From positions 9,610,001-9,674,000 of the forward strand of contig OZ360246.1 of the NCBI GenBank assembly GCA_977017645.1: DNA of 64,000 nucleotides, in the 5' to 3' direction. Positions within the stretch are counted from its first letter, which is position 1. The number at the start of each line of letters is the position of its first letter. This stretch comes from Torpedo marmorata (taxonomy: Eukaryota). The translations under genes were made by a program, and so were the position numbers. Shown here piece by piece: positions 1 to 64,000 of this stretch. The notes under the pieces were generated by a model. The model saw nothing but the letters and a program-made list of their open reading frames with translations, was not told the DNA's origin and ran no database searches.

Positions 1-64
1 CTTTCCTCTTTCTCCTCTTTTTTTCCACCCCATTTTCCCTTGGCTCGCTCCTTCTCTTACCCAG

Positions 65-276
65 ATTTGAAAGAGATACAGAACAGTAACCATAAGTACA
101 AACTTGCCTCAGGAAATCAAAGGCCTGGCCATTTCTCCACAGCACCAGTGGGCGCACTGACAGCCTCGCCGTCTTCGTTGCCACTGAGCAGCCAGGCAGC
201 CACACAGTCAGTGAGCAGCCTACAGGAGAGAATCATGTCAACTCCAGGTGGTGAAGAGGCCATTGAACGCTTAAAG
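65..276 (+). CDS. KIF1B: KIF1B exon (neck/CC1 region; internal alternative acceptor at 143)
   Basis: Polypyrimidine tract + ccag at 61-64; encodes LKEIQNSNHKYKLASGNQRPGHFSTAPVGALT...IMSTPGGEEAIERLK; donor AAG|gtacgt; 212 nt, phase 1 to 0. Confidence 0.93.
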
Positions 277-508
277 GTACGTGCTTCCTCAAACATTTGC
301 ATCCAATGTAGACTTTAATTTGCATTTGTAATAATAAGCACTTTTCTGATTAGCTTTTGGTTGTGGACACTGACTTAAAGAATGTAATTTAATAGAAAAC
401 TTGCAGTATTTAAAACTTCTACAGATGAGCAAATGTATAATGTGAGCAAATTCATCATTGGCTTTTACCTCATTAACTGTATTTATTATCTCTTAATTTA
501 ATGTATAC

Positions 509-710
509 CAGCCATTCTCAACCTTTTTTTTGGATTTTGCCTCCTTAGGATGCTGCTCAAAGTTTATGGCCCCCTTCCCTGTGAAGTAGTCGAGTTTATT
601 TGATTTTTTCCATACTTCTTTCCTACCGACTACATAAAAAACATGAAAAATACCATGATTTCAGTCCGTGGCCCCCTTAACTGTGCTGTGGCCCCCACTG
701 AGAATGGCTG
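509..710. mobile_element. hAT-type MITE
   Basis: TIRs CAGCCATTCTCA / TGAGAATGGCTG with a perfect 8-bp TSD ATGTATAC (501-508, 711-718); further copies at 13493-13722 and 61745-61961. Confidence 0.88.
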
Positions 711-1011
711 ATGTATACTATTGATTTTTTTTTCCAAAAATGAAGTACCTGTTTGGCTACAGCAAGCAAGAATTTAGGTGCACATTTACATTTTACAATG
801 TGTATGACAATAAGTTTATTTTCATTATTGGTCTTCTTCCTTAAGCACGCATGCTAATGTATTGGATAGCCTCTGGAGAAGATTTACTCGACTAATACTT
901 AGAATGGAAGGGCTCTCTTTTGAGAAAAGGTTGGACAAGCAAGATTTGTGTCTGCTAGGATTTGGAAGAGCAAATTGAATTATTTCATTGTCACATGTAC
1001 CGAGAATTAGG

Positions 1012-1294
1012 ATAAGACCATAAAATATAGGAGCAGATGTAGGCCATTTGGCCCGCCGAGTCTGTTCCGCCATTCTATCGTGAGCTGATCCATTCTCCCA
1101 CTCAGCCCCACTACCCTGCCTTCTCCCCATAACCTTTGATACCCTAACTATTTAGATACCTATCAATCTCTGCCTTAAATACACCTGGCCTCCTCAGTCG
1201 CCCATGTAGCAAATTCCAGAGGTTCCTCCGCATCTCCGTTTTAAATGGGCGCCCTTCAATCCTGAAGTTGTGCTCTCTTGTCCTTGACTCCCCT
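1012..1294 (-). mobile_element. CR1-type LINE 3' end fragment
   Basis: Minus ORF GESRTREHNFRIEGRPFKTEMRRN...VFKAEIDRYL, typical of a CR1 ORF2 C-terminus; related copies at 41445-41757 and 53617-53956. Confidence 0.82.
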
Positions 1295-1429
1295 TGTATT
1301 TGTGCACTATCCAGCAGATGGTGTGATAATAACAAATGCAGAAGACAACAATGAAGGGAGTAATGTTACAATGTCAAATAGTATGGGTGTATAGATAATA
1401 GTTCTAGTGCAAGGGCATCATGTTTTTCC

Positions 1430-1923
1430 ATCGTGAGGTGCATTCAGGAGTCTGTCTTTGAATTTGGAGGTTTGTGTTTTCAAGCTTGTGTATCTTCAGC
1501 CTGACGGAAGGGATGAGAAAAAAGTGTGTCTGAGTGGGATGGGCCCAAGAATGTGATAGCAGATTTCCTTAGGCAGTGGGAGTTCTAGACGGAGTCCATG
1601 GAGGGGAGGCTGGTCCGTGCGATGGCCTGACCTGCGTTTGCAACTCTGAGGTTTCTTGCAATCACAGGTAGAGCAGTTCACGTGATGCATTCGGAGAGGA
1701 TACTCTTTCAGGTGCATCTGAATAAGTTGGTAGGATATTTCGGACATGCCAGATTTCTTCAGGCTTCTGAGAAAGTAGAGTGTTTGGTGCGCTTTCTTGA
1801 TGGTCACATGAGCGTGGTTGGACCAGGACAAGTTATTGGTGATATGTACTGCTCAGAACTTGAAGCTTTGCACCTCAGCACCATTGATATTTGCTGGGAT
1901 GATGCTTCTCCCCGTTTCCTGAA
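1430..1923 (-). mobile_element. Degenerate Rex/Babar-like LINE, 3' part
   Basis: Minus-strand peptides DFRK, SWSNHAHVTIKKAHQTLYFLRSLKK and FFSSLPSG; the upstream part of the same RT lies at about 3340-3640. Confidence 0.72.
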
Positions 1924-3340
1924 ATCCAGGAAGGGGAGAGTGTTATCGGAGATGGACCAGGTGAGTTTGAGATCGTGGTGAAAGTTGGATGCGAAATGGA
2001 TGAAGTTGACAAGCTCATCGTGGGTGCATGAGGCAGCCCCGATGTAGTCGTCGATACACCGGATGTCGTCGATATCCTTCCTGGATCTCTCTGTCTCCAT
2101 CTCGGGAGACAAGCTTTCCACCGACATTTACTACAAACCCTCCAACTCCCACAACTATCTGGACTACACATCCTCACACCCTGTCCCCTGCAAGGACTCC
2201 ATCCCCTTCTCTCAATTTCTCCGCCTCCGCCGCATCTGTTCCAAAGATGAGGTGTTCCACTCCAGATCTTCTGAAATGTCTGCCTTTTTCCACAAACGTG
2301 GCTTCCCCTCCACCACCATCAACTCAGCCCTCACCCGCATCTCCTCCATTTCCCGCTCATCTGCCCTGGCCCCCTCTGCCCCCAGACGCAACAAACATAG
2401 AGTACCCCTCATCCTCACCTACCACCCCACCAGCCTCCGCGTCCAACACATTATCCGCCGGAATTTCCGGCACTTGCTGCAGGATCCCACCACCAGACAC
2501 ATTTTTCCTTCTCCCCTCTCGGCCTTCCGTAGGGACCGCTCCCTCCGCGATTCACTCGTGCACTCGTCCCTCCCCACCCATCGCACCCCCGGAACCTTCC
2601 CCTGTGCCCGCAGGAGGTGCAACACCTGCGCCCACACCTCCCCCCTCACCACGGTCCAGGGCCCCAAACAGGCCTTCCAAGTGAAACTACACTTCACTTG
2701 TACATCCAAAGGACTTATCTACTGCATCCGGTGCTCCCTTTGTGGCTTTCTATACATTGGAGAGACCGGTCGTAGATTGGGAGACCGCTTTGCTGAGCAC
2801 CTCCTCTCCGTCCGCAACAACAGCAACCTCCCAGTAGCCAACCATTTCAATTCTGGGTCACACTCCCACGCTCACATGTCTGTCCATGGCCTCATGTATT
2901 ATCCCACCCAGACTACCCGCAAATTGGAGGAGCAACATCTCATATTCCGTCTCGGCACTCTCCAGCAAGATGGCATTAACATTGACTTTTCTGCTTTCCA
3001 CTAAACCTGTTTGTTGTTCCCTTCCCCTCCCCCCTCACCTGTCCTTCCTGTTTTTTTCCACCCAACCAGCCATCCCTCCTCCCCCTCTTTGCTGCTGTCC
3101 CCTCCCTCCTTTCTCCACCTATCATCTCCTGCCTTTGCCACCCCCCTTCCCTCCTCACTCCTTTGTTCGGACGCCTGCCGGCATTTTCTCATACTTTGAT
3201 GAAGGGCTCAAGCCCGAAACGTCGGTTATGTATTTCTACCTTTGCTACATAAAAGACACTGTTTGACCTGCTGAGTTCTCCAGCTTTTGTGTTTTTTACT
3301 ACATTGTTACGGTGTCTACAGATTTTCGTGTTTACTTTTT
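1924..3340 (+). mobile_element. 5'-truncated Penelope-like retroelement (RT C-terminus + GIY-YIG endonuclease) with inverted 5' segment
   Basis: ORF 2063-3004: FLDL, DIYYKPSNSHNYLDYTSSHP, IPFSQFLRLRRICS, Cys-rich linker, GLIYCIRC...LYIGETGRRLGDRFAEH. The RT core segment (RCIDDYIG...LPFLD) lies on the minus strand at 1924-2062. Confidence 0.92.
3190..3230 (+). ncRNA. Minimal type I hammerhead-ribozyme-like motif in the Penelope terminus
   Basis: TTGATGA-A-GGGC-TCAA-GCCC-GAAA-CGTC, flanked by CATACT / GGTTATG that can form stem I. Confidence 0.6.
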
Positions 3341-3640
3341 ACGATAGTGGTGTCATCTGCAAATCACAGTCGTGAGTGTATCGGGACGATAGTAAGGCCT
3401 TGTGGGGCACTGATGTTTAGGGTTAATGTGGAGCAGGTCTTGCCACCATCCTCACCACTTGCAGTCCACAGGTCAAGAAGTCAAGGTTCCAGTTGCAGAA
3501 GGTTGTTGATAACTACATTTCAGAGTTTTGGGATGAGTTTGTTTAGGACTATGGTGTTGACGGCAGAACTGTAGTCCGCAATGGGAGCCGGACCCGTTGT
3601 CCAGATAATCCAGGGTAGAGTGCAGGGCCAGGGAGTTGTT
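3340..3640 (-). mobile_element. Degenerate Rex/Babar-like LINE, RT part
   Basis: Reverse complement encodes FADDTTI and LALHSTLDYLDN; separated from its 3' part by the Penelope insertion. Confidence 0.65.
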
Positions 3641-4321
3641 CACCCCTCCCCCACCGTCTTCTGACCCCATACCTGACCTTGGCTCCAAATCCTACTGTGT
3701 CTTTTTCTCTATTTCTCTTAAAGAAATTTTCTGAGCCATTTTCTTTTCATGTGATTGCATGGAAAGACGCTGCCAAATGGTCATTTCATAGTTGCCATGA
3801 CGCAAAGTGAATGCTGTAATGACTCATGAAACCTGACGTATAGTTTACGTAATAGGACCTCTTGGAAACTTTGAGGGAGCTGACAATCAGTTCCAACAAT
3901 AAATCAAGAAAGGTTATTTAAATTTGGAGCCTGCATTCAGAGCTGTAAAACCAATTTATTTCCATAATTGTAGATCAGACGATGGGCCCTTTGAATGTGC
4001 TTCAGAATCAGAATCTATTGGTCATGAGCATGTCACAAAATTTGTTGTTTGTGGCAGCATTAAAGGGAAAATATTGCTATAAAATTACATTTAATAAATA
4101 AATTAGTGCAGAAATAAGAGAAAGTGAGGTTGTGCTTGTGGCTGCCTGATGTGTTATTTGTCTAAGATGCATCAATTCAAATCTCCAGATGGCATTATAT
4201 TTGACCATCTTCATAAATTTTTCTTGGTGCCCTGGTTTGAATGTTTGTGATCCATTCACGATTCTTTGCTAATTGCAAAAACAGCAATTGGAATGGTAAT
4301 AACCAATGCATCGTTTAGATA

Positions 4322-5452
4322 CCGTATATTTTGGCGTATAAGTCGAGTCTTGAAACCCTCAAAAATCTCTCAAAAAACGGTGGTCGACTTATACGCCGGA
4401 TATATTTTTGAGACCTTAAAATCAGCTCAAAAACCGCTCCACGCTGATTCGGCGTATGTCGACCCATGAAAAACAGATTTGGCGTATAGGTCGACCCTGG
4501 AAGCACCTCCCCACCACCGGTGCCGCCGCTCCCCAACACCTCCCCACCGCCGGGCACCGCCATAAACCACCCAGACGTTCTACAATTGTAGAGCCCGAGG
4601 TCCCCGCTCCTACCTGGGAGCCTGAGGTCGCAGCTCCTGCCCGGTAAGCCGAGGCTCCTGGCCGGTAGGGTGAGGTTCCCGCTCCTGCCACGTAGTCCGA
4701 GTCCGTTCCCGCTTCTGCTGAGGAGAACGAGGTCGCCGCTCCTGCCCGGGAGAACAAGGTCGCCACTCCTGCCCGGGAGAACGAGGTCCCCGCTCCTGCC
4801 CGGGAGAACGAGGTCGCCGCTCCTGCCCGGGAGAACGAGGTCGCCGCTCCTGCCCTGGAGAACGAGGTCCCCGCTCCTGCCCAGGAGAACGAGGTCGCCA
4901 CTCCTGCCCGGGAGAACGAGGTCGCCGCTCCTGCCCAGGAGAACGAGGTCGCCGCACCTGCCCGGGAGAACGAGGTCGCCACTCCTGCCCGGGAGAACGA
5001 GGTCGCCGCTCCTGCCCAGGAGAACGAGGTCGCCACTCCTGCCCGGGAGCCGACACATAACCGTGGTTCCTGCACCGAGCACACTTGGGCAGCGAGGCGA
5101 CTTCTTCGATGCGGATAGCACCGCACCCGATGTGGAGAATGGAGTCGCCAGTCACCGACTCTGGCTGCAGCCGAAGCTGAAGACTTGGACCCAGCTCCGT
5201 TTGGCATCTTCCCGGCCAGAAGCAAAGGTTTTTTTTACTGTTTTTTTTTTTTTTACTTACTTGCTTAATTTACAGCTTTGTTACTTGGCAATTGGGGTGT
5301 TGTAACAAATTTTGGGTTGTTGCTGGGAGGCCCGGACAGCCCGAAAATTGGGGTTCGACTTATACACCGGATATACAATAAAACCATTAAAATGAGGCTG
5401 AAAAAGGGGGGTCGACTTATCCGCGAGTCGACTTATACGCCGAAATATATGG
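4322..5452. mobile_element. Non-autonomous TcMar (Tc2/pogo-like) DNA transposon
   Basis: 25-bp TIRs CCGTATATTTTGGCGTATAAGTCGA / TCGACTTATACGCCGAAATATATGG (2 mismatches); TA on both sides; internal subterminal GTCGACTTATAC repeats. Confidence 0.88.
4722..5049. repeat. 27-bp GC-rich minisatellite (about 12 copies, plus degenerate copies from about 4595)
   Basis: Unit GGAGAACGAGGTCGCCGCTCCTGCCCG; gives 9-residue periodicity in the ORF track. Confidence 0.95.
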
Positions 5453-6744
5453 TAATTATTTCTAGCATTATTCAATGAAGTGTGAGCTCAATGAACGTAA
5501 GAAGCTAGAATCTTTCATGCGGCTGGGTGAATACAGTTTTGTTACCTGAATAACTTTGCTATCTGTGCACAAATCTCAACTATATGGGTGCATCCTTGGA
5601 GAATGCTACATGTCCTGATTAGTCGGGCATCAAAGATTATGGGGAGAAGGCCGGGCAGTGGGGCTGAGTGGGACAATGGATCAGCTCATGATTAAATGAT
5701 AGGGCAGACCAGGTGGGCAGAATAGCCTATATCTTCTGTGTCTTCTGTTGCTTTATATTGGTAGATAAGTTTTAATCGGCACTAAAATATTCCATTCACA
5801 GCCATTCGATCACAAACATCACTGTGTGCTAGTACCTCATGTGTCTCTGAAAATTGTTTATTGCAACATGCTGTTGAATAAAGGATACAGTTGCTTCGGG
5901 ATTCATACATTTTGGAGCAGATGTCTTAAGTAGCCTCTACTTTCCCTCCCACCCACCTTGTATCTCTGCACGTATTAGTGCTTAATTATTCTGCAGGTCG
6001 CGTGTGAAGAGAACTTCAAAATGATGCGCTTGCAACCATTAGTATGTGTTGCCACGGCAACTGGAGACGATACCTTGCAGACTCCTGACGGGGAAGCTCG
6101 CTGCATGATGTCAATTCTGCAGATAGTAAAAATAATATTTCAGGGCAGATGTGAATTAAAATTACTGAGGGACTTTGCACTTTTATGGATTAAGTCATCC
6201 AAGTCCAGACATAGGATGCAAAGCAGCATCACTGATATGGTTCAATATCATCTTCACAATTTATATTGCTTTATGTGAAATGCTTAATTTAAATAACATT
6301 TAGGGCATGCCAATAGTGAAGGCACTAGTGAATGTAATAAAGACATTAATTTTACAATGTGTGGCATCAACAGAAGAAGCTGAAATTCACTACCTCAAAT
6401 TTGCTGCAGCATTTAAATAATGTAGCAGTAAATAAATGTCGTGGTCATAACAGCCCCGATTAACAATCAGCAGTACAAGCAAAGCTCTTGAGTGAAACAT
6501 TCTTAACCCACCACCTGTCCCTTGACTCCGTCTTTTTCCACCAATTCATTTCCCTAATTCCGTGATCAACCCCCCTCAGATAGGGCTCTAAATATTCTCA
6601 CCTCTTAGTCGCTCCTTCTTCTACCCTTTGTACAACTTCCCTTTTCTCTTGGAAGCTTCAAGTTTAACATTTTGATCAAGCTTTTGTTCTCTGTCCTAAT
6701 ATCTCTAAATGTCATCGTCACGCAGCAGAGGAACAGGTCCTCTA

Positions 6745-6845
6745 GTAAAAACACATAAATGCTGGAGGGAGTCAGCAGGTCTCACAGCATCCATAGGAGG
6801 TAAAGATGAAACCGACGTTTCGCGTCTGAGCCCTTATTCAACAGG
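6745..6845 (-). mobile_element. Penelope-like terminal fragment (inverted)
   Basis: Reverse complement matches the terminus at 3190-3300 (AAGGGCTCAG...GAAACGTCGGT...GACCTGCTGAC...TCCAGC). Confidence 0.7.
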
Positions 6846-7084
6846 TCCTCTGACCCACTGCGGCCATTCAGCCCATTGAGCACCCATCCATCTAAACCCA
6901 TTAACCAGCACCTGGTCCTGTGTCTCGCCATTTCAAGTGCTCGTATATTGCGAGTGTCTCTGCCTCTGTTGCTCACTCAGGCAGTGTGTCCCAAATCCCA
7001 ACCACCCTCTGGGGGGAAAAAAAATAATCTGATCCCTTTGAACTCCCCATCCCCTCTCCCACACCTGTGCTAAGGGGAGAGGTA

Positions 7085-7695
7085 CCCCTCGGCTGTGTCC
7101 ACCACAATAGTGGGGATCTCCCAATGACCCCCCATTTCAATTCCCCGCCCCATTCCCATGCCGACATGTCTGTCCATGGTCTCCTGCACTGCCAGACTGA
7201 GACTATCTGAAAATTGGAGGAACAATATCTCGTATTCCGTATGGGCACCCTCCATCTGGATGGCATTAACATCGGCTTCTCCAGTTACTGTTCACCCCCC
7301 AACCCCTTCCCGCGCCCCCCCCACATCTTTCCCTATGTCTCCATTCCTCTTGCTCCTTTTCCCTCTTGCCTCCTTTCCCCTAGCTCTGCTTCCACAGCCC
7401 CAAACAAACTACCCCTCCCCCAGTCAATTCTCACCTTTCCTCTCTCCTGTGTCCCATCATATACAATTAACACCTTTTGTCTGGTGGCCTGTACTACTCC
7501 CCTGCCCATTCTTCCCTCCCCAGCCTTTTATTCAGGCACCTGCCTGCTTTTTACTCATACTTTGAAGAAGGGCTCAGGCCCGAAACGTCGGTTATAGATC
7601 TTTTTCTCTTATGGACGCTGCGAGACCTGCTGAGTTCCTCCAGCATTTCTGTTTTGACTACAATCACAGCGTCCGCAGACTTTTGTGTTTCACTC
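7085..7695 (+). mobile_element. Penelope-like element 3' fragment with terminal hammerhead-like motif (7556-7596)
   Basis: Peptide EEQYLVFRMGTLHLDGINIGFS matches the end of the 2063-3004 ORF; followed by a pyrimidine-rich UTR and TTGAAGA-A-GGGC-TCAG-GCCC-GAAACGTC. Confidence 0.85.
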
Positions 7696-8751
7696 GAAGG
7701 TGAGAGGTTTCCAACTATTAATGCCCCTTGTAATATCTAGTTCCCCCCCTCGACCTCCTCTTCCCCACAAAATATGAGCTTTTTGAGAAAAATATTTAGG
7801 AGTTCCAATGACTTGTAACCCACATAGAGAGAAAAAAACATTGCTTCATCCTTTCCTTAGATGGGCAATCCATTTTTTATTACAATAACCCTCCCCCACT
7901 TGATGAGAGTGTTATTTTTGGTAATAGTCTATCAAGCACTTTGGTACATTTGAAGGTGCTACTAAAATGGAAGTTGGTATTTGTTGATGGGATGTGGCAA
8001 TTAATATTTTTGATGACTCCACATTTAATTGTGGCTGAAAATAAGTTCCTTTCCTTGAAGCATATCTGCTGAAGTTGCCTGATGTCGTGCCAGATTGGAT
8101 TGCTAACACCCAGATTTGTCAGGACAGTGAATTATTTATTTCCTTAAAATGTAGTTATTTCTGTTAAGCTGATGGCTTTGGATAAGTGAAACTATCCTTA
8201 ATATGTATAGTTGGGCCTAGGTGGCTTCTTTACGCAGCCGGTGTTGGAGATGTGCTGCGATTTGAACAATGATTTCTGGGGTAATCTTGTGGTGTTTGTC
8301 TACCTGGAGAATCCTCAGGGATTGTTGCTCAGTAGTTGGAATTTAACAAATGCTGAATTTCATTGTTATTGTTTCAGGAATGATTTAAGGTGGAAACACA
8401 AGGTCAGGCAGCATCTGTGGAGGGACATTTCAGCTTGAAGTCTCTGTTTTGATGAAGGGTGATTCAATCTAAAATGTTTAGAACTGTTTTTCACTTTCAA
8501 CCGATGATGCCTGACCTGCTGAATATTTCCAACATTTTCTGTTTTTACAAGTATTAAAATATGGCCCTGTGCACGAAATTTTGAGTAGTTTTCACTATCT
8601 TCTGCAAAAACACACACATCTTATTACATTAATGGAACTTGCCTCGGAAAGTTATTTGTTTTTCTTCTGTGATGTATTTGCTATGTAAAGATTACGACTG
8701 AAAATTTAAGCATATGAAGTGTTTTAATATTTTTAATCCCTCTCTTTGTAG

Positions 8752-8880
<129 letters not shown>

Positions 8881-9059
8881 TAATCTGTCATCTGACTATT
8901 CAGCAGTCCTGATGTTTTGACATCTGGCTCACCAATGATGTTTGCACACTCCACTTACATCGAGGCACCAGTTCCTAAACTTGCTTTTACTTCATAGGAT
9001 TCACTGGAGTATTTATTATAATAATGTGCAACATCTGAAAAAAAAAAATTAACGAGTTG

Positions 9060-9230
9060 AACGTTCTCCCCATGACCGTGGAGGTTTCCTCCGGGTGCTC
9101 TGGTTTCCTCCTACATTTCAAAGACGTATGGGGTTAGTAGGTTAATTGGACATATTGGTGTATTGGGCGGCACGGGCTCGTGGGCTGGAAGGGCTGTTAC
9201 CGTGCTGTATCTCTAAAAAATTTTAAATTA
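9060..9230 (+). mobile_element. V-SINE (HE1-like), 5'-truncated
   Basis: Central domain ACGTTCTCCCC...GGTTTCCTCCGGGTGCTCTGGTTTCCTCC and the shared 3' tail. Confidence 0.8.
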
Positions 9231-10102
9231 ATGAAATGTGTTGGGGTATTAATTGGGATAGCATTCAATAATCCAGAAAATCTCCCAGTTTGGCAGCACT
9301 AAAGTCTGGGATTACTGGATATTTCCTGTTTGTCTTTTAAAGCAATAAGGAGCTGATTGTAATTCAGCTCATTATCATCGCTACAAATGCTGAACTAATT
9401 TTTGTTCTGATTCAATAAAACTGAACAAGTTCCACTTGTGTCAGTACAATGTACAGATGCACTGAAATTCTTACTTGCTGCAGCCACACAGGTCCGTAAA
9501 TAGACCAACAACAATTGTATAAATTAAATTTTCACAATGAGGAAAATATAAAATTATAGATCTATAAATAGAGCAGTTGGTACAAAATAAAAATTAATGT
9601 TTCAATAATGCAGATGCTGGAAATCTGAAATAAAAGCACAAAGTGCTAAATACCAGGCAGCATCTATGGAGGAAGAAACAGAATGTTTCATCTACTTTTC
9701 ATCAGAACTGGGCATGGGTGTAGATGTGCGTTTTTTTTGACTTGCAAAGTAGCTAAAATATGCACCATTCCCTCAAAAAACCCAGCCTTTATTATGCAGC
9801 CACATTCACCGCCACCTGGATGGTATTGTTAAACACTTCAATCTTTTATTTAATTAATGAAATAAAAACATTTAAAATTTCCTTGTGGAAGCATTATCAA
9901 GCTCAACATATGACACCAAGTTATGATAGTAGGGATGGTTTTGAGGATTCTGTTGTGGGGGGGGGGTGTGGGGGAGACTGAAATTCTTCTGAGTGGCGCA
10001 TTTTACTTGTGATCACAGCTGCGGAGTGTGATCCTTTAAATGTTGACAAAATGGACAACAATTTGTTGTTGTTGTGTTTTGTGAGAGTAATAGAAACAAA
10101 TG

Positions 10103-10651
10103 CAGGTGCTCCCCTACTTACGATGGTCGATAGCGTGACTGTCGTTATTTACTAAAGTAAGGTAATCGCAAGCATCGTTGATTTTTACAATAAACTTTGA
10201 TAATTCCTCTAAGGTGAATTCTTTGTAGCCTCCTTGGTCAATCACTTCTTTTAGTTCAGTTGGAAAGCTTGCAGGGACTGATACAGTGCTGTCGGGAGAG
10301 AGCGGGGCAGTGGGATCAGTGTGGGAACTGATACAGCGCTGTCGGGAGAGAGCGGGGCAGCGGGATCAGTGTGGGAACTGATACAGCGCTGTCGGGAGAG
10401 AGCGGGGCAGCGGGATCAGTGTGGGAACTGATACAGCACTGTCGGGGGAGAACGGGGCAGTGGGATCAGTTTTGGGAATGATAAAGGGCTGTAGGGAGAG
10501 AGCGGGGCAATGGGATCACTGGGGCAGTGGGGACTGATACAACGCTGTCGGTGTTATACAATGTATACCTGTATTCTTTTTCGACTTAGATTTTTTCGAC
10601 TTACGATGGGTTTGCTGGAACGTAAACCCATCGTAAGTTGAGGAGCACCTG
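10103..10651. mobile_element. Tigger-like TcMar MITE containing a minisatellite
   Basis: TIRs CAGGTGCTCCCCTACTTACGATGG / CCATCGTAAGTTGAGGAGCACCTG; TA on the right, TG on the left. Confidence 0.85.
10277..10551. repeat. 50-bp minisatellite (about 5 copies)
   Basis: Unit ACTGATACAGCGCTGTCGGGAGAGAGCGGGGCAGCGGGATCAGTGTGGGA starting at 10277, 10327, 10377 and 10427, then degenerate. Confidence 0.93.
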
Positions 10652-11049
10652 TAATGTAAGATGGCAGTCAACAAAGATTCCTCTTAATTACTAAAACAAA
10701 AGTGTACAAACTTGTGGTGACTCTTTAACACTCAGTTGCAGACCATCTTTCTCCATCTGCATTCATCGCCGTTTGACAGATGTTGTTCCAATTTTGTGAA
10801 GAAATCTAACCAAAAAGGTGGACTCTGGGTGTTATAAACATTGTGCAAGAATTAATAGGACCCACATTCGCAGGAATCACATTCTATTTGATTTAGAGTG
10901 CACTGCTCATGCTCATGTATGATGACATTTTTAAATGTTTGTTTGAATATTGCTGAAGCTACTTAATTTGACATTCATTTGTGCTTTATGTATTTAAAGT
11001 GTCTTTTGGGGATTTAAAACTAACATTTTTGTACTGGAGACACGAGAGA

Positions 11050-11222
11050 GACTGTAGATGCTAGAATGTGTAGCATATAAACTCAGTGGGTCGAGCAGCA
11101 TCAGTGGGAGAAAATGGATGGTCGACGTTTAGGGTCTGAATGAAGGGTTCCGACCTGAAACAGCGACCTTTCTTATTCTCCCATTGATGCTGTTCGAGCT
11201 GCTGAGTTTCTCCAGCAGATTG
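11050..11222. mobile_element. Head-to-head Penelope-terminus hairpin element
   Basis: Left arm AACTCAGTGGGTCGAGCAGCATCAGTGGGAGAA is near-complementary to right arm TTCTCCCATTGATGCTGTTCGAGCTGCTGAGTT; centre has TGAAGGGTTCCGACCTGAAAC. Confidence 0.7.
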
Positions 11223-11408
11223 CTGTTAACGTATTTGTACATCTGGCCATGCTGAATTTCCACTTTAGGTTGATTTTTCAGTAAAGGTTCTTCAATTGCT
11301 TTCTTTTTAGTGCAGAATCCCTTAATAGCTTCAATGCAATGCTGTAATCGCTCTGAAGAGCAGTTTAGAGTGAACTGAAGCTGCATATTACCAGCTAAAG
11401 AGATGTGA

Positions 11409-11516
<108 letters not shown>

Positions 11517-13492
11517 TGATCTTAACAGCTAGGACAGTAGTCGTGGAAAAGTTTACTTGTTTTTACTTGATTCTCGCAATTATTGATTTGCATCCTCTCC
11601 TTTGTTCATTTGACCATTTATTGTTAATTCTTTTGTTTTTTTGTGCAGCCACATTTCTGTTCCTTGTGACTTAATTACTCACAGAGTGTGTTGGCGAGTG
11701 AGACACTCGTCTTAATGCTTGTCAGCTATTTTCTTAAAAATTAATCTCCATCTTCTATGGAATTTTTAAAAGAAGATTAGATTGGATTATTTATTGGAGT
11801 TTTTGCGTCCTGGAATTGAACACAATTCCTTCGGCAGTAGTGCTGGTACAACTCTGGATTGCTTTGTGAAACTGAGCCAAGTTGTACATTATTTTGGGTG
11901 CACTTGTGAAAGTGTTAGTGTTGAAAACCACAGTTACGTGGCACCAGTCAATGATGTGCATGTCAATAAAGCAAAGTGAATATGATGGAGAGAAACCCGT
12001 GTTAAATTTGAACACACATATTCACACAGTGGAAATGCTTTGGCACCTGTTTTGATGATCCACCATTCTCGTGATTTTACGTGTTGAGTTTGATTGAATA
12101 GGTTGTGTGTGATGTTCTACCATTTGAATTGATAGGACCACAGTTCAAACATTTTGGTCTTTGAGAAGTTACAGTGCATGGAATTAGGAATGGAGTACTT
12201 TTATTTCAACTGTGTGTGCACCCCAGTGCAAAGGGATTTAATTACGTGGTTGTTATCACGTTCCTGAGCTTCATGTTTTTGTTCGTTTTCTACCATTGAA
12301 TCCCGCGCAGATTTACAACCGGACATCATCTGAGTTACTTGAGTCAGATGAAATATTTACTCCTGGAAAGGTTGGTTTAAGATGATCGGTTCATGAGACT
12401 GAAACTAAACTCAATAGTGGAAAATTGCTGTTGGTATAATCCCTCCTATGAAAATGCTCTATTGAGTTTGCTAGCTTAAAAAGTGTTCTCTTTTGCTATT
12501 TTCAGTCAAAGCCACACTTTTAGTGATGTTAACTTTCACTTATTGCTCTCTGTTCAATGGAACAGGCAGAGGCAATTTAGTAGGAGACAAATCTTCCATA
12601 GGTCTAACCTCGCTGCCTGCCTTCTTAAAAACCTCCACCAACTTGGCCTCTGCAACCACTGTGGAGAATTCCACAGGTTCCTGACTCTCCGAGTGGAGTG
12701 TTTCCCCATCCCTATCCAAATGTCATGCACGGTGTTCTGGGATGGCATCTCCCAGCCAGGAGAAATCTCCTCCCTGCATCCAACCTCTTGCACCCTGTCA
12801 GAATTCTACCCACATCCACGAGATCTCCATTCTAGTAAATACAGGCCAAGTTGAGGCAATCTCACCTCGTGACAGTCCCATCATCCCAGGATTAGTCTGG
12901 TGAAATCTTGTTCTTCATTTTTGTCTAGTATGTCCTTTCTTGGGTATTGGACCAGAAATGCACACAGTCCTTGAGTGTGGTTCAAGTTTATTATCATCTG
13001 ACTCTACATATGCAGCCAGACAAAACAGCATTTCTCTGGACCATGGTGCACACACATAAATACATAATACATTTCTCTCACTGCACATAATAATCATATA
13101 CATACATAAAATGTAATTAAAAGTAATATGTCTAAATATTCCAATTTGTCACCATTTAAATAATTCTCTTCCTTTCCCAACTTCAGATTAATCCAAATTA
13201 TATTGCTTGTACCATATACGTAAACGCTCATTCAACTTGTCATTATTGTTCCATCAATCTTCTTCATGAATGTACTCACCCTCTGCAGCCTCCTGTTGAG
13301 AGAGTTCCAAAGATTCACTTCTGTCTGGGTGAAGAAACTTCTATAGAGCTGTATGTTGGCCCCTTAGTTTGAGATTCTCAGCCCTTTTCAAAACACTCCT
13401 GCAAGATTTGTCATCCCTGTCTGTCAAACTCAAAGAATATTGTACATTTCTATGAGATCACCCTACCCACCCTCCTCCTCAAGACCTTAGTT

Positions 13493-13722
13493 CAGCTCGG
13501 CTATGCCCCTCCACCAGGGCTCTGCTCACATTTTATGGGCCCCCTTCCCTGTGAAGCAGTCAAGGTTTGGTTTCTTCCATACTTCTCTCCTACAGACTAC
13601 ATAAAAAAAAACATTAAAAATATTTGTGTGAGGTGAAAAGAAAACAAGGCTTTTACTTAAATTTGCTGTGGCCCCCAGGGGTGGGGGGAGGGGGTGGCGT
13701 TGGGACCCGTTGAGAATGGCTG
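13493..13722. mobile_element. hAT-type MITE (degenerate left end)
   Basis: Same body and right TIR (GTTGAGAATGGCTG) as 509-710; flanks ccttagtt / ccttagag resemble an 8-bp TSD. Confidence 0.75.
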
Positions 13723-14845
13723 CCTTAGAGCTTAGATCTATTCTTCTTCATGTGACAAACCCACAATTCCAGGAACCAATCTTTGCTCAATCCATCTTTT
13801 GCAAGTACATCCTTCTTTGGATAGAGATACCACATTTGTGCATACTACTCAAGATGGGGTCTCATTAGGGCTTTCTACAAAAATGAAGCAAAATATATCC
13901 ACTCTTGTTTCTACTCTTGCACTCAAATCAACTTGCAATAAAGCCTTCCTAATTGCTTGCTAACCCTGTGTGAAACTTTTCAGTGATTTCTATATACAAG
14001 GGTACCCAGATCCATCTTAACTATTTAAAAATATTCTGCATTTCTTTTGTTTTGACTGATGTGGATTACTTCATATTTTGTGTGTGTATGTGTTTTTCAT
14101 TTTTGAATTAAATTATTCTTCATGAATATTCAGTAAATGACATGTAGTCGGGGTGCATCTTGCAGTTTCCTAATTAATTGATAGAGTAAGATTGCATTGC
14201 AAATCTTAATTCCATACAAACCACATAATGCACATTTATATTGCAGTTCTCAATTGGGATCAGAATTTGTTTTGAAATTAGCAAGCTGGAGATACTCAAG
14301 GTTCTTGAATTGATCCAAAGAGGGCAAACATGATAAATTGCAGACCAATTTTAAACATTAACAATCTCTTGCATATTCCTACTTTACCTCCATGCTTGTA
14401 AATGTGTGCAAGGAGATTGTTGGCTCCAATTAAAATGTAAAATGAATGGAATTTGCTTTGTGGTCTGGAATAAAATCCATCGTATTGGGGGTTGTTTTGG
14501 TTTCAAGTATATGCCATTTAGCTGGTGAATTAAATGAAGTAGAATTTTGTTTCTGCTTCATCTTGTTTTTATCAAAGTGGTCCTGGTTGTCCTGCTGTGA
14601 TGTGAGGGGATCATATTTTACACAATTTTGCTTCAGTGCTAGTGTTTCAAGTCTCATGATCCGAAAGCTAAATCCGTTGTAAATTCTCTGCGGTCTCATT
14701 TCACCTACACTATTTTGTGTTATAATTCACAGTATTCTTTGTTCATTTTATCTAAGCCTCTTCAGTGTTGTATGTCCCGTTACACTTGTGCTTTTCTGTC
14801 GCTTTTCACCTTGGGATTTCTGCTTCCTGCTGTCTTGTTGATTAG

Positions 14846-14908
14846 ATTTTGACTTCAAGGCCATGTGACCTTTTTGCTGATTCCTATGGAGTGTTCTCAC
14901 CCAAAAAG
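14846..14908 (+). CDS. KIF1B: Candidate alternative cassette exon of KIF1B (ILTSRPCDLFADSYGVFSPKK)
   Basis: Pyrimidine tract + attag acceptor; 63 nt stop-free in phase 0-0; AAG|gtcggt donor; last 7 codons encode GVFSPKK, as in the upstream exon, with three synonymous differences. Confidence 0.65.
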
Positions 14909-15667
14909 GTCGGTATTTGCTATTTATGGTGTTAAGTGGATTGTCCATAACTAGTAGTGCTCATTTCAATGCATAAAATACTGTGTTAACTCTGTCATGT
15001 GTATATCACGTGACACCCATTTCATGAGATGCTTTGCAATCCACTGCTCCAAAATTGATAGTTAGTGTGGACTCTAGATTGCTTGGCCAGTTTTTATGCT
15101 GTGTGACGTAGCCATTACATACAAATAAACAGAAGTAGGCTACTTGTCCCATTGATCTGTCTCGATACAATAAGATCATGGCTGATCTGATTCCAACCTC
15201 AGCTTTGTAAATCTGTGTACCCTAGTAAGAAATAGCAGCAGGAGTAGGCCGTCTGCCCTTTATTGTCTTGTTCTATTTATGACTTGAAAATATCCAAAGT
15301 TTCTGCTTCTGCCACCTTTTGGGGAAGAGAGTTCAGCAACCCCAGACCTTCTGAAAATAATAGATTTACCTATGTCTTAAATGGGTAACTCTGTATTTTT
15401 AAACAGTGACCACTAATTCTAGATTCTTGCAAAGCTACTTGTGCATTCAGTTCCCCTAGAAATAGTCACGCAGCAGGAAAGCAGGCCCTTCGACCCAACT
15501 CTTCCATGCTAGCCAAGTTGCTGAGCTGGTCCCATTTCTCATGTCCCATTTGGCCCATGACCCTCTAAACTGTTCCTCTCCATGTATCTGTCTAAATATC
15601 TTTTACACATTATAATTGTACCCACCTCTACAACGTCTTCTGGCAGCTGGTAAATAATCACTCGCTT

Positions 15668-15920
15668 GGGCGGCATGGTTAGCGTAGCGGTTAGCGCAAC
15701 GCTATTACAGCGGCAGCAACCCGGGTTCGAATCCGGCGCTGTCTGTAAGGAGTTTGTACATTCTCCCCGTGTCTGTGTGGGTTTCCTCCGGGTGCTCTGG
15801 TTTACTCCCACCCTTCAAAACGTACGGGGGTTGTAGGTTAATTGGAGTTTTGGGCGGCACGGGCTCGTGGGCCGGAAGGGCCTGTTTACCCTGCTGTATG
15901 TCTACATTTTTTAAAAAAAA
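15668..15920 (+). mobile_element. tRNA-derived V-SINE (HE1-like), full length
   Basis: tRNA-like head with A box (TAGCGTAGCGG) and B box (GGTTCGAATCC), V domain GTTTCCTCCGGGTGCTC, A-rich tail. Confidence 0.88.
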
Positions 15921-16252
15921 TCAAAATTAACACTTGCCTTTGTGAATGATACATTAAGTGGTTTTATTAATTTTTCCTGTCAGATGAACACTTCAGATTC
16001 CTTTTTTGTTTTCCATTTGCCCACAAGGTTATCCTGTGGCCTCGTTATGTTCTCTTTGTAATTTAATTTGCTAACTATCTTTCAGTTAAATTAATTGCAA
16101 TTAAATATTATTGAAAGCTGGAAACCAGATCCCTCAGTTTCCTCTCCATCCCCAATCTATCTGCGTGCCAAAAGACCAGTTCTGAAATCGGGACCATCAC
16201 TGAACCAGGCCCAATTAACAGCACACAGACCAGGGATTGAGAGCTGTATTTA

Positions 16253-17359
16253 CTTTTCTTTTTCAATCCTTTTTATTGATTTTTATAAGAAATACAATAC
16301 AATGAACAAAAGGGAATGAAATTGAAAATACAATATCACATATGTATATATATTAAAATAAAACTTCAAACTGTATAAACTCGATCCCCCCTCCACTGGC
16401 GTCCATATTTCCGAAGATCTTACTTGGTCCCTGAATTCTTCAATGCTGATTAAAAAGGCACAACAGCGTCTTTACTTTCTGCGAAGCATGAGGAAAGTAC
16501 ACCTCTGTCCCAGGATATTGCTGGATTTCTATAGATGCACCATTGAGAGCGTACTAACATATGGCATCTCGGCGTGGTATGGTAATTGCCTAGTACAAGA
16601 CCGCAAAGCACTCCGTTGGGTGGTGAAAACTGCCCAGCGGATTATTGGCATGCAATTGCCTACCATCGAGAACATCTATAGAGAACGGTGTCTGGGCAGG
16701 GCGAGGAACATCATTAAGGATGCATCACACCCAAATCACGGACTTTTTACTCTTCTTCCATCGGGCAGACGCTACAGGAGCCTTCGCTCGCGTACCAGCA
16801 GGCTGAAGAAGAGCTTTTTTCATGAGGCTGTGAGCCTGATGAACATTGAATCACAGCGCTGAGTGGTACTGCACTCACATTGTAATATCAGTACTTTTAT
16901 AATAGTTTGTTTGCCGAATAGGTTGTTGTTGGTTTTAATTGCACATGTTTTATTGTGATGTATATAGCATTATTTTTTAACTTCTGGTTGGATGCTAGTT
17001 GTATCTCATTGGCTTGTTTTGAACTGGTACAATGACAATAAAGTGTATCTAATCTAATCTAACTACAATAGGTGACAATGAAAAAAACCGATCAAAAGTA
17101 TTATATACCTTTTTTTTTTTTTTTTTAAACCACCTAACCTACTCTAATAAAAAAAAACTAACATAAAACAGCTGAGCAGCTTATCCTGAAGGTTATATAT
17201 ATTTTGTAATTTTTGGTTCCTACCATAAATCAAAAAACAAAGGAAGAGTAAATACATCTAACCACATTAGAAACACTTACATCATATGAAAATAAGACAT
17301 AAAAGGTCGCCATGTATCTTCAAATTTCTCCGATTAATCAAATACGTGATATCTAATTT
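16253..17359 (-). mobile_element. L1/Tx1-like LINE 3' end, split by a Rex-like insertion
   Basis: 13-bp TSD AGAGCTGTATTTA (16240-16252, 17360-17372); minus-strand peptide KFEDTWRPFMSYF; polyA signal near 16272. Confidence 0.78.
16393..17062 (+). mobile_element. Rex/Babar-like LINE 3' fragment
   Basis: ORF 16443-16862 KKAQQRLYFLRSMRK...FYRCTIESVLTYGISAWYGNC...LFTLLPSGRRYRS; AATAAA followed by an (ATCTA)n tail. Confidence 0.88.
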
Positions 17360-17780
17360 AGAGCTGTATTTAAATATTTCCTTTGATTTACTTGCAACGT
17401 TTGAGCCTCAGGAGACATCAGGAGAACGAGTTTAAAAAAAATTAAAAATCAAATTTTTTCTGTAGGCAGTCTTATTCTTGTAGCCTAATTGAAAATGAAA
17501 GAACAATCAAATGTTGGAAATTTTAAATAAAAACAGATGTTGTTGAAAGTGCTTGGCAGCGTCTGTGGAAGAGGCAACGTTTGGGTCAGAGTCTTGCTTG
17601 GATCTGATGAAGGGTCTGTTTGCGCTTTATGCCTGTGACCTGAAGTGAAGACAGAAGTGCAACAAAATCTCTTCAAGTCTCAAAATAATGTAATTGGCGC
17701 ATTGCTCTCTGAGTTGTTGCATGGGAATTTTGTTGCCAGGAACCATCTGAATCCTGTTTAATTTTTTAATGTTTTGTTAG

Positions 17781-17860
17781 ACACCGCATCTCGTGAACCT
17801 CAATGAGGATCCTCTCATGTCAGAGTGTCTTCTGTACTACATCAAGGATGGCATCACAAG
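17781..17860 (+). CDS. KIF1B: KIF1B exon (FHA start)
   Basis: ttgttag|ACACCG; TPHLVNLNEDPLMSECLLYYIKDGIT(R); AG|gtaatg; 80 nt. Confidence 0.97.
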
Positions 17861-18625
17861 GTAATGATGAATGAGCAGCCATGTCCTGTTGTGGATGTGT
17901 TGAGGAGTGACAGCATAGGATGCTGACTCATTGCGAATTTTATGAGAATTTACAGTGAAGTATTTTTTGCCCCTTTACAATAGAATTCTGCCTTGAAGGG
18001 TAAGATTTTTGAAGTTTAAACTAAAACAAGTAGTGTTTGGTTAGTTTAGAAAGTGATCATAGAACACTACAGCACAGTACAGGCCCTTCGGCCCACGATG
18101 TTGTGCCGGCCTATATATACCTACCAAAAAAAAAACTAAACCCTACCTACCGCATAACCCTCTATTTTTCTTTCATCCATGTGCCTGTCTAAGAGTCTCT
18201 TAAATGCCCCTATAAATGCCCCTCAGGATCCTTTCAAGAAACTTGTATAAAGTAAGAATGTAATTTCAGATACTTGGGTTTGCAAATCTTCTTTCTCATC
18301 TGGCACTGTTATGTCATGTTCTTGGTTAATGAATGCCAAATCAAAGCTCTTTGTTCAGACTGTTAAGATCATCTTTAAATCATAGCTACATTCCTGTGGC
18401 AGAGTTTTTGATAAGGTTTATTTTGTTCATCTCTTTTCCTCTGGAGAACATCAATTGAAACGGTGAAACCACAAATGTAGTTCAGTTTTGCGTTTGTCAT
18501 GTTACTCTCGGATTTGTTTGCCTTTCAGAATGGAGCTTGAAACAATATAATTACAACGAATGCACAAAAACAAGCCATTTCAGCCCAAATGTTGGGCTCT
18601 TGAGAAAATTAAATTGAATATTAAT

Positions 18626-19804
18626 TTAGATTTTCAAAAGGCCTTTGATAAGGTGCCGCATAAGAGGCTGCTTAATAAGATGAGAGCCCATGGAATTACA
18701 GGAAAGATATTAGATTGGGTGGAGCATTGGCTGATAGGCAGGAAGCAAAGGGCGGGAATAAAGGGATCCTGTTCTGGTTGGTTGCCGGTTACTAGTGGTG
18801 TTCCGCAAGGGTCGGTGTTGGGGCCGCTTCTTTTTACAATGTATATTGATGATTTAGATTACGGATTGAATGGTTTTGTGGCTAAGTTTGCAGATGACAC
18901 CAAGATAGGTGGTGGAGTAGGAAGTGTTGAAGAAACCGAAAGGTTGCAGAGGGACTTGGACAGCTTAGGAGAGTGGGCAAAGAAATGGCAGATGAGATAC
19001 AATGTTGAGAAATGCACGATTGTACATTTTGGAAGAGGAAATAAACAGGCAGATTATTATTTGGATGGGGAGAAAATTCAAAATTCAGAAGTGCAAAGGG
19101 ACTTGGGGGTCCTCATGCAGGATAACCTAAAGGTTAACCACCAGGTTGGATCGGCAGTAAAGAAAGCGAATGCTATGTTGGCATTCATTTCATGAGGAAT
19201 AGTGTATATGAGTAAAGAGGTGTTGATGAGGCTCTATGGGGCACTGGTGAGACCTCATTTGGAGTATTCATTTGCAGTTTTGTGCCCCTTATCTTAGAAG
19301 GGATGTGATGATGTTGGAGAGAGTACAGAGAAGATTTACGAGGATGATTCATGGAATGCAAGGGCTAACATATGAGGAACGTTTAGCGGCTCTTGGACTG
19401 TATTCTTTGAAGTATAGAAGAATGAGAGGGGATCTCATAGAAACATTTCGAATACTGAAAGGATTGGACAGAGTAGATGGAAATAAGATGTTTCCCTTGG
19501 TGGGTGAATCCAGGACAACAGGGTACAGAATTAGAAGGTACCCATTTAGAACAGAGATGAGGAGGAATTTCTTTAGCTAGAGGGTCGTGGATTTGTGGAA
19601 TTCGTTGCCACATACAGCTGTGGAGGCCCGATCATTGGGGGATTTTAAGGAGGAGATTGATAGGTATCTGATTGGTCAGGGTATCAAGGGATATGGGGAA
19701 AAGGCCAGAAATTGGAATTAGACGTGAGAACAGTTTCGCTCAGGGTGGAGTTGCGGAGCAGACTTGATGGGCCCAATAGCCTACTTTGTTCCTTTATCTT
19801 GTGA
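18626..19804 (+). mobile_element. CR1-type LINE, 5'-truncated, inactivated
   Basis: LDFQKAFDKVPH, GVPQGSVLGPLLF and KFADDTK motifs; stop and frameshift after 19195; CR1 3' UTR. Confidence 0.93.
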
Positions 19805-19910
19805 ACGTAAACTTATTAAACAATACTGGGCTTGGAAATTATCTGATTCCATTGTTGATCTAACAGGCAAATAGTGGCTAATGATTATTATATTTGCTTC
19901 AGAGCTCGAA

Positions 19911-20412
19911 TAGAGTCAGCGTGGAAACAGGCCCTTCGGCTCAACTTGCCCATGCCGATCAAAATGTCTCACCCACACAAGTCCCACCTGTCCATGTTTG
20001 GCATATGTCCCTCTAAACCCATCCTGTCCATGTATCCATCCAATTTTTTCATAAACATTGCAATAGTACCTGCCTCAACCATCTCCGGCAGCCCATTCCA
20101 TACACCCACCACCCTCTGTGTTTTTAAAAAAAAGAGTTACCCCCTCATGTTCCTGTTAAATCTCCCCGCCCCACCCCTCCACCTTAAACCTTTGTCCTCT
20201 GGTTACTGATTCCCCTACTCTGGGCAAAATATTCTCTGCGTTCACCTGATCTATTCCTCTCATGATTTTGTACATCTCTTATGATTTTGTACACCTCTAT
20301 GAGATCACCCCGCATCCTCCTGCATTCCAAGGACTATTAAGCCCTAGCCTGCTCAACTTCTCCCTATAGATCAGCCCCCGCCTCCCCCACCACTGAGTCT
20401 TGGCAACATCCT
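19911..20412 (-). mobile_element. CR1-type LINE 3' fragment
   Basis: CR1-like 3' UTR (GAAACAGGCCCTTCGGC...) and degenerate ORF2 end on the minus strand. Confidence 0.72.
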
Positions 20413-20938
20413 AATTTCCTGGTTATTAGTCAGATTTCACAGAATCTGTTGATGTAAATGGGATTGGTAACAAAGCTGACTTTTCCTTTGATGATAGAGT
20501 TCTGCGCAGCGGCTCCTTTTGTACAAGAATTGAAGCTTTCTTTGGAACTGAACAGTTTCTACTCTTTGGGTACTATCATGGTCAAGGAAGGGTGTACAAG
20601 GTAGATGTGTGGGTCTCCAGTGACTTTTCTGATGAGCCCAAGTTCTGACCTCAGAAGGATATCCTGACATTTTCCATGATAGCCATCTTATTTCACATCA
20701 TGCACACGATTCGTGTAAAATAAGCCATTTCCAGCAGGTCCCTAAAATCTAGATCCATCCTTTCAGCTTTGAGTAACCAGTTGCCTGCATTCAGAGGGAC
20801 AAAGGTAATTTTCACTCATTGCCACCTCTCCGTGGCTTGTGCCACCAGTTGAATTTAATCAGCTGCATAATTAAATATTTAATGCAATGCCAAGTGGAAA
20901 TCTCTGTTGATTTAACTGCTGTATCTGTTAATTATAAG

Positions 20939-21045
20939 GGTTGGCCAGGCAGAGGCGCAGAGACGCCAGGATATCGTTCTCAGTGGAGCCCACATCAGAG
21001 AGGAGCATTGTAGCTTCAGGAGTGACAAGAATCAAAACGGAGAAG
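20939..21045 (+). CDS. KIF1B: KIF1B exon (FHA)
   Basis: ataag|GGTT (AAG acceptor); [35 protein letters not shown]; G|gtaaaa; 107 nt. Confidence 0.95.
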
Positions 21046-21703
21046 GTAAAAAAAAAACAACAAATGAAATTTTTAATAGGATGCTTTTTTTAAAGAACTT
21101 TATAAATGGCCCTTCCAGTGGGTTGGAGTTTCTTTCATCTCCATTTCAATTAGATAGCTCAGATCCTAAGTTGATGCCATGGGGGTCTGCAGATTAAAAT
21201 CATGCAAGAGGTATTCCACAACACGAAACGTACACAAATAATTTTTCATAAAACTAAGTTTTAAAGTCACTTAACAGGTACAGATATGGTACTGTTTTTA
21301 AATATAATTTTAGACTTTTTTTAGTATGTCAGTAAACTCTACAATCAAGATGAATCTGAATCTAAATAATTTGGTGAAGGTCACTAATTTTAACCTCGTT
21401 GGTTGCTGTTGATGTATCGGCCACGAACCAAGGGAAGCTTTTGAGCTGGTGGTACATTAAAATAAAAACCATAATGAAGTCATTCATTTGTTTTTGGATG
21501 TATTAAAAATTGTGGGCAATTGTATCGTGATGAATGTAAACACTACTCAGCTGGCAATAATTGATATGGTTAGTTCAGCAGCCCCCAAAGTGGTGTATTT
21601 TATGTATGGAGTGAAGTAATTTTTTTTCTCTTGTCTTTCAACTGGAGTCTCTTGCAGAAGTTGGCAATCATTTGAACTGTGGTTTTTTTTCCCCTTCCTA
21701 CAG

Positions 21704-21787
21704 TGATTGTAACTTTGGTGCCGTGTGAAGGATCTGAAACGTATGTGAATGGCAAACGCGTTGCCAATCCAGTAAAACTACGTTCAG
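21704..21787 (+). CDS. KIF1B: KIF1B exon (FHA)
   Basis: cctacag|TG; (V)[27 protein letters not shown](G); G|gttggt; 84 nt. Confidence 0.96.
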
Positions 21788-22034
21788 GTTGGTTAATGGC
21801 AGATTAACATGTTTCATGTTTGTTTGTATTTCGTTTCTTGTGCTTGTTTGGTTTACCTTGCGATCCTGTCGTATGTGGCATGAAACTTGAGAGGGAATCG
21901 AATTCTTCCACTGCTTTTAAATTTCATACCCACATGTAACAGAGTCGAGGTGAAGTTGGAAAGACGACCAAGAGATGGCAGATAGAATTTAAGTTGGACA
22001 TGAGCAAGGCATTTCACTTTGGTAGGTTGCATCA

Positions 22035-22250
22035 GGCGGCAGGGTTAGCGTAGCAGCGCCAGCGAGCCAAGTTCGAATCCGGTGCTGTCTGTAAGGAGTT
22101 TGTATGTTCTCCCCGTGTCTGTGTGGGTTTCCTCCAGGTGCTCCGGTTTCCTCCAACCCTTCAAAAATGTACAGAGGTTGTAGGTTAATTGGGCGGCATG
22201 GGCTCATGGGCCGAAAGGACCTGTTACCGTACTGTATGTCTAAATTAATT
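22035..22250 (+). mobile_element. V-SINE (HE1-like)
   Basis: Homologous to 15668-15920. Confidence 0.85.
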
Positions 22251-22489
22251 TGTTTTACATTTAAAAGAACTTGCACAGAGAATGGTAGGGCCTGAAAATT
22301 GTCCACCAGGCCTTTGCCACTCTTTCAGTGTGAGAAAGGAAAACAGAAAATACTGGAAACACTCAGCAGGTCATACAGCATCTGTGGAGAGAGAAACTGA
22401 GCGATTGTTTCTGCAGATCCATCTGCAGTGTTTTGACGCTTACTGTATTAGAACATCTCTGAAATGATAAGTAAATTGAACATCTGTAA

Positions 22490-22729
<240 letters not shown>

Positions 22730-23574
22730 TAATTATGGACACACTGATAATACAGGGCATATTATTTTTGGATGCAAGTTTTGGGTGAAGTTTTAAAGTT
22801 CTCCCAGAAGGTGAAGTTGCTGCCACTGGAGCACTGGGTTCATTTCTAGCCACCACACCAAAGGAAGGATGTGATTGCACCAGAGGGGATGCAGAGGAGG
22901 TTCCCAGGAAATCTTGCGGATTTTGGAAAATAAAAACGACACACTAACTTTCTCGCTCGTTACTTTTGAGATGTCAGGGCAAAATCCATCAGGACCTGGG
23001 GGCATGTCTGCTCGCACCTCCACCCTCAGGGCCCAGGGACATGTCTGCTCACACCTCCACCCTCATGTTCCACAGTGCTTCCTTCCTAATTGCAAGCTTC
23101 CCAAGTTCCTTTCTCCTTCCAATTCCCAATTTTCAGCTAATTCTGGGACATGTATCCTCTGTTGTAAAGCCTGATGCAAAATATTTGTTTGGTTCACCTG
23201 CTGTCTCCTTATTAATTCCCCCGCTATACTTTCTGTAGGACCAATTCTCACTTTAAATTTTTAAACATCTATAGAAATTATTATTTTCTGTTTTTTTTTC
23301 CACAGTTCTAACTATCTGCCTCATCTAATATTTCCTTTCTTATTTAATCTTTAAATCATTCTTTGTTATTTTTTTTGTTTTGACTAATCTTCTGACCTGT
23401 CGTTTGTCTTGGAGCAATTAAATGCTTTTTCTTAAAGTTTGACATCATTGTTAACTTTTAGTTAACCACAGATGGCAGATCCTTCCCTTGAAATATTTCT
23501 TTCCATTGGAACATGTCTATTCTGTCTTCTGAAGGATTCCTACAAATATATGCCACTAACCTCTATTGAAATGA

Positions 23575-24270
23575 ATGGCGGCGCTGCCAGAGCTGCTGTA
23601 ACGGCAGCGCTGCCACTGGTACGGACCCAGGAGAGCAGGGAGCGAAGATGCAGCGCTGATCCAAAGGTTTCAACTGCCTGGTCCTAATGCCGACAGCTCC
23701 GTACAGGCAAAGTGACGGTGTTTTTATTTAAAATCCTGCAACTGCGGGGTCTGTGCCCAAGATATGCCTGTGCTTGGCAGCGGCCTCAAGGGGTTGCAGA
23801 CTCCGGGGCAGCAGAGGACCGGCGCAGGGCACTCAAAATGGAGAGGACATACCCCGTTAAGAAGAAGAAGCAGAGGATACGACCCTCCAGGATGGTGACA
23901 ACGGCTGCAGGCTGCTGGAGACTAGCTTGTGGGAACCAGGTATTTGAACCAGGATTTGAGAGGGTGCTGAGGCAAGAATGGCTCCTGAATGGCCTCGGGC
24001 GCTTCCTGAACACGTAGGAGGTTTGGATCTGGAGCTCAGGTTGCTGATGGATTGAACAGAGGTCTGTGAGACTGCAGAGGCTGCTGGAGCACTGGAGGCG
24101 AATCCACGGACACTCAGTGACTCTGAAGGAACTCTCTTTTGCTTCTCTTTCTCTCTTACTGTAAGGGGCGCCAGGCGACACAAATGGCGGATTTTTGTCA
24201 GCCTTATGGCAGGCAGAAGGCAATTTCGTGTAATAATGTTCTGTACTATAAAGGAATCTTGAATCTTGAA
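23575..24270 (+). mobile_element. Probable non-autonomous LINE-derived element
   Basis: GC-rich head starting ATGGCGGCGC and an (AATCTTG)n 3' tail; a similar head begins at about 63950; lies next to degenerate CR1 sequence (about 22970-23560, minus). Confidence 0.55.
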
Positions 24271-24793
24271 ATAGGTTACATAATTACAATGCTGTTTATA
24301 GGAATAAGAACTGAAAATGCTGGAAACAATCAGCAGGTCAGGCAGCATCTGTGCAAAGGGAAACCATTAACATTTCAGGTTCAAGATCCTCCATCAGAAT
24401 TATTTATATTTACTGCTATTTGTAGGAGCTTGCTGTACACAAATGTGCTCTTTGGGTTGTCCTGAAGTTGGTGTGGACGGTGCTATAAAAAATATAGTTC
24501 TGACGTCGAAATGAACTTTTGATACGTTAATCAGAAACTGCAGATCCTGTAATCTTGAGCAAAAATCCATGCATGCTGCCTGACTTACTGAGTCCGATCA
24601 GGTTCTCCGTTTTGCTCAAGATTTTCCATGGAACTTGTTTTCTGAAAGCCAGTTCTGGAAGTTTCAAAACAGATATACGTGGTAACCGGATTCCTCGTTT
24701 CCATGGTGACTGCCTGTTGGTGAACTATCAGATCTTCTTGTCACAAACCATGAAATGATTCTTCAAAATCCCTTCAACTATTGTATCTTGCAG

Positions 24794-24866
24794 GCTTCAA
24801 GAAATGGAGATCCTTTACAAGAAAGAGAAAGAGGAAGCAGACCTGCTTTTGGAACAACAGCGCTTG
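24794..24866 (+). CDS. KIF1B: KIF1B last exon shared by alpha and beta isoforms
   Basis: ttgcag|GCTT; LQEMEILYKKEKEEADLLLEQQRL; TTG|gtaagg; 73 nt, ends in phase 0. Confidence 0.97.
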
Positions 24867-25524
24867 GTAAGGGTTTTCCCTCGCTCTATTCTAACATTTC
24901 TTGTGTGTTGGATGTTTCTTATTCCATTGTTCTGGCCTGAAATGAGTGGATTGTTCATGCTTGCTTTGTTGTCTTCCAGACACTACTAATTTACACCATC
25001 TTTTACCTCTGATGTTTCATTGTGCTCTGTTAATAGTGCTGAAATGAATCATTTAAAACTGCATGGAACAATCCACTTCTCTTGCATGGGACTTGATCTT
25101 CCTTCTGCCTTCTAGGAAAATAACGATTTTGCTAATCCTTGAGCAATGTTCAACAGCACGTCTTTATTTGAGGGTTGTGTACTCAAACAGAATCTTTTGG
25201 ATCGTGAGATAATAAGAGGATATTGTTTTTTTGAAGAAAAGTAGTTAACACAAAACAAAACTACTCCTTTAAAAAAAAATATCGATTTCAATTCTACCGT
25301 AAAGTAATTCAGTTTTAGAATAGAACATGAATATTATCTAGGGCAAGATAATTAACTGCTTTACAAATAATTGTAAATATTGGTCTGATACGTATGAATT
25401 GTGGATTAAGAGATAGGATAGTTGGAATTTATTTGTACACAAATCTTCCATTTAATCCTTTTAAAGTTGATATTTTGACAGTGCTCTGTATCTGTAGTTG
25501 CTTTATAAAACAATGGCCTATGAG

Positions 25525-25737
25525 ATTTAAATTTAGACACGGTAACAGGGTCTTCCGGCCCAATTACACCCAATTGACCTATAACCCCGTTTTGAAGGGT
25601 GGGAGGAAAACTGAGCACGCGGAGGAAACCCATGTAGACACGGAGAACGCACAAACTCCTTACAGACAGTGCCGGATTCTAACCCTGGTCACTGGCGTAA
25701 CAGCATTGCACTAACCGCTAGGCTAACTGTGCCACCC
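25525..25737 (-). mobile_element. V-SINE (HE1-like)
   Basis: Reverse complement of the SINE at 15668. Confidence 0.83.
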
Positions 25738-28700
25738 TAGATTTTTGCAGTTGCTATTAACTGCAAAAATGGGAACAAATTGGGGATGTGATTAGATATC
25801 TGGCTTCTGGTATTTAGAAGCATTTAAACTCCAATCCTTGCTGATGGATGGAATTACTCTCCTGTATGCCCTGCCTTTGGGAAATTTTCATGGATCCACA
25901 GCAGAAATCTGTGCATTACAGTCTCTCCAGGAAAGGCCGAAGAACACGGTGCCTCCAGAGAGAATGCATGTCACTGAAAGTGCATGCCTCAAACGGAAAC
26001 TTTTCCTTGGTCCTAATGTTCCTCTTCCTCACAGCTATTTAACAAAACACAAAATATTTGAATTTCCCCTCGACTAAACAGGCTTGTAAAATGGTCTCTG
26101 GTTTGATCTGCCAACCCACACCAGCTGGCTTCCAGTACTGATTGTACGAGTTCCATACCTGGGCTGTGGTGAGCGCAGGGATGAAATTGGCCAGATGTCA
26201 GCTCCCTGATTACTATCCCTGACTGATTCAAATGTTTTGATTTGCCTGTTTGATAAATGTAGGAATCTGTCCCACCTTGCTTCAATGCTGTGCCAATATG
26301 AGACAGGAAATGTCCATTTGTATGAAACCAAAGGCCATCAAGCCAAATGCTGGGCAACATACTATCCCCTCTACATGTTTTTAAAATCTAGATGAAAGAC
26401 AGCACTATTGGTGATAATCCCTTCAGTTATTGATGCAAATTCAGACTTCAACCAACACAGTTAGAAAACCATAGATTTAATCATAGTGAACTGCAAAATG
26501 AGTAACTGTTTAAATAATTGGCCCGATGTCATATGCTTATCTAATGAAAAGTCATCACTGCCAAATCTATATGCTGCAAAATGCGTACATTTATAAATAT
26601 AAGTTTTGATTCATTGCTAGAGAGAGGGTTACTGGGAACGCGTTGTGAGAATTATTCTGCCTTTTGTTCCCTGCTTTCAACAGTACTGCAAAGGTCACTG
26701 GCATTTTCTAAACTGGACAAAAAAAATCAGTACATATTTTTCAAAGCATCTTGAGCACAGAGTTCATTCTGCTGTGCCCAATGGCCCTTGTAAAGCAAGT
26801 GGGGAAGGAGAGAGAACTGTAGTGTTCAGTTATGTTTTCAGTTAAAACTTTTGGTTCAGTGGTTCTTCCTATATATTAAAAAAACTATTTGAGGAAAATT
26901 AAGCATAAAATTAACTTTGATTTTAGTTGAAGTGTCAATGTTAAGTGAATAGCTCTGGCAAAGAGACACAGAACCACATAATATGAAGACAATAAATAAA
27001 AATGTTTAAACTTATGTGAATTTCTAAAGTCCCATATTATTGGCGCATTGCTATTCTTATTCTGCTTAGCTTTGCTACTGGGTTATATTGGTGAGAGTGT
27101 TCATATGTTGAAAAGAATTAAATGTTGCTGAACATTCTTTTCGTTAGTTTAATAAGATAGGCTAATGTGATTTCCTCAAATTCTAGTACTCATGTAAATG
27201 ATACAAGTTTCAATGGAGGGCACTTTGAATGCAGTTTCTGTGTGCTAACTGGATTAGCTTGCAAGCCTTAAAGATAATTCTGACTTCAAGGTTGAACAAC
27301 AAAATAGGTTCAATTGTTGTTCAGTTACAATATTTGATGAAGTTTAATTGATCAACTAATTTAGTTCTTTAGTAAGTGAAATTTTTTTAAAATGTAAGCA
27401 ATAATAACTTTTACAAAGTCTGCCAACATCTGAATTTTAAAATAAAACACTGAGGAACATCCAAATTTCGAATTTAAATGCTCTGACATTTTTTAATGTT
27501 TAAAATAGTGTCGACAAGCTTTTGAATATTCTAGTGATTTTTATCTTGCCCGTTTCACCTGAATGGGTTTTAGGAGAGCAGTGTACTGATGCCTGATGAC
27601 TTGTTTCAGTAAATTAATATTCTGGATGGTTTGAATTTATGATGTTAATTGTGAATTATTATGCCTAACATTCATAAATTGTTAGTGGTTTATATAGACT
27701 TGATCTTTTCCTTCCTACAATGTGAGAGCTGGTAGAATCTCATTCTTGCATCAACTCAAATCCTAAATAATTAAAATTAAACACACACAACCAATTTTGG
27801 AAAATCTCAGTTTTAGAATATTACTGGATTGAGGCATTACAAGTAATCTCCCAAAATTTCTGTCAAATTTCGGTCTGTGCAGTTTTCATGAAAATCAGTT
27901 ATTCACTCAGATAGTTACTGTTTTGAAATAGTGCCAATTGTTTCAAGGAGTGACGTAAAACAATGTTGGTCATTGGATCCCAAACCATTCTTTCTTATTC
28001 CCTTTGCCACAAGGATGAGAAGCTACTTAATAAACTTATCTTTTCTTTCTTTTAGTAACCAGACAAGTATTGGCTGCCCTGGTTAACTGCATCTGTATGT
28101 GCACCTGCATACTAACCCATGTTAACTACATGCATTTGACTTCCACACCACACTTTTGTATCTTGACATTAAAATGGAGATCGCAAAGAGACTATCACTT
28201 TTTTTGCATGTTTGAAGCATGTCTCGGGTGCAGCTTTAAAATTCAGAAAGGTGGGAAAATTTAATTTGTCTGAATAAATTGTTAAGGGAATTTTGTATAT
28301 CATGCAATTAAAAGGTGAAATTTAGTTTTTTGTTTTCCCTTTTATAACATTTTTTTGTCAAACCTAAACTTCTGCAGAATTGTGGTGCAAAATGTATTTA
28401 AAAAATCTCATTTGTTTCTGCAAATATTTGTACATGTCTAACACATGGTAAGGCCCACCCACAGTGCAACTGTAAAAAGTGCCTCAAAAGTGGCAGAGAT
28501 AGGTAACTCCGTACTGTGGCATTTCAAATGGGGATACTGCTCCAATAGTGCAGATTGCAGCACCTGGCTGAGTTAAAAAAATATTTGCAAAAACATTTTG
28601 CTGCATTGAGAATTCTGGACCATAATTCTGTGTTTGATTTTTGTGCCAAAAGCTTTCAGCATGTTCACCTAACTCCATCATAGTTTTCCCATTCCCTTCC

Positions 28701-28819
28701 CTCCCGCCCCCGCCCCATGTTTTCTTCATAACTTTAGTTCTTTTGTTTACATTCAATTTGAATTTTGGGTTTAATTTTAATTTTGGTTGTTTTGGGGCAT
28801 TTTGGTTTTTTTTTTAAAG

Positions 28820-30268
28820 GATGCAGACTCTGATAGTGGGGATGACTCAGACAAGAGATCTTGTGAAGAGAGTTGGCGATTGATAACCTCCCTGCGAGAA
28901 AAGCTGCCCCCCAGCAAGCTGCAAACCATTGTAAAAAAGTGTGGCCTGCCCAGCAGTGGGAAAAAACACGAACAGATCAAGGTTTACCAGATTCCCAAGA
29001 GACGTAAAATTACCAAAGATCCCAAATGGGTGACGTTCTCAGACCTTAAGATCCAGGCCGTGAAGGAGATTTGTTATGAGGTGGCTTTGAATGATTTCAG
29101 GCACTCTAGGCAGGAGATTGAGGCACTGGCGATTGTTAAAATGAAAGAGCTCTGTGCTGCCTATGGGAAGAAGGATCCCAATGAGAGAGAATCTTGGCGA
29201 GCTGTTGCAAGGGATGTGTGGGATACAGTGGGTGTTGGAGAGGAGCGAATTGAAGACATCGCTTCCACTGTGAAAACTCCCAGTGACGTGGACGTCCTCA
29301 AGTGCCATGTGGACAAATTGGAAAATATATTGCAAGAGGTGAAGAAGCAGAACAACACAAAGGAAGAAGAGATTAAGATTCTGCGAAACAAAATGTTGCA
29401 GATGGAGAAAGTTTTGCCACTGATGGATGCGCAAGACCAGCCTGGGAAATCCACCTCCCGGGAGAAATGCGGGGAGAATGAAGATACGAAGCACAAAAGC
29501 GAGCAGAGCATCGGTGATCCCAGAGACGAGGATCAACTGAGCAAGGAAGAACGCGTCTCAAAGCTAATGAACGAGGATCCGGAATTCCGGCGTGGCCGTT
29601 TGCGATGGATGCGGCTGGAGCAGATCCGATTTAAGAATCTTCAGCAGCAGGAGATCACGAAGCAGCTGAGGAGGCAGGGAGCGCCGCACAGGTTCATCCC
29701 ACCCGAAGACCGCAAGCTGCGGTTTCCCTTCAAAAGTAACCCCAGCCACAGAAACTCCTGGAGCCCCGGGACCCACATCATCATCACTGACAAGGAGGCC
29801 GTGGAGTTTGTGGTTGAAAAGGATTCGAAGGAAGGGAGTGACACCGAGGAAGTTGCGAGCGAAAAGAAAGAGCATGACCTGCCTCAGCCGTGGCGCCAGT
29901 ACGGGTCGGGCAGAGGGTACAACCAAGGCCAACGCAGCCAGCAGTACCAGAGGAATGAGCAACAAGCCCGCTGGCGCAGCAACTCGTTTAACAATGGACA
30001 GCACCGTGGCTTGCGTCGACATGCATCGAACTCGACCGAATCATTACCATCATCTGATTGCTGCCGAACAACAGAATCTTCCATGCACCTTCAGCGACGC
30101 ATCCATCAACAGCCTTGCCACTATAATGGCGGCTCCTCAGAAAATTGTTTCCACGCAGTTGAATACTTGAGAACTGACAGACCATACCACCACCATTTCA
30201 CTCCCCCTCCGCGAATGCGCCGACAATACTCGGAGCCAAATCTAAAATCACGGGAAACAACTGTGTAG
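28820..30268 (+). CDS. KIF1B: KIF1B-alpha-specific terminal coding exon
   Basis: T-tract + aaag|GAT; 482 codons DADSDSGDDSDKRSCEESWRLITSLREKLPPSKL...RMRRQYSEPNLKSRETTV*; C-terminal class I PDZ-binding motif ETTV typical of KIF1B-alpha. Confidence 0.96.
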   Translation, partial: DADSDSGDDSDKRSCEESWRLITSLREKLPPSKLQTIVKKCGLPSSGKKHEQIKVYQIPKRRKITKDPKWVTFSDLKIQAVKEICYEVALNDFRHSRQEIEALAIVKMKELCAAYGKKDPNERESWRAVARDVWDTVGVGEERIEDIASTVKTPSDVDVLKCHVDKLENILQEVKKQNNTKEEEIKILRNKMLQMEKVLPLMDAQDQPGKSTSREKCGENEDTKHKSEQSIGDPRDEDQLSKEERVSKLMNEDPEFRRGRLRWMRLEQIRFKNLQQQEITKQLRRQGAPHRFIPPEDRKLRFPFKSNPSHRNSWSPGTHIIITDKEAVEFVVEKDSKEGSDTEEVASEKKEHDLPQPWRQYGSGRGYNQGQRSQQYQRNEQQARWRSNSFNNGQHRGLRRHASNSTESLPSSDCCRTTESSMHLQRRIHQQPCHYNGGSSENCFHAVEYLRTDRPYHHHFTPPPRMRRQYSEPNLKSRETTV

Positions 30269-30884
30269 ATGATCACTGAAACATGCCCTCCACCCCCACC
30301 CACTCCCCAGACTCTCCCAAACCCCCCTGCAGTCCCACCCCAAACAACCACCTGCCAAGAGCTTCCAATGTGTTTTAGCTGCCAATGCGTCAGGCCATTG
30401 ATCTTCTGACATCATTTAGAATTCAAACAGTGCACTGAGCAAATCTTTGTTCATTACAAATTTTTGGAAAATGAAAATACAGTTCTGCCACATACCTGTT
30501 GATTTTTGGTCAGCCAGTCACGATGCACGATCACTCTTGCTGTTTTGAAAGCTGACAGTCTAATTAAGATGAACTAAAATTTGGCATTGGTTTTCGACAA
30601 TTGCCAATTGGTCCGTATGCCTACCTTTATCTTTATTTCAAAATCCCATTTTTCCTGTTTTATCTCATTTGAGAGCTGAGCAGAAGACTTCAATATCTTC
30701 TGTCAATTGTCAAAGTATTTGCCAAGCTGACAAAAAGTATAATCAAATTCTTGAATAAATGACACGTCTTAATTTTGCCTTTCTCTGTCTCCACTGAAAG
30801 CCTTTTTTGTCCAAGTTAAACTCCTTGTCAGGATGGTTTCACTGAGTCAGATTGCCTTTGAGATGTTTTTTTAATTAAAAAAAA

Positions 30885-31127
30885 AATTTAGACATCCAGC
30901 ACGGCAACAGGCCCTTTCAGCCCACGAGCCCGTGCCACCCAATTACACCCAATTGACCTACAACCCCCGGTACGTTTTGAACGGTGGAGGAAACCGGAGC
31001 CCCCGGGAAAAACCCACGCTGACATGGGGAACGTACAAACTCCTAACAGACAGCACGGGTTTCGAACCCCGGTCCCGATTGCTGCCGCTCTAACAGCGTT
31101 GCGCTAACCGCTACGCTAACCGTGCTG
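30885..31127 (-). mobile_element. V-SINE (HE1-like), in the putative alpha 3' UTR
   Basis: Reverse complement of the SINE at 15668. Confidence 0.86.
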
Positions 31128-31664
31128 TTTCTATAAGTCTGCCTCATAAACTCAAGTGTCCTATTATAGGTCCAAATTGAACTTCAATTTTGGAATTTAA
31201 ATCCAAATGTTGCTACTCTTGTGCTTTTTTTTTTAAATTGGGGGGGTAATCATTTTTTTGTGGGGCATCATTATTGACAGCTGCTGAATTTTTAGAGTTC
31301 ACATCGGTCCAATCAAAATGTATTCTTTGTATTTTGGGCCCATATAGTTATGCAAATTTATATACAATAGGTCAAAGTACATCATTGTTGAAGGAATATG
31401 ATAACTAGACTCCTTAAAAATACATTTATATACCTGAAATAAAAACTTTTAAAGATTTTTTTTTACCCCTTAGAGGAATATCTTTGTAAGCATCTAACAC
31501 AAACCATTTGCAATTTCAAAAATGCATCAAGAACTACAATATGGTTTCATAATTTTTCTTTGGTATGTAGTCTGGTTAGCAGGGGTATAGAATAAAATTC
31601 CAATAATCCAGCAACCCTGGGATTTGGATCATGGTGGTGAAACCGACTTTGCGGACGATTGGAT

Positions 31665-31802
31665 GGAGTTAAACAAGAAAGTCTGCAGATGTTGGGGTCG
31701 AGTGCAATACCCAAATGTGCTGGAGAAACCCAGCAGATCACGCATCGTCCATAGGAAGTAAAGGGTAACCAACGTTTTGGTCCTGAGCCCTTCGTCAGGT
31801 AT
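31665..31802 (-). mobile_element. Penelope-like terminus with hammerhead-like core
   Basis: Reverse complement reads CCTGACGAAGGGCTCAGGACCAAAACGTTGG (canonical CUGANGA core, G12 mutated). Confidence 0.72.
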
Positions 31803-31860
31803 ATAGGATCTTACTTCTCGTGACATCCACACAAGCATTTATTTCATTGTTTTTGCATGT

Positions 31861-33455
31861 TACATAGAACATGGAACTCCACAACACAGAACAGGCCCTT
31901 CAGCCCTCGATGTTGTGCCTACTTGTATATTCCTACCAAAAAAGAGCTAAGCCCTCAACCCTCTATTTTTCTTTCATCCATGTGCCTGTCTAAGAGTCTC
32001 TTAAATGCCCCTAATGTTTCAGCCTCCACCACCACCCCTGGCAAGGCATTCCAGGCACCCACAACTCTCTCCCTAAGGTCCCTCTGTTCTTCCACACTGT
32101 TAAGTATCCGACCATTAACCCTATATTCAGCCTTCAGGTTTGACCTTCCAAAATGCATCACCTCACACTTATCCGGATTGAATTCTTGTCTGTGACTTTT
32201 CCACCCAATTCTGCATCCTGTCTATATCCTTTTGTAACCCATCACAACGTTCAACACTATCCACAGCTCCTCTAACCTTCGTATCATCCACAAACTTACT
32301 GACCCATACTTCCACTACTTCATCTAGGCCACTTATAAAAATCGCAAAGAGCAGGGTTCCCAGAACAGATCCCTGTGAACTCCACTAGTCACTGACTCCC
32401 AGGGAGAATAATTCCCGTTGTAAGAGCCGTAGGCTCAATAACTTACCTTTGCCGCGGCGCTCCGATGCCTCGACGGGTTGTGGAGAAGTCGCGACGTTTG
32501 TGGGCCGTCCTCGGCCTGTTTGGTGCTCTGCGCATGCGCTGGAGTGCCGATGGGCGCATGCGCAGTCTGGAGTGACGTCGTTGTGCGCGGTGTAGTATGG
32601 GAAATGTAGTATGCGCGGTGGAGAGTGCGCAGTGGAATAGGAGCGATGGAGCATGCGCGAATCGTAAAGGGAATAGGATAAAGATGGCGACGTAGGAGGG
32701 TGAGTGAGATCGCCATATCTTTATTGACCGTTTCATACATCGTTTCATAGCGTTTCATAGATAGTTTCATTGAACTTTTAAATTAGTTATTTTGTATCCA
32801 CACAGCCAAGGTTCCATAGATCCCATGCCTCATGACTTTCTGAACATGGGGAACTTTGTCAAATGCCTTACTAAAATCCATATACACCACATCTACCACC
32901 CTATCTTCATCAATGTCTTTTGTTACCTCCTCAAAAAACTCGTATGAGGCTCATGAGGCACGGCCTTCCCCTCACAAAGCCATGCTGACTATCCCTGAGT
33001 AGACTGTACTTCTCCAAATGCTCATAAATCCTATCCTTAAGAATCCTCTCCAATAGTTTGCACACCATTGATGCAAGACTCACCGGTCTATAATTCCCAG
33101 GATTCTCCCTATTACCTTTTTAAACAAGGACACCGCATTTGTCATTCTCCAATCCTCCAGCCCATCCTCTGTGGCCGAGGAGGATGCAAAGAACATCGCC
33201 AATGTCCCAGCCATCTCTTTTTCCCTTCCCACAGCAACCTGGGGTATATCTCGTCCGGCCCCAGCACTTCCTCTTTCCAAATCTCAACATAGTCCAGCAC
33301 AAAAGCTTGTTCTATTCTGACTTCACCTTGATCAAGGTCCTTTTCTCTGGTGAATACTGAAGCAAAGTATTCATTTAGGACCTCCTCAACCTCCTCCACC
33401 TCCAGGCACATGTTGCCTCCTTTATCCTTAAGCGGCCCTACCTTCACCTCGTCAT
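31861..33455 (-). mobile_element. CR1-type LINE, deleted and interrupted at about 32406-32790
   Basis: Minus-strand peptides HFGRSNLKAEYRVNG...VVGAWNALPGVVVEAETLGAFKRLLDRHMD and VGPLKDKGGNMCLE...VLNEYFASVFT. Confidence 0.87.
32406..32790. promoter_or_regulatory. CpG-rich insertion with clustered promoter-like motifs
   Basis: GCGCATGCGC twice, TGACGTC, TGGGAAATGTAGT and AAGATGGCG; interrupts the CR1 fragment. Confidence 0.5.
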
Positions 33456-33826
33456 CTTTCTGTTCACGTAGTAGAAGAATAAATTTTCCAGTGAACCCGA
33501 TGAGCTTCAAGGGAATGGGAAGTGGAAAAGTGCTACAGACCCCAGCCACAAAACTCTCCGTATTCCTGATCCCTGTCCATGCTGCGCACCCTGTTTGCAC
33601 TCTGGAGTCCTGGCGCATATTGCGGACGAACAAGTGAGCCAGATGCTGAAGCATCTAGATTTCCAAACAATTGGATGCCATATTATTGGAATCTTACTCT
33701 ATTGCTTTTCAGAATTTAGTTTTGTCCACCTTTATTCATAAAGATTAAATGATTTTTGAGTTTGACAACATAGTTCAAGATAGCATTTAAAGACCTTGCA
33801 ATTTTTTTTGTCTGTGACTCTGTGAA

Positions 33827-35900
33827 GACCTTCAAAGGTGAAATTTTGAGAGTACAGAGTTTGTATGTACCTGTCAGGATCAAAGGCAAGGTTAGAAGGT
33901 ATAGGGAACCTTGGTTTTTGAGGGATATTGGGGATCTGGTTTGGAAGAAGAGAGAGGTATAACAGGTATAGGCAACATGAAGCAAATGAGGTACTTGAGG
34001 AGTATAGAAAATGCAAGAAAAACCTCAAGAAAAAAATCAGGAAGGCTAAAGGAAGACATGAGGTTGCTTTGGCAGACAATGTGAAGGTAAATCCTAAGGG
34101 TTTCTACAGGTATATTAAGAGCAAAAGGATAGTAAGGGACAAAATTGGTCCCTTTGAAGATCAGAGTGGTCGGCTTTGTATGGAGCCAAAAGAGATGGGG
34201 GAGATCTGAAATGGTTTTTTTCCATCAGTATTCACTCAGGAAACAGACACAGTTGTGGGAAGAAAGGAAAACAAGCAGTGAAGTCATGGAACCTATACAG
34301 ATTAAAGAGGAGGAAGTGCTTGTTGTCTTAAAGCAAATAAGGGTGGATAAATCCACAGGGTCTGACAAGATATTCCCTCGGACATTGAGGGAGGCTAGTG
34401 CAGAAATTGCAGGGGCTCTGGCAGAAATATTTAAAATGTCCTTAGCCATGGGTATGGTGCCAGAGGATTGGAGGGTAGCTCACGTTGTCCATTGTTTAAA
34501 AAAGGCTTCAAAAATAACCCTAGAAATTATAGGCTGGTGAGCCTGACGTCAGTAGTAGGTAAGTTATTGGAAGGTGTTGTAAGAGATCGGATGTACAATT
34601 ATTTGGATAGTTAGGGACTGATTAGGGATAATCAACATGGCTTTGTGCGTGATAGATCATGTTTAACCAATCTTATAGAGTTTTTAGAGGAGGTTACCAG
34701 GAACATTGACGAAGGAAAGGCTGTGGATGTTGTCTACATGGACTTTAGTAAGGCCTTTGACAAGGTCCCGCATGGGAAGTTAGTCAGGAAGGTTCAGACG
34801 CTAGGTATTCATGGTGAAGTAGTGAACTGGATTCGACAATGGCTGGACGGGAGAAGCCAAAGAGTAGTGGTGGAAGATTGCTTCTCAGATTGGAGGCCTG
34901 TGACTAGTGGTGTGCCTCAGGGATCGGTTCTGGGACCATTGTTGTTTGTCATCTATATCAATGATCTGGATGATAATATGGTAAATTGGATTAGCAAGTT
35001 TGCAGATGACACTAAGATTGTAGGTGTTGTGGACAGCAAAGAAGGTTTTCAAAGCTTGCAGAGGGATCTGGACCAGCTGGTAAAATGGGCTGAAAAATGG
35101 CAGATGGAGTTTAATGCAGACAAGTGTGAGGTGTTGCATTTTGGAAGGACAAAACAAGAAAGGACATACATGGTAAATGGTAGGGCACTGAGGAGTGCGG
35201 TAGAACAGGGGGATCTGGGAATACAGTTACATAATTCCCTGAAAGTGGCGTCACAGGTGGATAGGATTGTAAAGAGAGGTTTTGGCATATTGGCCTTCAT
35301 AAATCAAGTATTGAGTAAGGAGTTGGGAAGTTATGTTAAAGTTGTATAAGACATTGGTGAGGCCAAATTTGGAGTATTGTGTGCAGTTTTGGTCACCTAA
35401 CTCCAGGAAGGATAGCAATAAGATAGAGAGAGTGCAGAGAAGATTTACTAGGATGTTGCCTGTACTTCAGGAATTGAGTTACAGGGAAAGGTTAAACAGG
35501 TTAGGACTTTATTCCCTGGAGCGTAGAAGAATGAGGGGAGATTTGATAGAGGTATTTAAAATTATGAGGGGGATAGACAGAGTAAATGTAGATAGACTTT
35601 TTCCACTGAGGGTAGGTGAGATACAAACCAGATGACGTGGGTTAAGGGTGAAAGGGGAACATGAGGGGGAACCTCTTCACACAGAGAGTGGTGGGAGTGT
35701 GGAACGAGCTTCCAGCTGAAGTGGTAAATGCGGGCTCAATTTTAACATTTAAGAAGAATTTGGACAGGTACATGGATGGGAGAGGTATGGAGGGCTATGG
35801 ACTGGGTGCAGGTCAGTGGGACTAAGAGAAAAAAATGTTTTGGCACAGACTAGAGGGGACGAGGTGGCCTGTTTCTGTGCTGTAATGTTCTATGGTTCTA
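33827..35900 (+). mobile_element. CR1-type LINE, about 2 kb, 5'-truncated, frameshifted
   Basis: NPKGFYRYIKSKR, VPEDWRVA, SCLTNLIEF, MDFSKAFDKVPH, GVPQGSVLGPLLF, KFADDTK and [17 protein letters not shown]; 3' tail GTTCTATGGTTCTA. Confidence 0.95.
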
Positions 35901-38900
35901 AGAGTCTGTCAGAAAGGAACTGATAATGTTCCTTCCCCAACTTCATTCAGAACAGCGAGCTCGTAACATGTTCTCAATTGCTTTATTTTGGTCTTTAGGA
36001 TAGAAATATTGTAATACTGTAAGTACTATCTCCTTTATTTCATTTATTTTGGAATGATCTGATTAAATGTTCCAACAACACCATAGCAGTATTTGAATTT
36101 CAGATTTTGGAACATTTTTTTAAAAATAGACTCTTCCCTAAACTTAGAAACTTTTTACTCCAACTAATACTAATCATTCCAGTACTAGGCACTTCATATT
36201 TCAACATATTGGTATTCTTTGAAGATAAAACTGTATCCCAAATATACAAAGAATGCTTTCAAAACCTTGAAAAAATTCAGATCCGGCATTTGTAGGATTC
36301 AACTCTGGAGATGGTAGTTTGATCATGGACTTTTTTTCCCCACTCAGTTTTCTGAAGCTTGTGGATCCTTTTCTAGGTCATGTTTTAATCACACAAACAT
36401 GACATTTTGGTTAAATCAGTCACTTAATTTTTGATTGAGGGTTATGAATAATATAAATGATCCAAGATATGTAAGGCTCCATATGGAAGAAGTTAATTTT
36501 TGATTTGGTTCGATTGAAGTTATGCAAAGGGTACTTTGGAAAAGCTTCCTTCAATTTAATTTTCTTAATAAGCATGTTATCATTTCCATAAGTATACACA
36601 TAATTGTTTTTTTAAATTGATATACACCTTAGCTTATTTCTAACTTTTGCCTTGATTCATTTTAAATATCATTCAAATATTAATCTTTTATGCTCTCGGA
36701 ATTTTTAATTGTTTTTAAATCTGGTGCTTTTGCGATTTGTCATTGTTCAAACGAGGTTTAATAATTCCTCATTTTGCAATCAGTTGGTCTGATTTAGATA
36801 ATTAACTTCCAAAGAATTGACTGTTCTAACAAAACAATCCTGACAAGATAAGGACATAATTGGAAATTATTTTCTCAACATTCATTCTCAATTATTTTGA
36901 GAATAACTTCTTGCTGGTGAACGGAAATTATCAAGGAGAGATTACATCCAGGATAATGACATTTTCATAGATTACTTGGTGAACTTTGGACAGCTGCTAT
37001 AATGTATAGTTTTACATTGTTGTTTACAGTCAATGCATAATGAATTGTATTTTTAAAATCTTGATACTGTGTGGGAGAATGCAGCTTCATTTAACTAACA
37101 TAGTAAAGTGTTGACTGTCCTTCAATTCATATGCACTCTGAAAGGTGCAGGGTTTTAAGAGCATAAAATGCCACAGTGCCTCCAAAGCTACCGATTGATT
37201 GGTGTCTTATCAATATTATTTTTCCAATAAGTTATGGTTTTAAAAGAAGTCCCATTTTCCAACATTGCTTTTACTGTTTGCAGGAAAGTTTATGTTGAAC
37301 TTAACAATGATGCATGCGACGAGTATTGTTTCTATGATTAGCTGTTGTTTAAAATTGCCTCTGTTCTAAAACAATGCCAACTGATTTTAAGGAAATGGTG
37401 CTCGACTGTTTCTTGTCGTGAGAAAGGGGATACTTCCCCCTCCTGTGGATGGTTCATTGTATGCTTTTAAAATGGGTCTTGGTAGACACCCTTGCATCAT
37501 AATAAAGGTTTTTAGTGTGCTTTAAGAATTAATCAATAAGGGATAACAGTGATTGTATCCAGGTTGTTATGAGTAAGTCTAATATTGTAATTTTTTTTCA
37601 AAATTTGCAATCACAATAACTGTGATCTGACTGATGCCTTTCTCTGTAGCATCTTTTTTTTGCTGTTTTTGACAATTGTACTGTATGTAAGTGTGCCCAG
37701 TTCAGACCATCGGGAATAAAGTGCAGTTTTCATGTTTGCGTTACTTCTCTCTATAAAGTGCTATTAATCTTTATAGGTGTGACAATAAAGGAACTTTTTG
37801 CATTGCTGGGCTTGAACCTTGGTGATCTTATTTTATATTGGCCTGGTATTGCTGAATAATTGAGCAAACCTAACAAAAAATGAGCTGATGGTTTGAGAAT
37901 CTAACTTTAATATGATTTTCATTTTTTCCCCATTCATCTTGATTAAATTTAATCATTTTCAATGTTCCCAAAATGTTTCAAATCACCATATGATTGTTGC
38001 TCATATTTAATGTTTATTGAGAGAAGATATTTTGCCATTTTGACATCTCAAATGACAGTGGTGCAAAAGCTCTGGATTTAAAGAGTTTTGCATTGTGTGC
38101 ATAAGGGAGAGTGATGTCTACCTTGCCATTGAAGTTTTCCTTAAAAAAAAGAGTAATTTATTTTCCTTTGAGACATTTTATTTCCGTTTCTTTTTTGAGT
38201 TCTAGTTGAGTAATTAAGACAATTGAACAGAAAAATAAAATGAACAGAGGTCAACTTGGTCCTTTGAATTTTCACACTTGTATAGCTCCCTGGTGTTCTT
38301 GAATTGGCTGAAATCACTGAAGAGTTGATCAAGTTGGTGTAAGAGCCCTGCGTTTAATTTTACGTGAATGTGGTCACACAATGGTGGGTCATTCATGGAG
38401 CTTGAGCCTCCAGTGTGGTCCAAGTTCCTCCTCACTCCTTTTCAAGGTGGAATGGTCTTTGCTGGCCATTCATACAAACTGCTTCCTGTCCTCTATCCAT
38501 GTTAACGTATAATGCCGACAACCAGTTGTTGGGAAGCTTGTGTAAGTTTGTAACTTAAAATAATCAAGTGTCTTTTGAAACTTCAGATGTAGTACATCTC
38601 CTTGAGCGAAACATCCTCAAAATTCTCTTGGACTTGTTAAACACTATTTCTCTTATCTAAAGCATATCTGCTTAATGTTATGATTTTCTATATGCCTCTT
38701 GATGTTATCCTCAATAATAGCTTCAAGCACTTTCCAATCTACTGATAACAGACTTGCCCCTAAAAACAATAAATAATTTGGTTACATGACTGAAGTTGGC
38801 AGTATTGCTACGTACTGAAGCATACTATTTATTGAAGTACTTTTTTTAAGGGATTTTGAAGGACCAAGTTGTCCTAACCTCCAAACATAACTTGGCCCTT

Positions 38901-40576
38901 GCAGGGAAATCCAGAGGTAGGAAGACTGCAAGGACTAGGTAAATATTTGATCATAAAACAACAGTTTTATAATTTAAAAAAATCTTTCATGGGATGGAGA
39001 AGCTACTGCTAAAGCTGGTGTCTAAAGGCCATCACTTCTGCTCTTGAAATGGTGGTGGTAAGCAACATGTGTGTGTTGAAGATTCTCCCACGTGGCTGTT
39101 TGTGGTGAATTCCATGCAGCAAAAGTGCAGAAGCAGCGACCTGTTTCCTTCTGTGACTTGCAGAGGTACTTGTTCCCCAGTCCCTGCTGCTCCTTCTCCT
39201 GTGTCCACCATCTAAAGGCTCAGTGCAGGAGTTGACTGGATGTTTTGCACCTATGCAGATGAGCTCAGCTCCATCAAGGATAAAGCAGCTTGACTCCATC
39301 CAAGACAAAGCAGCCCATAGGGATGCAATCCTCCATCGAAAGCATGCTCTCGTTGGTTAAAGATGATGCCCGTGCATTGTTTTAACTGTATATTTCTCCA
39401 CACCATACCCTGCATTTTGTCTTGTAATACTATACCCAGCACTCTAACTTCCTGTAACACTTCACCCTGCACTTTTGTTTTAATATTGCACTACCTGCTG
39501 TATTTAAGCATGAGTTAACGTGCCTGGATAACACGCAAAACATAGTTTTTCACAGTATCTCGGTACATGTGACAATAAACAATTCAATTTAATACATTCT
39601 CTCCTGCTTTGGTGTCGTGTTGACATCTTTAGAATGAATGGCAGTAACTCTCCAAAGCTACAGCAGCCCCTCCCAAACTCACGGCCTTACAGCTAGGATC
39701 ACATCAACAGTGCATTGGAACCCTGCGAGTTTCACTCAGGGTCCTAACATCACTATGCCTTTCATCTTCACTGAAATTGTTTATTTGTCGCATTTCTACC
39801 AAGTATAGTGAGATGAGTTCTTCTGAAAGCAGTCTTGCCGGTAATCTCTAGTATTCATTCAGCTGTGTAAAGAGCACAATTTACAGAGTACAGAGTTGCA
39901 ATGAAAGGAAAGATCAATGAGTGCCAAGCAAGGGCAGCAAGAGAGCACTGTTGTGGGGTTTCGACACATCACTCACCTCCATCTCGTGAAGCTCCCGACC
40001 AACTGACACTGGGAGAACCTATACCTGTGTTTCAATAAAACTACTCACCACCATCTTCTGAGGAGCCTAGGGATGGGTATTAAATGCTGGCCTTGCTCGG
40101 AACACTCATGCTGGGTAAATAAATATAAAATATGCTACATAAGTTGCAATTGCAATTTATTTATTTACAGTTTATTTAAATTTATTTACAGTTTGTTTTT
40201 GTAATCTTGTTTTGTGAAAACACTGACTTTTGACCCTCAGCCAGTGGTAAATGGACATGGGTTCCAACACCTTGCTGAAGTAATTGAGTTGAACTTCACA
40301 TTTCGGGTTTCTTTAATCAGCTGCTCACAAAGTGAGATTTCATCGTCTTTGACACGAGCTTTCTGAGGTGTTGGCTCAATGAGGCTGTCAGTCATTGCAT
40401 ATTGATGTGAGATGATGCTTGAAAGGAACCATTTTTTCCTGGGTACATGCCTTGATCTAGCATCTGCATGTATTTTAGTTTGATATTTCAAAACTCTACA
40501 CCAGCAATCCACTGTTAGACTCAGTCTTTTGAATTAACGGCAATCACGTTAGTATTGGATCATTTTTCATCAGAAA

Positions 40577-40825
40577 GGTGGCACGGTTTGTGTAGTGGTT
40601 AGTGCAATGCTATTACAGCACCAGCAACCCGGGTTCGAATCCACCGCTGTCCGTAAGGAGTTTGTACCTTATGACCTGTATGGGTTTCTTCCGGGTGCTC
40701 CGGTTTCCTCCCATGTTCCAAAGACGTACAGGGTTGGTAGGTTAATTGGTCACGTGGGTGTAATTAGGCGGTGTGGTCTTGTGGGCCGGGAGGGCCTGTT
40801 AACATCTATGTCTTTAAAGTAAAAT
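40577..40825 (+). mobile_element. V-SINE (HE1-like)
   Basis: tRNA-like head, B box GGTTCGAATCC, V domain. Confidence 0.84.
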
Positions 40826-41444
40826 CAGAATATGCATGGATTTTTAATTTTTCACGTTGAAATGCCTCCAGTTCCAAGGAGATTTTTTTTTCCTCAAACT
40901 ATATTTCTTCTGACCTCCTGAGGTAGAATTTTTTTATGTGACGATTCTAGTACTACCATAGTTTGTAATTGTTAATGAACGCAAAATTAATTACTAATGA
41001 AGCAACTGCAAAGATCACTTAAGATTACTGCCTCAAATGTAATGATAAGAGATTGGTATTAATTGCTTGTTATAATTAGCTGCATCAATCACACACCGTT
41101 GTCTGAGAAGCGAATCTGGTGCAAAGCGAATGTTCAGATGTCACATAGTATTGCAACGTGATTATCGATTGGTTGTGATCATTTCACATCATACTGTTGA
41201 AGACAATTGTGCCCTTTTTGAAGCATTTTCATGATACCCCAGAAGAGAAATATATTTACTTGGAGAAAAGTGCTGATATATGGTTTGGAAGCTCCTGTGT
41301 TTTCTTTAATTTCTTAAACTTTGTGAAATTCTTGGGTTTCCTCGTTTCAAGCAGGAGGAAGGGAAAACCCCATACAAAGTATATCACTCAACTTTTTAAG
41401 ATCATTTGAGACCTTTATAACTTTAAGCAAACATTAATTATTTA

Positions 41445-41757
41445 GACCATAAGACATAGGAGCAGAAATAGGCTATTCAGCCCATCGAGTCTGCCCCGCC
41501 ATTTCATCATTTTCCCACTAAGCCCAACTGCCTGACCTTCTCCCCATAACCTTTGATGCCCTGGCTAATCAAGAACCATCAATCTCTGCCTTAAATACAC
41601 ACAATGATCTGGCCTCCACACAAGCCTGTGACAACAAATTCCACAGATTTACCACCGTCTGGGTGAAGAAGTTCCTCCGCATCTTTGTTCTAAGCGGACG
41701 CCCTTCAATCCTGAAGTTGTGCCCTCTTGTCCTAGACTCTCCCACCATGGGAAACAA
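41445..41757 (-). mobile_element. CR1-type LINE 3' fragment
   Basis: Minus ORF FPMVGESRTRGHNFRIEGRPLRTKMRRNFFTQTVVNLWNLL. Confidence 0.86.
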
Positions 41758-42009
41758 ATGTAACTTTGAAAACATTGATAGCAGATGCAAATATATTGCA
41801 TTCAATAAAGAATTGGGATGTTTTGTTCTGCTTTTTAAAATGAAGAAAGTGTCTGTGGTGAATGTAAATCTGGCAAAATGTACATTCGGCTTTGACCGAA
41901 AGCAATGAACAGCAGCCCATCATTAGATTTCCCAGTCTTGGTCGAATGGAAACTTGTTGTCCATCTGCTTTTGTCCTTTCTTCTACACCTCTTCTGTCTT
42001 CATTGCCAG

Positions 42010-42112
42010 GATTATGAAAGTAAGCTAGAAGCTTTACAGAAGCAGGTGGAAACTCGTTCACTGGCTGCAGAAGCAACTGAAGAAGAAGAGGAGGAGGAAG
42101 AGGAAGAAGAAG
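42010..42112 (+). CDS. KIF1B: KIF1B-beta first specific exon
   Basis: ttgccag|GAT; DYESKLEALQKQVETRSLAAEAT followed by 11 Glu; G|gtgaca; 103 nt. Confidence 0.96.
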
Positions 42113-42226
42113 GTGACAGATGTGATTGTTGTTTATTAAAAATTGCTCCATCAATAATCTGTCAGCATGAATTCCATTGGTTTTATGTTGATGATAATTG
42201 CTTGTAAGGCACAACTGTCATATATT

Positions 42227-42914
42227 CATAGAACATTACAGCACAGAAACAGGCCCTTTGGCCCTTTTAGTCTGTGCCAAGCTATTATTCTGCCTCGTCC
42301 CACTGACCTGCACCCAGTCCATAGCCCTCCATGCCCCTCCCATCTATGTACCTGTCCAAATTTTTCTTAACTGTTAAAATTGAGCCTGCAGTTCGTTCCA
42401 CACGCCCACCACTCTCTGTGAAGTACCCCCTTATTTTCCCCCTCAACTTTTCCCCTTTCATCCTTAACCCATGTCCTCTGGTTTGTATCTCACTTACCCT
42501 CAGTGGAAAAAGCCTATCTACATTTACTCTGTATATACCCCTCATAATTTTAAATACCTCCATCAAATCTCCCCTCATTCTTCTACGCTCCAGGGAATAA
42601 AGTCCTAACCTGTTTAACCTTTTCCTGTAACTCAATTCCTGAAGTCCGGGCAACATCCTAGTAAATCTTCTCTGCACTCTTTCCATCTTATTGATTCCTG
42701 TAGTTAGGTGACCAAAACTGCACACAATATTTCAAATTTGGCCTCACCAATGTCTTATACAACTTTACCATAACATCCCAACTCCTTTACTCAATACTTT
42801 GATTTATGAAGGCCAATGTGCTAAAATCTCTCTTTGCAACCCTATCTACCTGTTACGCCACTTTCAGGGAATTATGTATCTGTTTTCCCAGATCCCTCTG
42901 TTCTACCGCACTCT
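42227..42914 (-). mobile_element. CR1-type LINE 3' fragment (same family as 33827-35900)
   Basis: Minus ORF ERVQRRFTRMLPGLQELSYRKRLNRLGLYSLERRRMRGDL. Confidence 0.92.
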
Positions 42915-43631
42915 GTGGATATAGTTAAGGAGAATGAGCGATATTGTCATTTTCAGATATTTAATGTGACCTGTCCTTCCGAAGCTGCCCTTTATCTGTT
43001 CTTTTTCTGCCCTGGGAACCTATTCCTCAAAAAAAAATTTTTTTTAATGTCCTTCCCAGAGTTATGAGGCCTCTTGCATGGTAACTGAGGTCTGGAGCAG
43101 CCTGACAGGTGACTACAAATCACATCAGCTGTTTGAGCAAAATTTTGATAACATGAGTCTTGTGAACTTGACCTTTAGTTACAAGAGAATTGTCTGTAAT
43201 TCCACAGGCAGCGAGATCATGTTGCAACAGAAAGGAGGTGTTTGGCGATGTAATGAGAGATGAAATGTAGTCTGGAACACTGATGAAAGTAAATGGTTTG
43301 CTGCATGTTTCTGCCAGAAAGAATCGATCATTAATCAGGGCAGAAGTAAATGGAATGCAGCTTTTTTTTTATTATTCCAAAGGTTTGAAATGTTACGTTT
43401 AAAGCATTTGAATGATTTAAACCGTCCAGCCTTCCAATGGAAACAAGGGCAAGAATGTGCATTTCAGTCACTGAGATGAATGTATCTTTTTCTCAACGTC
43501 ACCATTCTCAGTTATGCTGGAGACAAAAAAGGATGGAGAAACACAAGCAACTGCCGATATTGGAATCTTGATTAAACAGGGAGAAGCAGGCCGGGCAGCA
43601 TCCATGGAGAGAAATGAACAGTTTACATTGG

Positions 43632-43760
43632 TAAAAACACAATGCTGGAGAAACTCAGCAGGACAAACAGTGTCCTTTATATAGCAAAGATACATAACCA
43701 ACGTTTCGGGCTTGAGCCCTTCATCAAGGTATGAGCAAAATGTAGGCAGGCGCCCGAACA
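43632..43760 (-). mobile_element. Penelope-like terminus with hammerhead-like motif (43693-43733)
   Basis: Reverse complement reads CATACC-TTGATGA-A-GGGC-TCAA-GCCC-GAAA-CGTT-GGTTATG. Confidence 0.8.
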
Positions 43761-44262
43761 TTTTACATTTCGGGTCAGGATCCTTTCCCTCAAGGGTCCT
43801 GGTGCCTTGCAGTTTCACTTTGTTTGCTTGAGACAAAAAAGCGCGACCATTCTCTGGGGAAAACGCTAACCTGGTTCCTTAAATATTCTGAGCAAGATCC
43901 AAGGGACCAGCGTTAGCCGTGCTTGTGCTTGGTGGGGCTGTATCACTGTACAAGCTTGGACAACGGCATTTCCATCCATCAACCCAAAAACGGACTGATT
44001 TCCCACTTCAGTTCCAGAAAAAATATTCTTGTACTATAGGGGTTTTATCTTTGGGGAACAGTGTGTGGCAGAATTTGCTTCACGAAAGCCTGAATAGCTT
44101 TGGAGTGGTGTTAACTATCAGACTATCCAATGTTGTATTTTCGGAATAATAATTGAAACATCAGTTATTTTGGAGTTTGACGTCAACCGGTTGGAACGAA
44201 AATGCCGTATTCATGCCTGATTGTATAAACTGTTACTGATGCATTTCTAATTGCCTCTGTAG

Positions 44263-44411
44263 TGCACTGGACCCAACGTGACTATGAACTGGCTGAATGG
44301 GCTTTCAGGAAGTGGAAGCATCACCAGTTTACATCGCTGCGGGACTTGCTTTGGGGAAATGCCGTTTACCTGAAGGAGGCCAATGCTATTAGTGTTGAGC
44401 TGAAGAAGAAG
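44263..44411 (+). CDS. KIF1B: KIF1B-beta exon
   Basis: ctgtag|TG; (V)[49 protein letters not shown]; AAG|gtacag; 149 nt. Confidence 0.97.
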
Positions 44412-44589
44412 GTACAGCACAACTTGTAGGCATAGCCAACCACTGTTGTCTATCTCCAGTTGGGAAGGTGGGGTGGGCTGTTGTCTTGGCAACTGCGGAG
44501 CTTGCTAGGCTGTTGCTGAGAGTTTGAAGACCACGTCTACATTTACATATAGACCAGACTAAGTAAACATAGAACATTTCAAGCCCCAA

Positions 44590-45035
44590 GCAGCATAAAT
44601 GAAACAAACGACACCTCATATTCTATCTGGGCACCCTCCAACCAGACGGCATTGACTTCTCCGGTTTATGTTAGAAACCCCCCCCCCTCTTTCTTTCCCT
44701 ATCCCTCTGTCTCCTTTCTTCCATCTCTGCATTCACAGGGCTAACCCCCTCCCCTGATCAATTCTCAGCTTTTCTCTCCTGCCCACCTATTCATGTCCAC
44801 CCATGACCTCTTGGTTGTTGGCCTGCGCTCCTCCCCCTGCCCCTTCTTCCCTCCTCCCCATGCCTTTTTATTCAGGCGCCTGCCTGCTTTTTGCTCACAC
44901 CTTGATGAAGGGTTCAGGCCCGAAACATTGGTTATATGTCTTTGCCTCCTATAGACACTGCGTGACCTGCTGCGTTTCTCCAGCATTTTTGTATATTAAG
45001 TACAATCACAGCATCTGCACACTTTCTTGTTTCAC
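44590..45035 (+). mobile_element. Penelope-like 3' fragment with terminus
   Basis: CACCTCATATTCTATCTGGGCACCCTCCAACCAGACGGCATT (endonuclease end), pyrimidine-rich UTR, then CTTGATGAAGGGTTCAGGCCCGAAACATTGG. Confidence 0.82.
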
Positions 45036-45141
45036 TAAATGAAATAGGAGGGGTTTTATGACAATACAGCAGTTTCTAGGTCACTGATAATGCTGGAAGC
45101 TTTTCGTTTTTTTTTTCCTGATTTATTAAATTGCATTTTGT

Positions 45142-45370
45142 GGGCGGCATGGTTAGCCTAGTGGTTAGAGCCAGTGACCCGGGTTCGAATACGCCACTGT
45201 CTGTAAGAAGTTGGTACGTTCTCCCTGTGACCGCGAGGTTTTCCTCAGGATGCTCTGGTTTCCTCCCACATTCCAAAGATGTACGTGATTAGTAAGTTAA
45301 TTGGTCACAACGGTGTATTTGGGCGGTGTGGGCCGGAAGGGCCTGTTACTGCCCTGTCTCTCTAAATTGA
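45142..45370 (+). mobile_element. V-SINE (HE1-like)
   Basis: Homologous to 15668. Confidence 0.83.
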
Positions 45371-45943
45371 AGTTTAAAAGTTTGAACTTTTTTCTCTGTT
45401 CTGTTCAAGCCTTTGGATTAGTTGTCTGATATTTCAACTGCAATGGTTCTTTTCCCACATTTAATTTCCTCATAAAATTTTAAGAACTTTTGTGATCTTC
45501 CCAAATATAGTTTTTTTAAACCAAAGGAATTCCAGGCTGAAAAGGCTTCTCAAAATGCCAACTTCAGCCTACAACTGAGAGCACTGGGCATGTGCAGTCA
45601 GATCGAGCTATTCCTGTATAGAATGTAAACTCAAGACCAAATTTATTTGTTCCATTAAGAAAAAAATGTTCTTTACACCTGGTGAAGGAATTGTTTAGTA
45701 TAATTGTCTAGTATAATTAATATAATCCTAATATTAGTCATAGAACATCGAACATTCCACACAGTACTGGCCATTCAGCCCACAATGTTGTGCCGACCTA
45801 TGTAAAAGTACTCCACGACAGTCTAATTTTTCCGTCCATCACACCCATAACCCACTATTTTTCTTTCATGACAGTCATGCAGGGTAGGGAATAAAAATTG
45901 CATTTAACCAATCAATCACTTGAAAGCATTAGAGACAAATGTA

Positions 45944-46117
45944 GAGTGAAACCTCGATTTTACGCGCCCCGATTTTACGCGAATTCGGATATAACGCGAT
46001 GAGATTGGACGCAAACTAAATAGGGAAATACAGTGAAACCCTGATTTAGCGCGATCCCGCTTTTTCGCGATGAGATTTTATGGACCCCAACGATCGCGTT
46101 ATAACGGGGTTTCACTG
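45944..46117. mobile_element. Tigger-like MITE with duplicated left end
   Basis: Left TIR-like sequences at 45944 and 46031 (CAGTGAAACCC), right TIR GGGGTTTCACTG, TA flanks. Confidence 0.75.
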
Positions 46118-46532
46118 TAGCTAGTTTTTATTTTAGAAGCAAGGCACTCCTTTTAGAGAATTGTGTCAATCAGTCTAAATCAGTATCTGATTATTGTTTA
46201 CAGAAAGTTGAGTATTATTTGGACTCAATGATATTTGAGGTTCAGTCTTATAAGCTGCTTGAGAACCGGACATAGGTGATTTGTAAGTGATCATTTTCAT
46301 CGCACCCATTTGTGGCCCGTTTCGTTTCTCATTCATTCAATTAGTCATTGAATTTTGGTGTAGAACGTATGTGGGTTGTAGGTTAATTGGGGAATTTGGG
46401 CGGCACGGGCTCATGATGGGTCCTGTTACCGTACTATATATCTAAATTAAATTTAAACGATATCCAGAATCCAATGATAATCTAACCCTGAGCTTTTTGG
46501 TTGTGTTTTCTCTTCCTGCACCCTGCATTCAG

Positions 46533-46711
46533 GTACAATTCCAATTTGTTCTGCTCACTGACACACTTTATTCTCCACTTCCCCCTGAATTGCTCCCTGC
46601 TGAGGCGGAATTGGATCGGGAAGTCCGACTATTCCCGAGGACCGTGGTTGCTGTGGAAGTGCAGGATCTGAAGAATGGTGCAACGCATTATTGGTCTTTG
46701 GAGAAACTCAA
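46533..46711 (+). CDS. KIF1B: KIF1B-beta exon
   Basis: attcag|GTA; [21 protein letters not shown]...[19 protein letters not shown](K); AA|gtaagc; 179 nt. Confidence 0.97.
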
Positions 46712-46734
46712 GTAAGCACGTAGGACTATAGATC

Positions 46735-47040
46735 ATTAAAGCACAGAAAACATGCCCTTCAACCCTTCTAGTCTGTGCCATACTATTATTCTGTCTAGTC
46801 CCACTGACCAGCCAGTCTCCATACCCCTCCCATCCATGTACCTGTCCAAATTTTTATTGAATGTTGAAATTGAGCCCGCTCTCTGTGTGAAGAAATTCCC
46901 CCGAATGTTCCCCCTAAACTCTATGGTCCTAAACTTCTCCCCTTTCACCCTTAACCCATGTCCACTTGTTTGTATCTCACCTAACCTCAGTGGGAAAAAG
47001 CCTACTTGCATTTACACTATCTATAACCCATATAATTTTG
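46735..47040 (-). mobile_element. CR1-type LINE 3' fragment
   Basis: Minus ORF FFPLRLGEIQTSGHGLRVKGEKFR; starts about 24 bp after an exon donor. Confidence 0.85.
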
Positions 47041-48062
47041 CAAATGTCTTCACTATTTTCCAAACCTTTCCATGTGATGACGTAATCCACACATATGTCT
47101 GCACAAAACTGGTGAAAATCTCAAGAGGAGAGTGAGGTGATTTAATCGAATGGGGTCTCATCTGTTTATTTCTGAAGTGCTGAGATAGAGCAGAAGTGTT
47201 TATGTCATCAAAACAACAGTTTTTATTTTAAAAAAGAGGAAGGTTCAATTGAGACCCAGACAAGCTGACAGAGTGGGTGAGGTGGCCACTGCCACTGAGT
47301 CTGTGGTTGGGGGATGAGAGCAAACCTAGGGGAGGTCCATGCTGCAAGCAGTTGCCAACATCTGTCTGTGTGTGGGTGGGGCAGAGTGATGGTTGTGAGG
47401 AAGGTTGAAGTGGGTGGGCCCTGACTCTCTGCTGCCTGTGCATGACACTGTCTATGAAAATGTGGCCTCCAGCTTTTAACAAGCTGTGCCCATTTCTTTC
47501 TAGTTAAAACAACCCAACCTCCACCACCCCATTGCTCACTGTCACAAAGCTCTGCAAAGCCACAAGCTGGAGATCTGCTGTCTTAATCTGAATCCTAAAT
47601 GGGCTTGCCCACTGGAACTTGCTTTGTTCTCTTCAATAGGCTGCTATACAATCAGTGAAATGTGCTTTGGCCCGCGGCCAGCTGCCTCTGTCAGTAGCTC
47701 ACAGGGAAAGCAGAGCAAGAAGTTAAAACACTCAGCACGTAACCAGGGAGCTTCAAGCCCCATGGAGATGATGTGTTATTCTGGCTGAGTGCAGATGAGC
47801 TTAATGTGAGAACACCAAGTACCTGTGCTGTATGCCAGAACCTTCGAGTGGCACTAAACCTCAAGGACCATTGCAGTGCCAAAGAGTCCTCTTCCTCATT
47901 TTAACTCTAATTAGTTGTCTTACTGTAAATTACCTTTCATACTCATTCCAAACAGAATTAGTTTTCCAGCAATGTAGTATTTGACTTTTTCCTAATGCAG
48001 TATTTGAAAAATACTCTTCCAGTCTGTAATCACAGTCCATGCACAGTGGAAAAGATATTGCG

Positions 48063-48635
48063 NNNNNNNNNNNNNNNNNNNNNNNNNNNNNNNNNNNNNN
48101 NNNNNNNNNNNNNNNNNNNNNNNNNNNNNNNNNNNNNNNNNNNNNNNNNNNNNNNNNNNNNNNNNNNNNNNNNNNNNNNNNNNNNNNNNNNNNNNNNNNN
48201 NNNNNNNNNNNNNNNNNNNNNNNNNNNNNNNNNNNNNNNNNNNNNNNNNNNNNNNNNNNNNNNNNNNNNNNNNNNNNNNNNNNNNNNNNNNNNNNNNNNN
48301 NNNNNNNNNNNNNNNNNNNNNNNNNNNNNNNNNNNNNNNNNNNNNNNNNNNNNNNNNNNNNNNNNNNNNNNNNNNNNNNNNNNNNNNNNNNNNNNNNNNN
48401 NNNNNNNNNNNNNNNNNNNNNNNNNNNNNNNNNNNNNNNNNNNNNNNNNNNNNNNNNNNNNNNNNNNNNNNNNNNNNNNNNNNNNNNNNNNNNNNNNNNN
48501 NNNNNNNNNNNNNNNNNNNNNNNNNNNNNNNNNNNNNNNNNNNNNNNNNNNNNNNNNNNNNNNNNNNNNNNNNNNNNNNNNNNNNNNNNNNNNNNNNNNN
48601 NNNNNNNNNNNNNNNNNNNNNNNNNNNNNNNNNNN
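48063..48635. other. Assembly gap or masked sequence (N run)
   Basis: Run of n. Confidence 0.99.
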
Positions 48636-48710
48636 CCCCTTTTTCTCTCTCCCCCTTTTTCTCTCTCTCCCTTTTTCTCTCTCTCCCATTTTCTCTCTCC
48701 CATTTCTCTC
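48636..48710. repeat. CT-rich low-complexity tandem repeat
   Basis: CCCTTTTTCTCTCTCT-like units between two N runs. Confidence 0.9.
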
Positions 48711-49453
48711 NNNNNNNNNNNNNNNNNNNNNNNNNNNNNNNNNNNNNNNNNNNNNNNNNNNNNNNNNNNNNNNNNNNNNNNNNNNNNNNNNNNNNNNNNN
48801 NNNNNNNNNNNNNNNNNNNNNNNNNNNNNNNNNNNNNNNNNNNNNNNNNNNNNNNNNNNNNNNNNNNNNNNNNNNNNNNNNNNNNNNNNNNNNNNNNNNN
48901 NNNNNNNNNNNNNNNNNNNNNNNNNNNNNNNNNNNNNNNNNNNNNNNNNNNNNNNNNNNNNNNNNNNNNNNNNNNNNNNNNNNNNNNNNNNNNNNNNNNN
49001 NNNNNNNNNNNNNNNNNNNNNNNNNNNNNNNNNNNNNNNNNNNNNNNNNNNNNNNNNNNNNNNNNNNNNNNNNNNNNNNNNNNNNNNNNNNNNNNNNNNN
49101 NNNNNNNNNNNNNNNNNNNNNNNNNNNNNNNNNNNNNNNNNNNNNNNNNNNNNNNNNNNNNNNNNNNNNNNNNNNNNNNNNNNNNNNNNNNNNNNNNNNN
49201 NNNNNNNNNNNNNNNNNNNNNNNNNNNNNNNNNNNNNNNNNNNNNNNNNNNNNNNNNNNNNNNNNNNNNNNNNNNNNNNNNNNNNNNNNNNNNNNNNNNN
49301 NNNNNNNNNNNNNNNNNNNNNNNNNNNNNNNNNNNNNNNNNNNNNNNNNNNNNNNNNNNNNNNNNNNNNNNNNNNNNNNNNNNNNNNNNNNNNNNNNNNN
49401 NNNNNNNNNNNNNNNNNNNNNNNNNNNNNNNNNNNNNNNNNNNNNNNNNNNNN
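48711..49453. other. Assembly gap or masked sequence (N run)
   Basis: Run of n. Confidence 0.99.
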
Positions 49454-50564
49454 CCCTGCTGCTCCCCAATTCCCCTCACCTCTCCCCTCTTACTGCTCAT
49501 CTTCATTCAGCACATTCCATGTTTGAATCCCTTCCTGTCCTTTACCTGGCTCTTCGATCGTGGCCCTTTGTTGAGCTCGAAGAAATCATCCATTACCATG
49601 TGGTGTGTTATTACAATCCATGAAATGCTTTGTAAAGTCTGGAATAAGGTTTGACGCTGTTTGATTCTTGTCTCTGTTTTCTCAATTTGACTCCTTTTTG
49701 CTGTCTATTTAGTGAGAGAATCAAGGACAAAATATTTAAGTCGCATGTCTGTCCTCTGATGCCCAAGGCTGGTGTTAGTTATCTGTCTGCAGTCAATTAG
49801 TGGTGCAGTCACCTCTCTGCAACTGTTTCTGGCTTCAAGTCCAACTCCAGACGCTTGAGGAAATAAATTTCAGGTGACACTGAAATGCAGCAATGTCGGA
49901 GTCCACTGTGGCTTTGTTTTGAAGTCTGCCAGAGAATTCCTCCCCAGTATCCTGGGTGAAAATTTCCCACACTTAGTGTTACGAAAACGCAATGTCCGAT
50001 TTTGTTTTTGGCAGTTCGCTCTGTACGAAATGGCCGCTGCAATTTCCCTATTACATTGTCAACATCACTGCGAAGTGCGTTGGAACAACTGAAAGAGATG
50101 GGGAAGGTACCATAGAAATGTGCTTCTGCCTCTTTGGGTTATACGCGGTCTTGCGCAATCATTGAAAAAAATGTTGTCCTCGAAGGCTGTGCAGAGTAAA
50201 TCGCAATCTCCACCTGAGTTCTGTTTCAGCAGTCGCCTTGTAACAGCCTTTCTTCACATTGGAGAAGTGAAGTCACTGACCCCGTCACTTCAGGAGACTA
50301 ATTACCCTTTACATTGCTCAGGCCGTTTACTGGTTATGAGTTGTGTGCTGTTATTCAAATAAATATTGATTGCATTGACTAAATATTCATTGGTACAAAA
50401 GGGATCAGTGTTGACAAATTATCCACCCCATGAGTTGGGTAGCAATAATGTACAGGAAGAGATGAATTCCCAGTTATCTTTGTGAAACATTGTACTGTTT
50501 GATGCATGGTAATGTTTTCGAAGAAGGCCAGAGCGGTTTGAACAAACTATCTTTATTTGTGCAG

Positions 50565-50702
50565 GCAACGGTTGGAACTGATGCGTGAGATGTACGATCG
50601 TGCTGGCGAAATGGCTTCCAACACACAAGAGGAGAGTGAGGGCATCATGACAGGCAGCGACCCGTTCTATGACCGCTTCCATTGGTTTAAACTCGTGGGA
50701 AG
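50565..50702 (+). CDS. KIF1B: KIF1B-beta exon
   Basis: gtgcag|GCAA; [45 protein letters not shown]; AG|gtactt; 138 nt. Confidence 0.97.
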
Positions 50703-51152
50703 GTACTTTATCCCCTCTCCTCCACATCAAAGCTGTCTGGCAGACAGCTCGACAGTTGTGAGACCTGTATTGGCTGAGATGTCAGTCATGCTGATGAAAT
50801 GGATTTATTTATTTTTTTTGCTGTTACATTTTCCGATCTTTTTATCTGCAGGTGCAATTAATGCTGCAGAAACATTTTACATCAAATCCAAGGGATTAAA
50901 TGTTGTTGAATGATATCAGAAGCACAGATTTCTGTGCAATTCATAACAGCATGAAACTCACAAAAAAAGTGTGCTGTCAGATTTGTATTTCAGAAAGCAC
51001 TCTGCCAAGCAGTGATCATGTAAACATCTATTTGTTGGATTTAATGAGATCATAATAGAGCCTTTGGTTTTTGAAGTGCCTTGGCTGTTCAGTTTATCTG
51101 CAATTTTGTGCTCTGTTGCTGAAATATGGATTATAAATGCATGTAATTTTTT

Positions 51153-51644
51153 TAAAAATATTTTTAATTTTCAGTAATTTTCACCAAACAGTAATAATCT
51201 CAAAATATACACAAATTTCAAACGTATCAAGTACAGAATACATTACACCCCTTAACCCTCCCTTCCCCACCCAAAAAGAATAAAACCGAGACAAAAGAGA
51301 AAGAAAACTAAGCGTACCGTCAGCACTGACAACTTTTTTTCCCCAAGTATTTGGGGATGCCACACCCTTAAAATAATTATACATTACAGTATATCATACC
51401 TCAGGGGTTTGATTACAACTGAGCACTAATGTGCTCCAAGTATGGTTGCCACACTTTAACAAAGTTATCATATTTATTTCTAAGACTATATGTAATATTT
51501 TCCATGGGGATAATGCTTACATTTCTGTAGACCATCGAGTGATAAGAAGGGGGGAGTCAGACTTCCAAGTAACTACGATGCATTTTTTTGCTACGGACAG
51601 AGCAACTTTTACAAATTGAATTTGGAATTTAGATAATCTGTTGC
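51153..51644 (-). mobile_element. L1/Tx1-like LINE 3' fragment
   Basis: 22-bp TSD TTAT(A/G)AATGCATGTAATTTTTT (51131-51152, 51645-51666); minus-strand peptide IPMENITY. Confidence 0.8.
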
Positions 51645-52481
51645 TTATGAATGCATGTAATTTTTTGACTAGGACAACTATTATAAGTCATCAGGGAGGC
51701 AATGGTTAACTTTAGGTGATAGCATATTTTGTAGTTTGGTCTTCATCTTTAACTCCCTCTGGGGCTCAGGATCCTGGGAAAGGTTGACAGGAGGCACCTC
51801 TCGCTGTAAAATCTACAGCTGTGGGATACAGTCTTGGGGTTTAAGATGGCCTGCCGAGTTGAGATGAAACATGTCTTTATTCAAAGAGCTGCAAATGCTC
51901 CGCGATGGGTCTTGGGCTGAGAATGATGGAATTTTTTTGCACATCTGATGGAATTGATGTACTAGGGCCGGGTGGGAGAGCAGCTAGAGACAGCGTAGCG
52001 ACTCTCGCTGTGCATCCAAGTTTTGCTTGCGTTCCTCGAACAAAATTGGCCAGTTTTGCAAGGGCTTGGCAATGAAATCGACCCATCGCTGGGATCACTG
52101 ATGGAGATTAATAGCAGTTACACAGGGATTGTAAATGAACAAAGGAGAAACTTGATGTGGACAGACTGATGCTCCTATGTTGTACCAGAAATGTTTACAG
52201 AGGGTGAACTTTCCTTCCCTGAAATAAAGATTAACTCTTGTTTTCTCTTAAATTGTACACTGCCCCTGCTCAGCATGTTTCTGCCCGTGTCCGGGAAGGC
52301 CAGTTATCATATTAACCTCACCGTGATGACAAACTGACCATCAAAGGCCAAGGATGTTTGGCTCCATGTTACTAATTAATCACACTGATCCATAGTTTCA
52401 TTCCTAAATGCAAGGCTCACACCAAATGTTTGCAGTTTTTCTTTCTCATCTCATCCTTCCTGAATCCACTGCTCCTGCCAG

Positions 52482-52493
52482 TGAAGCGAGCAG
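52482..52493 (+). CDS. KIF1B: Candidate 12-nt in-frame microexon of KIF1B-beta
   Basis: Long pyrimidine tract ending tgctcctgccag, then TGAAGCGAGCAG, then consensus donor gtaagt; phase 2-2 matches the flanking exons and adds S-E-A-S. Confidence 0.6.
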
Positions 52494-53616
52494 GTAAGTG
52501 GGAGTACCTATTTGTTTGAGGTTTTCCTCCATTGTACACCACCCTGATTTGGCAAAATATATATATATTTGACTTGAATTATTGCAGAAGGAGGCCATTC
52601 AGTCCATTTGATCCATGCTGGCTCCCAGTAGAGCAATCCCATCAATCCCATTCTCCCTCTCTTGTTATGTCCACTTCCCATCACTCCCCTTTGATTATTT
52701 TGGTGCTTATCTACATGGAAGGCTAAGTTACTATGGCCAATTAATGATAATGAAAATGTTTATTGTCATATATGTTTTACAGTGTAGATATGCATCGAAA
52801 TTCTTACTTACCAAATAACACGTGGTGTCGGAGGAACTGGACTATGTGGGAGTGGGGGCACACTGCCACAAATAGCATCAGGGGTCAGGATTGAACCAAG
52901 GTCACTGTAACTATAGAGGAGCAGCGGTAACCTCTGTGCCACCGTGTCATCCATCGTCGCTGAATCCTCGAGCTCTTGACCATACTGAACGTACATTCAG
53001 ACAACATTGACCACAGAAGCTGAAGACAGCAGCTTCCCACCACCACTTCATCAAGGACATCTAAATCCTAATGTTCCAAGATGGCCTACTTTAGCTTCTG
53101 TGGTCATCTACAGGTGCTCCACACCTGGGCCCAGTGCCTCGAGGTTACCTGCGCCCTGTGGGATTGAAGCCACCTCAGAGTAGACAGCAGATGAGGTGGC
53201 CATATCTGGTTGAAGCTCACCTCAAAGGTCTTGGACTTTGATCTGCCAAGAGAGAACCCCCTGGCTTCCTCTAGTGGGGACTGCTCACCCAACCAGAGAA
53301 TAAATGCTGGCCTCCCAGTGGCAGCCACATCCCGCAAATTAATTAAAACTAAATAGAACCAGAGTTGTTACAGTACCAACAGAGGGCCATTTAGCCCATT
53401 GAGACCATGTTGGTTCCTTGTAGAGTAAACTATTGTGAGCTGTTACGCTACTCCCTTCCCTGTAATCCTGCAAGTTATTTTTCCCAAAGGTGTTTATTGT
53501 TTCCTTTTGGAAAGTCCTAATTGACTGAGAGTTCTGGATCATAGCTGTCCTGGATTTTTTTTTTAAATCCTAAATATCTTTCCATTTTCTTCACTCACCG
53601 TTTTAAAATCAAGTCT

Positions 53617-53956
53617 ATAAGACCACAAGATATAGAAGCAGAAGTAGGCCTTTCGGCCCATTGAGTCTGCTCCGCTTTCTATCATGAGCTGATCCATTCT
53701 CCCACAGCCCCACTCCCCTGCCTTCCCCCCAGAACCTTTAATACCCTGACTATTAAGATACCTATCAATTGCTGCCTTAAATGCACCCAACAACTTGTCC
53801 TCCACAGTCCCCCGTGATTGCAAATTCCAGAGGTTCACCACTCTGGCTAAAGAAATTCCTCCACATCTGTTTTAAATGGGCACCCTTCAATCCTGAAGTT
53901 GTGCCTTGACTCCCCGACCATGAGAAACAACTTTGCCACATCTACTCTGTCCAGGG
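53617..53956 (-). mobile_element. CR1-type LINE 3' fragment
   Basis: Minus ORF VNLWNL...LGAFKAAIDRYLNSQGIKG; same family as 1012-1294. Confidence 0.85.
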
Positions 53957-54420
53957 CCTGGTTCCCTGATTCTTAAACCAAACACTAACAGGAATGCCTT
54001 CTCTCTACTCACTATCTAAACCTGTCATGATCTTGCATTCGCCTTTAACATAATAAAGACCTCTTAAACTTCAGTGCTCCGAAGTAATAATCTTGACCAT
54101 CCCGAGTTTCCTATCTGGATTCTAGCATGTGCGGTTTCTTTTGTCTTCAGTTTTCTCTGACTTTTTTTGGAAAACCAAAAAATTCTGTGGCAGATCTTCA
54201 TATTCATTGCACGATGACATTACTTTATTTCTTGCCGGCTCGAAAATGGTCATAATGGATCGTGTTTGTCATGTAGACGATAGAGGAAGATGTTACCAAA
54301 CTTCATCATGATGCTTTGAGCTTTGGAATTCTGCTTTGGTGACTCTCTCAGAACCTGGCCACAGAATGCCATTTGAAACAATTATTGGTGCCTGAAAAGA
54401 AACCTCAGCATCCTCTATGT

Positions 54421-54794
54421 CAGTGGTTTTCAAACTGCCCCCCTAAACTCACATTCTACCTTAAGCAATCTCTATGCCATAAGTGCTCTGTGATTAGTAA
54501 GGGATTGCCTAAGGTAGTATGTGATTGGGAAAAAAAGGTTGAGAACCACTGCTCTCGACCCAATTGTTACTGAAATATTTTGCTTGAGAAAAATTGTCTT
54601 TGGCCCATTTCCTTTGGAGTTATGAAACCGTGCACATAACGAGTCAATTAGGTTCGATTAAAACAGTGGTTTTCAAACTTTTTCTTTCCACTCACATACC
54701 ACCTTATGCAATCCCTTACTAATCACAGAGCACTTATGGCATAGGGATTGCTTAAGGTGGAATGTGAGTGTAGGGGGCAGTTTGAAAACTACTG
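54421..54794. mobile_element. Composite hAT-type MITE made of two inverted 131-bp units
   Basis: Outer TIRs CAGTGGTTTTCAAACTGCCCC / GGGGCAGTTTGAAAACTACTG; 8-bp TSD CTCTATGT (54413-54420, 54795-54802). Confidence 0.9.
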
Positions 54795-55476
54795 CTCTAT
54801 GTGAACTGTATTTGGACCATATATAGACAGGCGTGTCACTGATCATCAGCTGCAAACACTTGCTGAACTGTGACTGAAGTGAAGGATTAACCAGCTGTTG
54901 GTGCTGAGTTAGTTGTTTCTCAGGTTTCCCGTCTCCCGCTGGCTCTGAGCTGCTTCAGTAACATACACATCTGCTGAAATGTTTGTGCCCATGGAAAAGT
55001 TTTAAGAGCTCTGTCCACTTTGCCCAGCAGAATATTTTAAGGGAAGTGAATTATCTACCTGCTGCTAAATAACTACCGGTAGTTAAAATGTGGGAAGAAA
55101 ATTTTACTTCAAGAAGTGGCTTGACCAGTTTATTCAAATATTAGAAATTGAGGCTTGTGTTTTTGGGAACCATAGATAGTGGGGGCTGGGCCTTTCCCAA
55201 TGAATCAGAACCTGATGCATACTCATGATCTGAGCTGATAGTGGAAAGGTTTGTGTGCATGGCGATGCTTGATTTTACTAGACCCAGCTCTAACTTTAAA
55301 ATCGCGCCACTTTTCTCGAAGGAAAATCCTTCTCTCGGCCAACTCTTGAGTCCCAATAACATTTTGATCAGATGAGTCATCTCAGCCATCTAAACGTCTA
55401 AGTTCCTGCTCTCATCATTGATCCTTTGAGCCTCTGTTTTGTTTTACTCGGTCTGCATCATGTACCCAGAAAGGTA

Positions 55477-55671
55477 CAGTAAAACCCCTGGTATCTGGCA
55501 CCTATGGGGATTGATAGATGCCGGATAAGTGAATTTTCCGATTGCTTGAGGTTGCGTGATTGGCGAACTAACAGCGAGGCGCGCCAATTTTAAACTTCTG
55601 TATTTTTTACCTATTTATTTTCCGCAATTATTTTGCCGGTTGCTTAATTCCGGATTACAGCATTTTTACTG
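55477..55671. mobile_element. Tigger-like MITE
   Basis: TA-CAGTAAAA...TTTTACTG-TA termini with CCGGATAA-type subterminal motifs. Confidence 0.75.
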
Positions 55672-57275
55672 TATTTTCTTGGATACAATACCTGTACGGA
55701 ATGCAATCTCTTGATGGGTATTGACCAAAACTTTCACGTCTGAAATGTAATGTAATCTAAAATGCCTTTCAACATACTGAGATAAAATGACCAATGAAAT
55801 GGAAAAACTGATTGGATTTTCTCCCCCCGTTTTAGGATTAGTTTAGGATCAACGTTCAATGGTTTGTGTTCCTGAACTCTCAAGTTCCTTGGCTTTGTCA
55901 GTTGTTTTTATTGTCTGATCATTTAGAAAATATTGTGCCTTTCTTAGACTATCCTCACAACCCACTCTGATGTGAATTTGTCTCTTTGTAACCCCGATCT
56001 GTAGCCAAATCTCTCCAAAGCTCAGCACATCCCTATTTTTCAAACTGGATATGTGCTTTCACTTACTTCATCCCTCCTGTTCTGCTTGTTTGTGGACAGA
56101 GCCTGTAGTGAAGTAGCCCTCCCCATCCCACTCGTGTGCCCTTAAGGTATCCTCCCAACTCTTTTTGGCAGCCCAGTGATGCTGTGAGGGACTCCTGCAT
56201 TGTTGAAGGTGACTTTTCTCTCATGAGCTATTAAACAAATGTGGTGCTCTCCGATGTGCATAAAAGATTTTGCAATGCCATTTTGAACACCAGTTAATTT
56301 ATCCCCAGTTTCCCGCCCAGTTATCTCTGCATTGACAACCCTAAAGCAGATGGTTGATTTTGCCATTGTCACGTCACTTGATGTGAAAGATTGCAGTGAG
56401 CAAATTGGATGCAGTGTATCCTGACTACAACATTGTCTGCTCTTTACGTGCATCATTTATTCGCTGTAAAGTGCATCGGGATGTCCTGCATTCATGAAAG
56501 ATGACATAAAAATTAAGTTCTTCCAATTTGTTTTTTCTTTGTAGTTTTCATTGCTGCATGTTGCTCCCAAGGTAACTTAAAATTGTTTGTCATTTCAGTG
56601 CTCCTGCACTGTTGTAAGCAAGGATATTGCTCTGACAAAGCTGGTGCCAAGTTCTCTAGGATACGACCCCCTTCTTCCCACACCTGTTTTCCAGCTGCAT
56701 TTTCTTTCCCGATCTGTTTATTCCTGTGTCATTCAGTATCTCGGTCCTGGACCTAATTTTATATCCTGCTTTTGAAATGCGTCCAGTTCCTAACATTCCC
56801 ACATTAGGGACACACCCTTTTATTCCCTTTTGGATCTGACATCGATCTCCACTCTTTCCAAGATTCCATTCAGCCAGAGTGTGATCACATTTCTGGCAAC
56901 GTCGATCATAATTGCAGAGAATTGCAGTTGTGACAAAGGGTCATCGATCTGAAACATTAACTCTGTTTTCCATTCCACAGATGCGGCCTGACCTGAGAAT
57001 TTCCATAGTTTTCTATCTTAATTGCAGAGAATACGCTGGTCCATTGAATTATGAAATCTGTAACTGCAGCTTTGCTCTTTATCTCTTTCTGTTTGGATCC
57101 TTGTGTTACAGTTTAGGGCTGCAATTGCACATTTGATGAAAATGATCACTTCAAAAGTAATCCAGTGATCCTAAGTGCAGTCAAATAATTTATAAAGCCT
57201 GTTACAAAATGCTGGTAAATCGCTGGAAATTTGAGTCATTTGAGAGAAGCAATTATCTTTTAAAACCACAAACTA

Positions 57276-57463
57276 TAGATGCTGGACTAAAATCTTGAGC
57301 AAACCATGAGCTGCTGGAGGAACTCGAGAGGTCAGGCAGCGTCCACAGGAAGAAATGGTCAGCATTTCGGGTTGGGATTCATCAAAGGGCCCTGACCCGA
57401 AATGTTGACGGACCATTTTGACCCATGGATCTGCCTGACCTGCTGAGTTCCTCCAGCTTCTCA
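57276..57463. mobile_element. Head-to-head Penelope-terminus hairpin element
   Basis: GCTGGAGGAACTC...GGTCAGGCAG...CAGCATTTCGGGT arm pairs with ACCCGAAATGTTG...CTGCCTGACC...GAGTTCCTCCAGC. Confidence 0.72.
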
Positions 57464-57682
57464 GAGGGTTTCTTTAAATCAAACATTCTTTAATTATGTT
57501 TCTTGGTCTCTAATGTTTTAATATATTCAAGACAAATGATCTATGAAAGGTCAAGTGTGGAATTGTTCATTCTAGCTTGAAGAGATTGAAATAATCATTA
57601 ATACGCTTTTTCTCTGAAATAAAAGTTAGTGTTGACTCGTGCAATGGAAAATAACCCTTTCTTACCCTTAACTATGCTCCAG

Positions 57683-57931
57683 TTCCCCAATTTTCCACGG
57701 CTGTGTGAACGAGCACCTTGCTGATCGCACCCCCTCGCCCACCTTCTCCACAGCTGATTCTGACATCACTGAGCTTGCTGATGAGCAGCAAGACGAGATT
57801 GAGGATCTGGATGATGAAGCCTTTGTGGACGATACTAGCTCAGATCTGGGCAACGAAGAGGGCTCTGACATCTTCGGCGATGGGCAGGATCCGTTTTATG
57901 ACCGGTCCCCATGGTTCATTTTGGTGGGAAG
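57683..57931 (+). CDS. KIF1B: KIF1B-beta symmetric (skippable) exon, acidic insert
   Basis: ctccag|TTCC; SPIFHGCVNEHLADRTPSPTFSTADSDITELADEQQDEIEDLDDEAFVDD...DPFYDRSPWFILVG; AG|gttggt; 249 nt, phase 2-2. Confidence 0.96.
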
Positions 57932-59259
57932 GTTGGTGAGGTTTCTTGGAGAACAGTGGGAAGGGACTAGCTCTTTTCATTGGAAGCCTTTAGAAATCAA
58001 GCATCAAAACAATTGTATTTCACCAGGCATGAAAAGATTTGCATTATTGCAGCATTTAGCTCATGGAGGTAGGGATTTTCGTTAATGTTTTGAAAGAAAG
58101 AAAGTCAGTTTCACAAAAAAAATTGCATAGCCCTTAATAACTTGGTGCCTTCCTTCTCAACTGAGAACATTTAACATGACTTGATTTCAAAATATTTCCA
58201 TTTAATGCTATTGGCGTCAGCTCACCCCCACGGATTAAAGGATTTGTGCTGTCTGGTTTTAAGCTGCTGGATGTAAAATGTACTCCAGTCACTATTGCTG
58301 ATGAGAGTAATGACTCAAGTGCATTAAGTTGACAGGCTGTGTTTGAGTAAAAGACCACTCTAATCTGTACACACGGGAACATCCACGAGAATCACAATTA
58401 ATTTGCAGCAATAATCTTTGTTCATTTGTCCCCTTTAGTAATTGTGATTTTTATGCCAGCCTTCTGAAAAAAACAAAGGCTGGTTAGTGGGCCACAAAGA
58501 TTTGTGCCAATGCAACAAAATAGATTTGGATCAGATTAGAAGCTATCGTATTTATTTGAACCTCGATGAGGTGGGGTTTGACATCCACTGTGGCTGAAAC
58601 TAGGCTGTGGTGCACATCTATTTTTCACTGGACTGAATATTTAAATTTGGTCCAACACTCGACACTTCTTTTGCACTTGGCGTGCACTTGATGCATGTCT
58701 TAGCACAAAACTCGGACTGTTGAGTGAATGCTGGCAGTGATACTTTTGAGTCTAAATAAATCTCCCTTGTTAATCCGTGATCCGTAGGGGTGCAGACTGG
58801 GTGGGCGGGTGGTGAAAAATATATTATGCGAGGTTGCATCGTTATAATGTAAGGTTGGCTTCTTTGCAGTCATATTACTGCAATGGTCAACCAATTCATT
58901 GACTAATTAGTGCAAAGCAGATGCATTATACATGAATCTTCTACCTAATTCCATGAACTAAACTAAAGATCAGGCACTGACTGCTGGAAATGAAACTATC
59001 ATAAATGTGTGGGGTGTACATGGCTTTCTTAAATATTGCACAAGATGATGATCTCCTTGTAAATTTGTGCAGCAGAGTTTGCTTATTAGCATTCCAAATT
59101 TTGCCACCCAGGTTTATGGTGAAAATATATTTATTTGGTGCTTGAAAGATTGAATCAATCCTAAAATTGAATTAATTCACAGCTCCAGGAAAATAGCAAG
59201 TGTGATAATTGAAGACCACATAAGAAATGACAAATTGGCTTGCAGTAACTGCTTGATAA

Positions 59260-60148
59260 TCATAGAACATTACAGCTCAGAAACAGGCCCTTCAGCCCTT
59301 CTAGTCTGTGCCAAACTATTATTCTGCCTAGTTCCACTGACGTGCACCCAGTCCAGATCCCTCCATACCCCTCCCATCCATGTACCTGTCCAAATTTTTC
59401 TTAAATATTAAAATTGAGCCTGTATTCACTACTTCACGTAGCAGCTCGTTCCATACTCCCACCACACTCTGTGAAGAAATTCCCCCTAAACATCTCCCCT
59501 TTCACCCTTAACCTATGACCTCTGCTTTGTATCTTACCTAACATCAGTGTAAAAAGCCTGCTTGCATTTACTCTATCTACACCCATCATAATTTTGTATA
59601 CCTCTATCAAATCTCCCCTCATTCTTCTACACTTCGGGGAATAAAGTCCTAACCTGTTTAACCTTTCCCTTTCACTCAGTTCCTCAAGTCCTGGCAACAT
59701 CCTAGTAAATCTTCTCTGCACTTTTTCAATCTTATTGATAGCTTTCCTGTGGTTAGGTGACCAAAACAGCACACAATATTCCAAATTTGGCCTCACCAAT
59801 ATGTTATACAACTTTACCATGACATCCCAACTCCTATACTCAACACTGATTTATGATGGCCAATGTGCCAAAAGCTCTCTTTACGACCCTATCTACCTCT
59901 GATGCCGCTTTCAGCGAATTGTGTATCTGTGTTCCCAGATCTCTCTATTCTACCGCACTCCTCAGTGCCCTACCATTTACTGTGTATCTCCTACTTTGGT
60001 TTGTCCTTCCAACATGCAACACCTCACACTTAGCTGTATTAAATTCCATCTGCTATTTTTCAGCCCATTTTTCCAGCTGGTTGAGATCCCTCCACAAGCT
60101 TTGAAAGCCTTCCGCGCTGTCCACTACACCTCCAATCTTTGTGACATC
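59260..60148 (-). mobile_element. CR1-type LINE 3' fragment (same family as 33827-35900)
   Basis: Minus ORF LYNILVRPNLEYCVLFWSP...KVQRRFTRMLPGLEELS. Confidence 0.92.
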
Positions 60149-61744
60149 TACCATTCGTGTGCAGTCCAAGTTATTTGGAAATTAATATTATTTCCTGGAT
60201 TATTCCAGCAACTGTACAGAATGCAAATCTTGTGTGACATAAAATTAGGTTCCTGTTTGATTATTTCCATATAGCTGTGTTTTATATCCATCTGTCAATC
60301 TATAATATGATTATCCAAGGCAGAATATTTAGTCCAAAATGGAATGATTCTGCAAGAGATAAAATATATTTAATAAGCAGGTTTTTCTGTATGAATGTTT
60401 TTAAATTTACTTGGGTTGGTTAAAAGAGCTTGTCCCTTTGACTGTCTCCCATGGCATGCTGGGGCAGTATAACAATTTCATATTTCCAAGTTATTTCATA
60501 AAACAGATTACTTTGTAAAAGTTGTCTGCTGTCCCCAAATTGCATATGTTTGTGTTACTACTTCAACATTCCTTTACTATTGGCCGTAATTTTTACTTTT
60601 TGATTAGAATTTTATTTGGAAGATTGTTTTGTTTGGAGTTTGTTTATCAACATGCCATTTTTTTACCTCACCAATCTTACCGCTGATATTGTTTCACCCT
60701 CTTCAGTCTGCTGAAAGGAAGGCACATTAAGCGTAGATGTTACCATCAATTTCAAGCTGCGTTTCACAAGAGTAACTTTTGTTCTTTTGGCTGTCTCGAC
60801 AGTTTCCAAAAACCTCCAGTTTGCTCTTGCTTTCCAAAAGGTCACTATGTTTGCTCGGCAGTCTATGTGTGACGAAGGCTGTAGGATGGAATGGCAGCAA
60901 GGCATTTTAAATGTCCATCGGCCTCTCAACAAGTACAAGAGGGTCTGATTAGGCCTGTAAAAATACGATTTCTACATTTGAGATAGATGGGAAAACACAA
61001 TAACTTGTGAACTGCAATTGATGTATTTTAATTTCAATTATTTTTTACCATACCTTACTAAAGTATAGTTGTGCCGATAAATTCTGCAACTGATACTAAT
61101 TAATCCTGCCAACCTCTTTTGGATTATTTTTGATTATTCAAATCTGTAAACATTAGTGCTTTTTTTGCTTGTTTTTCTTTCTTTCTGATAATCTTTTGTA
61201 GTAAGTGTGCTTACTGACTCGAAGCAGACTGAATAAGGCTCATGTGATCCCTTTTTGTTCCATTTTAGGTTTTTTTGTCTCATTTTTAACTTTCATAATG
61301 CTAGTTTGACATATTCTCCCTTGTTTCACCACCTGTTTTTCATCGTGTTTATTTCAATCTAATTATGATTCATTTTTCTGTTTAGCTTTCATTATTACAG
61401 CACTTTCCCTCCTTTTCCCTCTCACGCAGTTTGAAGACACGTGGGTTTGGTAAACTTGAAGTTCTGGCCATGTGGATGCGGTTTGGGAGAGGGTTCAGAT
61501 AGTAATAGGTCATAATTATTATGAGTGTACCTAACCCCATCCATCTGAACAGTAAGGATTTGCAGATACCCCATGAAGCAGGAAGGCCATCTGAAGCATC
61601 ACATTACAGGGTTTGTTTTTTTTTTGCAGATCCTAATTTTGCTATTGTAAATTAAAATCCAGGGAACATTTCCTTTGAATATCTTGGGCGTCTAATTGTG
61701 TTGCCCAGGTTAAGTAAGTAATTTGGGAAGTGAGTGACATCACG

Positions 61745-61961
61745 CAGCCATTCTCAACCTTTTTTTCAGCTATGGCCCCCTGAGGACTCTGCTCAAAGTT
61801 TATGGGTCCCCTTTCCTGTGAAGCAGTCAAGTTTAGTTGGTTTCTTCCGTACTTCTCTCCTACCGACTACATAAAAAATATTTTATGATTTCAGTCCGTG
61901 ACCCCCTGGGTGGGGGTGGCGGTGGGGGTGAGGGGCGTACGGCCCCCGTTGAGAATGGCTG
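61745..61961. mobile_element. hAT-type MITE
   Basis: TIRs CAGCCATTCTCAAC / GTTGAGAATGGCTG; same body as 509-710. Confidence 0.86.
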
Positions 61962-62012
61962 ACATGGAGAAATAGAATCAATAGCTTTTAGCAAAACAAC
62001 AACCGATTCTTT

Positions 62013-62156
62013 GAGTAAAACACAAAAGTCTGCAGACGCAGTGATTGAAGTAAAAACACAATCCTGGAGAAACTCAGCAAGTCAAATAGCGTCCTTTATA
62101 TAGCAAAGATAGATACATAACCAACGTTTTGGGCTTGAGCCCTTCATCAAGGTATA
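62013..62156 (-). mobile_element. Penelope-like terminus with hammerhead-like motif
   Basis: Reverse complement reads TACC-TTGATGA-A-GGGC-TCAA-GCCC-AAAA-CGTT-GGTTATG; flanked by a CTGATTCTTTGAG-like direct repeat (about 62004 and 62162). Confidence 0.78.
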
Positions 62157-62660
62157 AAAGACTGATTCTTTGAGCTTGCCAATGGGATGTGTGAAGTTGT
62201 AGACGGGTTGTGGGCACCACCTGAACTCGGGTCACAGCAGGAATGTTGGCTGCCATCGATGCTTCGCCACAGACTACTTCATCGACCACATCATCTTCTG
62301 CCAGTTTTGCATTGCAGCATATACATGGTTTGTGAAGGCAGTTTTGTTTACGGGTCATACATTGTGAATATGCAGAGCCAGCCAGAAGTAAACAGAAGCT
62401 GCTTAAATCTGAACAAAGCTACCAACCATAATTAAACGTGTTCTGCAAATCTAAATGGGATGAAAATTTTAAAATTCAGATCATTCAGCAAATTCAAATT
62501 GATTTTGATCTTGAATTAAAAATTTCTGATGGATTTATGGAATTCCTAGCAGAGAAATTTTAAAAATACATTGACAGTCTTTGTAGCTAATGTGTCCCGC
62601 TACATAAAATACAAAATCCTTCAATGAGACATTTTCCCTGTGATGTCTTGTTACTTAAAC

Positions 62661-62912
62661 GGTGCGGTTAGCGTAGCAGTTAGCGCAACGCTGTTACAGC
62701 ACTAGCAATCGGGACCGGGGTTTGAATCCCGCGCTGTCTGTAAGGAGTTTGTATATTCTCCCTGTGTCTGCGTGGGTTTCCTCCAGGTGCTCCAGTTTCC
62801 TCCCACCGTTCAAAACGTACCGGGGGTTGTAGGTTAATTGGGTGCAATTGGGCGGCATGAGCTCATGGGTCGAAATGGCCTGTTACCATACTCTATGTCT
62901 AAATTAAAATTA
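62661..62912 (+). mobile_element. V-SINE (HE1-like)
   Basis: Homologous to 15668. Confidence 0.85.
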
Positions 62913-63163
62913 ATCAGCTGAGGTGTTGCCTTTCCAGCACCCATTTAAATTGACTTTGACCAGAAATCTACTTGAATGATGTTTCCTGCAGGAGAAATGA
63001 TTGGAACTAGTCCTTTGCCACATGGTCCTGGATCATAGTCGGTGCTGATTCTAATGTCCATTTGTCTGGACTGAGACTAAGAGAGATGCAATTCAATATC
63101 TGCACATCCCTACTGTCAGGTGTTGCAAACCTTCCAGCAGCATTTGCAACTTTAATTAAATAG

Positions 63164-63367
<204 letters not shown>

Positions 63368-63811
63368 TAATAACCTGCTAGTGCCACAGACAGGCATTTT
63401 GGGATTATAATAGATTTACATCAAATTGATTGTATTTTTTAAACTGCTCGACCAAAGTAATAATTTGATTTCAATACCTTCTGTGATTTCTAAAAAGGTA
63501 AAATAGTACTATTATAATTCTATTGTGAAAACAACAGTGAAACAGTGATAACACTGCAGGGAGTATTATTTCTGTCTCCGCAGCACTTGGCTGCAGATGT
63601 CTGAGGAATAGAAAATGTTGGAAATGCTCAGGTCAGGCAGCATCTGTGGAGTAGGAATCAACACTTTTTTTTTTCCCCCTCTCCAGCCATTCTGCCTGAA
63701 CAGCTGAGTATTTTGGGCATTTCCCCTTATTATTGCCTTGTGTAGCTAGTTCTGTGAGCCAAACTCGTACCTATTTGAAGTTCACCTGAATGTTTATCTC
63801 CCAACTTACAG

Positions 63812-63897
63812 CTGACGAAGAGGCACCGGATTATGGATCAGGTGTTCGCCAATCAGGGACTGCTAAAATCTCATTTGACGATGAGTATTTCAGAGAG
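63812..63897 (+). CDS. KIF1B: KIF1B-beta exon
   Basis: ttacag|CT; (A)[28 protein letters not shown]; GAG|gtatgg; 86 nt. Confidence 0.96.
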
Positions 63898-64000
63898 GTA
63901 TGGCAATCTTTCAACCCACAATAGTAGAGTTGCTTCTCTATACAAATCAAGTGGCGGCGCGGCGCTGGTGCAGACCCGCAGAGAGAGGGGAGCGGAGACA

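Follow-up and report, generated by a model that had tools for sequence, protein, structure and literature searches.

Minimal hammerhead motifs in KIF1B introns of Torpedo marmorata as probable passive cargo of an abundant Penelope-like retrotransposon

We analyzed a 64,000-nucleotide stretch of the Torpedo marmorata genome (hereafter the window), in which a short ribozyme-like motif recurs in introns of KIF1B. In our reading, to which we assign a probability of roughly 85%, these motifs are minimal type I hammerheads in the pseudo-LTR (pLTR) of an abundant Penelope-like retrotransposon (PLE), and within KIF1B they are likely passive cargo of truncated, neutrally decaying insertions that do not cut the pre-mRNA to any meaningful extent. 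The motif is a known one of a known retroelement class, found here at very high copy number.

Hammerhead copies in KIF1B and the element that carries them

The seven sites named in a preliminary description of the window all belonged to one repeat family on the strands it had given (nhmmer, E 2e-24 to 2e-33), and the family has 15 copies in the window at E<0.001; the profile search of a reversed 464-kb control region returned 0 matches. The features are as follows, with L031 and L035 denoting dispersed copies of the element.

143..277 (+): KIF1B exon upstream of the motif-bearing intron (ray KIF1B residues 409-478 matched at 67-276, tblastn)
1921..2063 (-): inverted 5' fragment of a Penelope-like insertion (RT region; 95-96% to L031/L035, opposite orientation)
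2076..3333 (+): young, 5'-truncated Penelope-like element (RT thumb, CxxxxCxxC linker, GIY-YIG endonuclease, 3' UTR/pLTR, long tail; 94-96% to L031/L035)
3190..3230 (+): minimal type I hammerhead (core whole, U3.G8, predicted cut after 3223)
6745..6844 (-): antisense pLTR stub (hammerhead 6811(-) with G8>U, stem II broken)
7115..7694 (+): older-subfamily Penelope 3' fragment, endonuclease end and pLTR (75-77% to L031/L035; 76% to 44686-45036)
7556..7596 (+): minimal hammerhead (core whole, U3.G8, predicted cut after 7589)
8448..8547 (+): old decayed pLTR stub (nhmmer E 1e-6)
8752..8832 (+): next KIF1B exon, residues 479-505 (tblastn)
11078..11222: head-to-head pair of old decayed pLTR stubs, 11078-11139(-) and 11140-11222(+) (profile matches)
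22341..22411 (-): old decayed pLTR stub (nhmmer)
24306..24401 (-): old decayed pLTR stub (nhmmer)
31699..31809 (-): pLTR stub of a C3 subfamily (hammerhead 31765(-) with G12>A and a stem II mismatch)
43629..43760 (-): pLTR stub (hammerhead 43693(-), whole core, U3.G8, cut triplet GUU; antisense to KIF1B)
44607..45036 (+): older Penelope 3' fragment (hammerhead 44896-44936 with G16.2>A)
56931..56996 (+): old decayed pLTR stub (nhmmer E 4e-4)
57308..57471: head-to-head pair of old decayed pLTR stubs, 57308-57388(-) and 57385-57471(+) (nhmmer)
62015..62161 (-): pLTR stub (hammerhead 62116(-) with G12>A)

KIF1B lies on the plus strand, and its exons at about 143-277 and 8752-8832 adjoin each other at residues 478/479 of a ray KIF1B, so that the copies at 3190, 6811, 7556 and 8450 lie in a single intron, as had been stated for 3190 and 7556. 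Contigs of three sequencing runs guessed to be RNA covered exactly 143-277. Contigs from four runs of other organisms held this exon inside longer contigs, together with Penelope family sequence; such contigs cannot show RNA ends or levels.

The motif as originally written was present in full in three of the seven named sites (3190(+), 7556(+) and 43693(-)) and not in the other four, and the cut sites predicted after 3223 and 7589 were placed correctly. At 44896(+) the palindrome is lost because of G16.2>A. Four of five sites previously called degenerate (the 8450, 11140, 24380 and 56935 areas) proved to be family members, and 17605 was rejected as a family copy (a 15-nt match, E 3.8, nhmmer); four copies, at 11078-11139(-), 22341-22411(-), 57308-57388(-) and 57385-57471(+), had been overlooked. 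The three whole copies and the subfamily majority lines carry UGANGA, GAAA, G10.1-C11.1, an extra base after A9, a palindromic 15.2-16.2 and an NUH triplet, which supports a minimal type I fold with palindromic ACGU. The covariance-model search that had been proposed as a check gave no hammerhead family among its 3 Rfam matches at E<=10, and an Rfam match would hardly be expected for a motif that lacks stem III.

The suggested Penelope link was supported by element remains, frames joining RT and GIY-YIG, and partial tandems. Every copy represents the 3' terminus of an element that encodes RT and GIY-YIG. Hammerhead 3190 sits at the end of the 5'-truncated element 2076-3333, whose 3' end falls at +141 from U3 and whose open frame (2048-3004, 318 aa) contains a linker reading CARRRCNTC; its Pfam domains were called on relatives, below curated cut-offs. 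A YIDD motif occurs in the minus-strand frame 1804-2127(-), over the inverted fragment 1921..2063. The insertion is recent, being 94-96% identical to dispersed copies. Among its relatives, RVT_1 is followed by GIY-YIG in one frame of L035 (684 aa) and L001 (404 aa) (Pfam E 0.0005-0.02, below curated cut-offs), and DKGG is present in L033. Full-length copies carry the motif also in an upstream repeat, with the start codon following 151-154 nt later. A direct upstream piece of the 3' end, forming a partial tandem of variable length, was found at 14 of 30 loci with the 5' part of the ORF, and 7 of these 14 pieces held a recognizable hammerhead; in addition, 50 of the 116 family copies in 464 kb had an opposite-strand copy within 400 bp.

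The family thus shows the characters of endonuclease-positive PLEs, namely RT and GIY-YIG in a single ORF, a pseudo-LTR partial tandem, 5' truncation with an adjacent inverted copy, and an optional 30-40-bp tail. It also has two traits of the Neptune clade, a CX2-5CxxC zinc-finger linker between RT and endonuclease and a DKG motif, both of which are common to Neptune and Nematis in the parts of bioRxiv 2021.04.23.441226 considered here; on these motifs the element may be classed as Neptune-type. A non-LTR retrozyme, made of non-coding tandem repeats with one hammerhead per unit, was rejected, the window copies being dispersed and joined to ORF remains.

Core conservation, abundance and insertion junctions

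Core conservation and stem covariation, whose absence had been named as grounds for refuting the motif, were both found. Clustering on downstream sequence gave four subfamilies, and across their majority lines 9 of the 12 core positions were invariant vs 6 of 31 in the flanks. We then tabulated 126 copies that were not pattern-picked, found by a profile seeded on pattern-picked copies and so favouring core conservation. Stems I and II covary, with C-G (65), U-A (20) and U-G (14) at 2.2:1.2, A-U (73) and G-C (10) at 2.3:1.3, and C-G (90) and U-A (17) at 10.4:11.4, a pattern resting on few independent events, in which the subfamily-linked changes alone carry weight. All four bases occur at the free position N7. 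Single-copy pair counts such as these overstate covariation because double transitions by themselves turn G-C into A-U, and the genome-wide double-change counts for the stem II pairs (217, 135 and 238 matches) were for that reason discarded as proof. The U3 subfamilies vary at N7, loop 2 and stem I and keep all other core bases, and their stem I is still paired, with C-G changed to U.G at 2.1:1.1. Of the 126 copies, 29 carried G12>A, 24 C11.1>T, 28 C15.2>T and 22 G16.2>A, and G5>A accounted for 937 exact matches genome-wide, about 1% of the family. Judged from these substitutions, inserted copies likely decay neutrally, mainly at CpG. RNAalifold found no consensus structure in the conserved box downstream of the hammerhead.

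Exact matches to 26 nt of the motif numbered 87,165 genome-wide (43,482 and 43,683 on the two strands; none in the control), and 16 of the 116 family matches in 464 kb had a whole core. U at position 3 was the genome-wide rule (92,955 exact matches vs 2,011 with C) and was fixed in the largest young subfamilies. A Watson-Crick 3-8 pair (C-G or U-A) was seen in the older C3 subfamilies and not in the U3.G8 wobble majority. A compensated U3-A8 subfamily was considered and rejected: its 1,363 matches compare with the G5>A baseline of 937, and many of those listed have C at N7, hence a CpG. An alternative register, in which C occupies position 3 and a U is inserted, was likewise rejected, as the youngest subfamily has three U after the C and stem I would be broken. 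Our literature search found no paper on U3.G8 or C3-G8 wobble hammerheads.

The insertions have two fixed 3' end points downstream of the cut site and a 5' side that is truncated or folded back. In all 52 arms examined, the 3' end lay well past the cut site, at +101..107 from U3 in 24 and at +136..148 in 28. No excess of 5' junctions was detected at the cut site (75, or about 112 when corrected for the more stringent first flanking letter, vs 93, 65 and 101 at controls). The 5' junctions instead peaked at the front edge of the motif, 5 nt before U3 (447 vs 65-101 at control sites, a 4- to 5-fold excess).

Possible roles in the element and in the gene

In the source elements the fold would be under selection and would cut slowly, only with help from a tandem partner and probably from the element's own protein. 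Uncut RNA would be the usual template for copying, in line with 3' ends that lie past the cut site and with the lack of excess 5' junctions there; scattered intronic copies would have neither the tandem partner nor the protein. We tentatively suggest that this lineage, the most successful Penelope one in the genome, fixed a slow, wobble-core (U3.G8) hammerhead whose fold is gated by protein and does not cut freely, and that the front edge of the hammerhead, still uncut, is where the element RNA begins or where RT stops. Such a start or stop would explain both the peak 5 nt before U3 and the lack of one at the cut site. If this is true, the ~90,000 intact copies would serve as a natural experiment, on the scale of the genome, on the purpose of PLE hammerheads.

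It is also possible, if doubtful, that the hammerhead of the youngest subfamilies is a dead relic in which U3.G8 abolished cutting, and that it persists by descent or because it serves otherwise, as a promoter, a protein-binding site or a signal for reverse transcription. The fixation of U3 in the largest young subfamilies, the lack of a compensating U3-A8 subfamily and the lack of any genomic trace of cut ends agree with this, as does the spread of Naiad PLEs without hammerheads (bioRxiv 2021.04.23.441226). However, the U3 subfamilies have diverged at N7, loop 2 and stem I and yet retain the other core bases and stem I pairing. The U.G wobble is, moreover, the mildest change at the 3-8 pair. 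U3/G8 also occurs in an unrelated PLE (PMC4209133). With C3 and U3 subfamilies side by side and junctions that can be counted, why PLEs carry hammerheads becomes testable.

With regard to the gene, it had been proposed that the sense copies 3190 and 7556 pair in cis through their ACGU palindromes and cut KIF1B pre-mRNA co-transcriptionally, which at a gene-affecting rate we regard as very improbable. Both copies are on the strand of the gene, in intron 277-8752, with core and stems whole, and dimers of minimal PLE hammerheads cleave somewhat (PMC4209133). Against this, they are separated by 4,366 nt, the C3-G8 pair is replaced by a wobble in each of them, and 3190 is part of an ordinary young insertion. 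The ACGU duplex is predicted at -1.7 kcal/mol and the swapped dimer at -12.8 vs -19.9 for two free folds, and pairing of the antisense copy 6745-6844 with either 7556 (-139.8) or 3190 (-106.1) is predicted to be far more stable than the 4-bp dimer. The models used for folding leave out Mg2+ and tertiary contacts, and they form no stem I even when the motif is given the flanks it has in the element. Strand bias across KIF1B was absent (32 sense vs 36 antisense, p 0.72; whole cores, 5 sense and 3 antisense), in a test of one gene with 8 intact copies that modest sense depletion would escape. Published PLE hammerheads are, in addition, poor or protein-dependent cutters. Taken together, these results make cutting of the KIF1B transcript by these motifs unlikely, without disproving it.

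Intronic copies might otherwise be cut in trans, with abundant PLE transcripts as pairing partners or with nuclear PLE protein as a helper, at the cost of a low genome-wide tax on pre-mRNAs. The ~90,000 intact cores, the presence of family sequence in presumed RNA runs of related organisms, and the protein-assisted cleavage of an anole PLE (PMC11167929) speak for this, but sense copies equal antisense ones in KIF1B and RNA-seq ends are absent at the anole site in the portion of PMC11167929 used, and we consider trans cutting improbable. If pre-mRNA were cut by sense copies, ray genes would bear a hidden load from tens of thousands of sites in introns; the present evidence argues against this.

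Comparison with known systems

The comparisons below draw on parts of each source. The closest parallels are the minimal hammerheads of metazoan PLEs (Cervera and De la Pena 2014, PMC4209133), which share YUGANGA, an extra base before G10.1, G10.1-C11.1, GAAA, a palindromic ACGU and a short stem I, and which likewise lie in PLE repeats (pLTRs), mostly as dispersed single truncated copies. Single motifs of this kind did not cut there, and multimers cut weakly. In layout, the Acropora Neptune entry is almost identical to the Torpedo marmorata motif. Neither feature singled out as unusual in the preliminary description is new: the extra A is a conserved PLE trait, a nucleotide between 9 and 10.1, and a PLE-linked motif with U3 and G8, as here, is already printed for Saccoglossus (PMC4209133, Fig. 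S3). What differs is that U3.G8 is the majority state here (92,955 vs 2,011) and that the 87,165 exact matches compare with ~4,000-9,000 copies in coelacanth and Xenopus. A term search of supplement 2 of PMC4209133 returned no shark, skate, Callorhinchus or Leucoraja. In a literature search for hammerhead, Penelope and shark, the lone hammerhead paper used 'shark' for shape alone; supplement 1 of PMC4209133 and the bioRxiv supplements may list chondrichthyan motifs.

Neptune-type PLEs (bioRxiv 2021.04.23.441226) resemble the element in their RT with C-terminal GIY-YIG, CX4CxxC linker and DKG motif, and in 5' truncation, partial tandems, an inverted 5' copy and two classes of 3' end about 36 nt apart (the 'tail'). 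That source also describes Naiad PLEs, which spread without hammerheads. The Poseidon element PAc of Anolis carolinensis (Frangieh et al. 2024, PMC11167929) is similar in its pLTR hammerhead, its two reverse-transcription start sites that give rise to a tail, and its lack of any sign of cut ends. In PAc, however, the hammerhead contains the ORF start and has a C3-G8 core, whereas the present element has a U3.G8 core and its start codon 151-154 nt 3' of the cut site. The anole hammerhead cut solely with PLE protein, was dispensable for insertion and gave no RNA-seq ends.

The ultraconserved intronic hammerheads of amniotes (RECK, CTCL and DTNB; PMC6155905) are also of type I and also lie in vertebrate introns, but they are described as conserved and canonical-like, whereas the motif here is minimal and belongs to a mass repeat family that is present on both strands and mostly broken. 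Tandem hammerhead retrozymes are reported to be depleted from Xenopus introns (2026 preprint), and for this reason such motifs can matter in genes.

Copies of the motif in KIF1B

The preliminary description had placed seven minimal type I hammerhead (min-HHR) motifs in the window, and one repeat family accounted for the sequence at all 7 places, on the strands described, with 0 family matches in a reversed control region:

3190 (+), full motif
7556 (+), full motif
44896 (+), core base lost
6811 (-), core base lost
31765 (-), core base lost
43693 (-), full motif
62116 (-), core base lost

When a strict descriptor required Y-UGANGA, a single base, a stem II of 4 bp, GAAA, the palindrome in paired form and UH, the window yielded only 3190, 7556 and 43693, and the full motif does not hold for the other four, which have lost G8, G12 or G16.2. 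The family had 15 copies in the window at E<0.001; the supposed degenerate copy at 17605 matched without significance. The covariance-model search proposed earlier did not recover the motif, as an Rfam scan of the window gave no hammerhead match.

The motifs lie in KIF1B, which runs on the + strand: the translation of one exon matched ray KIF1B proteins at 98-100%, and tblastn placed the coding exons between 148 kb upstream of the window start and 115 kb from that start. Residue 478 lies in an exon ending near 277 and the adjacent residue 479 in an exon starting at 8752; thus 3190, 6811, 7556 and 8450 occupy one intron, as had been claimed for 3190 and 7556. For the first exon in the window, the protein match began at 67 and contigs covered only 143-277, which suggests two acceptor sites. 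The small exon 14846-14908, matched by a catshark isoform only among three proteins tested, is likely alternatively spliced.

Other repeats were also present. The intron of 3190 and 7556 contained a 27-nt tandem repeat with long open frames (4591-5109, ~13 units), and a 50-nt tandem repeat (~5 units) lay at 10224-10523. Remnants of LINE-like reverse transcriptase, lying in either orientation (33922-35900, 42213-42913 and 59247-60149; 85-95% alike), are presumably CR1-like. Another dispersed short repeat, which we take to be SINE-like, comprised families D3/D5/D15 (9028-9224, 15725-15913, 22071-22251, 40682-40823, 45183-45373 and 62720-62910), and a further repeat had two identical 57-nt copies (18156-18212 and 31957-32013) 13.8 kb apart.

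The Penelope-like element and its hammerhead

The 6.2-Gb genome contained 87,165 exact matches to a 26-letter motif pattern, with the two strands equally represented, versus 0 for a control pattern, and 30 matching loci shared a 3'-anchored element with variable 5' truncation. Long copies contained one frame with RVT_1 followed by GIY-YIG (weak E-values, below Pfam cut-offs), a CX4CxxC linker and a DKG motif; by the features given in bioRxiv 2021.04.23.441226, rather than by a tree, these point to a Penelope-like element (PLE) of the Neptune type. One such copy, at 2076-3333, terminates in the 3190 motif; it shares 94-96% identity with dispersed copies, and an inverted PLE piece lies beside it at 1921-2063. 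Where the 5' part of the ORF was present (30 loci), 14 loci also had a 3'-end piece upstream in direct orientation, a partial tandem forming the PLE terminal repeat (pLTR), and in the five of these 14 that were examined the cut site was 151-154 nt upstream of the start codon. The suggested Penelope link is supported. The 3' ends fell into two groups, at +101..107 (24/52 arms) and +136..148 (28/52 arms) from U3, matching the PLE tail described in bioRxiv 2021.04.23.441226 and PMC11167929.

In the 464 kb around the window there were 116 family matches, 16 with an intact core, which extrapolates to >1 million fragments genome-wide if this density is typical. Fifty of the 116 had an opposite-strand copy within 400 bp, and head-to-head stub pairs were seen at 11078-11222 and 57308-57471 and at the genome loci L010/L011.

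Across subfamilies, clustered on sequence 3' of the motif, UGANGA, GAAA and CGUY were kept, and N7, loop 2 and stem I varied. In 126 of 235 copies chosen without use of the pattern, pairs 2.2:1.2 (C-G 65, U-A 20), 2.3:1.3 (A-U 73, G-C 10) and 10.4:11.4 (C-G 90, U-A 17) varied with subfamily, and invariant positions across four majority lines made up 9/12 of the core versus 6/31 of the flank. The proposed check of core conservation and stem covariation thus came out in favour of the fold, with stems changing on both sides. Because independent stem changes were few and the copy-finding profile was seeded on motif-bearing copies, the alignments support the view that source elements were selected for the fold, and give no measure of how strongly. 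The motif decays once inserted, each CpG base of the core being lost in about one fifth of the 126 copies.

A second box (3262-3290, and ~63-90 nt after U3 in all family copies), immediately 5' of the short 3' end, was conserved like the core across subfamilies, in part owing to copy selection. Single copies were predicted to form a small hairpin there, and RNAalifold found no consensus structure in the box; it may act as a signal for protein binding or for reverse transcription.

Element junctions and the proposed cleavage within KIF1B

Both groups of 3' ends lie beyond the cut site, and upstream repeats ran through it, with 10/14 starting upstream of U3 and 0/14 at the cut. In the youngest subfamily, 5' junctions were counted as four mismatching flank letters followed by a 25-letter exact match. 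The cut site gave 75 (~112 after correction), positions +4 and +15 gave 93 and 65, and the position 13 nt before U3 gave 101; the peak, 447, fell 5 nt before U3 and in part consists of fold-back junctions counted on both strands. Most likely, uncut RNA is the normal template and the hammerhead would cut slowly, controlled by the PLE protein or by a partner in tandem, and the front-edge peak would mark either an RNA start or a reverse transcription stop at the fold. For an anole PLE hammerhead, PMC11167929 describes cleavage only with the element's protein, insertion in vitro that did not need the hammerhead, and no RNA-seq ends left.

Cutting of KIF1B pre-mRNA by a cis dimer of 3190 and 7556, 4,366 nt apart, was not borne out. 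In folding models, which ignore Mg2+ and tertiary contacts, the ACGU duplex was predicted at -1.7 kcal/mol, the swapped dimer at -12.8 versus -19.9 for the free folds, and stem I in native flanks at near-zero probability; the antisense copy 6745-6844 would compete, pairing with 7556 at -139.8 or with 3190 at -106.1. The coding span of KIF1B held 32 sense copies (5 intact) and 36 antisense ones (3 intact), with no sign of selection in either direction, at low power. Published min-HHRs showed no cleavage as monomers and weak cleavage as multimers (PMC4209133). A gene-level effect on KIF1B is therefore unlikely. A long RNA duplex was also predicted between opposite copies of this intron (6745-6844 with 7544-7658 and 3173-3300), a possible editing substrate.

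Elsewhere, five cores lay in tandem on one strand of genome contig C25 (G000:C25:171643190-171643600), all with C3 and spaced 143, 144, 48 and 48 nt; for cleavage as dimers, so tightly spaced a set is more promising than the copies in KIF1B.

Comparison with known hammerheads

Two core features had been called unusual. The extra A after A9 is not, since PLE min-HHRs conserve a base at this place, before G10.1, and show it in their consensus (PMC4209133). U3 with G8 does depart from the C3-G8 pair, whose importance is noted in PMC3088659 (section 8) and PMC11167929, but has precedents in a Saccoglossus PLE-linked motif with U3 and G8 (PMC4209133 Fig. S3, machine-read PDF) and a saltern variant with U3 quoted in PMC7151607. 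Genome-wide, exact matches had U at position 3 in 92,955 cases versus C in 2,011, with G8 unchanged, and a search of the genome for a U3-A8 subfamily found none. Only two points deserve follow-up, the wobble core and the peak of junctions at the front edge; the motif itself is real and belongs to the known min-HHR/PLE kind, as a further member.

Follow-up and report, generated by a model that had tools for sequence, protein, structure and literature searches.

Does an intron of the Torpedo marmorata KIF1B gene hold a second copy of the CC1-FHA linker and, if so, does that copy replace the first, duplicate it or serve some other end? The window, i.e. the whole 64,000-nt stretch of DNA analysed here, contained the middle part of KIF1B: the best named matches of its first exon were to Mobula KIF1B (92-93% identity), and the window exons were collinear with catshark KIF1B upon exon-to-protein mapping. 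The long KIF1B-alpha terminal exon was present and open at about 28853-30265, and intronic tandem arrays were observed at 4722-5049 (27-nt unit x12) and 10277-10518 (50-nt unit x4.8). The features around the linker are listed below, with a slash marking an exon border.

8752..8831, + strand: exon U (ESEKIIAEL...EAIRME), CC1 region, ending in phase 2; from catshark KIF1B mapping
11426..11501, + strand: constitutive exon A, end of CC1 and CC1-FHA linker; kept in 324/324 counted proteins
12311..12370, + strand: cassette exon B1, 60 nt, phase 0-0, cag/.../gttggt, IYNRTSSELLESDEIFTPGK; from the catshark insert match
14766..14845, + strand: pyrimidine-rich tract before B2 with its TAG acceptor; 78 nt free of AG
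14846..14908, + strand: cassette exon B2, 63 nt, phase 0-0, ILTSRPCDLFADSYGVFSPKK; from catshark isoform identity
14857..14859, + strand: internal AAG, proposed second acceptor in B2; its AG forms the first two letters of an Arg codon
17781..17860, + strand: constitutive exon C (TPHLVNLNEDP...), FHA domain start; from catshark KIF1B mapping

Exon A was found to end in GGA GTT TTC TCT CCG AAA AAG/gtagac at 11501, and B2 in GGA GTG TTC TCA CCC AAA AAG/gtcggt at 14908. The three differences between these GVFSPKK codons each fall at a synonymous third position, just as a sequence-only reading of this DNA had reported, and the letters also agreed with its TAG acceptor (14843-14845), which gives the 63-nt, phase 0-0 exon encoding ILTSRPCDLFADSYGVFSPKK, and with its alternative AAG acceptor (14857-14859), which gives a 49-nt exon. 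The chance expectation of GVFSPKK followed by GT in the 6.3-kb intron was 2.5e-7, and a degenerate GVFSPKK pattern matched three places in 6.22 Gb of genome (exon A, B2 and exon A of a paralogue), with one match for the reversed control. On a matrix built from 13 window donors, the B2 donor ranked first among the 376 GT sites of the intron. The TAG was the first AG after the 78-nt AG-free tract, which is 72% pyrimidine; it ranked 102 of 309 and the internal AAG 49 of 309 on a crude acceptor matrix (12 sites) that cannot separate the two. Four YGCY motifs were counted in the last 60 nt of the tract, and no clear branch-point consensus was found upstream of B2. UGC motifs in this tract had also been singled out: three do occur in the 60 nt before the acceptor (1.0 expected; none at B1), but the point is a weak one, as the constitutive acceptors here have 0-4. 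Weakly scoring acceptors would suit a coincidental match or a decayed pseudo-exon; that explanation, however, has a negligible probability given the chance expectation and the three genome-wide matches, and is refuted by conservation of the peptide in 24 species. Judged from these comparisons, B2 is a real, old and coding-constrained cassette exon of the CC1-FHA linker, with the TAG as its predicted acceptor.

A protein search with the first exon returned 120 proteins, seven of which carried an insert between GVFSPKK and TPHLVNL. The catshark insert comprised 41 residues: 20 that map to B1, followed by ILNPRPCDLFADSYGVFSPKK, which is identical to ray B2 at 19 of 21 residues. B1, a second hidden in-frame cassette exon that was overlooked in the first reading, gave the best match to the catshark insert in the intron (score 61; next-best site 24), and its donor ranked second of the 376 GT sites. 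Searches and cluster look-ups together yielded 370 proteins. The count was made on the 324 that extend across the linker, the remaining 46 being 39 short fragments and seven longer rows. An insert of 38-42 residues was present in 156 of the 324 counted KIF1B proteins, a share that is inflated because one search used the insert itself as query (120 of its 283 matches listed). The carriers were 24 species, namely 3 sharks, 5 ray-finned fishes (sturgeon and 4 teleosts), the frog Ascaphus and 15 birds; example models include XP_038677281.1 (catshark X3), XP_075459642.1 (Ascaphus X6), XP_009295104.1 (zebrafish X20) and XP_058858558.1 (sturgeon X2). Both units and exon A were present in all 156 insert rows, and none held B2 alone, which departs from the lone 63-nt insert first envisaged; since gene models predict exon combinations, this joint presence does not amount to read-level proof of co-inclusion. 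Nor can the exon be called hidden, as it had been: RefSeq-type models of these species contain it, and a chicken exon table has an entry that matches it in size and order.

The internal AAG had led to the proposal that a 49-nt form of B2 replaces exon A (11426-11501) in a mutually exclusive manner, so that the linker is swapped. The phases would allow this (49 nt and 76 nt both leave remainder 1), the AAG scores slightly higher than the TAG on the crude matrix, and the KIF1A-type exon described below also carries an AG at the matching offset. Exon A, however, was replaced in 0 of the 324 counted proteins, no choice of one exon or the other was observed, and the seven longer rows left uncounted also had no B2 sequence in the linker. 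The AG is accounted for by its Arg codon, at which two teleosts have Lys; the TAG precedes it as the first AG after the AG-free tract; and an AAG acceptor used after exon A or B1 would read GCC ATG TGA, with a stop at the third codon. We thus regard the swap as highly improbable and drop it. Mutually exclusive duplicated exons are resembled by B2 in its tandem copy, its shared donor position and its phase-compatible internal AG, but B1 and B2 are added together after the parent exon and never replace it in these proteins.

The relation of the two cassettes to each other was clearer than their relation to exon A. B1 and B2 are neighbours, are both phase 0-0 and have significant likeness, as is the case for tandem exon duplicates. 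With the bird proteins, 0 of 2000 shuffles scored as well as the true B1-B2 comparison and 1 of 2000 did so without the last seven residues; for the ray, the counts were 4 of 1000 shuffles with DNA and 19 of 2000 with protein. In a comparison of 12 sequences, B2 had 21 residues in every lineage and 10 invariant columns (P6, C7, D12 and G15-K21), and B1 varied between 17 and 21 residues. The B1 tails have drifted between lineages (FTPGK, FSADQ, YSSNQ, FPTNK), and the ray B1 has drifted from shark copies, with GGA where sequencing run X5 (see below) reads AAA. By this measure, B1 and B2 are taken to be tandem copies of one unit of about 21 residues. A second internal exon duplication was observed elsewhere in the window, where neighbouring exons at 50565-50702 and 57683-57931 have near-identical ends (DPFYDR...LVGR); exon 57683-57931 lies within an 83-residue segment that is variable among bird isoforms.

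When the 5' parts of B2 and exon A were compared, 276 of 1000 DNA shuffles and 1410 of 2000 protein shuffles scored as well, so that likeness was confined to the last seven residues and did not extend over the full length. B2 is therefore not a whole second switch. The sequence-only reading had proposed an old exon duplication kept under coding constraint and an isoform that duplicates or swaps a motor-activation switch; age and constraint stand (10 of 21 positions invariant), but the copy of exon A does not reach beyond the shared tail, and duplication of the entire switch is excluded. Because B1 and B2 are homologous to each other and B2 resembles exon A only in these residues, it is likely that a copy of the exon A 3' end, together with its donor, seeded one cassette, which later doubled. 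The AG within B2 begins an Arg codon, as does the AG/A junction before exon A, and the former may be a fossil of the exon A acceptor.

The third genome-wide match to the GVFSPKK pattern belonged to a gene with an FHA exon that scored highest against KIF1A (55 bits, vs. 44.6 for KIF1B and 21.3 for KIF1C). At the same linker position as the KIF1B insert, this gene contained the following candidate, which appears to be unannotated.

L012:4701-4763 = G000:C42:114323201-114323263: KIF1A-type candidate exon, 63 nt, phase 0-0, IEHRRAAQMLLESLGVFSPKE; from sequence only

Its borders read ttcctgttag/ATT.../gtttgt, and its score of 33.9 was the best among 443 GT-ended sites, the runner-up reaching 2.8. 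It has the length, the TAG/ATT start and the Arg5 of B2, shares LLES with the ray B1, and has an AG at the offset of the B2 internal AAG; its donor lies outside the 15 best of 446, and one UAG lies downstream. Without the last seven residues, likeness was marginal (54 of 2000 shuffles scored as well against B1 and 286 of 2000 against B2). As the paralogue holds one similar 63-nt exon, the cassette probably arose before KIF1A and KIF1B separated and would thus have a common origin in the two genes, although independent duplication in each may instead have produced this pattern. A third, likely KIF1C-type, paralogue was also observed (L017, G000:C2889:84911-87988), with introns of GC-rich simple repeats; the 1.5 kb of intron looked at was simple repeat, and in the part read these repeats apparently made a 3149-codon open frame.

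Conservation in and around the cassettes was further assessed using sequencing runs. Of 13 runs searched, 10 covered part of the stretch and none covered half of it, with no RNA run on record. Four runs from other species, their tissues unrecorded, were placed on 11300-15700, a stretch without exons U and C. Run X1 contained a 2561-nt contig matching exon A only, in spliced form, which fits the skipping form. In X1 and X2, B2 was found only together with flanking intron, and in X1, X2 and X5 the segment 14792-14920, or nearly all of it, was kept along with its intronic flanks at 8-10 differences over 124-129 nt, the tract being conserved from 14792 (X1, X5) or 14796 (X2). X5 also conserved 12217-12444, where 3 of the 19 differences listed (of 22 in all) fall within B1 and 11 in the preceding 60 nt, as well as two islands between the cassettes.

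14123..14287, + strand: conserved intronic island, 22 differences in X5; candidate splicing element
14399..14659, + strand: conserved intronic island, 36 differences in X5; candidate splicing element

Within the 55% of run X8 that was read, B2 was uncovered, and the 15 of 121 joints listed for the four runs on 11300-15700 included none that enters or leaves B1 or B2. The matches in these runs are evidence for conservation of B1 and B2 and not for use.

An indication of where the cassettes are used came from chicken. Dataset S1 of PMC9303857 lists two KIF1B exons, GgaEX2015682 and GgaEX2015683, of 63 nt each and separated by 1.25 kb, both of which precede the 201-nt and 27-nt retina exons of KIF1B; of the 18 supplementary files of that paper, one contains these identifiers, as table rows. 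Their tabulated inclusion (PSI) was 19.1 and 21.5 in retina, 0.05 and 0.02 in other tissues, and 0.3 and 0 in neural tissue, with the other KIF1B retina exons at 40-56 in chicken retina vs. approximately 20 for this pair. The near-equal values of the two exons fit co-inclusion of B1 and B2, to which they were matched by size and order rather than by sequence. Compared with the longest eagle isoform, eight other eagle and two lizard isoforms differed in segments of 6, 9, 14, 26, 40, 67 and 83 residues, and also in a linker segment of 42 residues; because the others differ in size, only this linker segment suits 63+63 nt. Like B1 and B2, the chicken exons form a closely spaced in-frame pair upstream of the 201-nt and 27-nt exons, and together they amount to the 42 residues inserted in birds; unlike them, the ray B1 measures 60 nt and the ray intron between the cassettes 2.5 kb. 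Of the 24 species for which two or more beta isoforms were sampled, 5 had both the insert and a 67-residue retina exon, 17 had neither, and each of the two was found singly in 1 species (Fisher p 0.0008). Depth of annotation and relatedness confound this association, from which the frog was dropped after its pattern failed. The 201-nt and 27-nt (LFLDLDLPR) retina exons were themselves intact in the ray, downstream of the window (L007:about 1439-1639 and L008:about 5453-5479).

The sizes of B1 and B2 exceed 27 nt, as in the RetLONG class of retina exons, and fall outside the 3-27 nt range of SRRM3/4 neural microexons; general neuronal inclusion was likewise not seen, with neural PSIs of 0 and 0.3 for the size-matched chicken exons in the PMC9303857 table. 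According to PMC9303857 and PMC4991804, MSI1 promotes long retina exons via downstream UAG, and such motifs were found 3' of B2.

14952..15138, + strand: seven UAG motifs 3' of B2, candidate Musashi sites; from a motif count

The 250 nt downstream contained 7 UAG for B2, 6 for B1 and 7 for the 201-nt retina exon, with a background mean of 2.4 (at least 7 in 5, and at least 6 in 22, of 489 background windows); constitutive exon C had 6, the 27-nt retina exon 4 and 13 other window donors 0-6. Weak acceptors and strong donors would lead to skipping of B1 and B2 by default, and Musashi-type activation through the downstream UAG motifs, acting on this default, has in our estimate a little less than an even chance of being the mechanism. 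By analogy with the chicken exons, and given co-annotation with the retina exon, we have good confidence that inclusion in Torpedo marmorata would be retina-restricted.

Gene models of some lineages bear on that expectation. The insert was absent from every annotated ray and skate isoform sampled. This absence, the lack of a junction among the joints listed and the drift of the ray B1 would suit exons that are conserved in T. marmorata but used in brain or elsewhere outside the retina, or no longer included at all. We consider this rather improbable: frame and acceptors are intact, as are the donors, the two highest-ranked of the intron; B2 is nearly identical to its catshark counterpart (19 of 21 residues), the ray and skate isoform sets mostly omit the 201-nt retina exon from their models too, and neural PSI in the chicken table was at most 0.3. 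The zebrafish retina list of PMC9303857 Dataset S1 contained no 60- or 63-nt KIF1B exon, though a zebrafish model carries the insert. For mammals, no insert occurred among the 120 listed of 283 insert-query matches (117 bird, 3 frog), the human and mouse retina lists of Dataset S1 had no 60- or 63-nt KIF1B exon, and the exons were absent from six mouse Kif1b rows of PMC4991804. These results hint at loss of the insert in mammals and agree with the earlier remark that the exon is not known from mammalian KIF1B, though they constitute an incomplete test of it. Nine isoforms of the lizard Pogona carried 67-residue and 9-residue retina exons and none a linker insert; squamate loss is possible on the basis of these models.

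With retina-type inclusion, the protein would gain 41 residues after the first SPKK, which would separate the CC1 linker from the FHA domain. According to PMC9314371, CC1-mediated inhibition is released when the CC1-FHA dimer forms. Exon A matched the KIF1A CC1-FHA linker structures (PDB 4EGX, 4EJQ) at 24 of 25 residues in a PDB search, and a PDB search with B2 gave 0 matches. An AlphaFold2 model of the catshark CC1-insert-FHA segment (28 near-identical rows) had a mean pLDDT of 49.8, with residues 39-151 below 50 and the FHA domain poor too, so that the structure check suggested with the original observation, as carried out on the insert variant, was too poor to draw on, and any effect on the motor given here is a prediction. 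The KIF1A linker is said, in work of Huo from 2012, to form a beta-finger (about residues 474-486) that ends in GVF, and it is followed by an SPKK that we take to be a phosphosite (S487 in KIF1A). The insert would probably loosen the CC1-FHA coupling that governs motor autoinhibition and dimerisation. As for how, the GVFSPKK of B2 may take the place of the exon A copy beside the FHA domain, which would keep its neighbour with CC1 on a longer tether, a detail held tentatively and at somewhat under even probability. The B2 copy, which is FHA-adjacent in the insert form, is invariant, and the B1 tail, away from FHA, has drifted; drift of a tail with no FHA contact fits such a replacement. On this simplest reading, the slack gained by CC1 would shift autoinhibition or dimerisation, much as the nearby Kif1a exon 13 does (PMC12436618).

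In the main rival reading, the insert would chiefly provide a segment to which a photoreceptor adaptor docks or which a kinase phosphorylates, with CC1-FHA coupling unchanged. Extra S/T-P-x-K sites point in this direction, with a second SPKK from B2 in all lineages and a B1 TP site in cartilaginous fishes, as do the invariant P6, C7 and D12 of B2, which have no exon A counterpart; the retina microexon insertion sites of PMC9303857, moreover, are mostly surface loops. Such a role nevertheless leaves unexplained the conservation of all seven GVFSPKK residues directly before FHA, and the proline-directed site of B1 has been lost in birds, frog, sturgeon and teleosts, so we hold it to be unlikely, if not to be dismissed. 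Our preferred reading, that of duplicated, always-paired KIF1B cassettes that are likely to be mainly retinal and to loosen CC1-FHA coupling, is on the whole probable. A fuller history, in which a linker-exon copy made before the split gave rise to one KIF1A exon and the KIF1B pair, and in which a switch in a photoreceptor subset was rewired by strand replacement and lost in mammals, is doubtful at present.

In-frame alternatives are known from other parts of the kinesin-3 autoinhibition region, e.g. Kif1a exon 13, the inclusion of which raised dimerisation, ATPase and velocity (PMC12436618), and from inserts in the KIF1B hinge that are ascribed to Matsushita 2009. These NC-CC1 hinge exons precede CC1, whereas B1 and B2 follow it, lie between linker and FHA, and are built of duplicated units. 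The RefSeq-type KIF1B models have the insertion point and two units of the ray, but are automatic and carry no tissue or function. A description of the linker insert or of its function was not found in the literature searched (subscription journals and VastDB were outside its scope), in which the origin and function of the cassette pair are thus undescribed. B1 and B2 are best seen as a catalogued, likely retina-type cassette pair, the exons being already listed in gene models and one supplementary table; this prior database presence limits the surprise. The present analysis adds to it the copies in the ray, the construction of the pair from duplicated units, the case against the swap and the hidden KIF1A-type counterpart.

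Activation of kinesin-3 motors is gated by the CC1-FHA region, close to which alternative exons are known that alter motor activity (PMC12436618). With its conservation in lineages from sharks to birds and its place exactly where the linker meets the FHA domain, the insert would offer a natural probe of this gate and of the tuning of photoreceptor transport. The KIF1A-type exon, if expressed, would add an extra isoform in a disease gene family and would make the cassette older than the duplication that gave KIF1A and KIF1B.

Follow-up and report, generated by a model that had tools for sequence, protein, structure and literature searches.

A candidate 12-nt neural microexon in the beta-specific tail of KIF1B in the electric ray Torpedo marmorata

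Results and Discussion

A 12-nt segment within an intron of the Torpedo marmorata KIF1B gene has a sequence layout resembling that of neural microexons, and we tentatively interpret it as a real, lineage-restricted neural cassette exon of KIF1B-beta, an interpretation to which we give somewhat less than an even chance. The layout of the segment, its reading phase, its rarity within the 64,000-nt stretch of DNA that was analyzed (the window) and its position relative to a modeled protein strand are the observations behind this interpretation, and from them we infer its splicing, its neural specificity, its control by SRRM3/4, its coupling to a nearby 249-nt exon and its effect on the protein.

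Host gene and layout of the candidate exon

Exon-by-exon mapping of the Narcine bancroftii KIF1B protein identified the forward strand of the window as exons and introns of KIF1B from the first coiled coil through the beta-specific tail, which bore out the gene call of the original prediction. The exon upstream of the candidate is highly similar, not identical, to its Narcine bancroftii counterpart (98% identity). The candidate is located in the intron of ~7 kb that follows the exon ending in WFKLVG, 1,779 nt past that exon and 5,189 nt before the 249-nt exon. The features on which the argument depends are as follows:

50565–50702, forward strand: KIF1B coding exon preceding the candidate (QRLELMREM...WFKLVG), ending in AG, phase 2
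52436–52478, forward strand: AG-free pyrimidine tract with TGC at 52470 and 52476
52479–52481, forward strand: candidate acceptor CAG
52482–52493, forward strand: candidate 12-nt cassette exon, which would add SEAS; sequence TGAAGCGAGCAG
52494–52499, forward strand: candidate donor GTAAGT, the sole CAG/GTAAGT in the window
57683–57931, forward strand: 249-nt alternative exon, 83 aa, acidic
63202–63320, forward strand: KIF1B coding exon starting RAFVY, inside the first MATH-domain strand

Every element of the layout originally reported (a pyrimidine tract, two UGC motifs, CAG, 12 nt and GTAAGT) was present at its expected place. The 45 nt preceding the acceptor CAG are 78% C or T, the nearest AG upstream of that acceptor is 46 nt off, and the two TGC motifs start at −12 and −6 relative to it. 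In the 62.7 kb of called sequence, CAGGTAAGT was found once on the forward strand (at 52491) and not at all on the reverse strand, and the candidate flank has no second copy anywhere else in the window. There was no TCTCTC repeat in 52201–52800. The region from branch point to AG was almost unpaired in the centroid structure, yet its z-score relative to shuffled sequences was +1.0. The claim of a 2-2 phase without a stop also held, given that the upstream exon ends in phase 2 and the candidate reads SEAS in frame, stop-free, into either of the downstream exons (beginning SSPIF or RAFVY).

Several other features were observed in the window. A GC-rich array with a period of ~27 nt and several open frames is present at 4592–5150. 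The end of the exon at 11426–11501 recurs in a short exon-like segment at 14846–14908, which ends in GVFSPKK. Chiloscyllium and Scyliorhinus have an annotated 41-aa insert whose second half this segment matches and whose first half was not located. The matching insert was found in none of the eight Narcine isoforms examined, and two copies of GVFSPKK occurred in 16 of the 413 proteins listed, including those of Crotalus and Ascaphus. Within a beta-form intron of 17 kb lies a long open frame at 28781–30268 (495 aa, stop to stop) that appears to be the terminal exon of KIF1B-alpha. Assembly gaps (runs of N) at 48063–48635 and 48711–49453 fall in the intron that precedes the upstream exon, and an inverted pair at 54421–54794 (~102 nt, 91% complementarity, 135 nt spacing), 2 kb downstream of the candidate, is probably a short mobile element.

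Chance expectation for the layout

Using thresholds that were set after the candidate had been seen and were fitted to it, the strict layout had one match on the sense strand of the window (the candidate), none on the antisense strand and none in 200 dinucleotide shuffles. When the donor was relaxed the candidate was still the sole sense match and the shuffles gave 5/200, and under loose criteria there were six sense matches relative to a shuffle mean of 2.3. Since shuffling destroys natural pyrimidine tracts, a second estimate was also made as the product of the donor density and the number of acceptor-like sites actually present on the sense strand (28 or 43). By this product, 0.006 strict or 0.08 relaxed in-frame layouts are expected per window, and 0.22 relaxed layouts at any length.

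These values bear on an alternative in which the segment is a pseudo-exon, with the pyrimidine tract and the consensus donor lying 12 nt apart by coincidence within an intron of 7 kb, and is never, or almost never, spliced. We consider this a serious possibility even if we are inclined to doubt it. The low strict expectation, the empty strict shuffles and the absence of an antisense match argue against a pseudo-exon, as does the candidate being in frame and free of stops. Conversely, the relaxed expectations imply many such sites genome-wide, and the 28–43 acceptor-like sites with UGC are mostly outside known exons. Thirteen real acceptors were compared, from 13 of the ~17 exons of the window, and the candidate tract had a greater pyrimidine content than 12 of them, but UGC is only weakly specific, because a TGC within 22 nt of the acceptor was also found at seven of the 13 ordinary exons. 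The layout is unusual, yet by our own estimate it arises at approximately the rate expected for genuine microexons missing from the annotation of such a gene.

The loose criteria also detected weaker in-frame AG..GT segments at 3348–3371, 27070–27090, 56172–56183 and 56599–56613 (24, 21, 12 and 15 nt, respectively), a number about as chance predicts, and the two at 56 kb share the intron of the candidate. One more match sits inside an exon.

Annotated KIF1B proteins at the junction

To describe the junction in other species, 460 proteins were assembled from three homologue searches (best 120 each) and three cluster look-ups (for two clusters, of 27 and 35 members, 15 members of each are in the set), and 457 of these span the junction. 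Neither SEAS nor any other 4-residue insert was present in the 457 junction-spanning vertebrate KIF1B proteins listed, among which 393 continue directly to SSPIF, 13 skip to RAFVY and 51 have other inserts. The same was true of the 97 proteins from 14 species of cartilaginous fishes, with 93 SSPIF forms, four RAFVY forms and no SEAS. Two of the homologue searches had used insert-free queries; the third, with an insert-bearing query, was meant to offset this and had no form with that insert among its best 120 of 1903 matches. SEAS was likewise in none of the eight isoforms of Narcine bancroftii examined (from a numbering that reaches at least X13), for which neural-type isoforms were modeled, as judged by the 18-nt motor-domain microexon in six and the 27-nt exon in five of them.

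The absence of the insert from annotated proteins is what a pseudo-exon would produce. Against this, the smallest alternative exon in 15 cartilaginous-fish isoform pairs was 18 nt, so an exon of 12 nt could escape the annotation models. As such, we regard the absence of SEAS as moderate evidence against the exon and not as a refutation of it.

Inserts of other lengths are annotated before SSPIF, with 8 aa between WFKLVG and SSPIF in squamates (29 proteins) and 12 aa in the frog Pyxicephalus (four proteins), which indicates that the junction tolerates extra residues. The possibility that these inserts represent an ancestral state of the microexon was rejected, since they have no likeness to SEAS and resemble a translated intron end (in the window, the intron end reads LPLTM in one frame). 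The resemblance suggests that they are extensions to upstream alternative acceptors in those lineages. Inserts starting with RY, RC or RK (from UniRef and partial models) were discounted as gene predictions that probably read through an intron, and they remain within the count of 457. A metagenome scan yielded 57 loci from 355 pattern matches, and the two closest loci (one transcript-like, the other with ~145 nt of intron) end short of the comparable intron position.

Branch point and alternative uses of the splice sites

An ACTAAT motif upstream of the candidate had been pointed out in the original prediction, and a pattern match alone to the branch-point consensus yUnAy was used to pick nearer candidates:

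52371–52376, forward strand: ACTAAT; three AGs separate it from the candidate acceptor, 107 nt away
52416–52454, forward strand: nearer branch-point candidates (yUnAy), with adenosines at 52419, 52448 and 52453 (−63, −34 and −29)

The motif is present as described; given its distance and the AGs at 52394, 52413 and 52434 between it and the acceptor, however, it is probably not the branch point of the 12-nt exon, for which the sites at −29, −34 and −63 are nearer.

ACTAAT would have a role if the donor were used only at low frequency, or were paired with an acceptor further upstream, so that a frameshifting cassette of 58, 79 or 98 nt directed the transcript to nonsense-mediated decay. In that case it would serve as branch point for the 98-nt form, as it lies ~20 nt before the AG at 52394–52395. 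Consistent with such a cassette, all three of these forms shift the frame, the longer in-frame forms contain stops, and none would give rise to an annotated protein. However, the tracts of the upstream acceptors are weaker (50–60% pyrimidine in 20 nt versus 70% for the acceptor of the 12-nt exon), and we judge this explanation quite unlikely.

An AG/GTAAGT downstream of a pyrimidine tract is also the pattern of a recursive splice site. The element could accordingly be a recursive or decoy site, or could produce an in-frame 3-nt exon via the internal AG (of GAG), with no 12-nt exon in the mRNA in either case. We think this very improbable, as there are three AGs between the tract and the site, of which the first (CAG) should be chosen, and the internal acceptors are AAG and GAG. 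In addition, vertebrate recursive sites are mostly found in very long introns and this intron is only 7 kb.

The 249-nt exon and the position of SEAS relative to the MATH domain

The 3' end of the 249-nt exon is a near copy of the last 14 codons of the upstream exon (DPFYDR..WF.LVG), which looks like an old internal duplication. Inclusion of the 249-nt exon therefore swaps which copy of the motif completes the first MATH-domain strand. In teleost KIF1B, 84 aa (252 nt) are present between WFKLVG and RAFVY (14 proteins), compared with 249 nt in the window, and based on length and position the 249-nt exon is probably the orthologue of the neural exon DreEX0041534/HsaEX0034477.

The motif and the RAFVY sequence appear to belong to one continuous strand. 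In all 13 uninterrupted unc-104/KIF1 metagenome contigs the motif runs into an R.FVY-like sequence without insertion (these contigs come from the 57 loci; in the rest, the sequence stops or an intron lies at the junction or close to it). Two models, both weak overall, were examined. In that of one such invertebrate-type protein (mean pLDDT 56), strand 85–94 spans G89–R90 with a pLDDT of ~74–80. For a bird tail fragment that includes the 83-residue segment, strand 125–134 of the model spans the second motif copy; residues 1–122 have a pLDDT <50, the mean pLDDT is 49 and the fragment is without its upstream context. Residues 117–344 of the bird model aligned to residues 690–839 of KLP-6 in a fold search (Z 15.1, rmsd 3.3, 144 aligned), which are its MATH domain; this domain follows the MBS domain and is described as conserved in KIF1A/B (PMC9314371). 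KLP-6 was reached by the fold search only; a sequence search of solved structures matched the full isoform to motor and FHA domains and gave no useful match for a tail fragment.

Two products had been predicted, and they differ in plausibility. As the G/R position is inside the continuous beta strand and none of the 13 contigs has an insertion there, SEAS before RAFVY would be expected to split the first MATH strand, and the product KLVG-SEAS-RAFVY is unlikely to be tolerated. SEAS before SSPIF would instead sit at the start of the low-confidence acidic segment, leaving KLVG-SEAS-SSPIF as the sole plausible product according to the models. It follows that the exon, if real, should accompany the 249-nt exon.

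Interpretation as a neural microexon

Our preferred interpretation, a real microexon, is favored by the strict layout having the candidate as its sole match, by its absence from all 200 shuffles, by the expectation of 0.006–0.08 and by the presence in the host gene of a long neural exon and of a neural microexon that responds to SRRM3/4. Weighing against it are the lack of SEAS in the 457 proteins, the kif1b rows of a zebrafish table (see below), which are not of 12 nt, the fitting of the thresholds to the candidate, the very many windows covered by a genome scan, the TGC at seven of 13 ordinary exons and the missing TCTCTC. The original claim of an SRRM3/4-dependent neural microexon is partly supported: the gene, the phase and the SRRM3/4-like layout hold, and the annotated proteins speak moderately against an exon.

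If the exon is real, SRRM3/4 in neurons would bind the UGC motifs that separate the pyrimidine tract from the AG, so that an exon too short for normal exon definition could be recognized via its consensus donor. The 12-nt exon would then be joined to the neural 249-nt exon to give KLVG-SEAS-SSPIF, in which four small residues would start an acidic, probably disordered segment of 83 aa. As the first MATH strand would be completed by the second motif copy, carried by the 249-nt exon, this segment would immediately precede the MATH domain. Any effect on the motor would be expected to be small, namely a change in linker length and two extra serines. In a more specific version, which we consider unlikely, the exon arose de novo in KIF1B-beta as an electric-ray-specific neural microexon obligately coupled to the 249-nt exon, given that the candidate alone would break the first MATH strand, and would provide a serine-rich spacer of four residues beside the autoinhibitory MBS-MATH module of this motor for synaptic vesicle precursors, possibly in electromotor neurons.

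A real exon would represent a microexon missing from the annotation of a neuronal motor with relevance to disease and a recent microexon birth in cartilaginous fishes, and it predicts coupled splicing with the neighboring neural exon. Knowledge of the SRRM3/4 microexon class would be unchanged, as at most one further member would be added to it. If it is not real, it is an ordinary pseudo-exon.

Comparison with known systems

Our literature search, whose scope lay outside VastDB, subscription papers and bioRxiv supplements, had no report of this 12-nt KIF1B exon, and no paper joining "microexon" and "chondrichthyan", among the papers listed. One known exon in the same gene is the 18-nt KIF1B microexon (DreEX0041536/HsaEX0034475), which is reported as neural and SRRM3/4-responsive (PMC12626424), and annotated ray and shark proteins include its counterpart, DNAPSK. 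The candidate was ruled out as being this exon, which is conserved, encodes part of the motor domain after KVISALAEV and is upstream of the window, whereas the candidate has 12 nt and lies in the beta tail. In the zebrafish table of 708 neural exons in PMC12626424, there are two kif1b rows, of 18 and 252 nt, and none of 12 nt. The 252-nt exon (DreEX0041534; HsaEX0034477), probably the exon following the candidate, differs from it in being long and nearly SRRM3/4-independent, with reported changes of −1.6 in zebrafish and −5.7 in human, in both of which it is neural (PMC12626424). The squamate 8-aa and frog 12-aa inserts share the KIF1B junction with the candidate and differ from SEAS in sequence.

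With the SRRM3/4 neural microexons (3–27 nt) as a class, the candidate has in common its length, a frame kept without a stop, the pyrimidine tract, the UGC motifs and the strong donor. UGC between branch point and AG is described for 74–79% of such microexons (bioRxiv 10.1101/2024.09.17.613571), an extended pyrimidine tract with a branch point further upstream (median 45 versus 34 nt) in PMC12871342, and an upstream UC repeat, for which a pyrimidine tract was accepted as similar, in PMC12626420. Members of the class are as a rule conserved among jawed vertebrates, whereas the candidate has no orthologous insert among the annotated proteins listed. Many lineage-specific microexons are nonetheless reported in zebrafish, where deletions of single microexons had mostly mild effects (PMC12626424). 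The host gene of the candidate also resembles those of the class in its role in vesicle/microtubule transport (bioRxiv 10.1101/2024.09.17.613571, PMC12871342, PMC12626420, PMC12626424).
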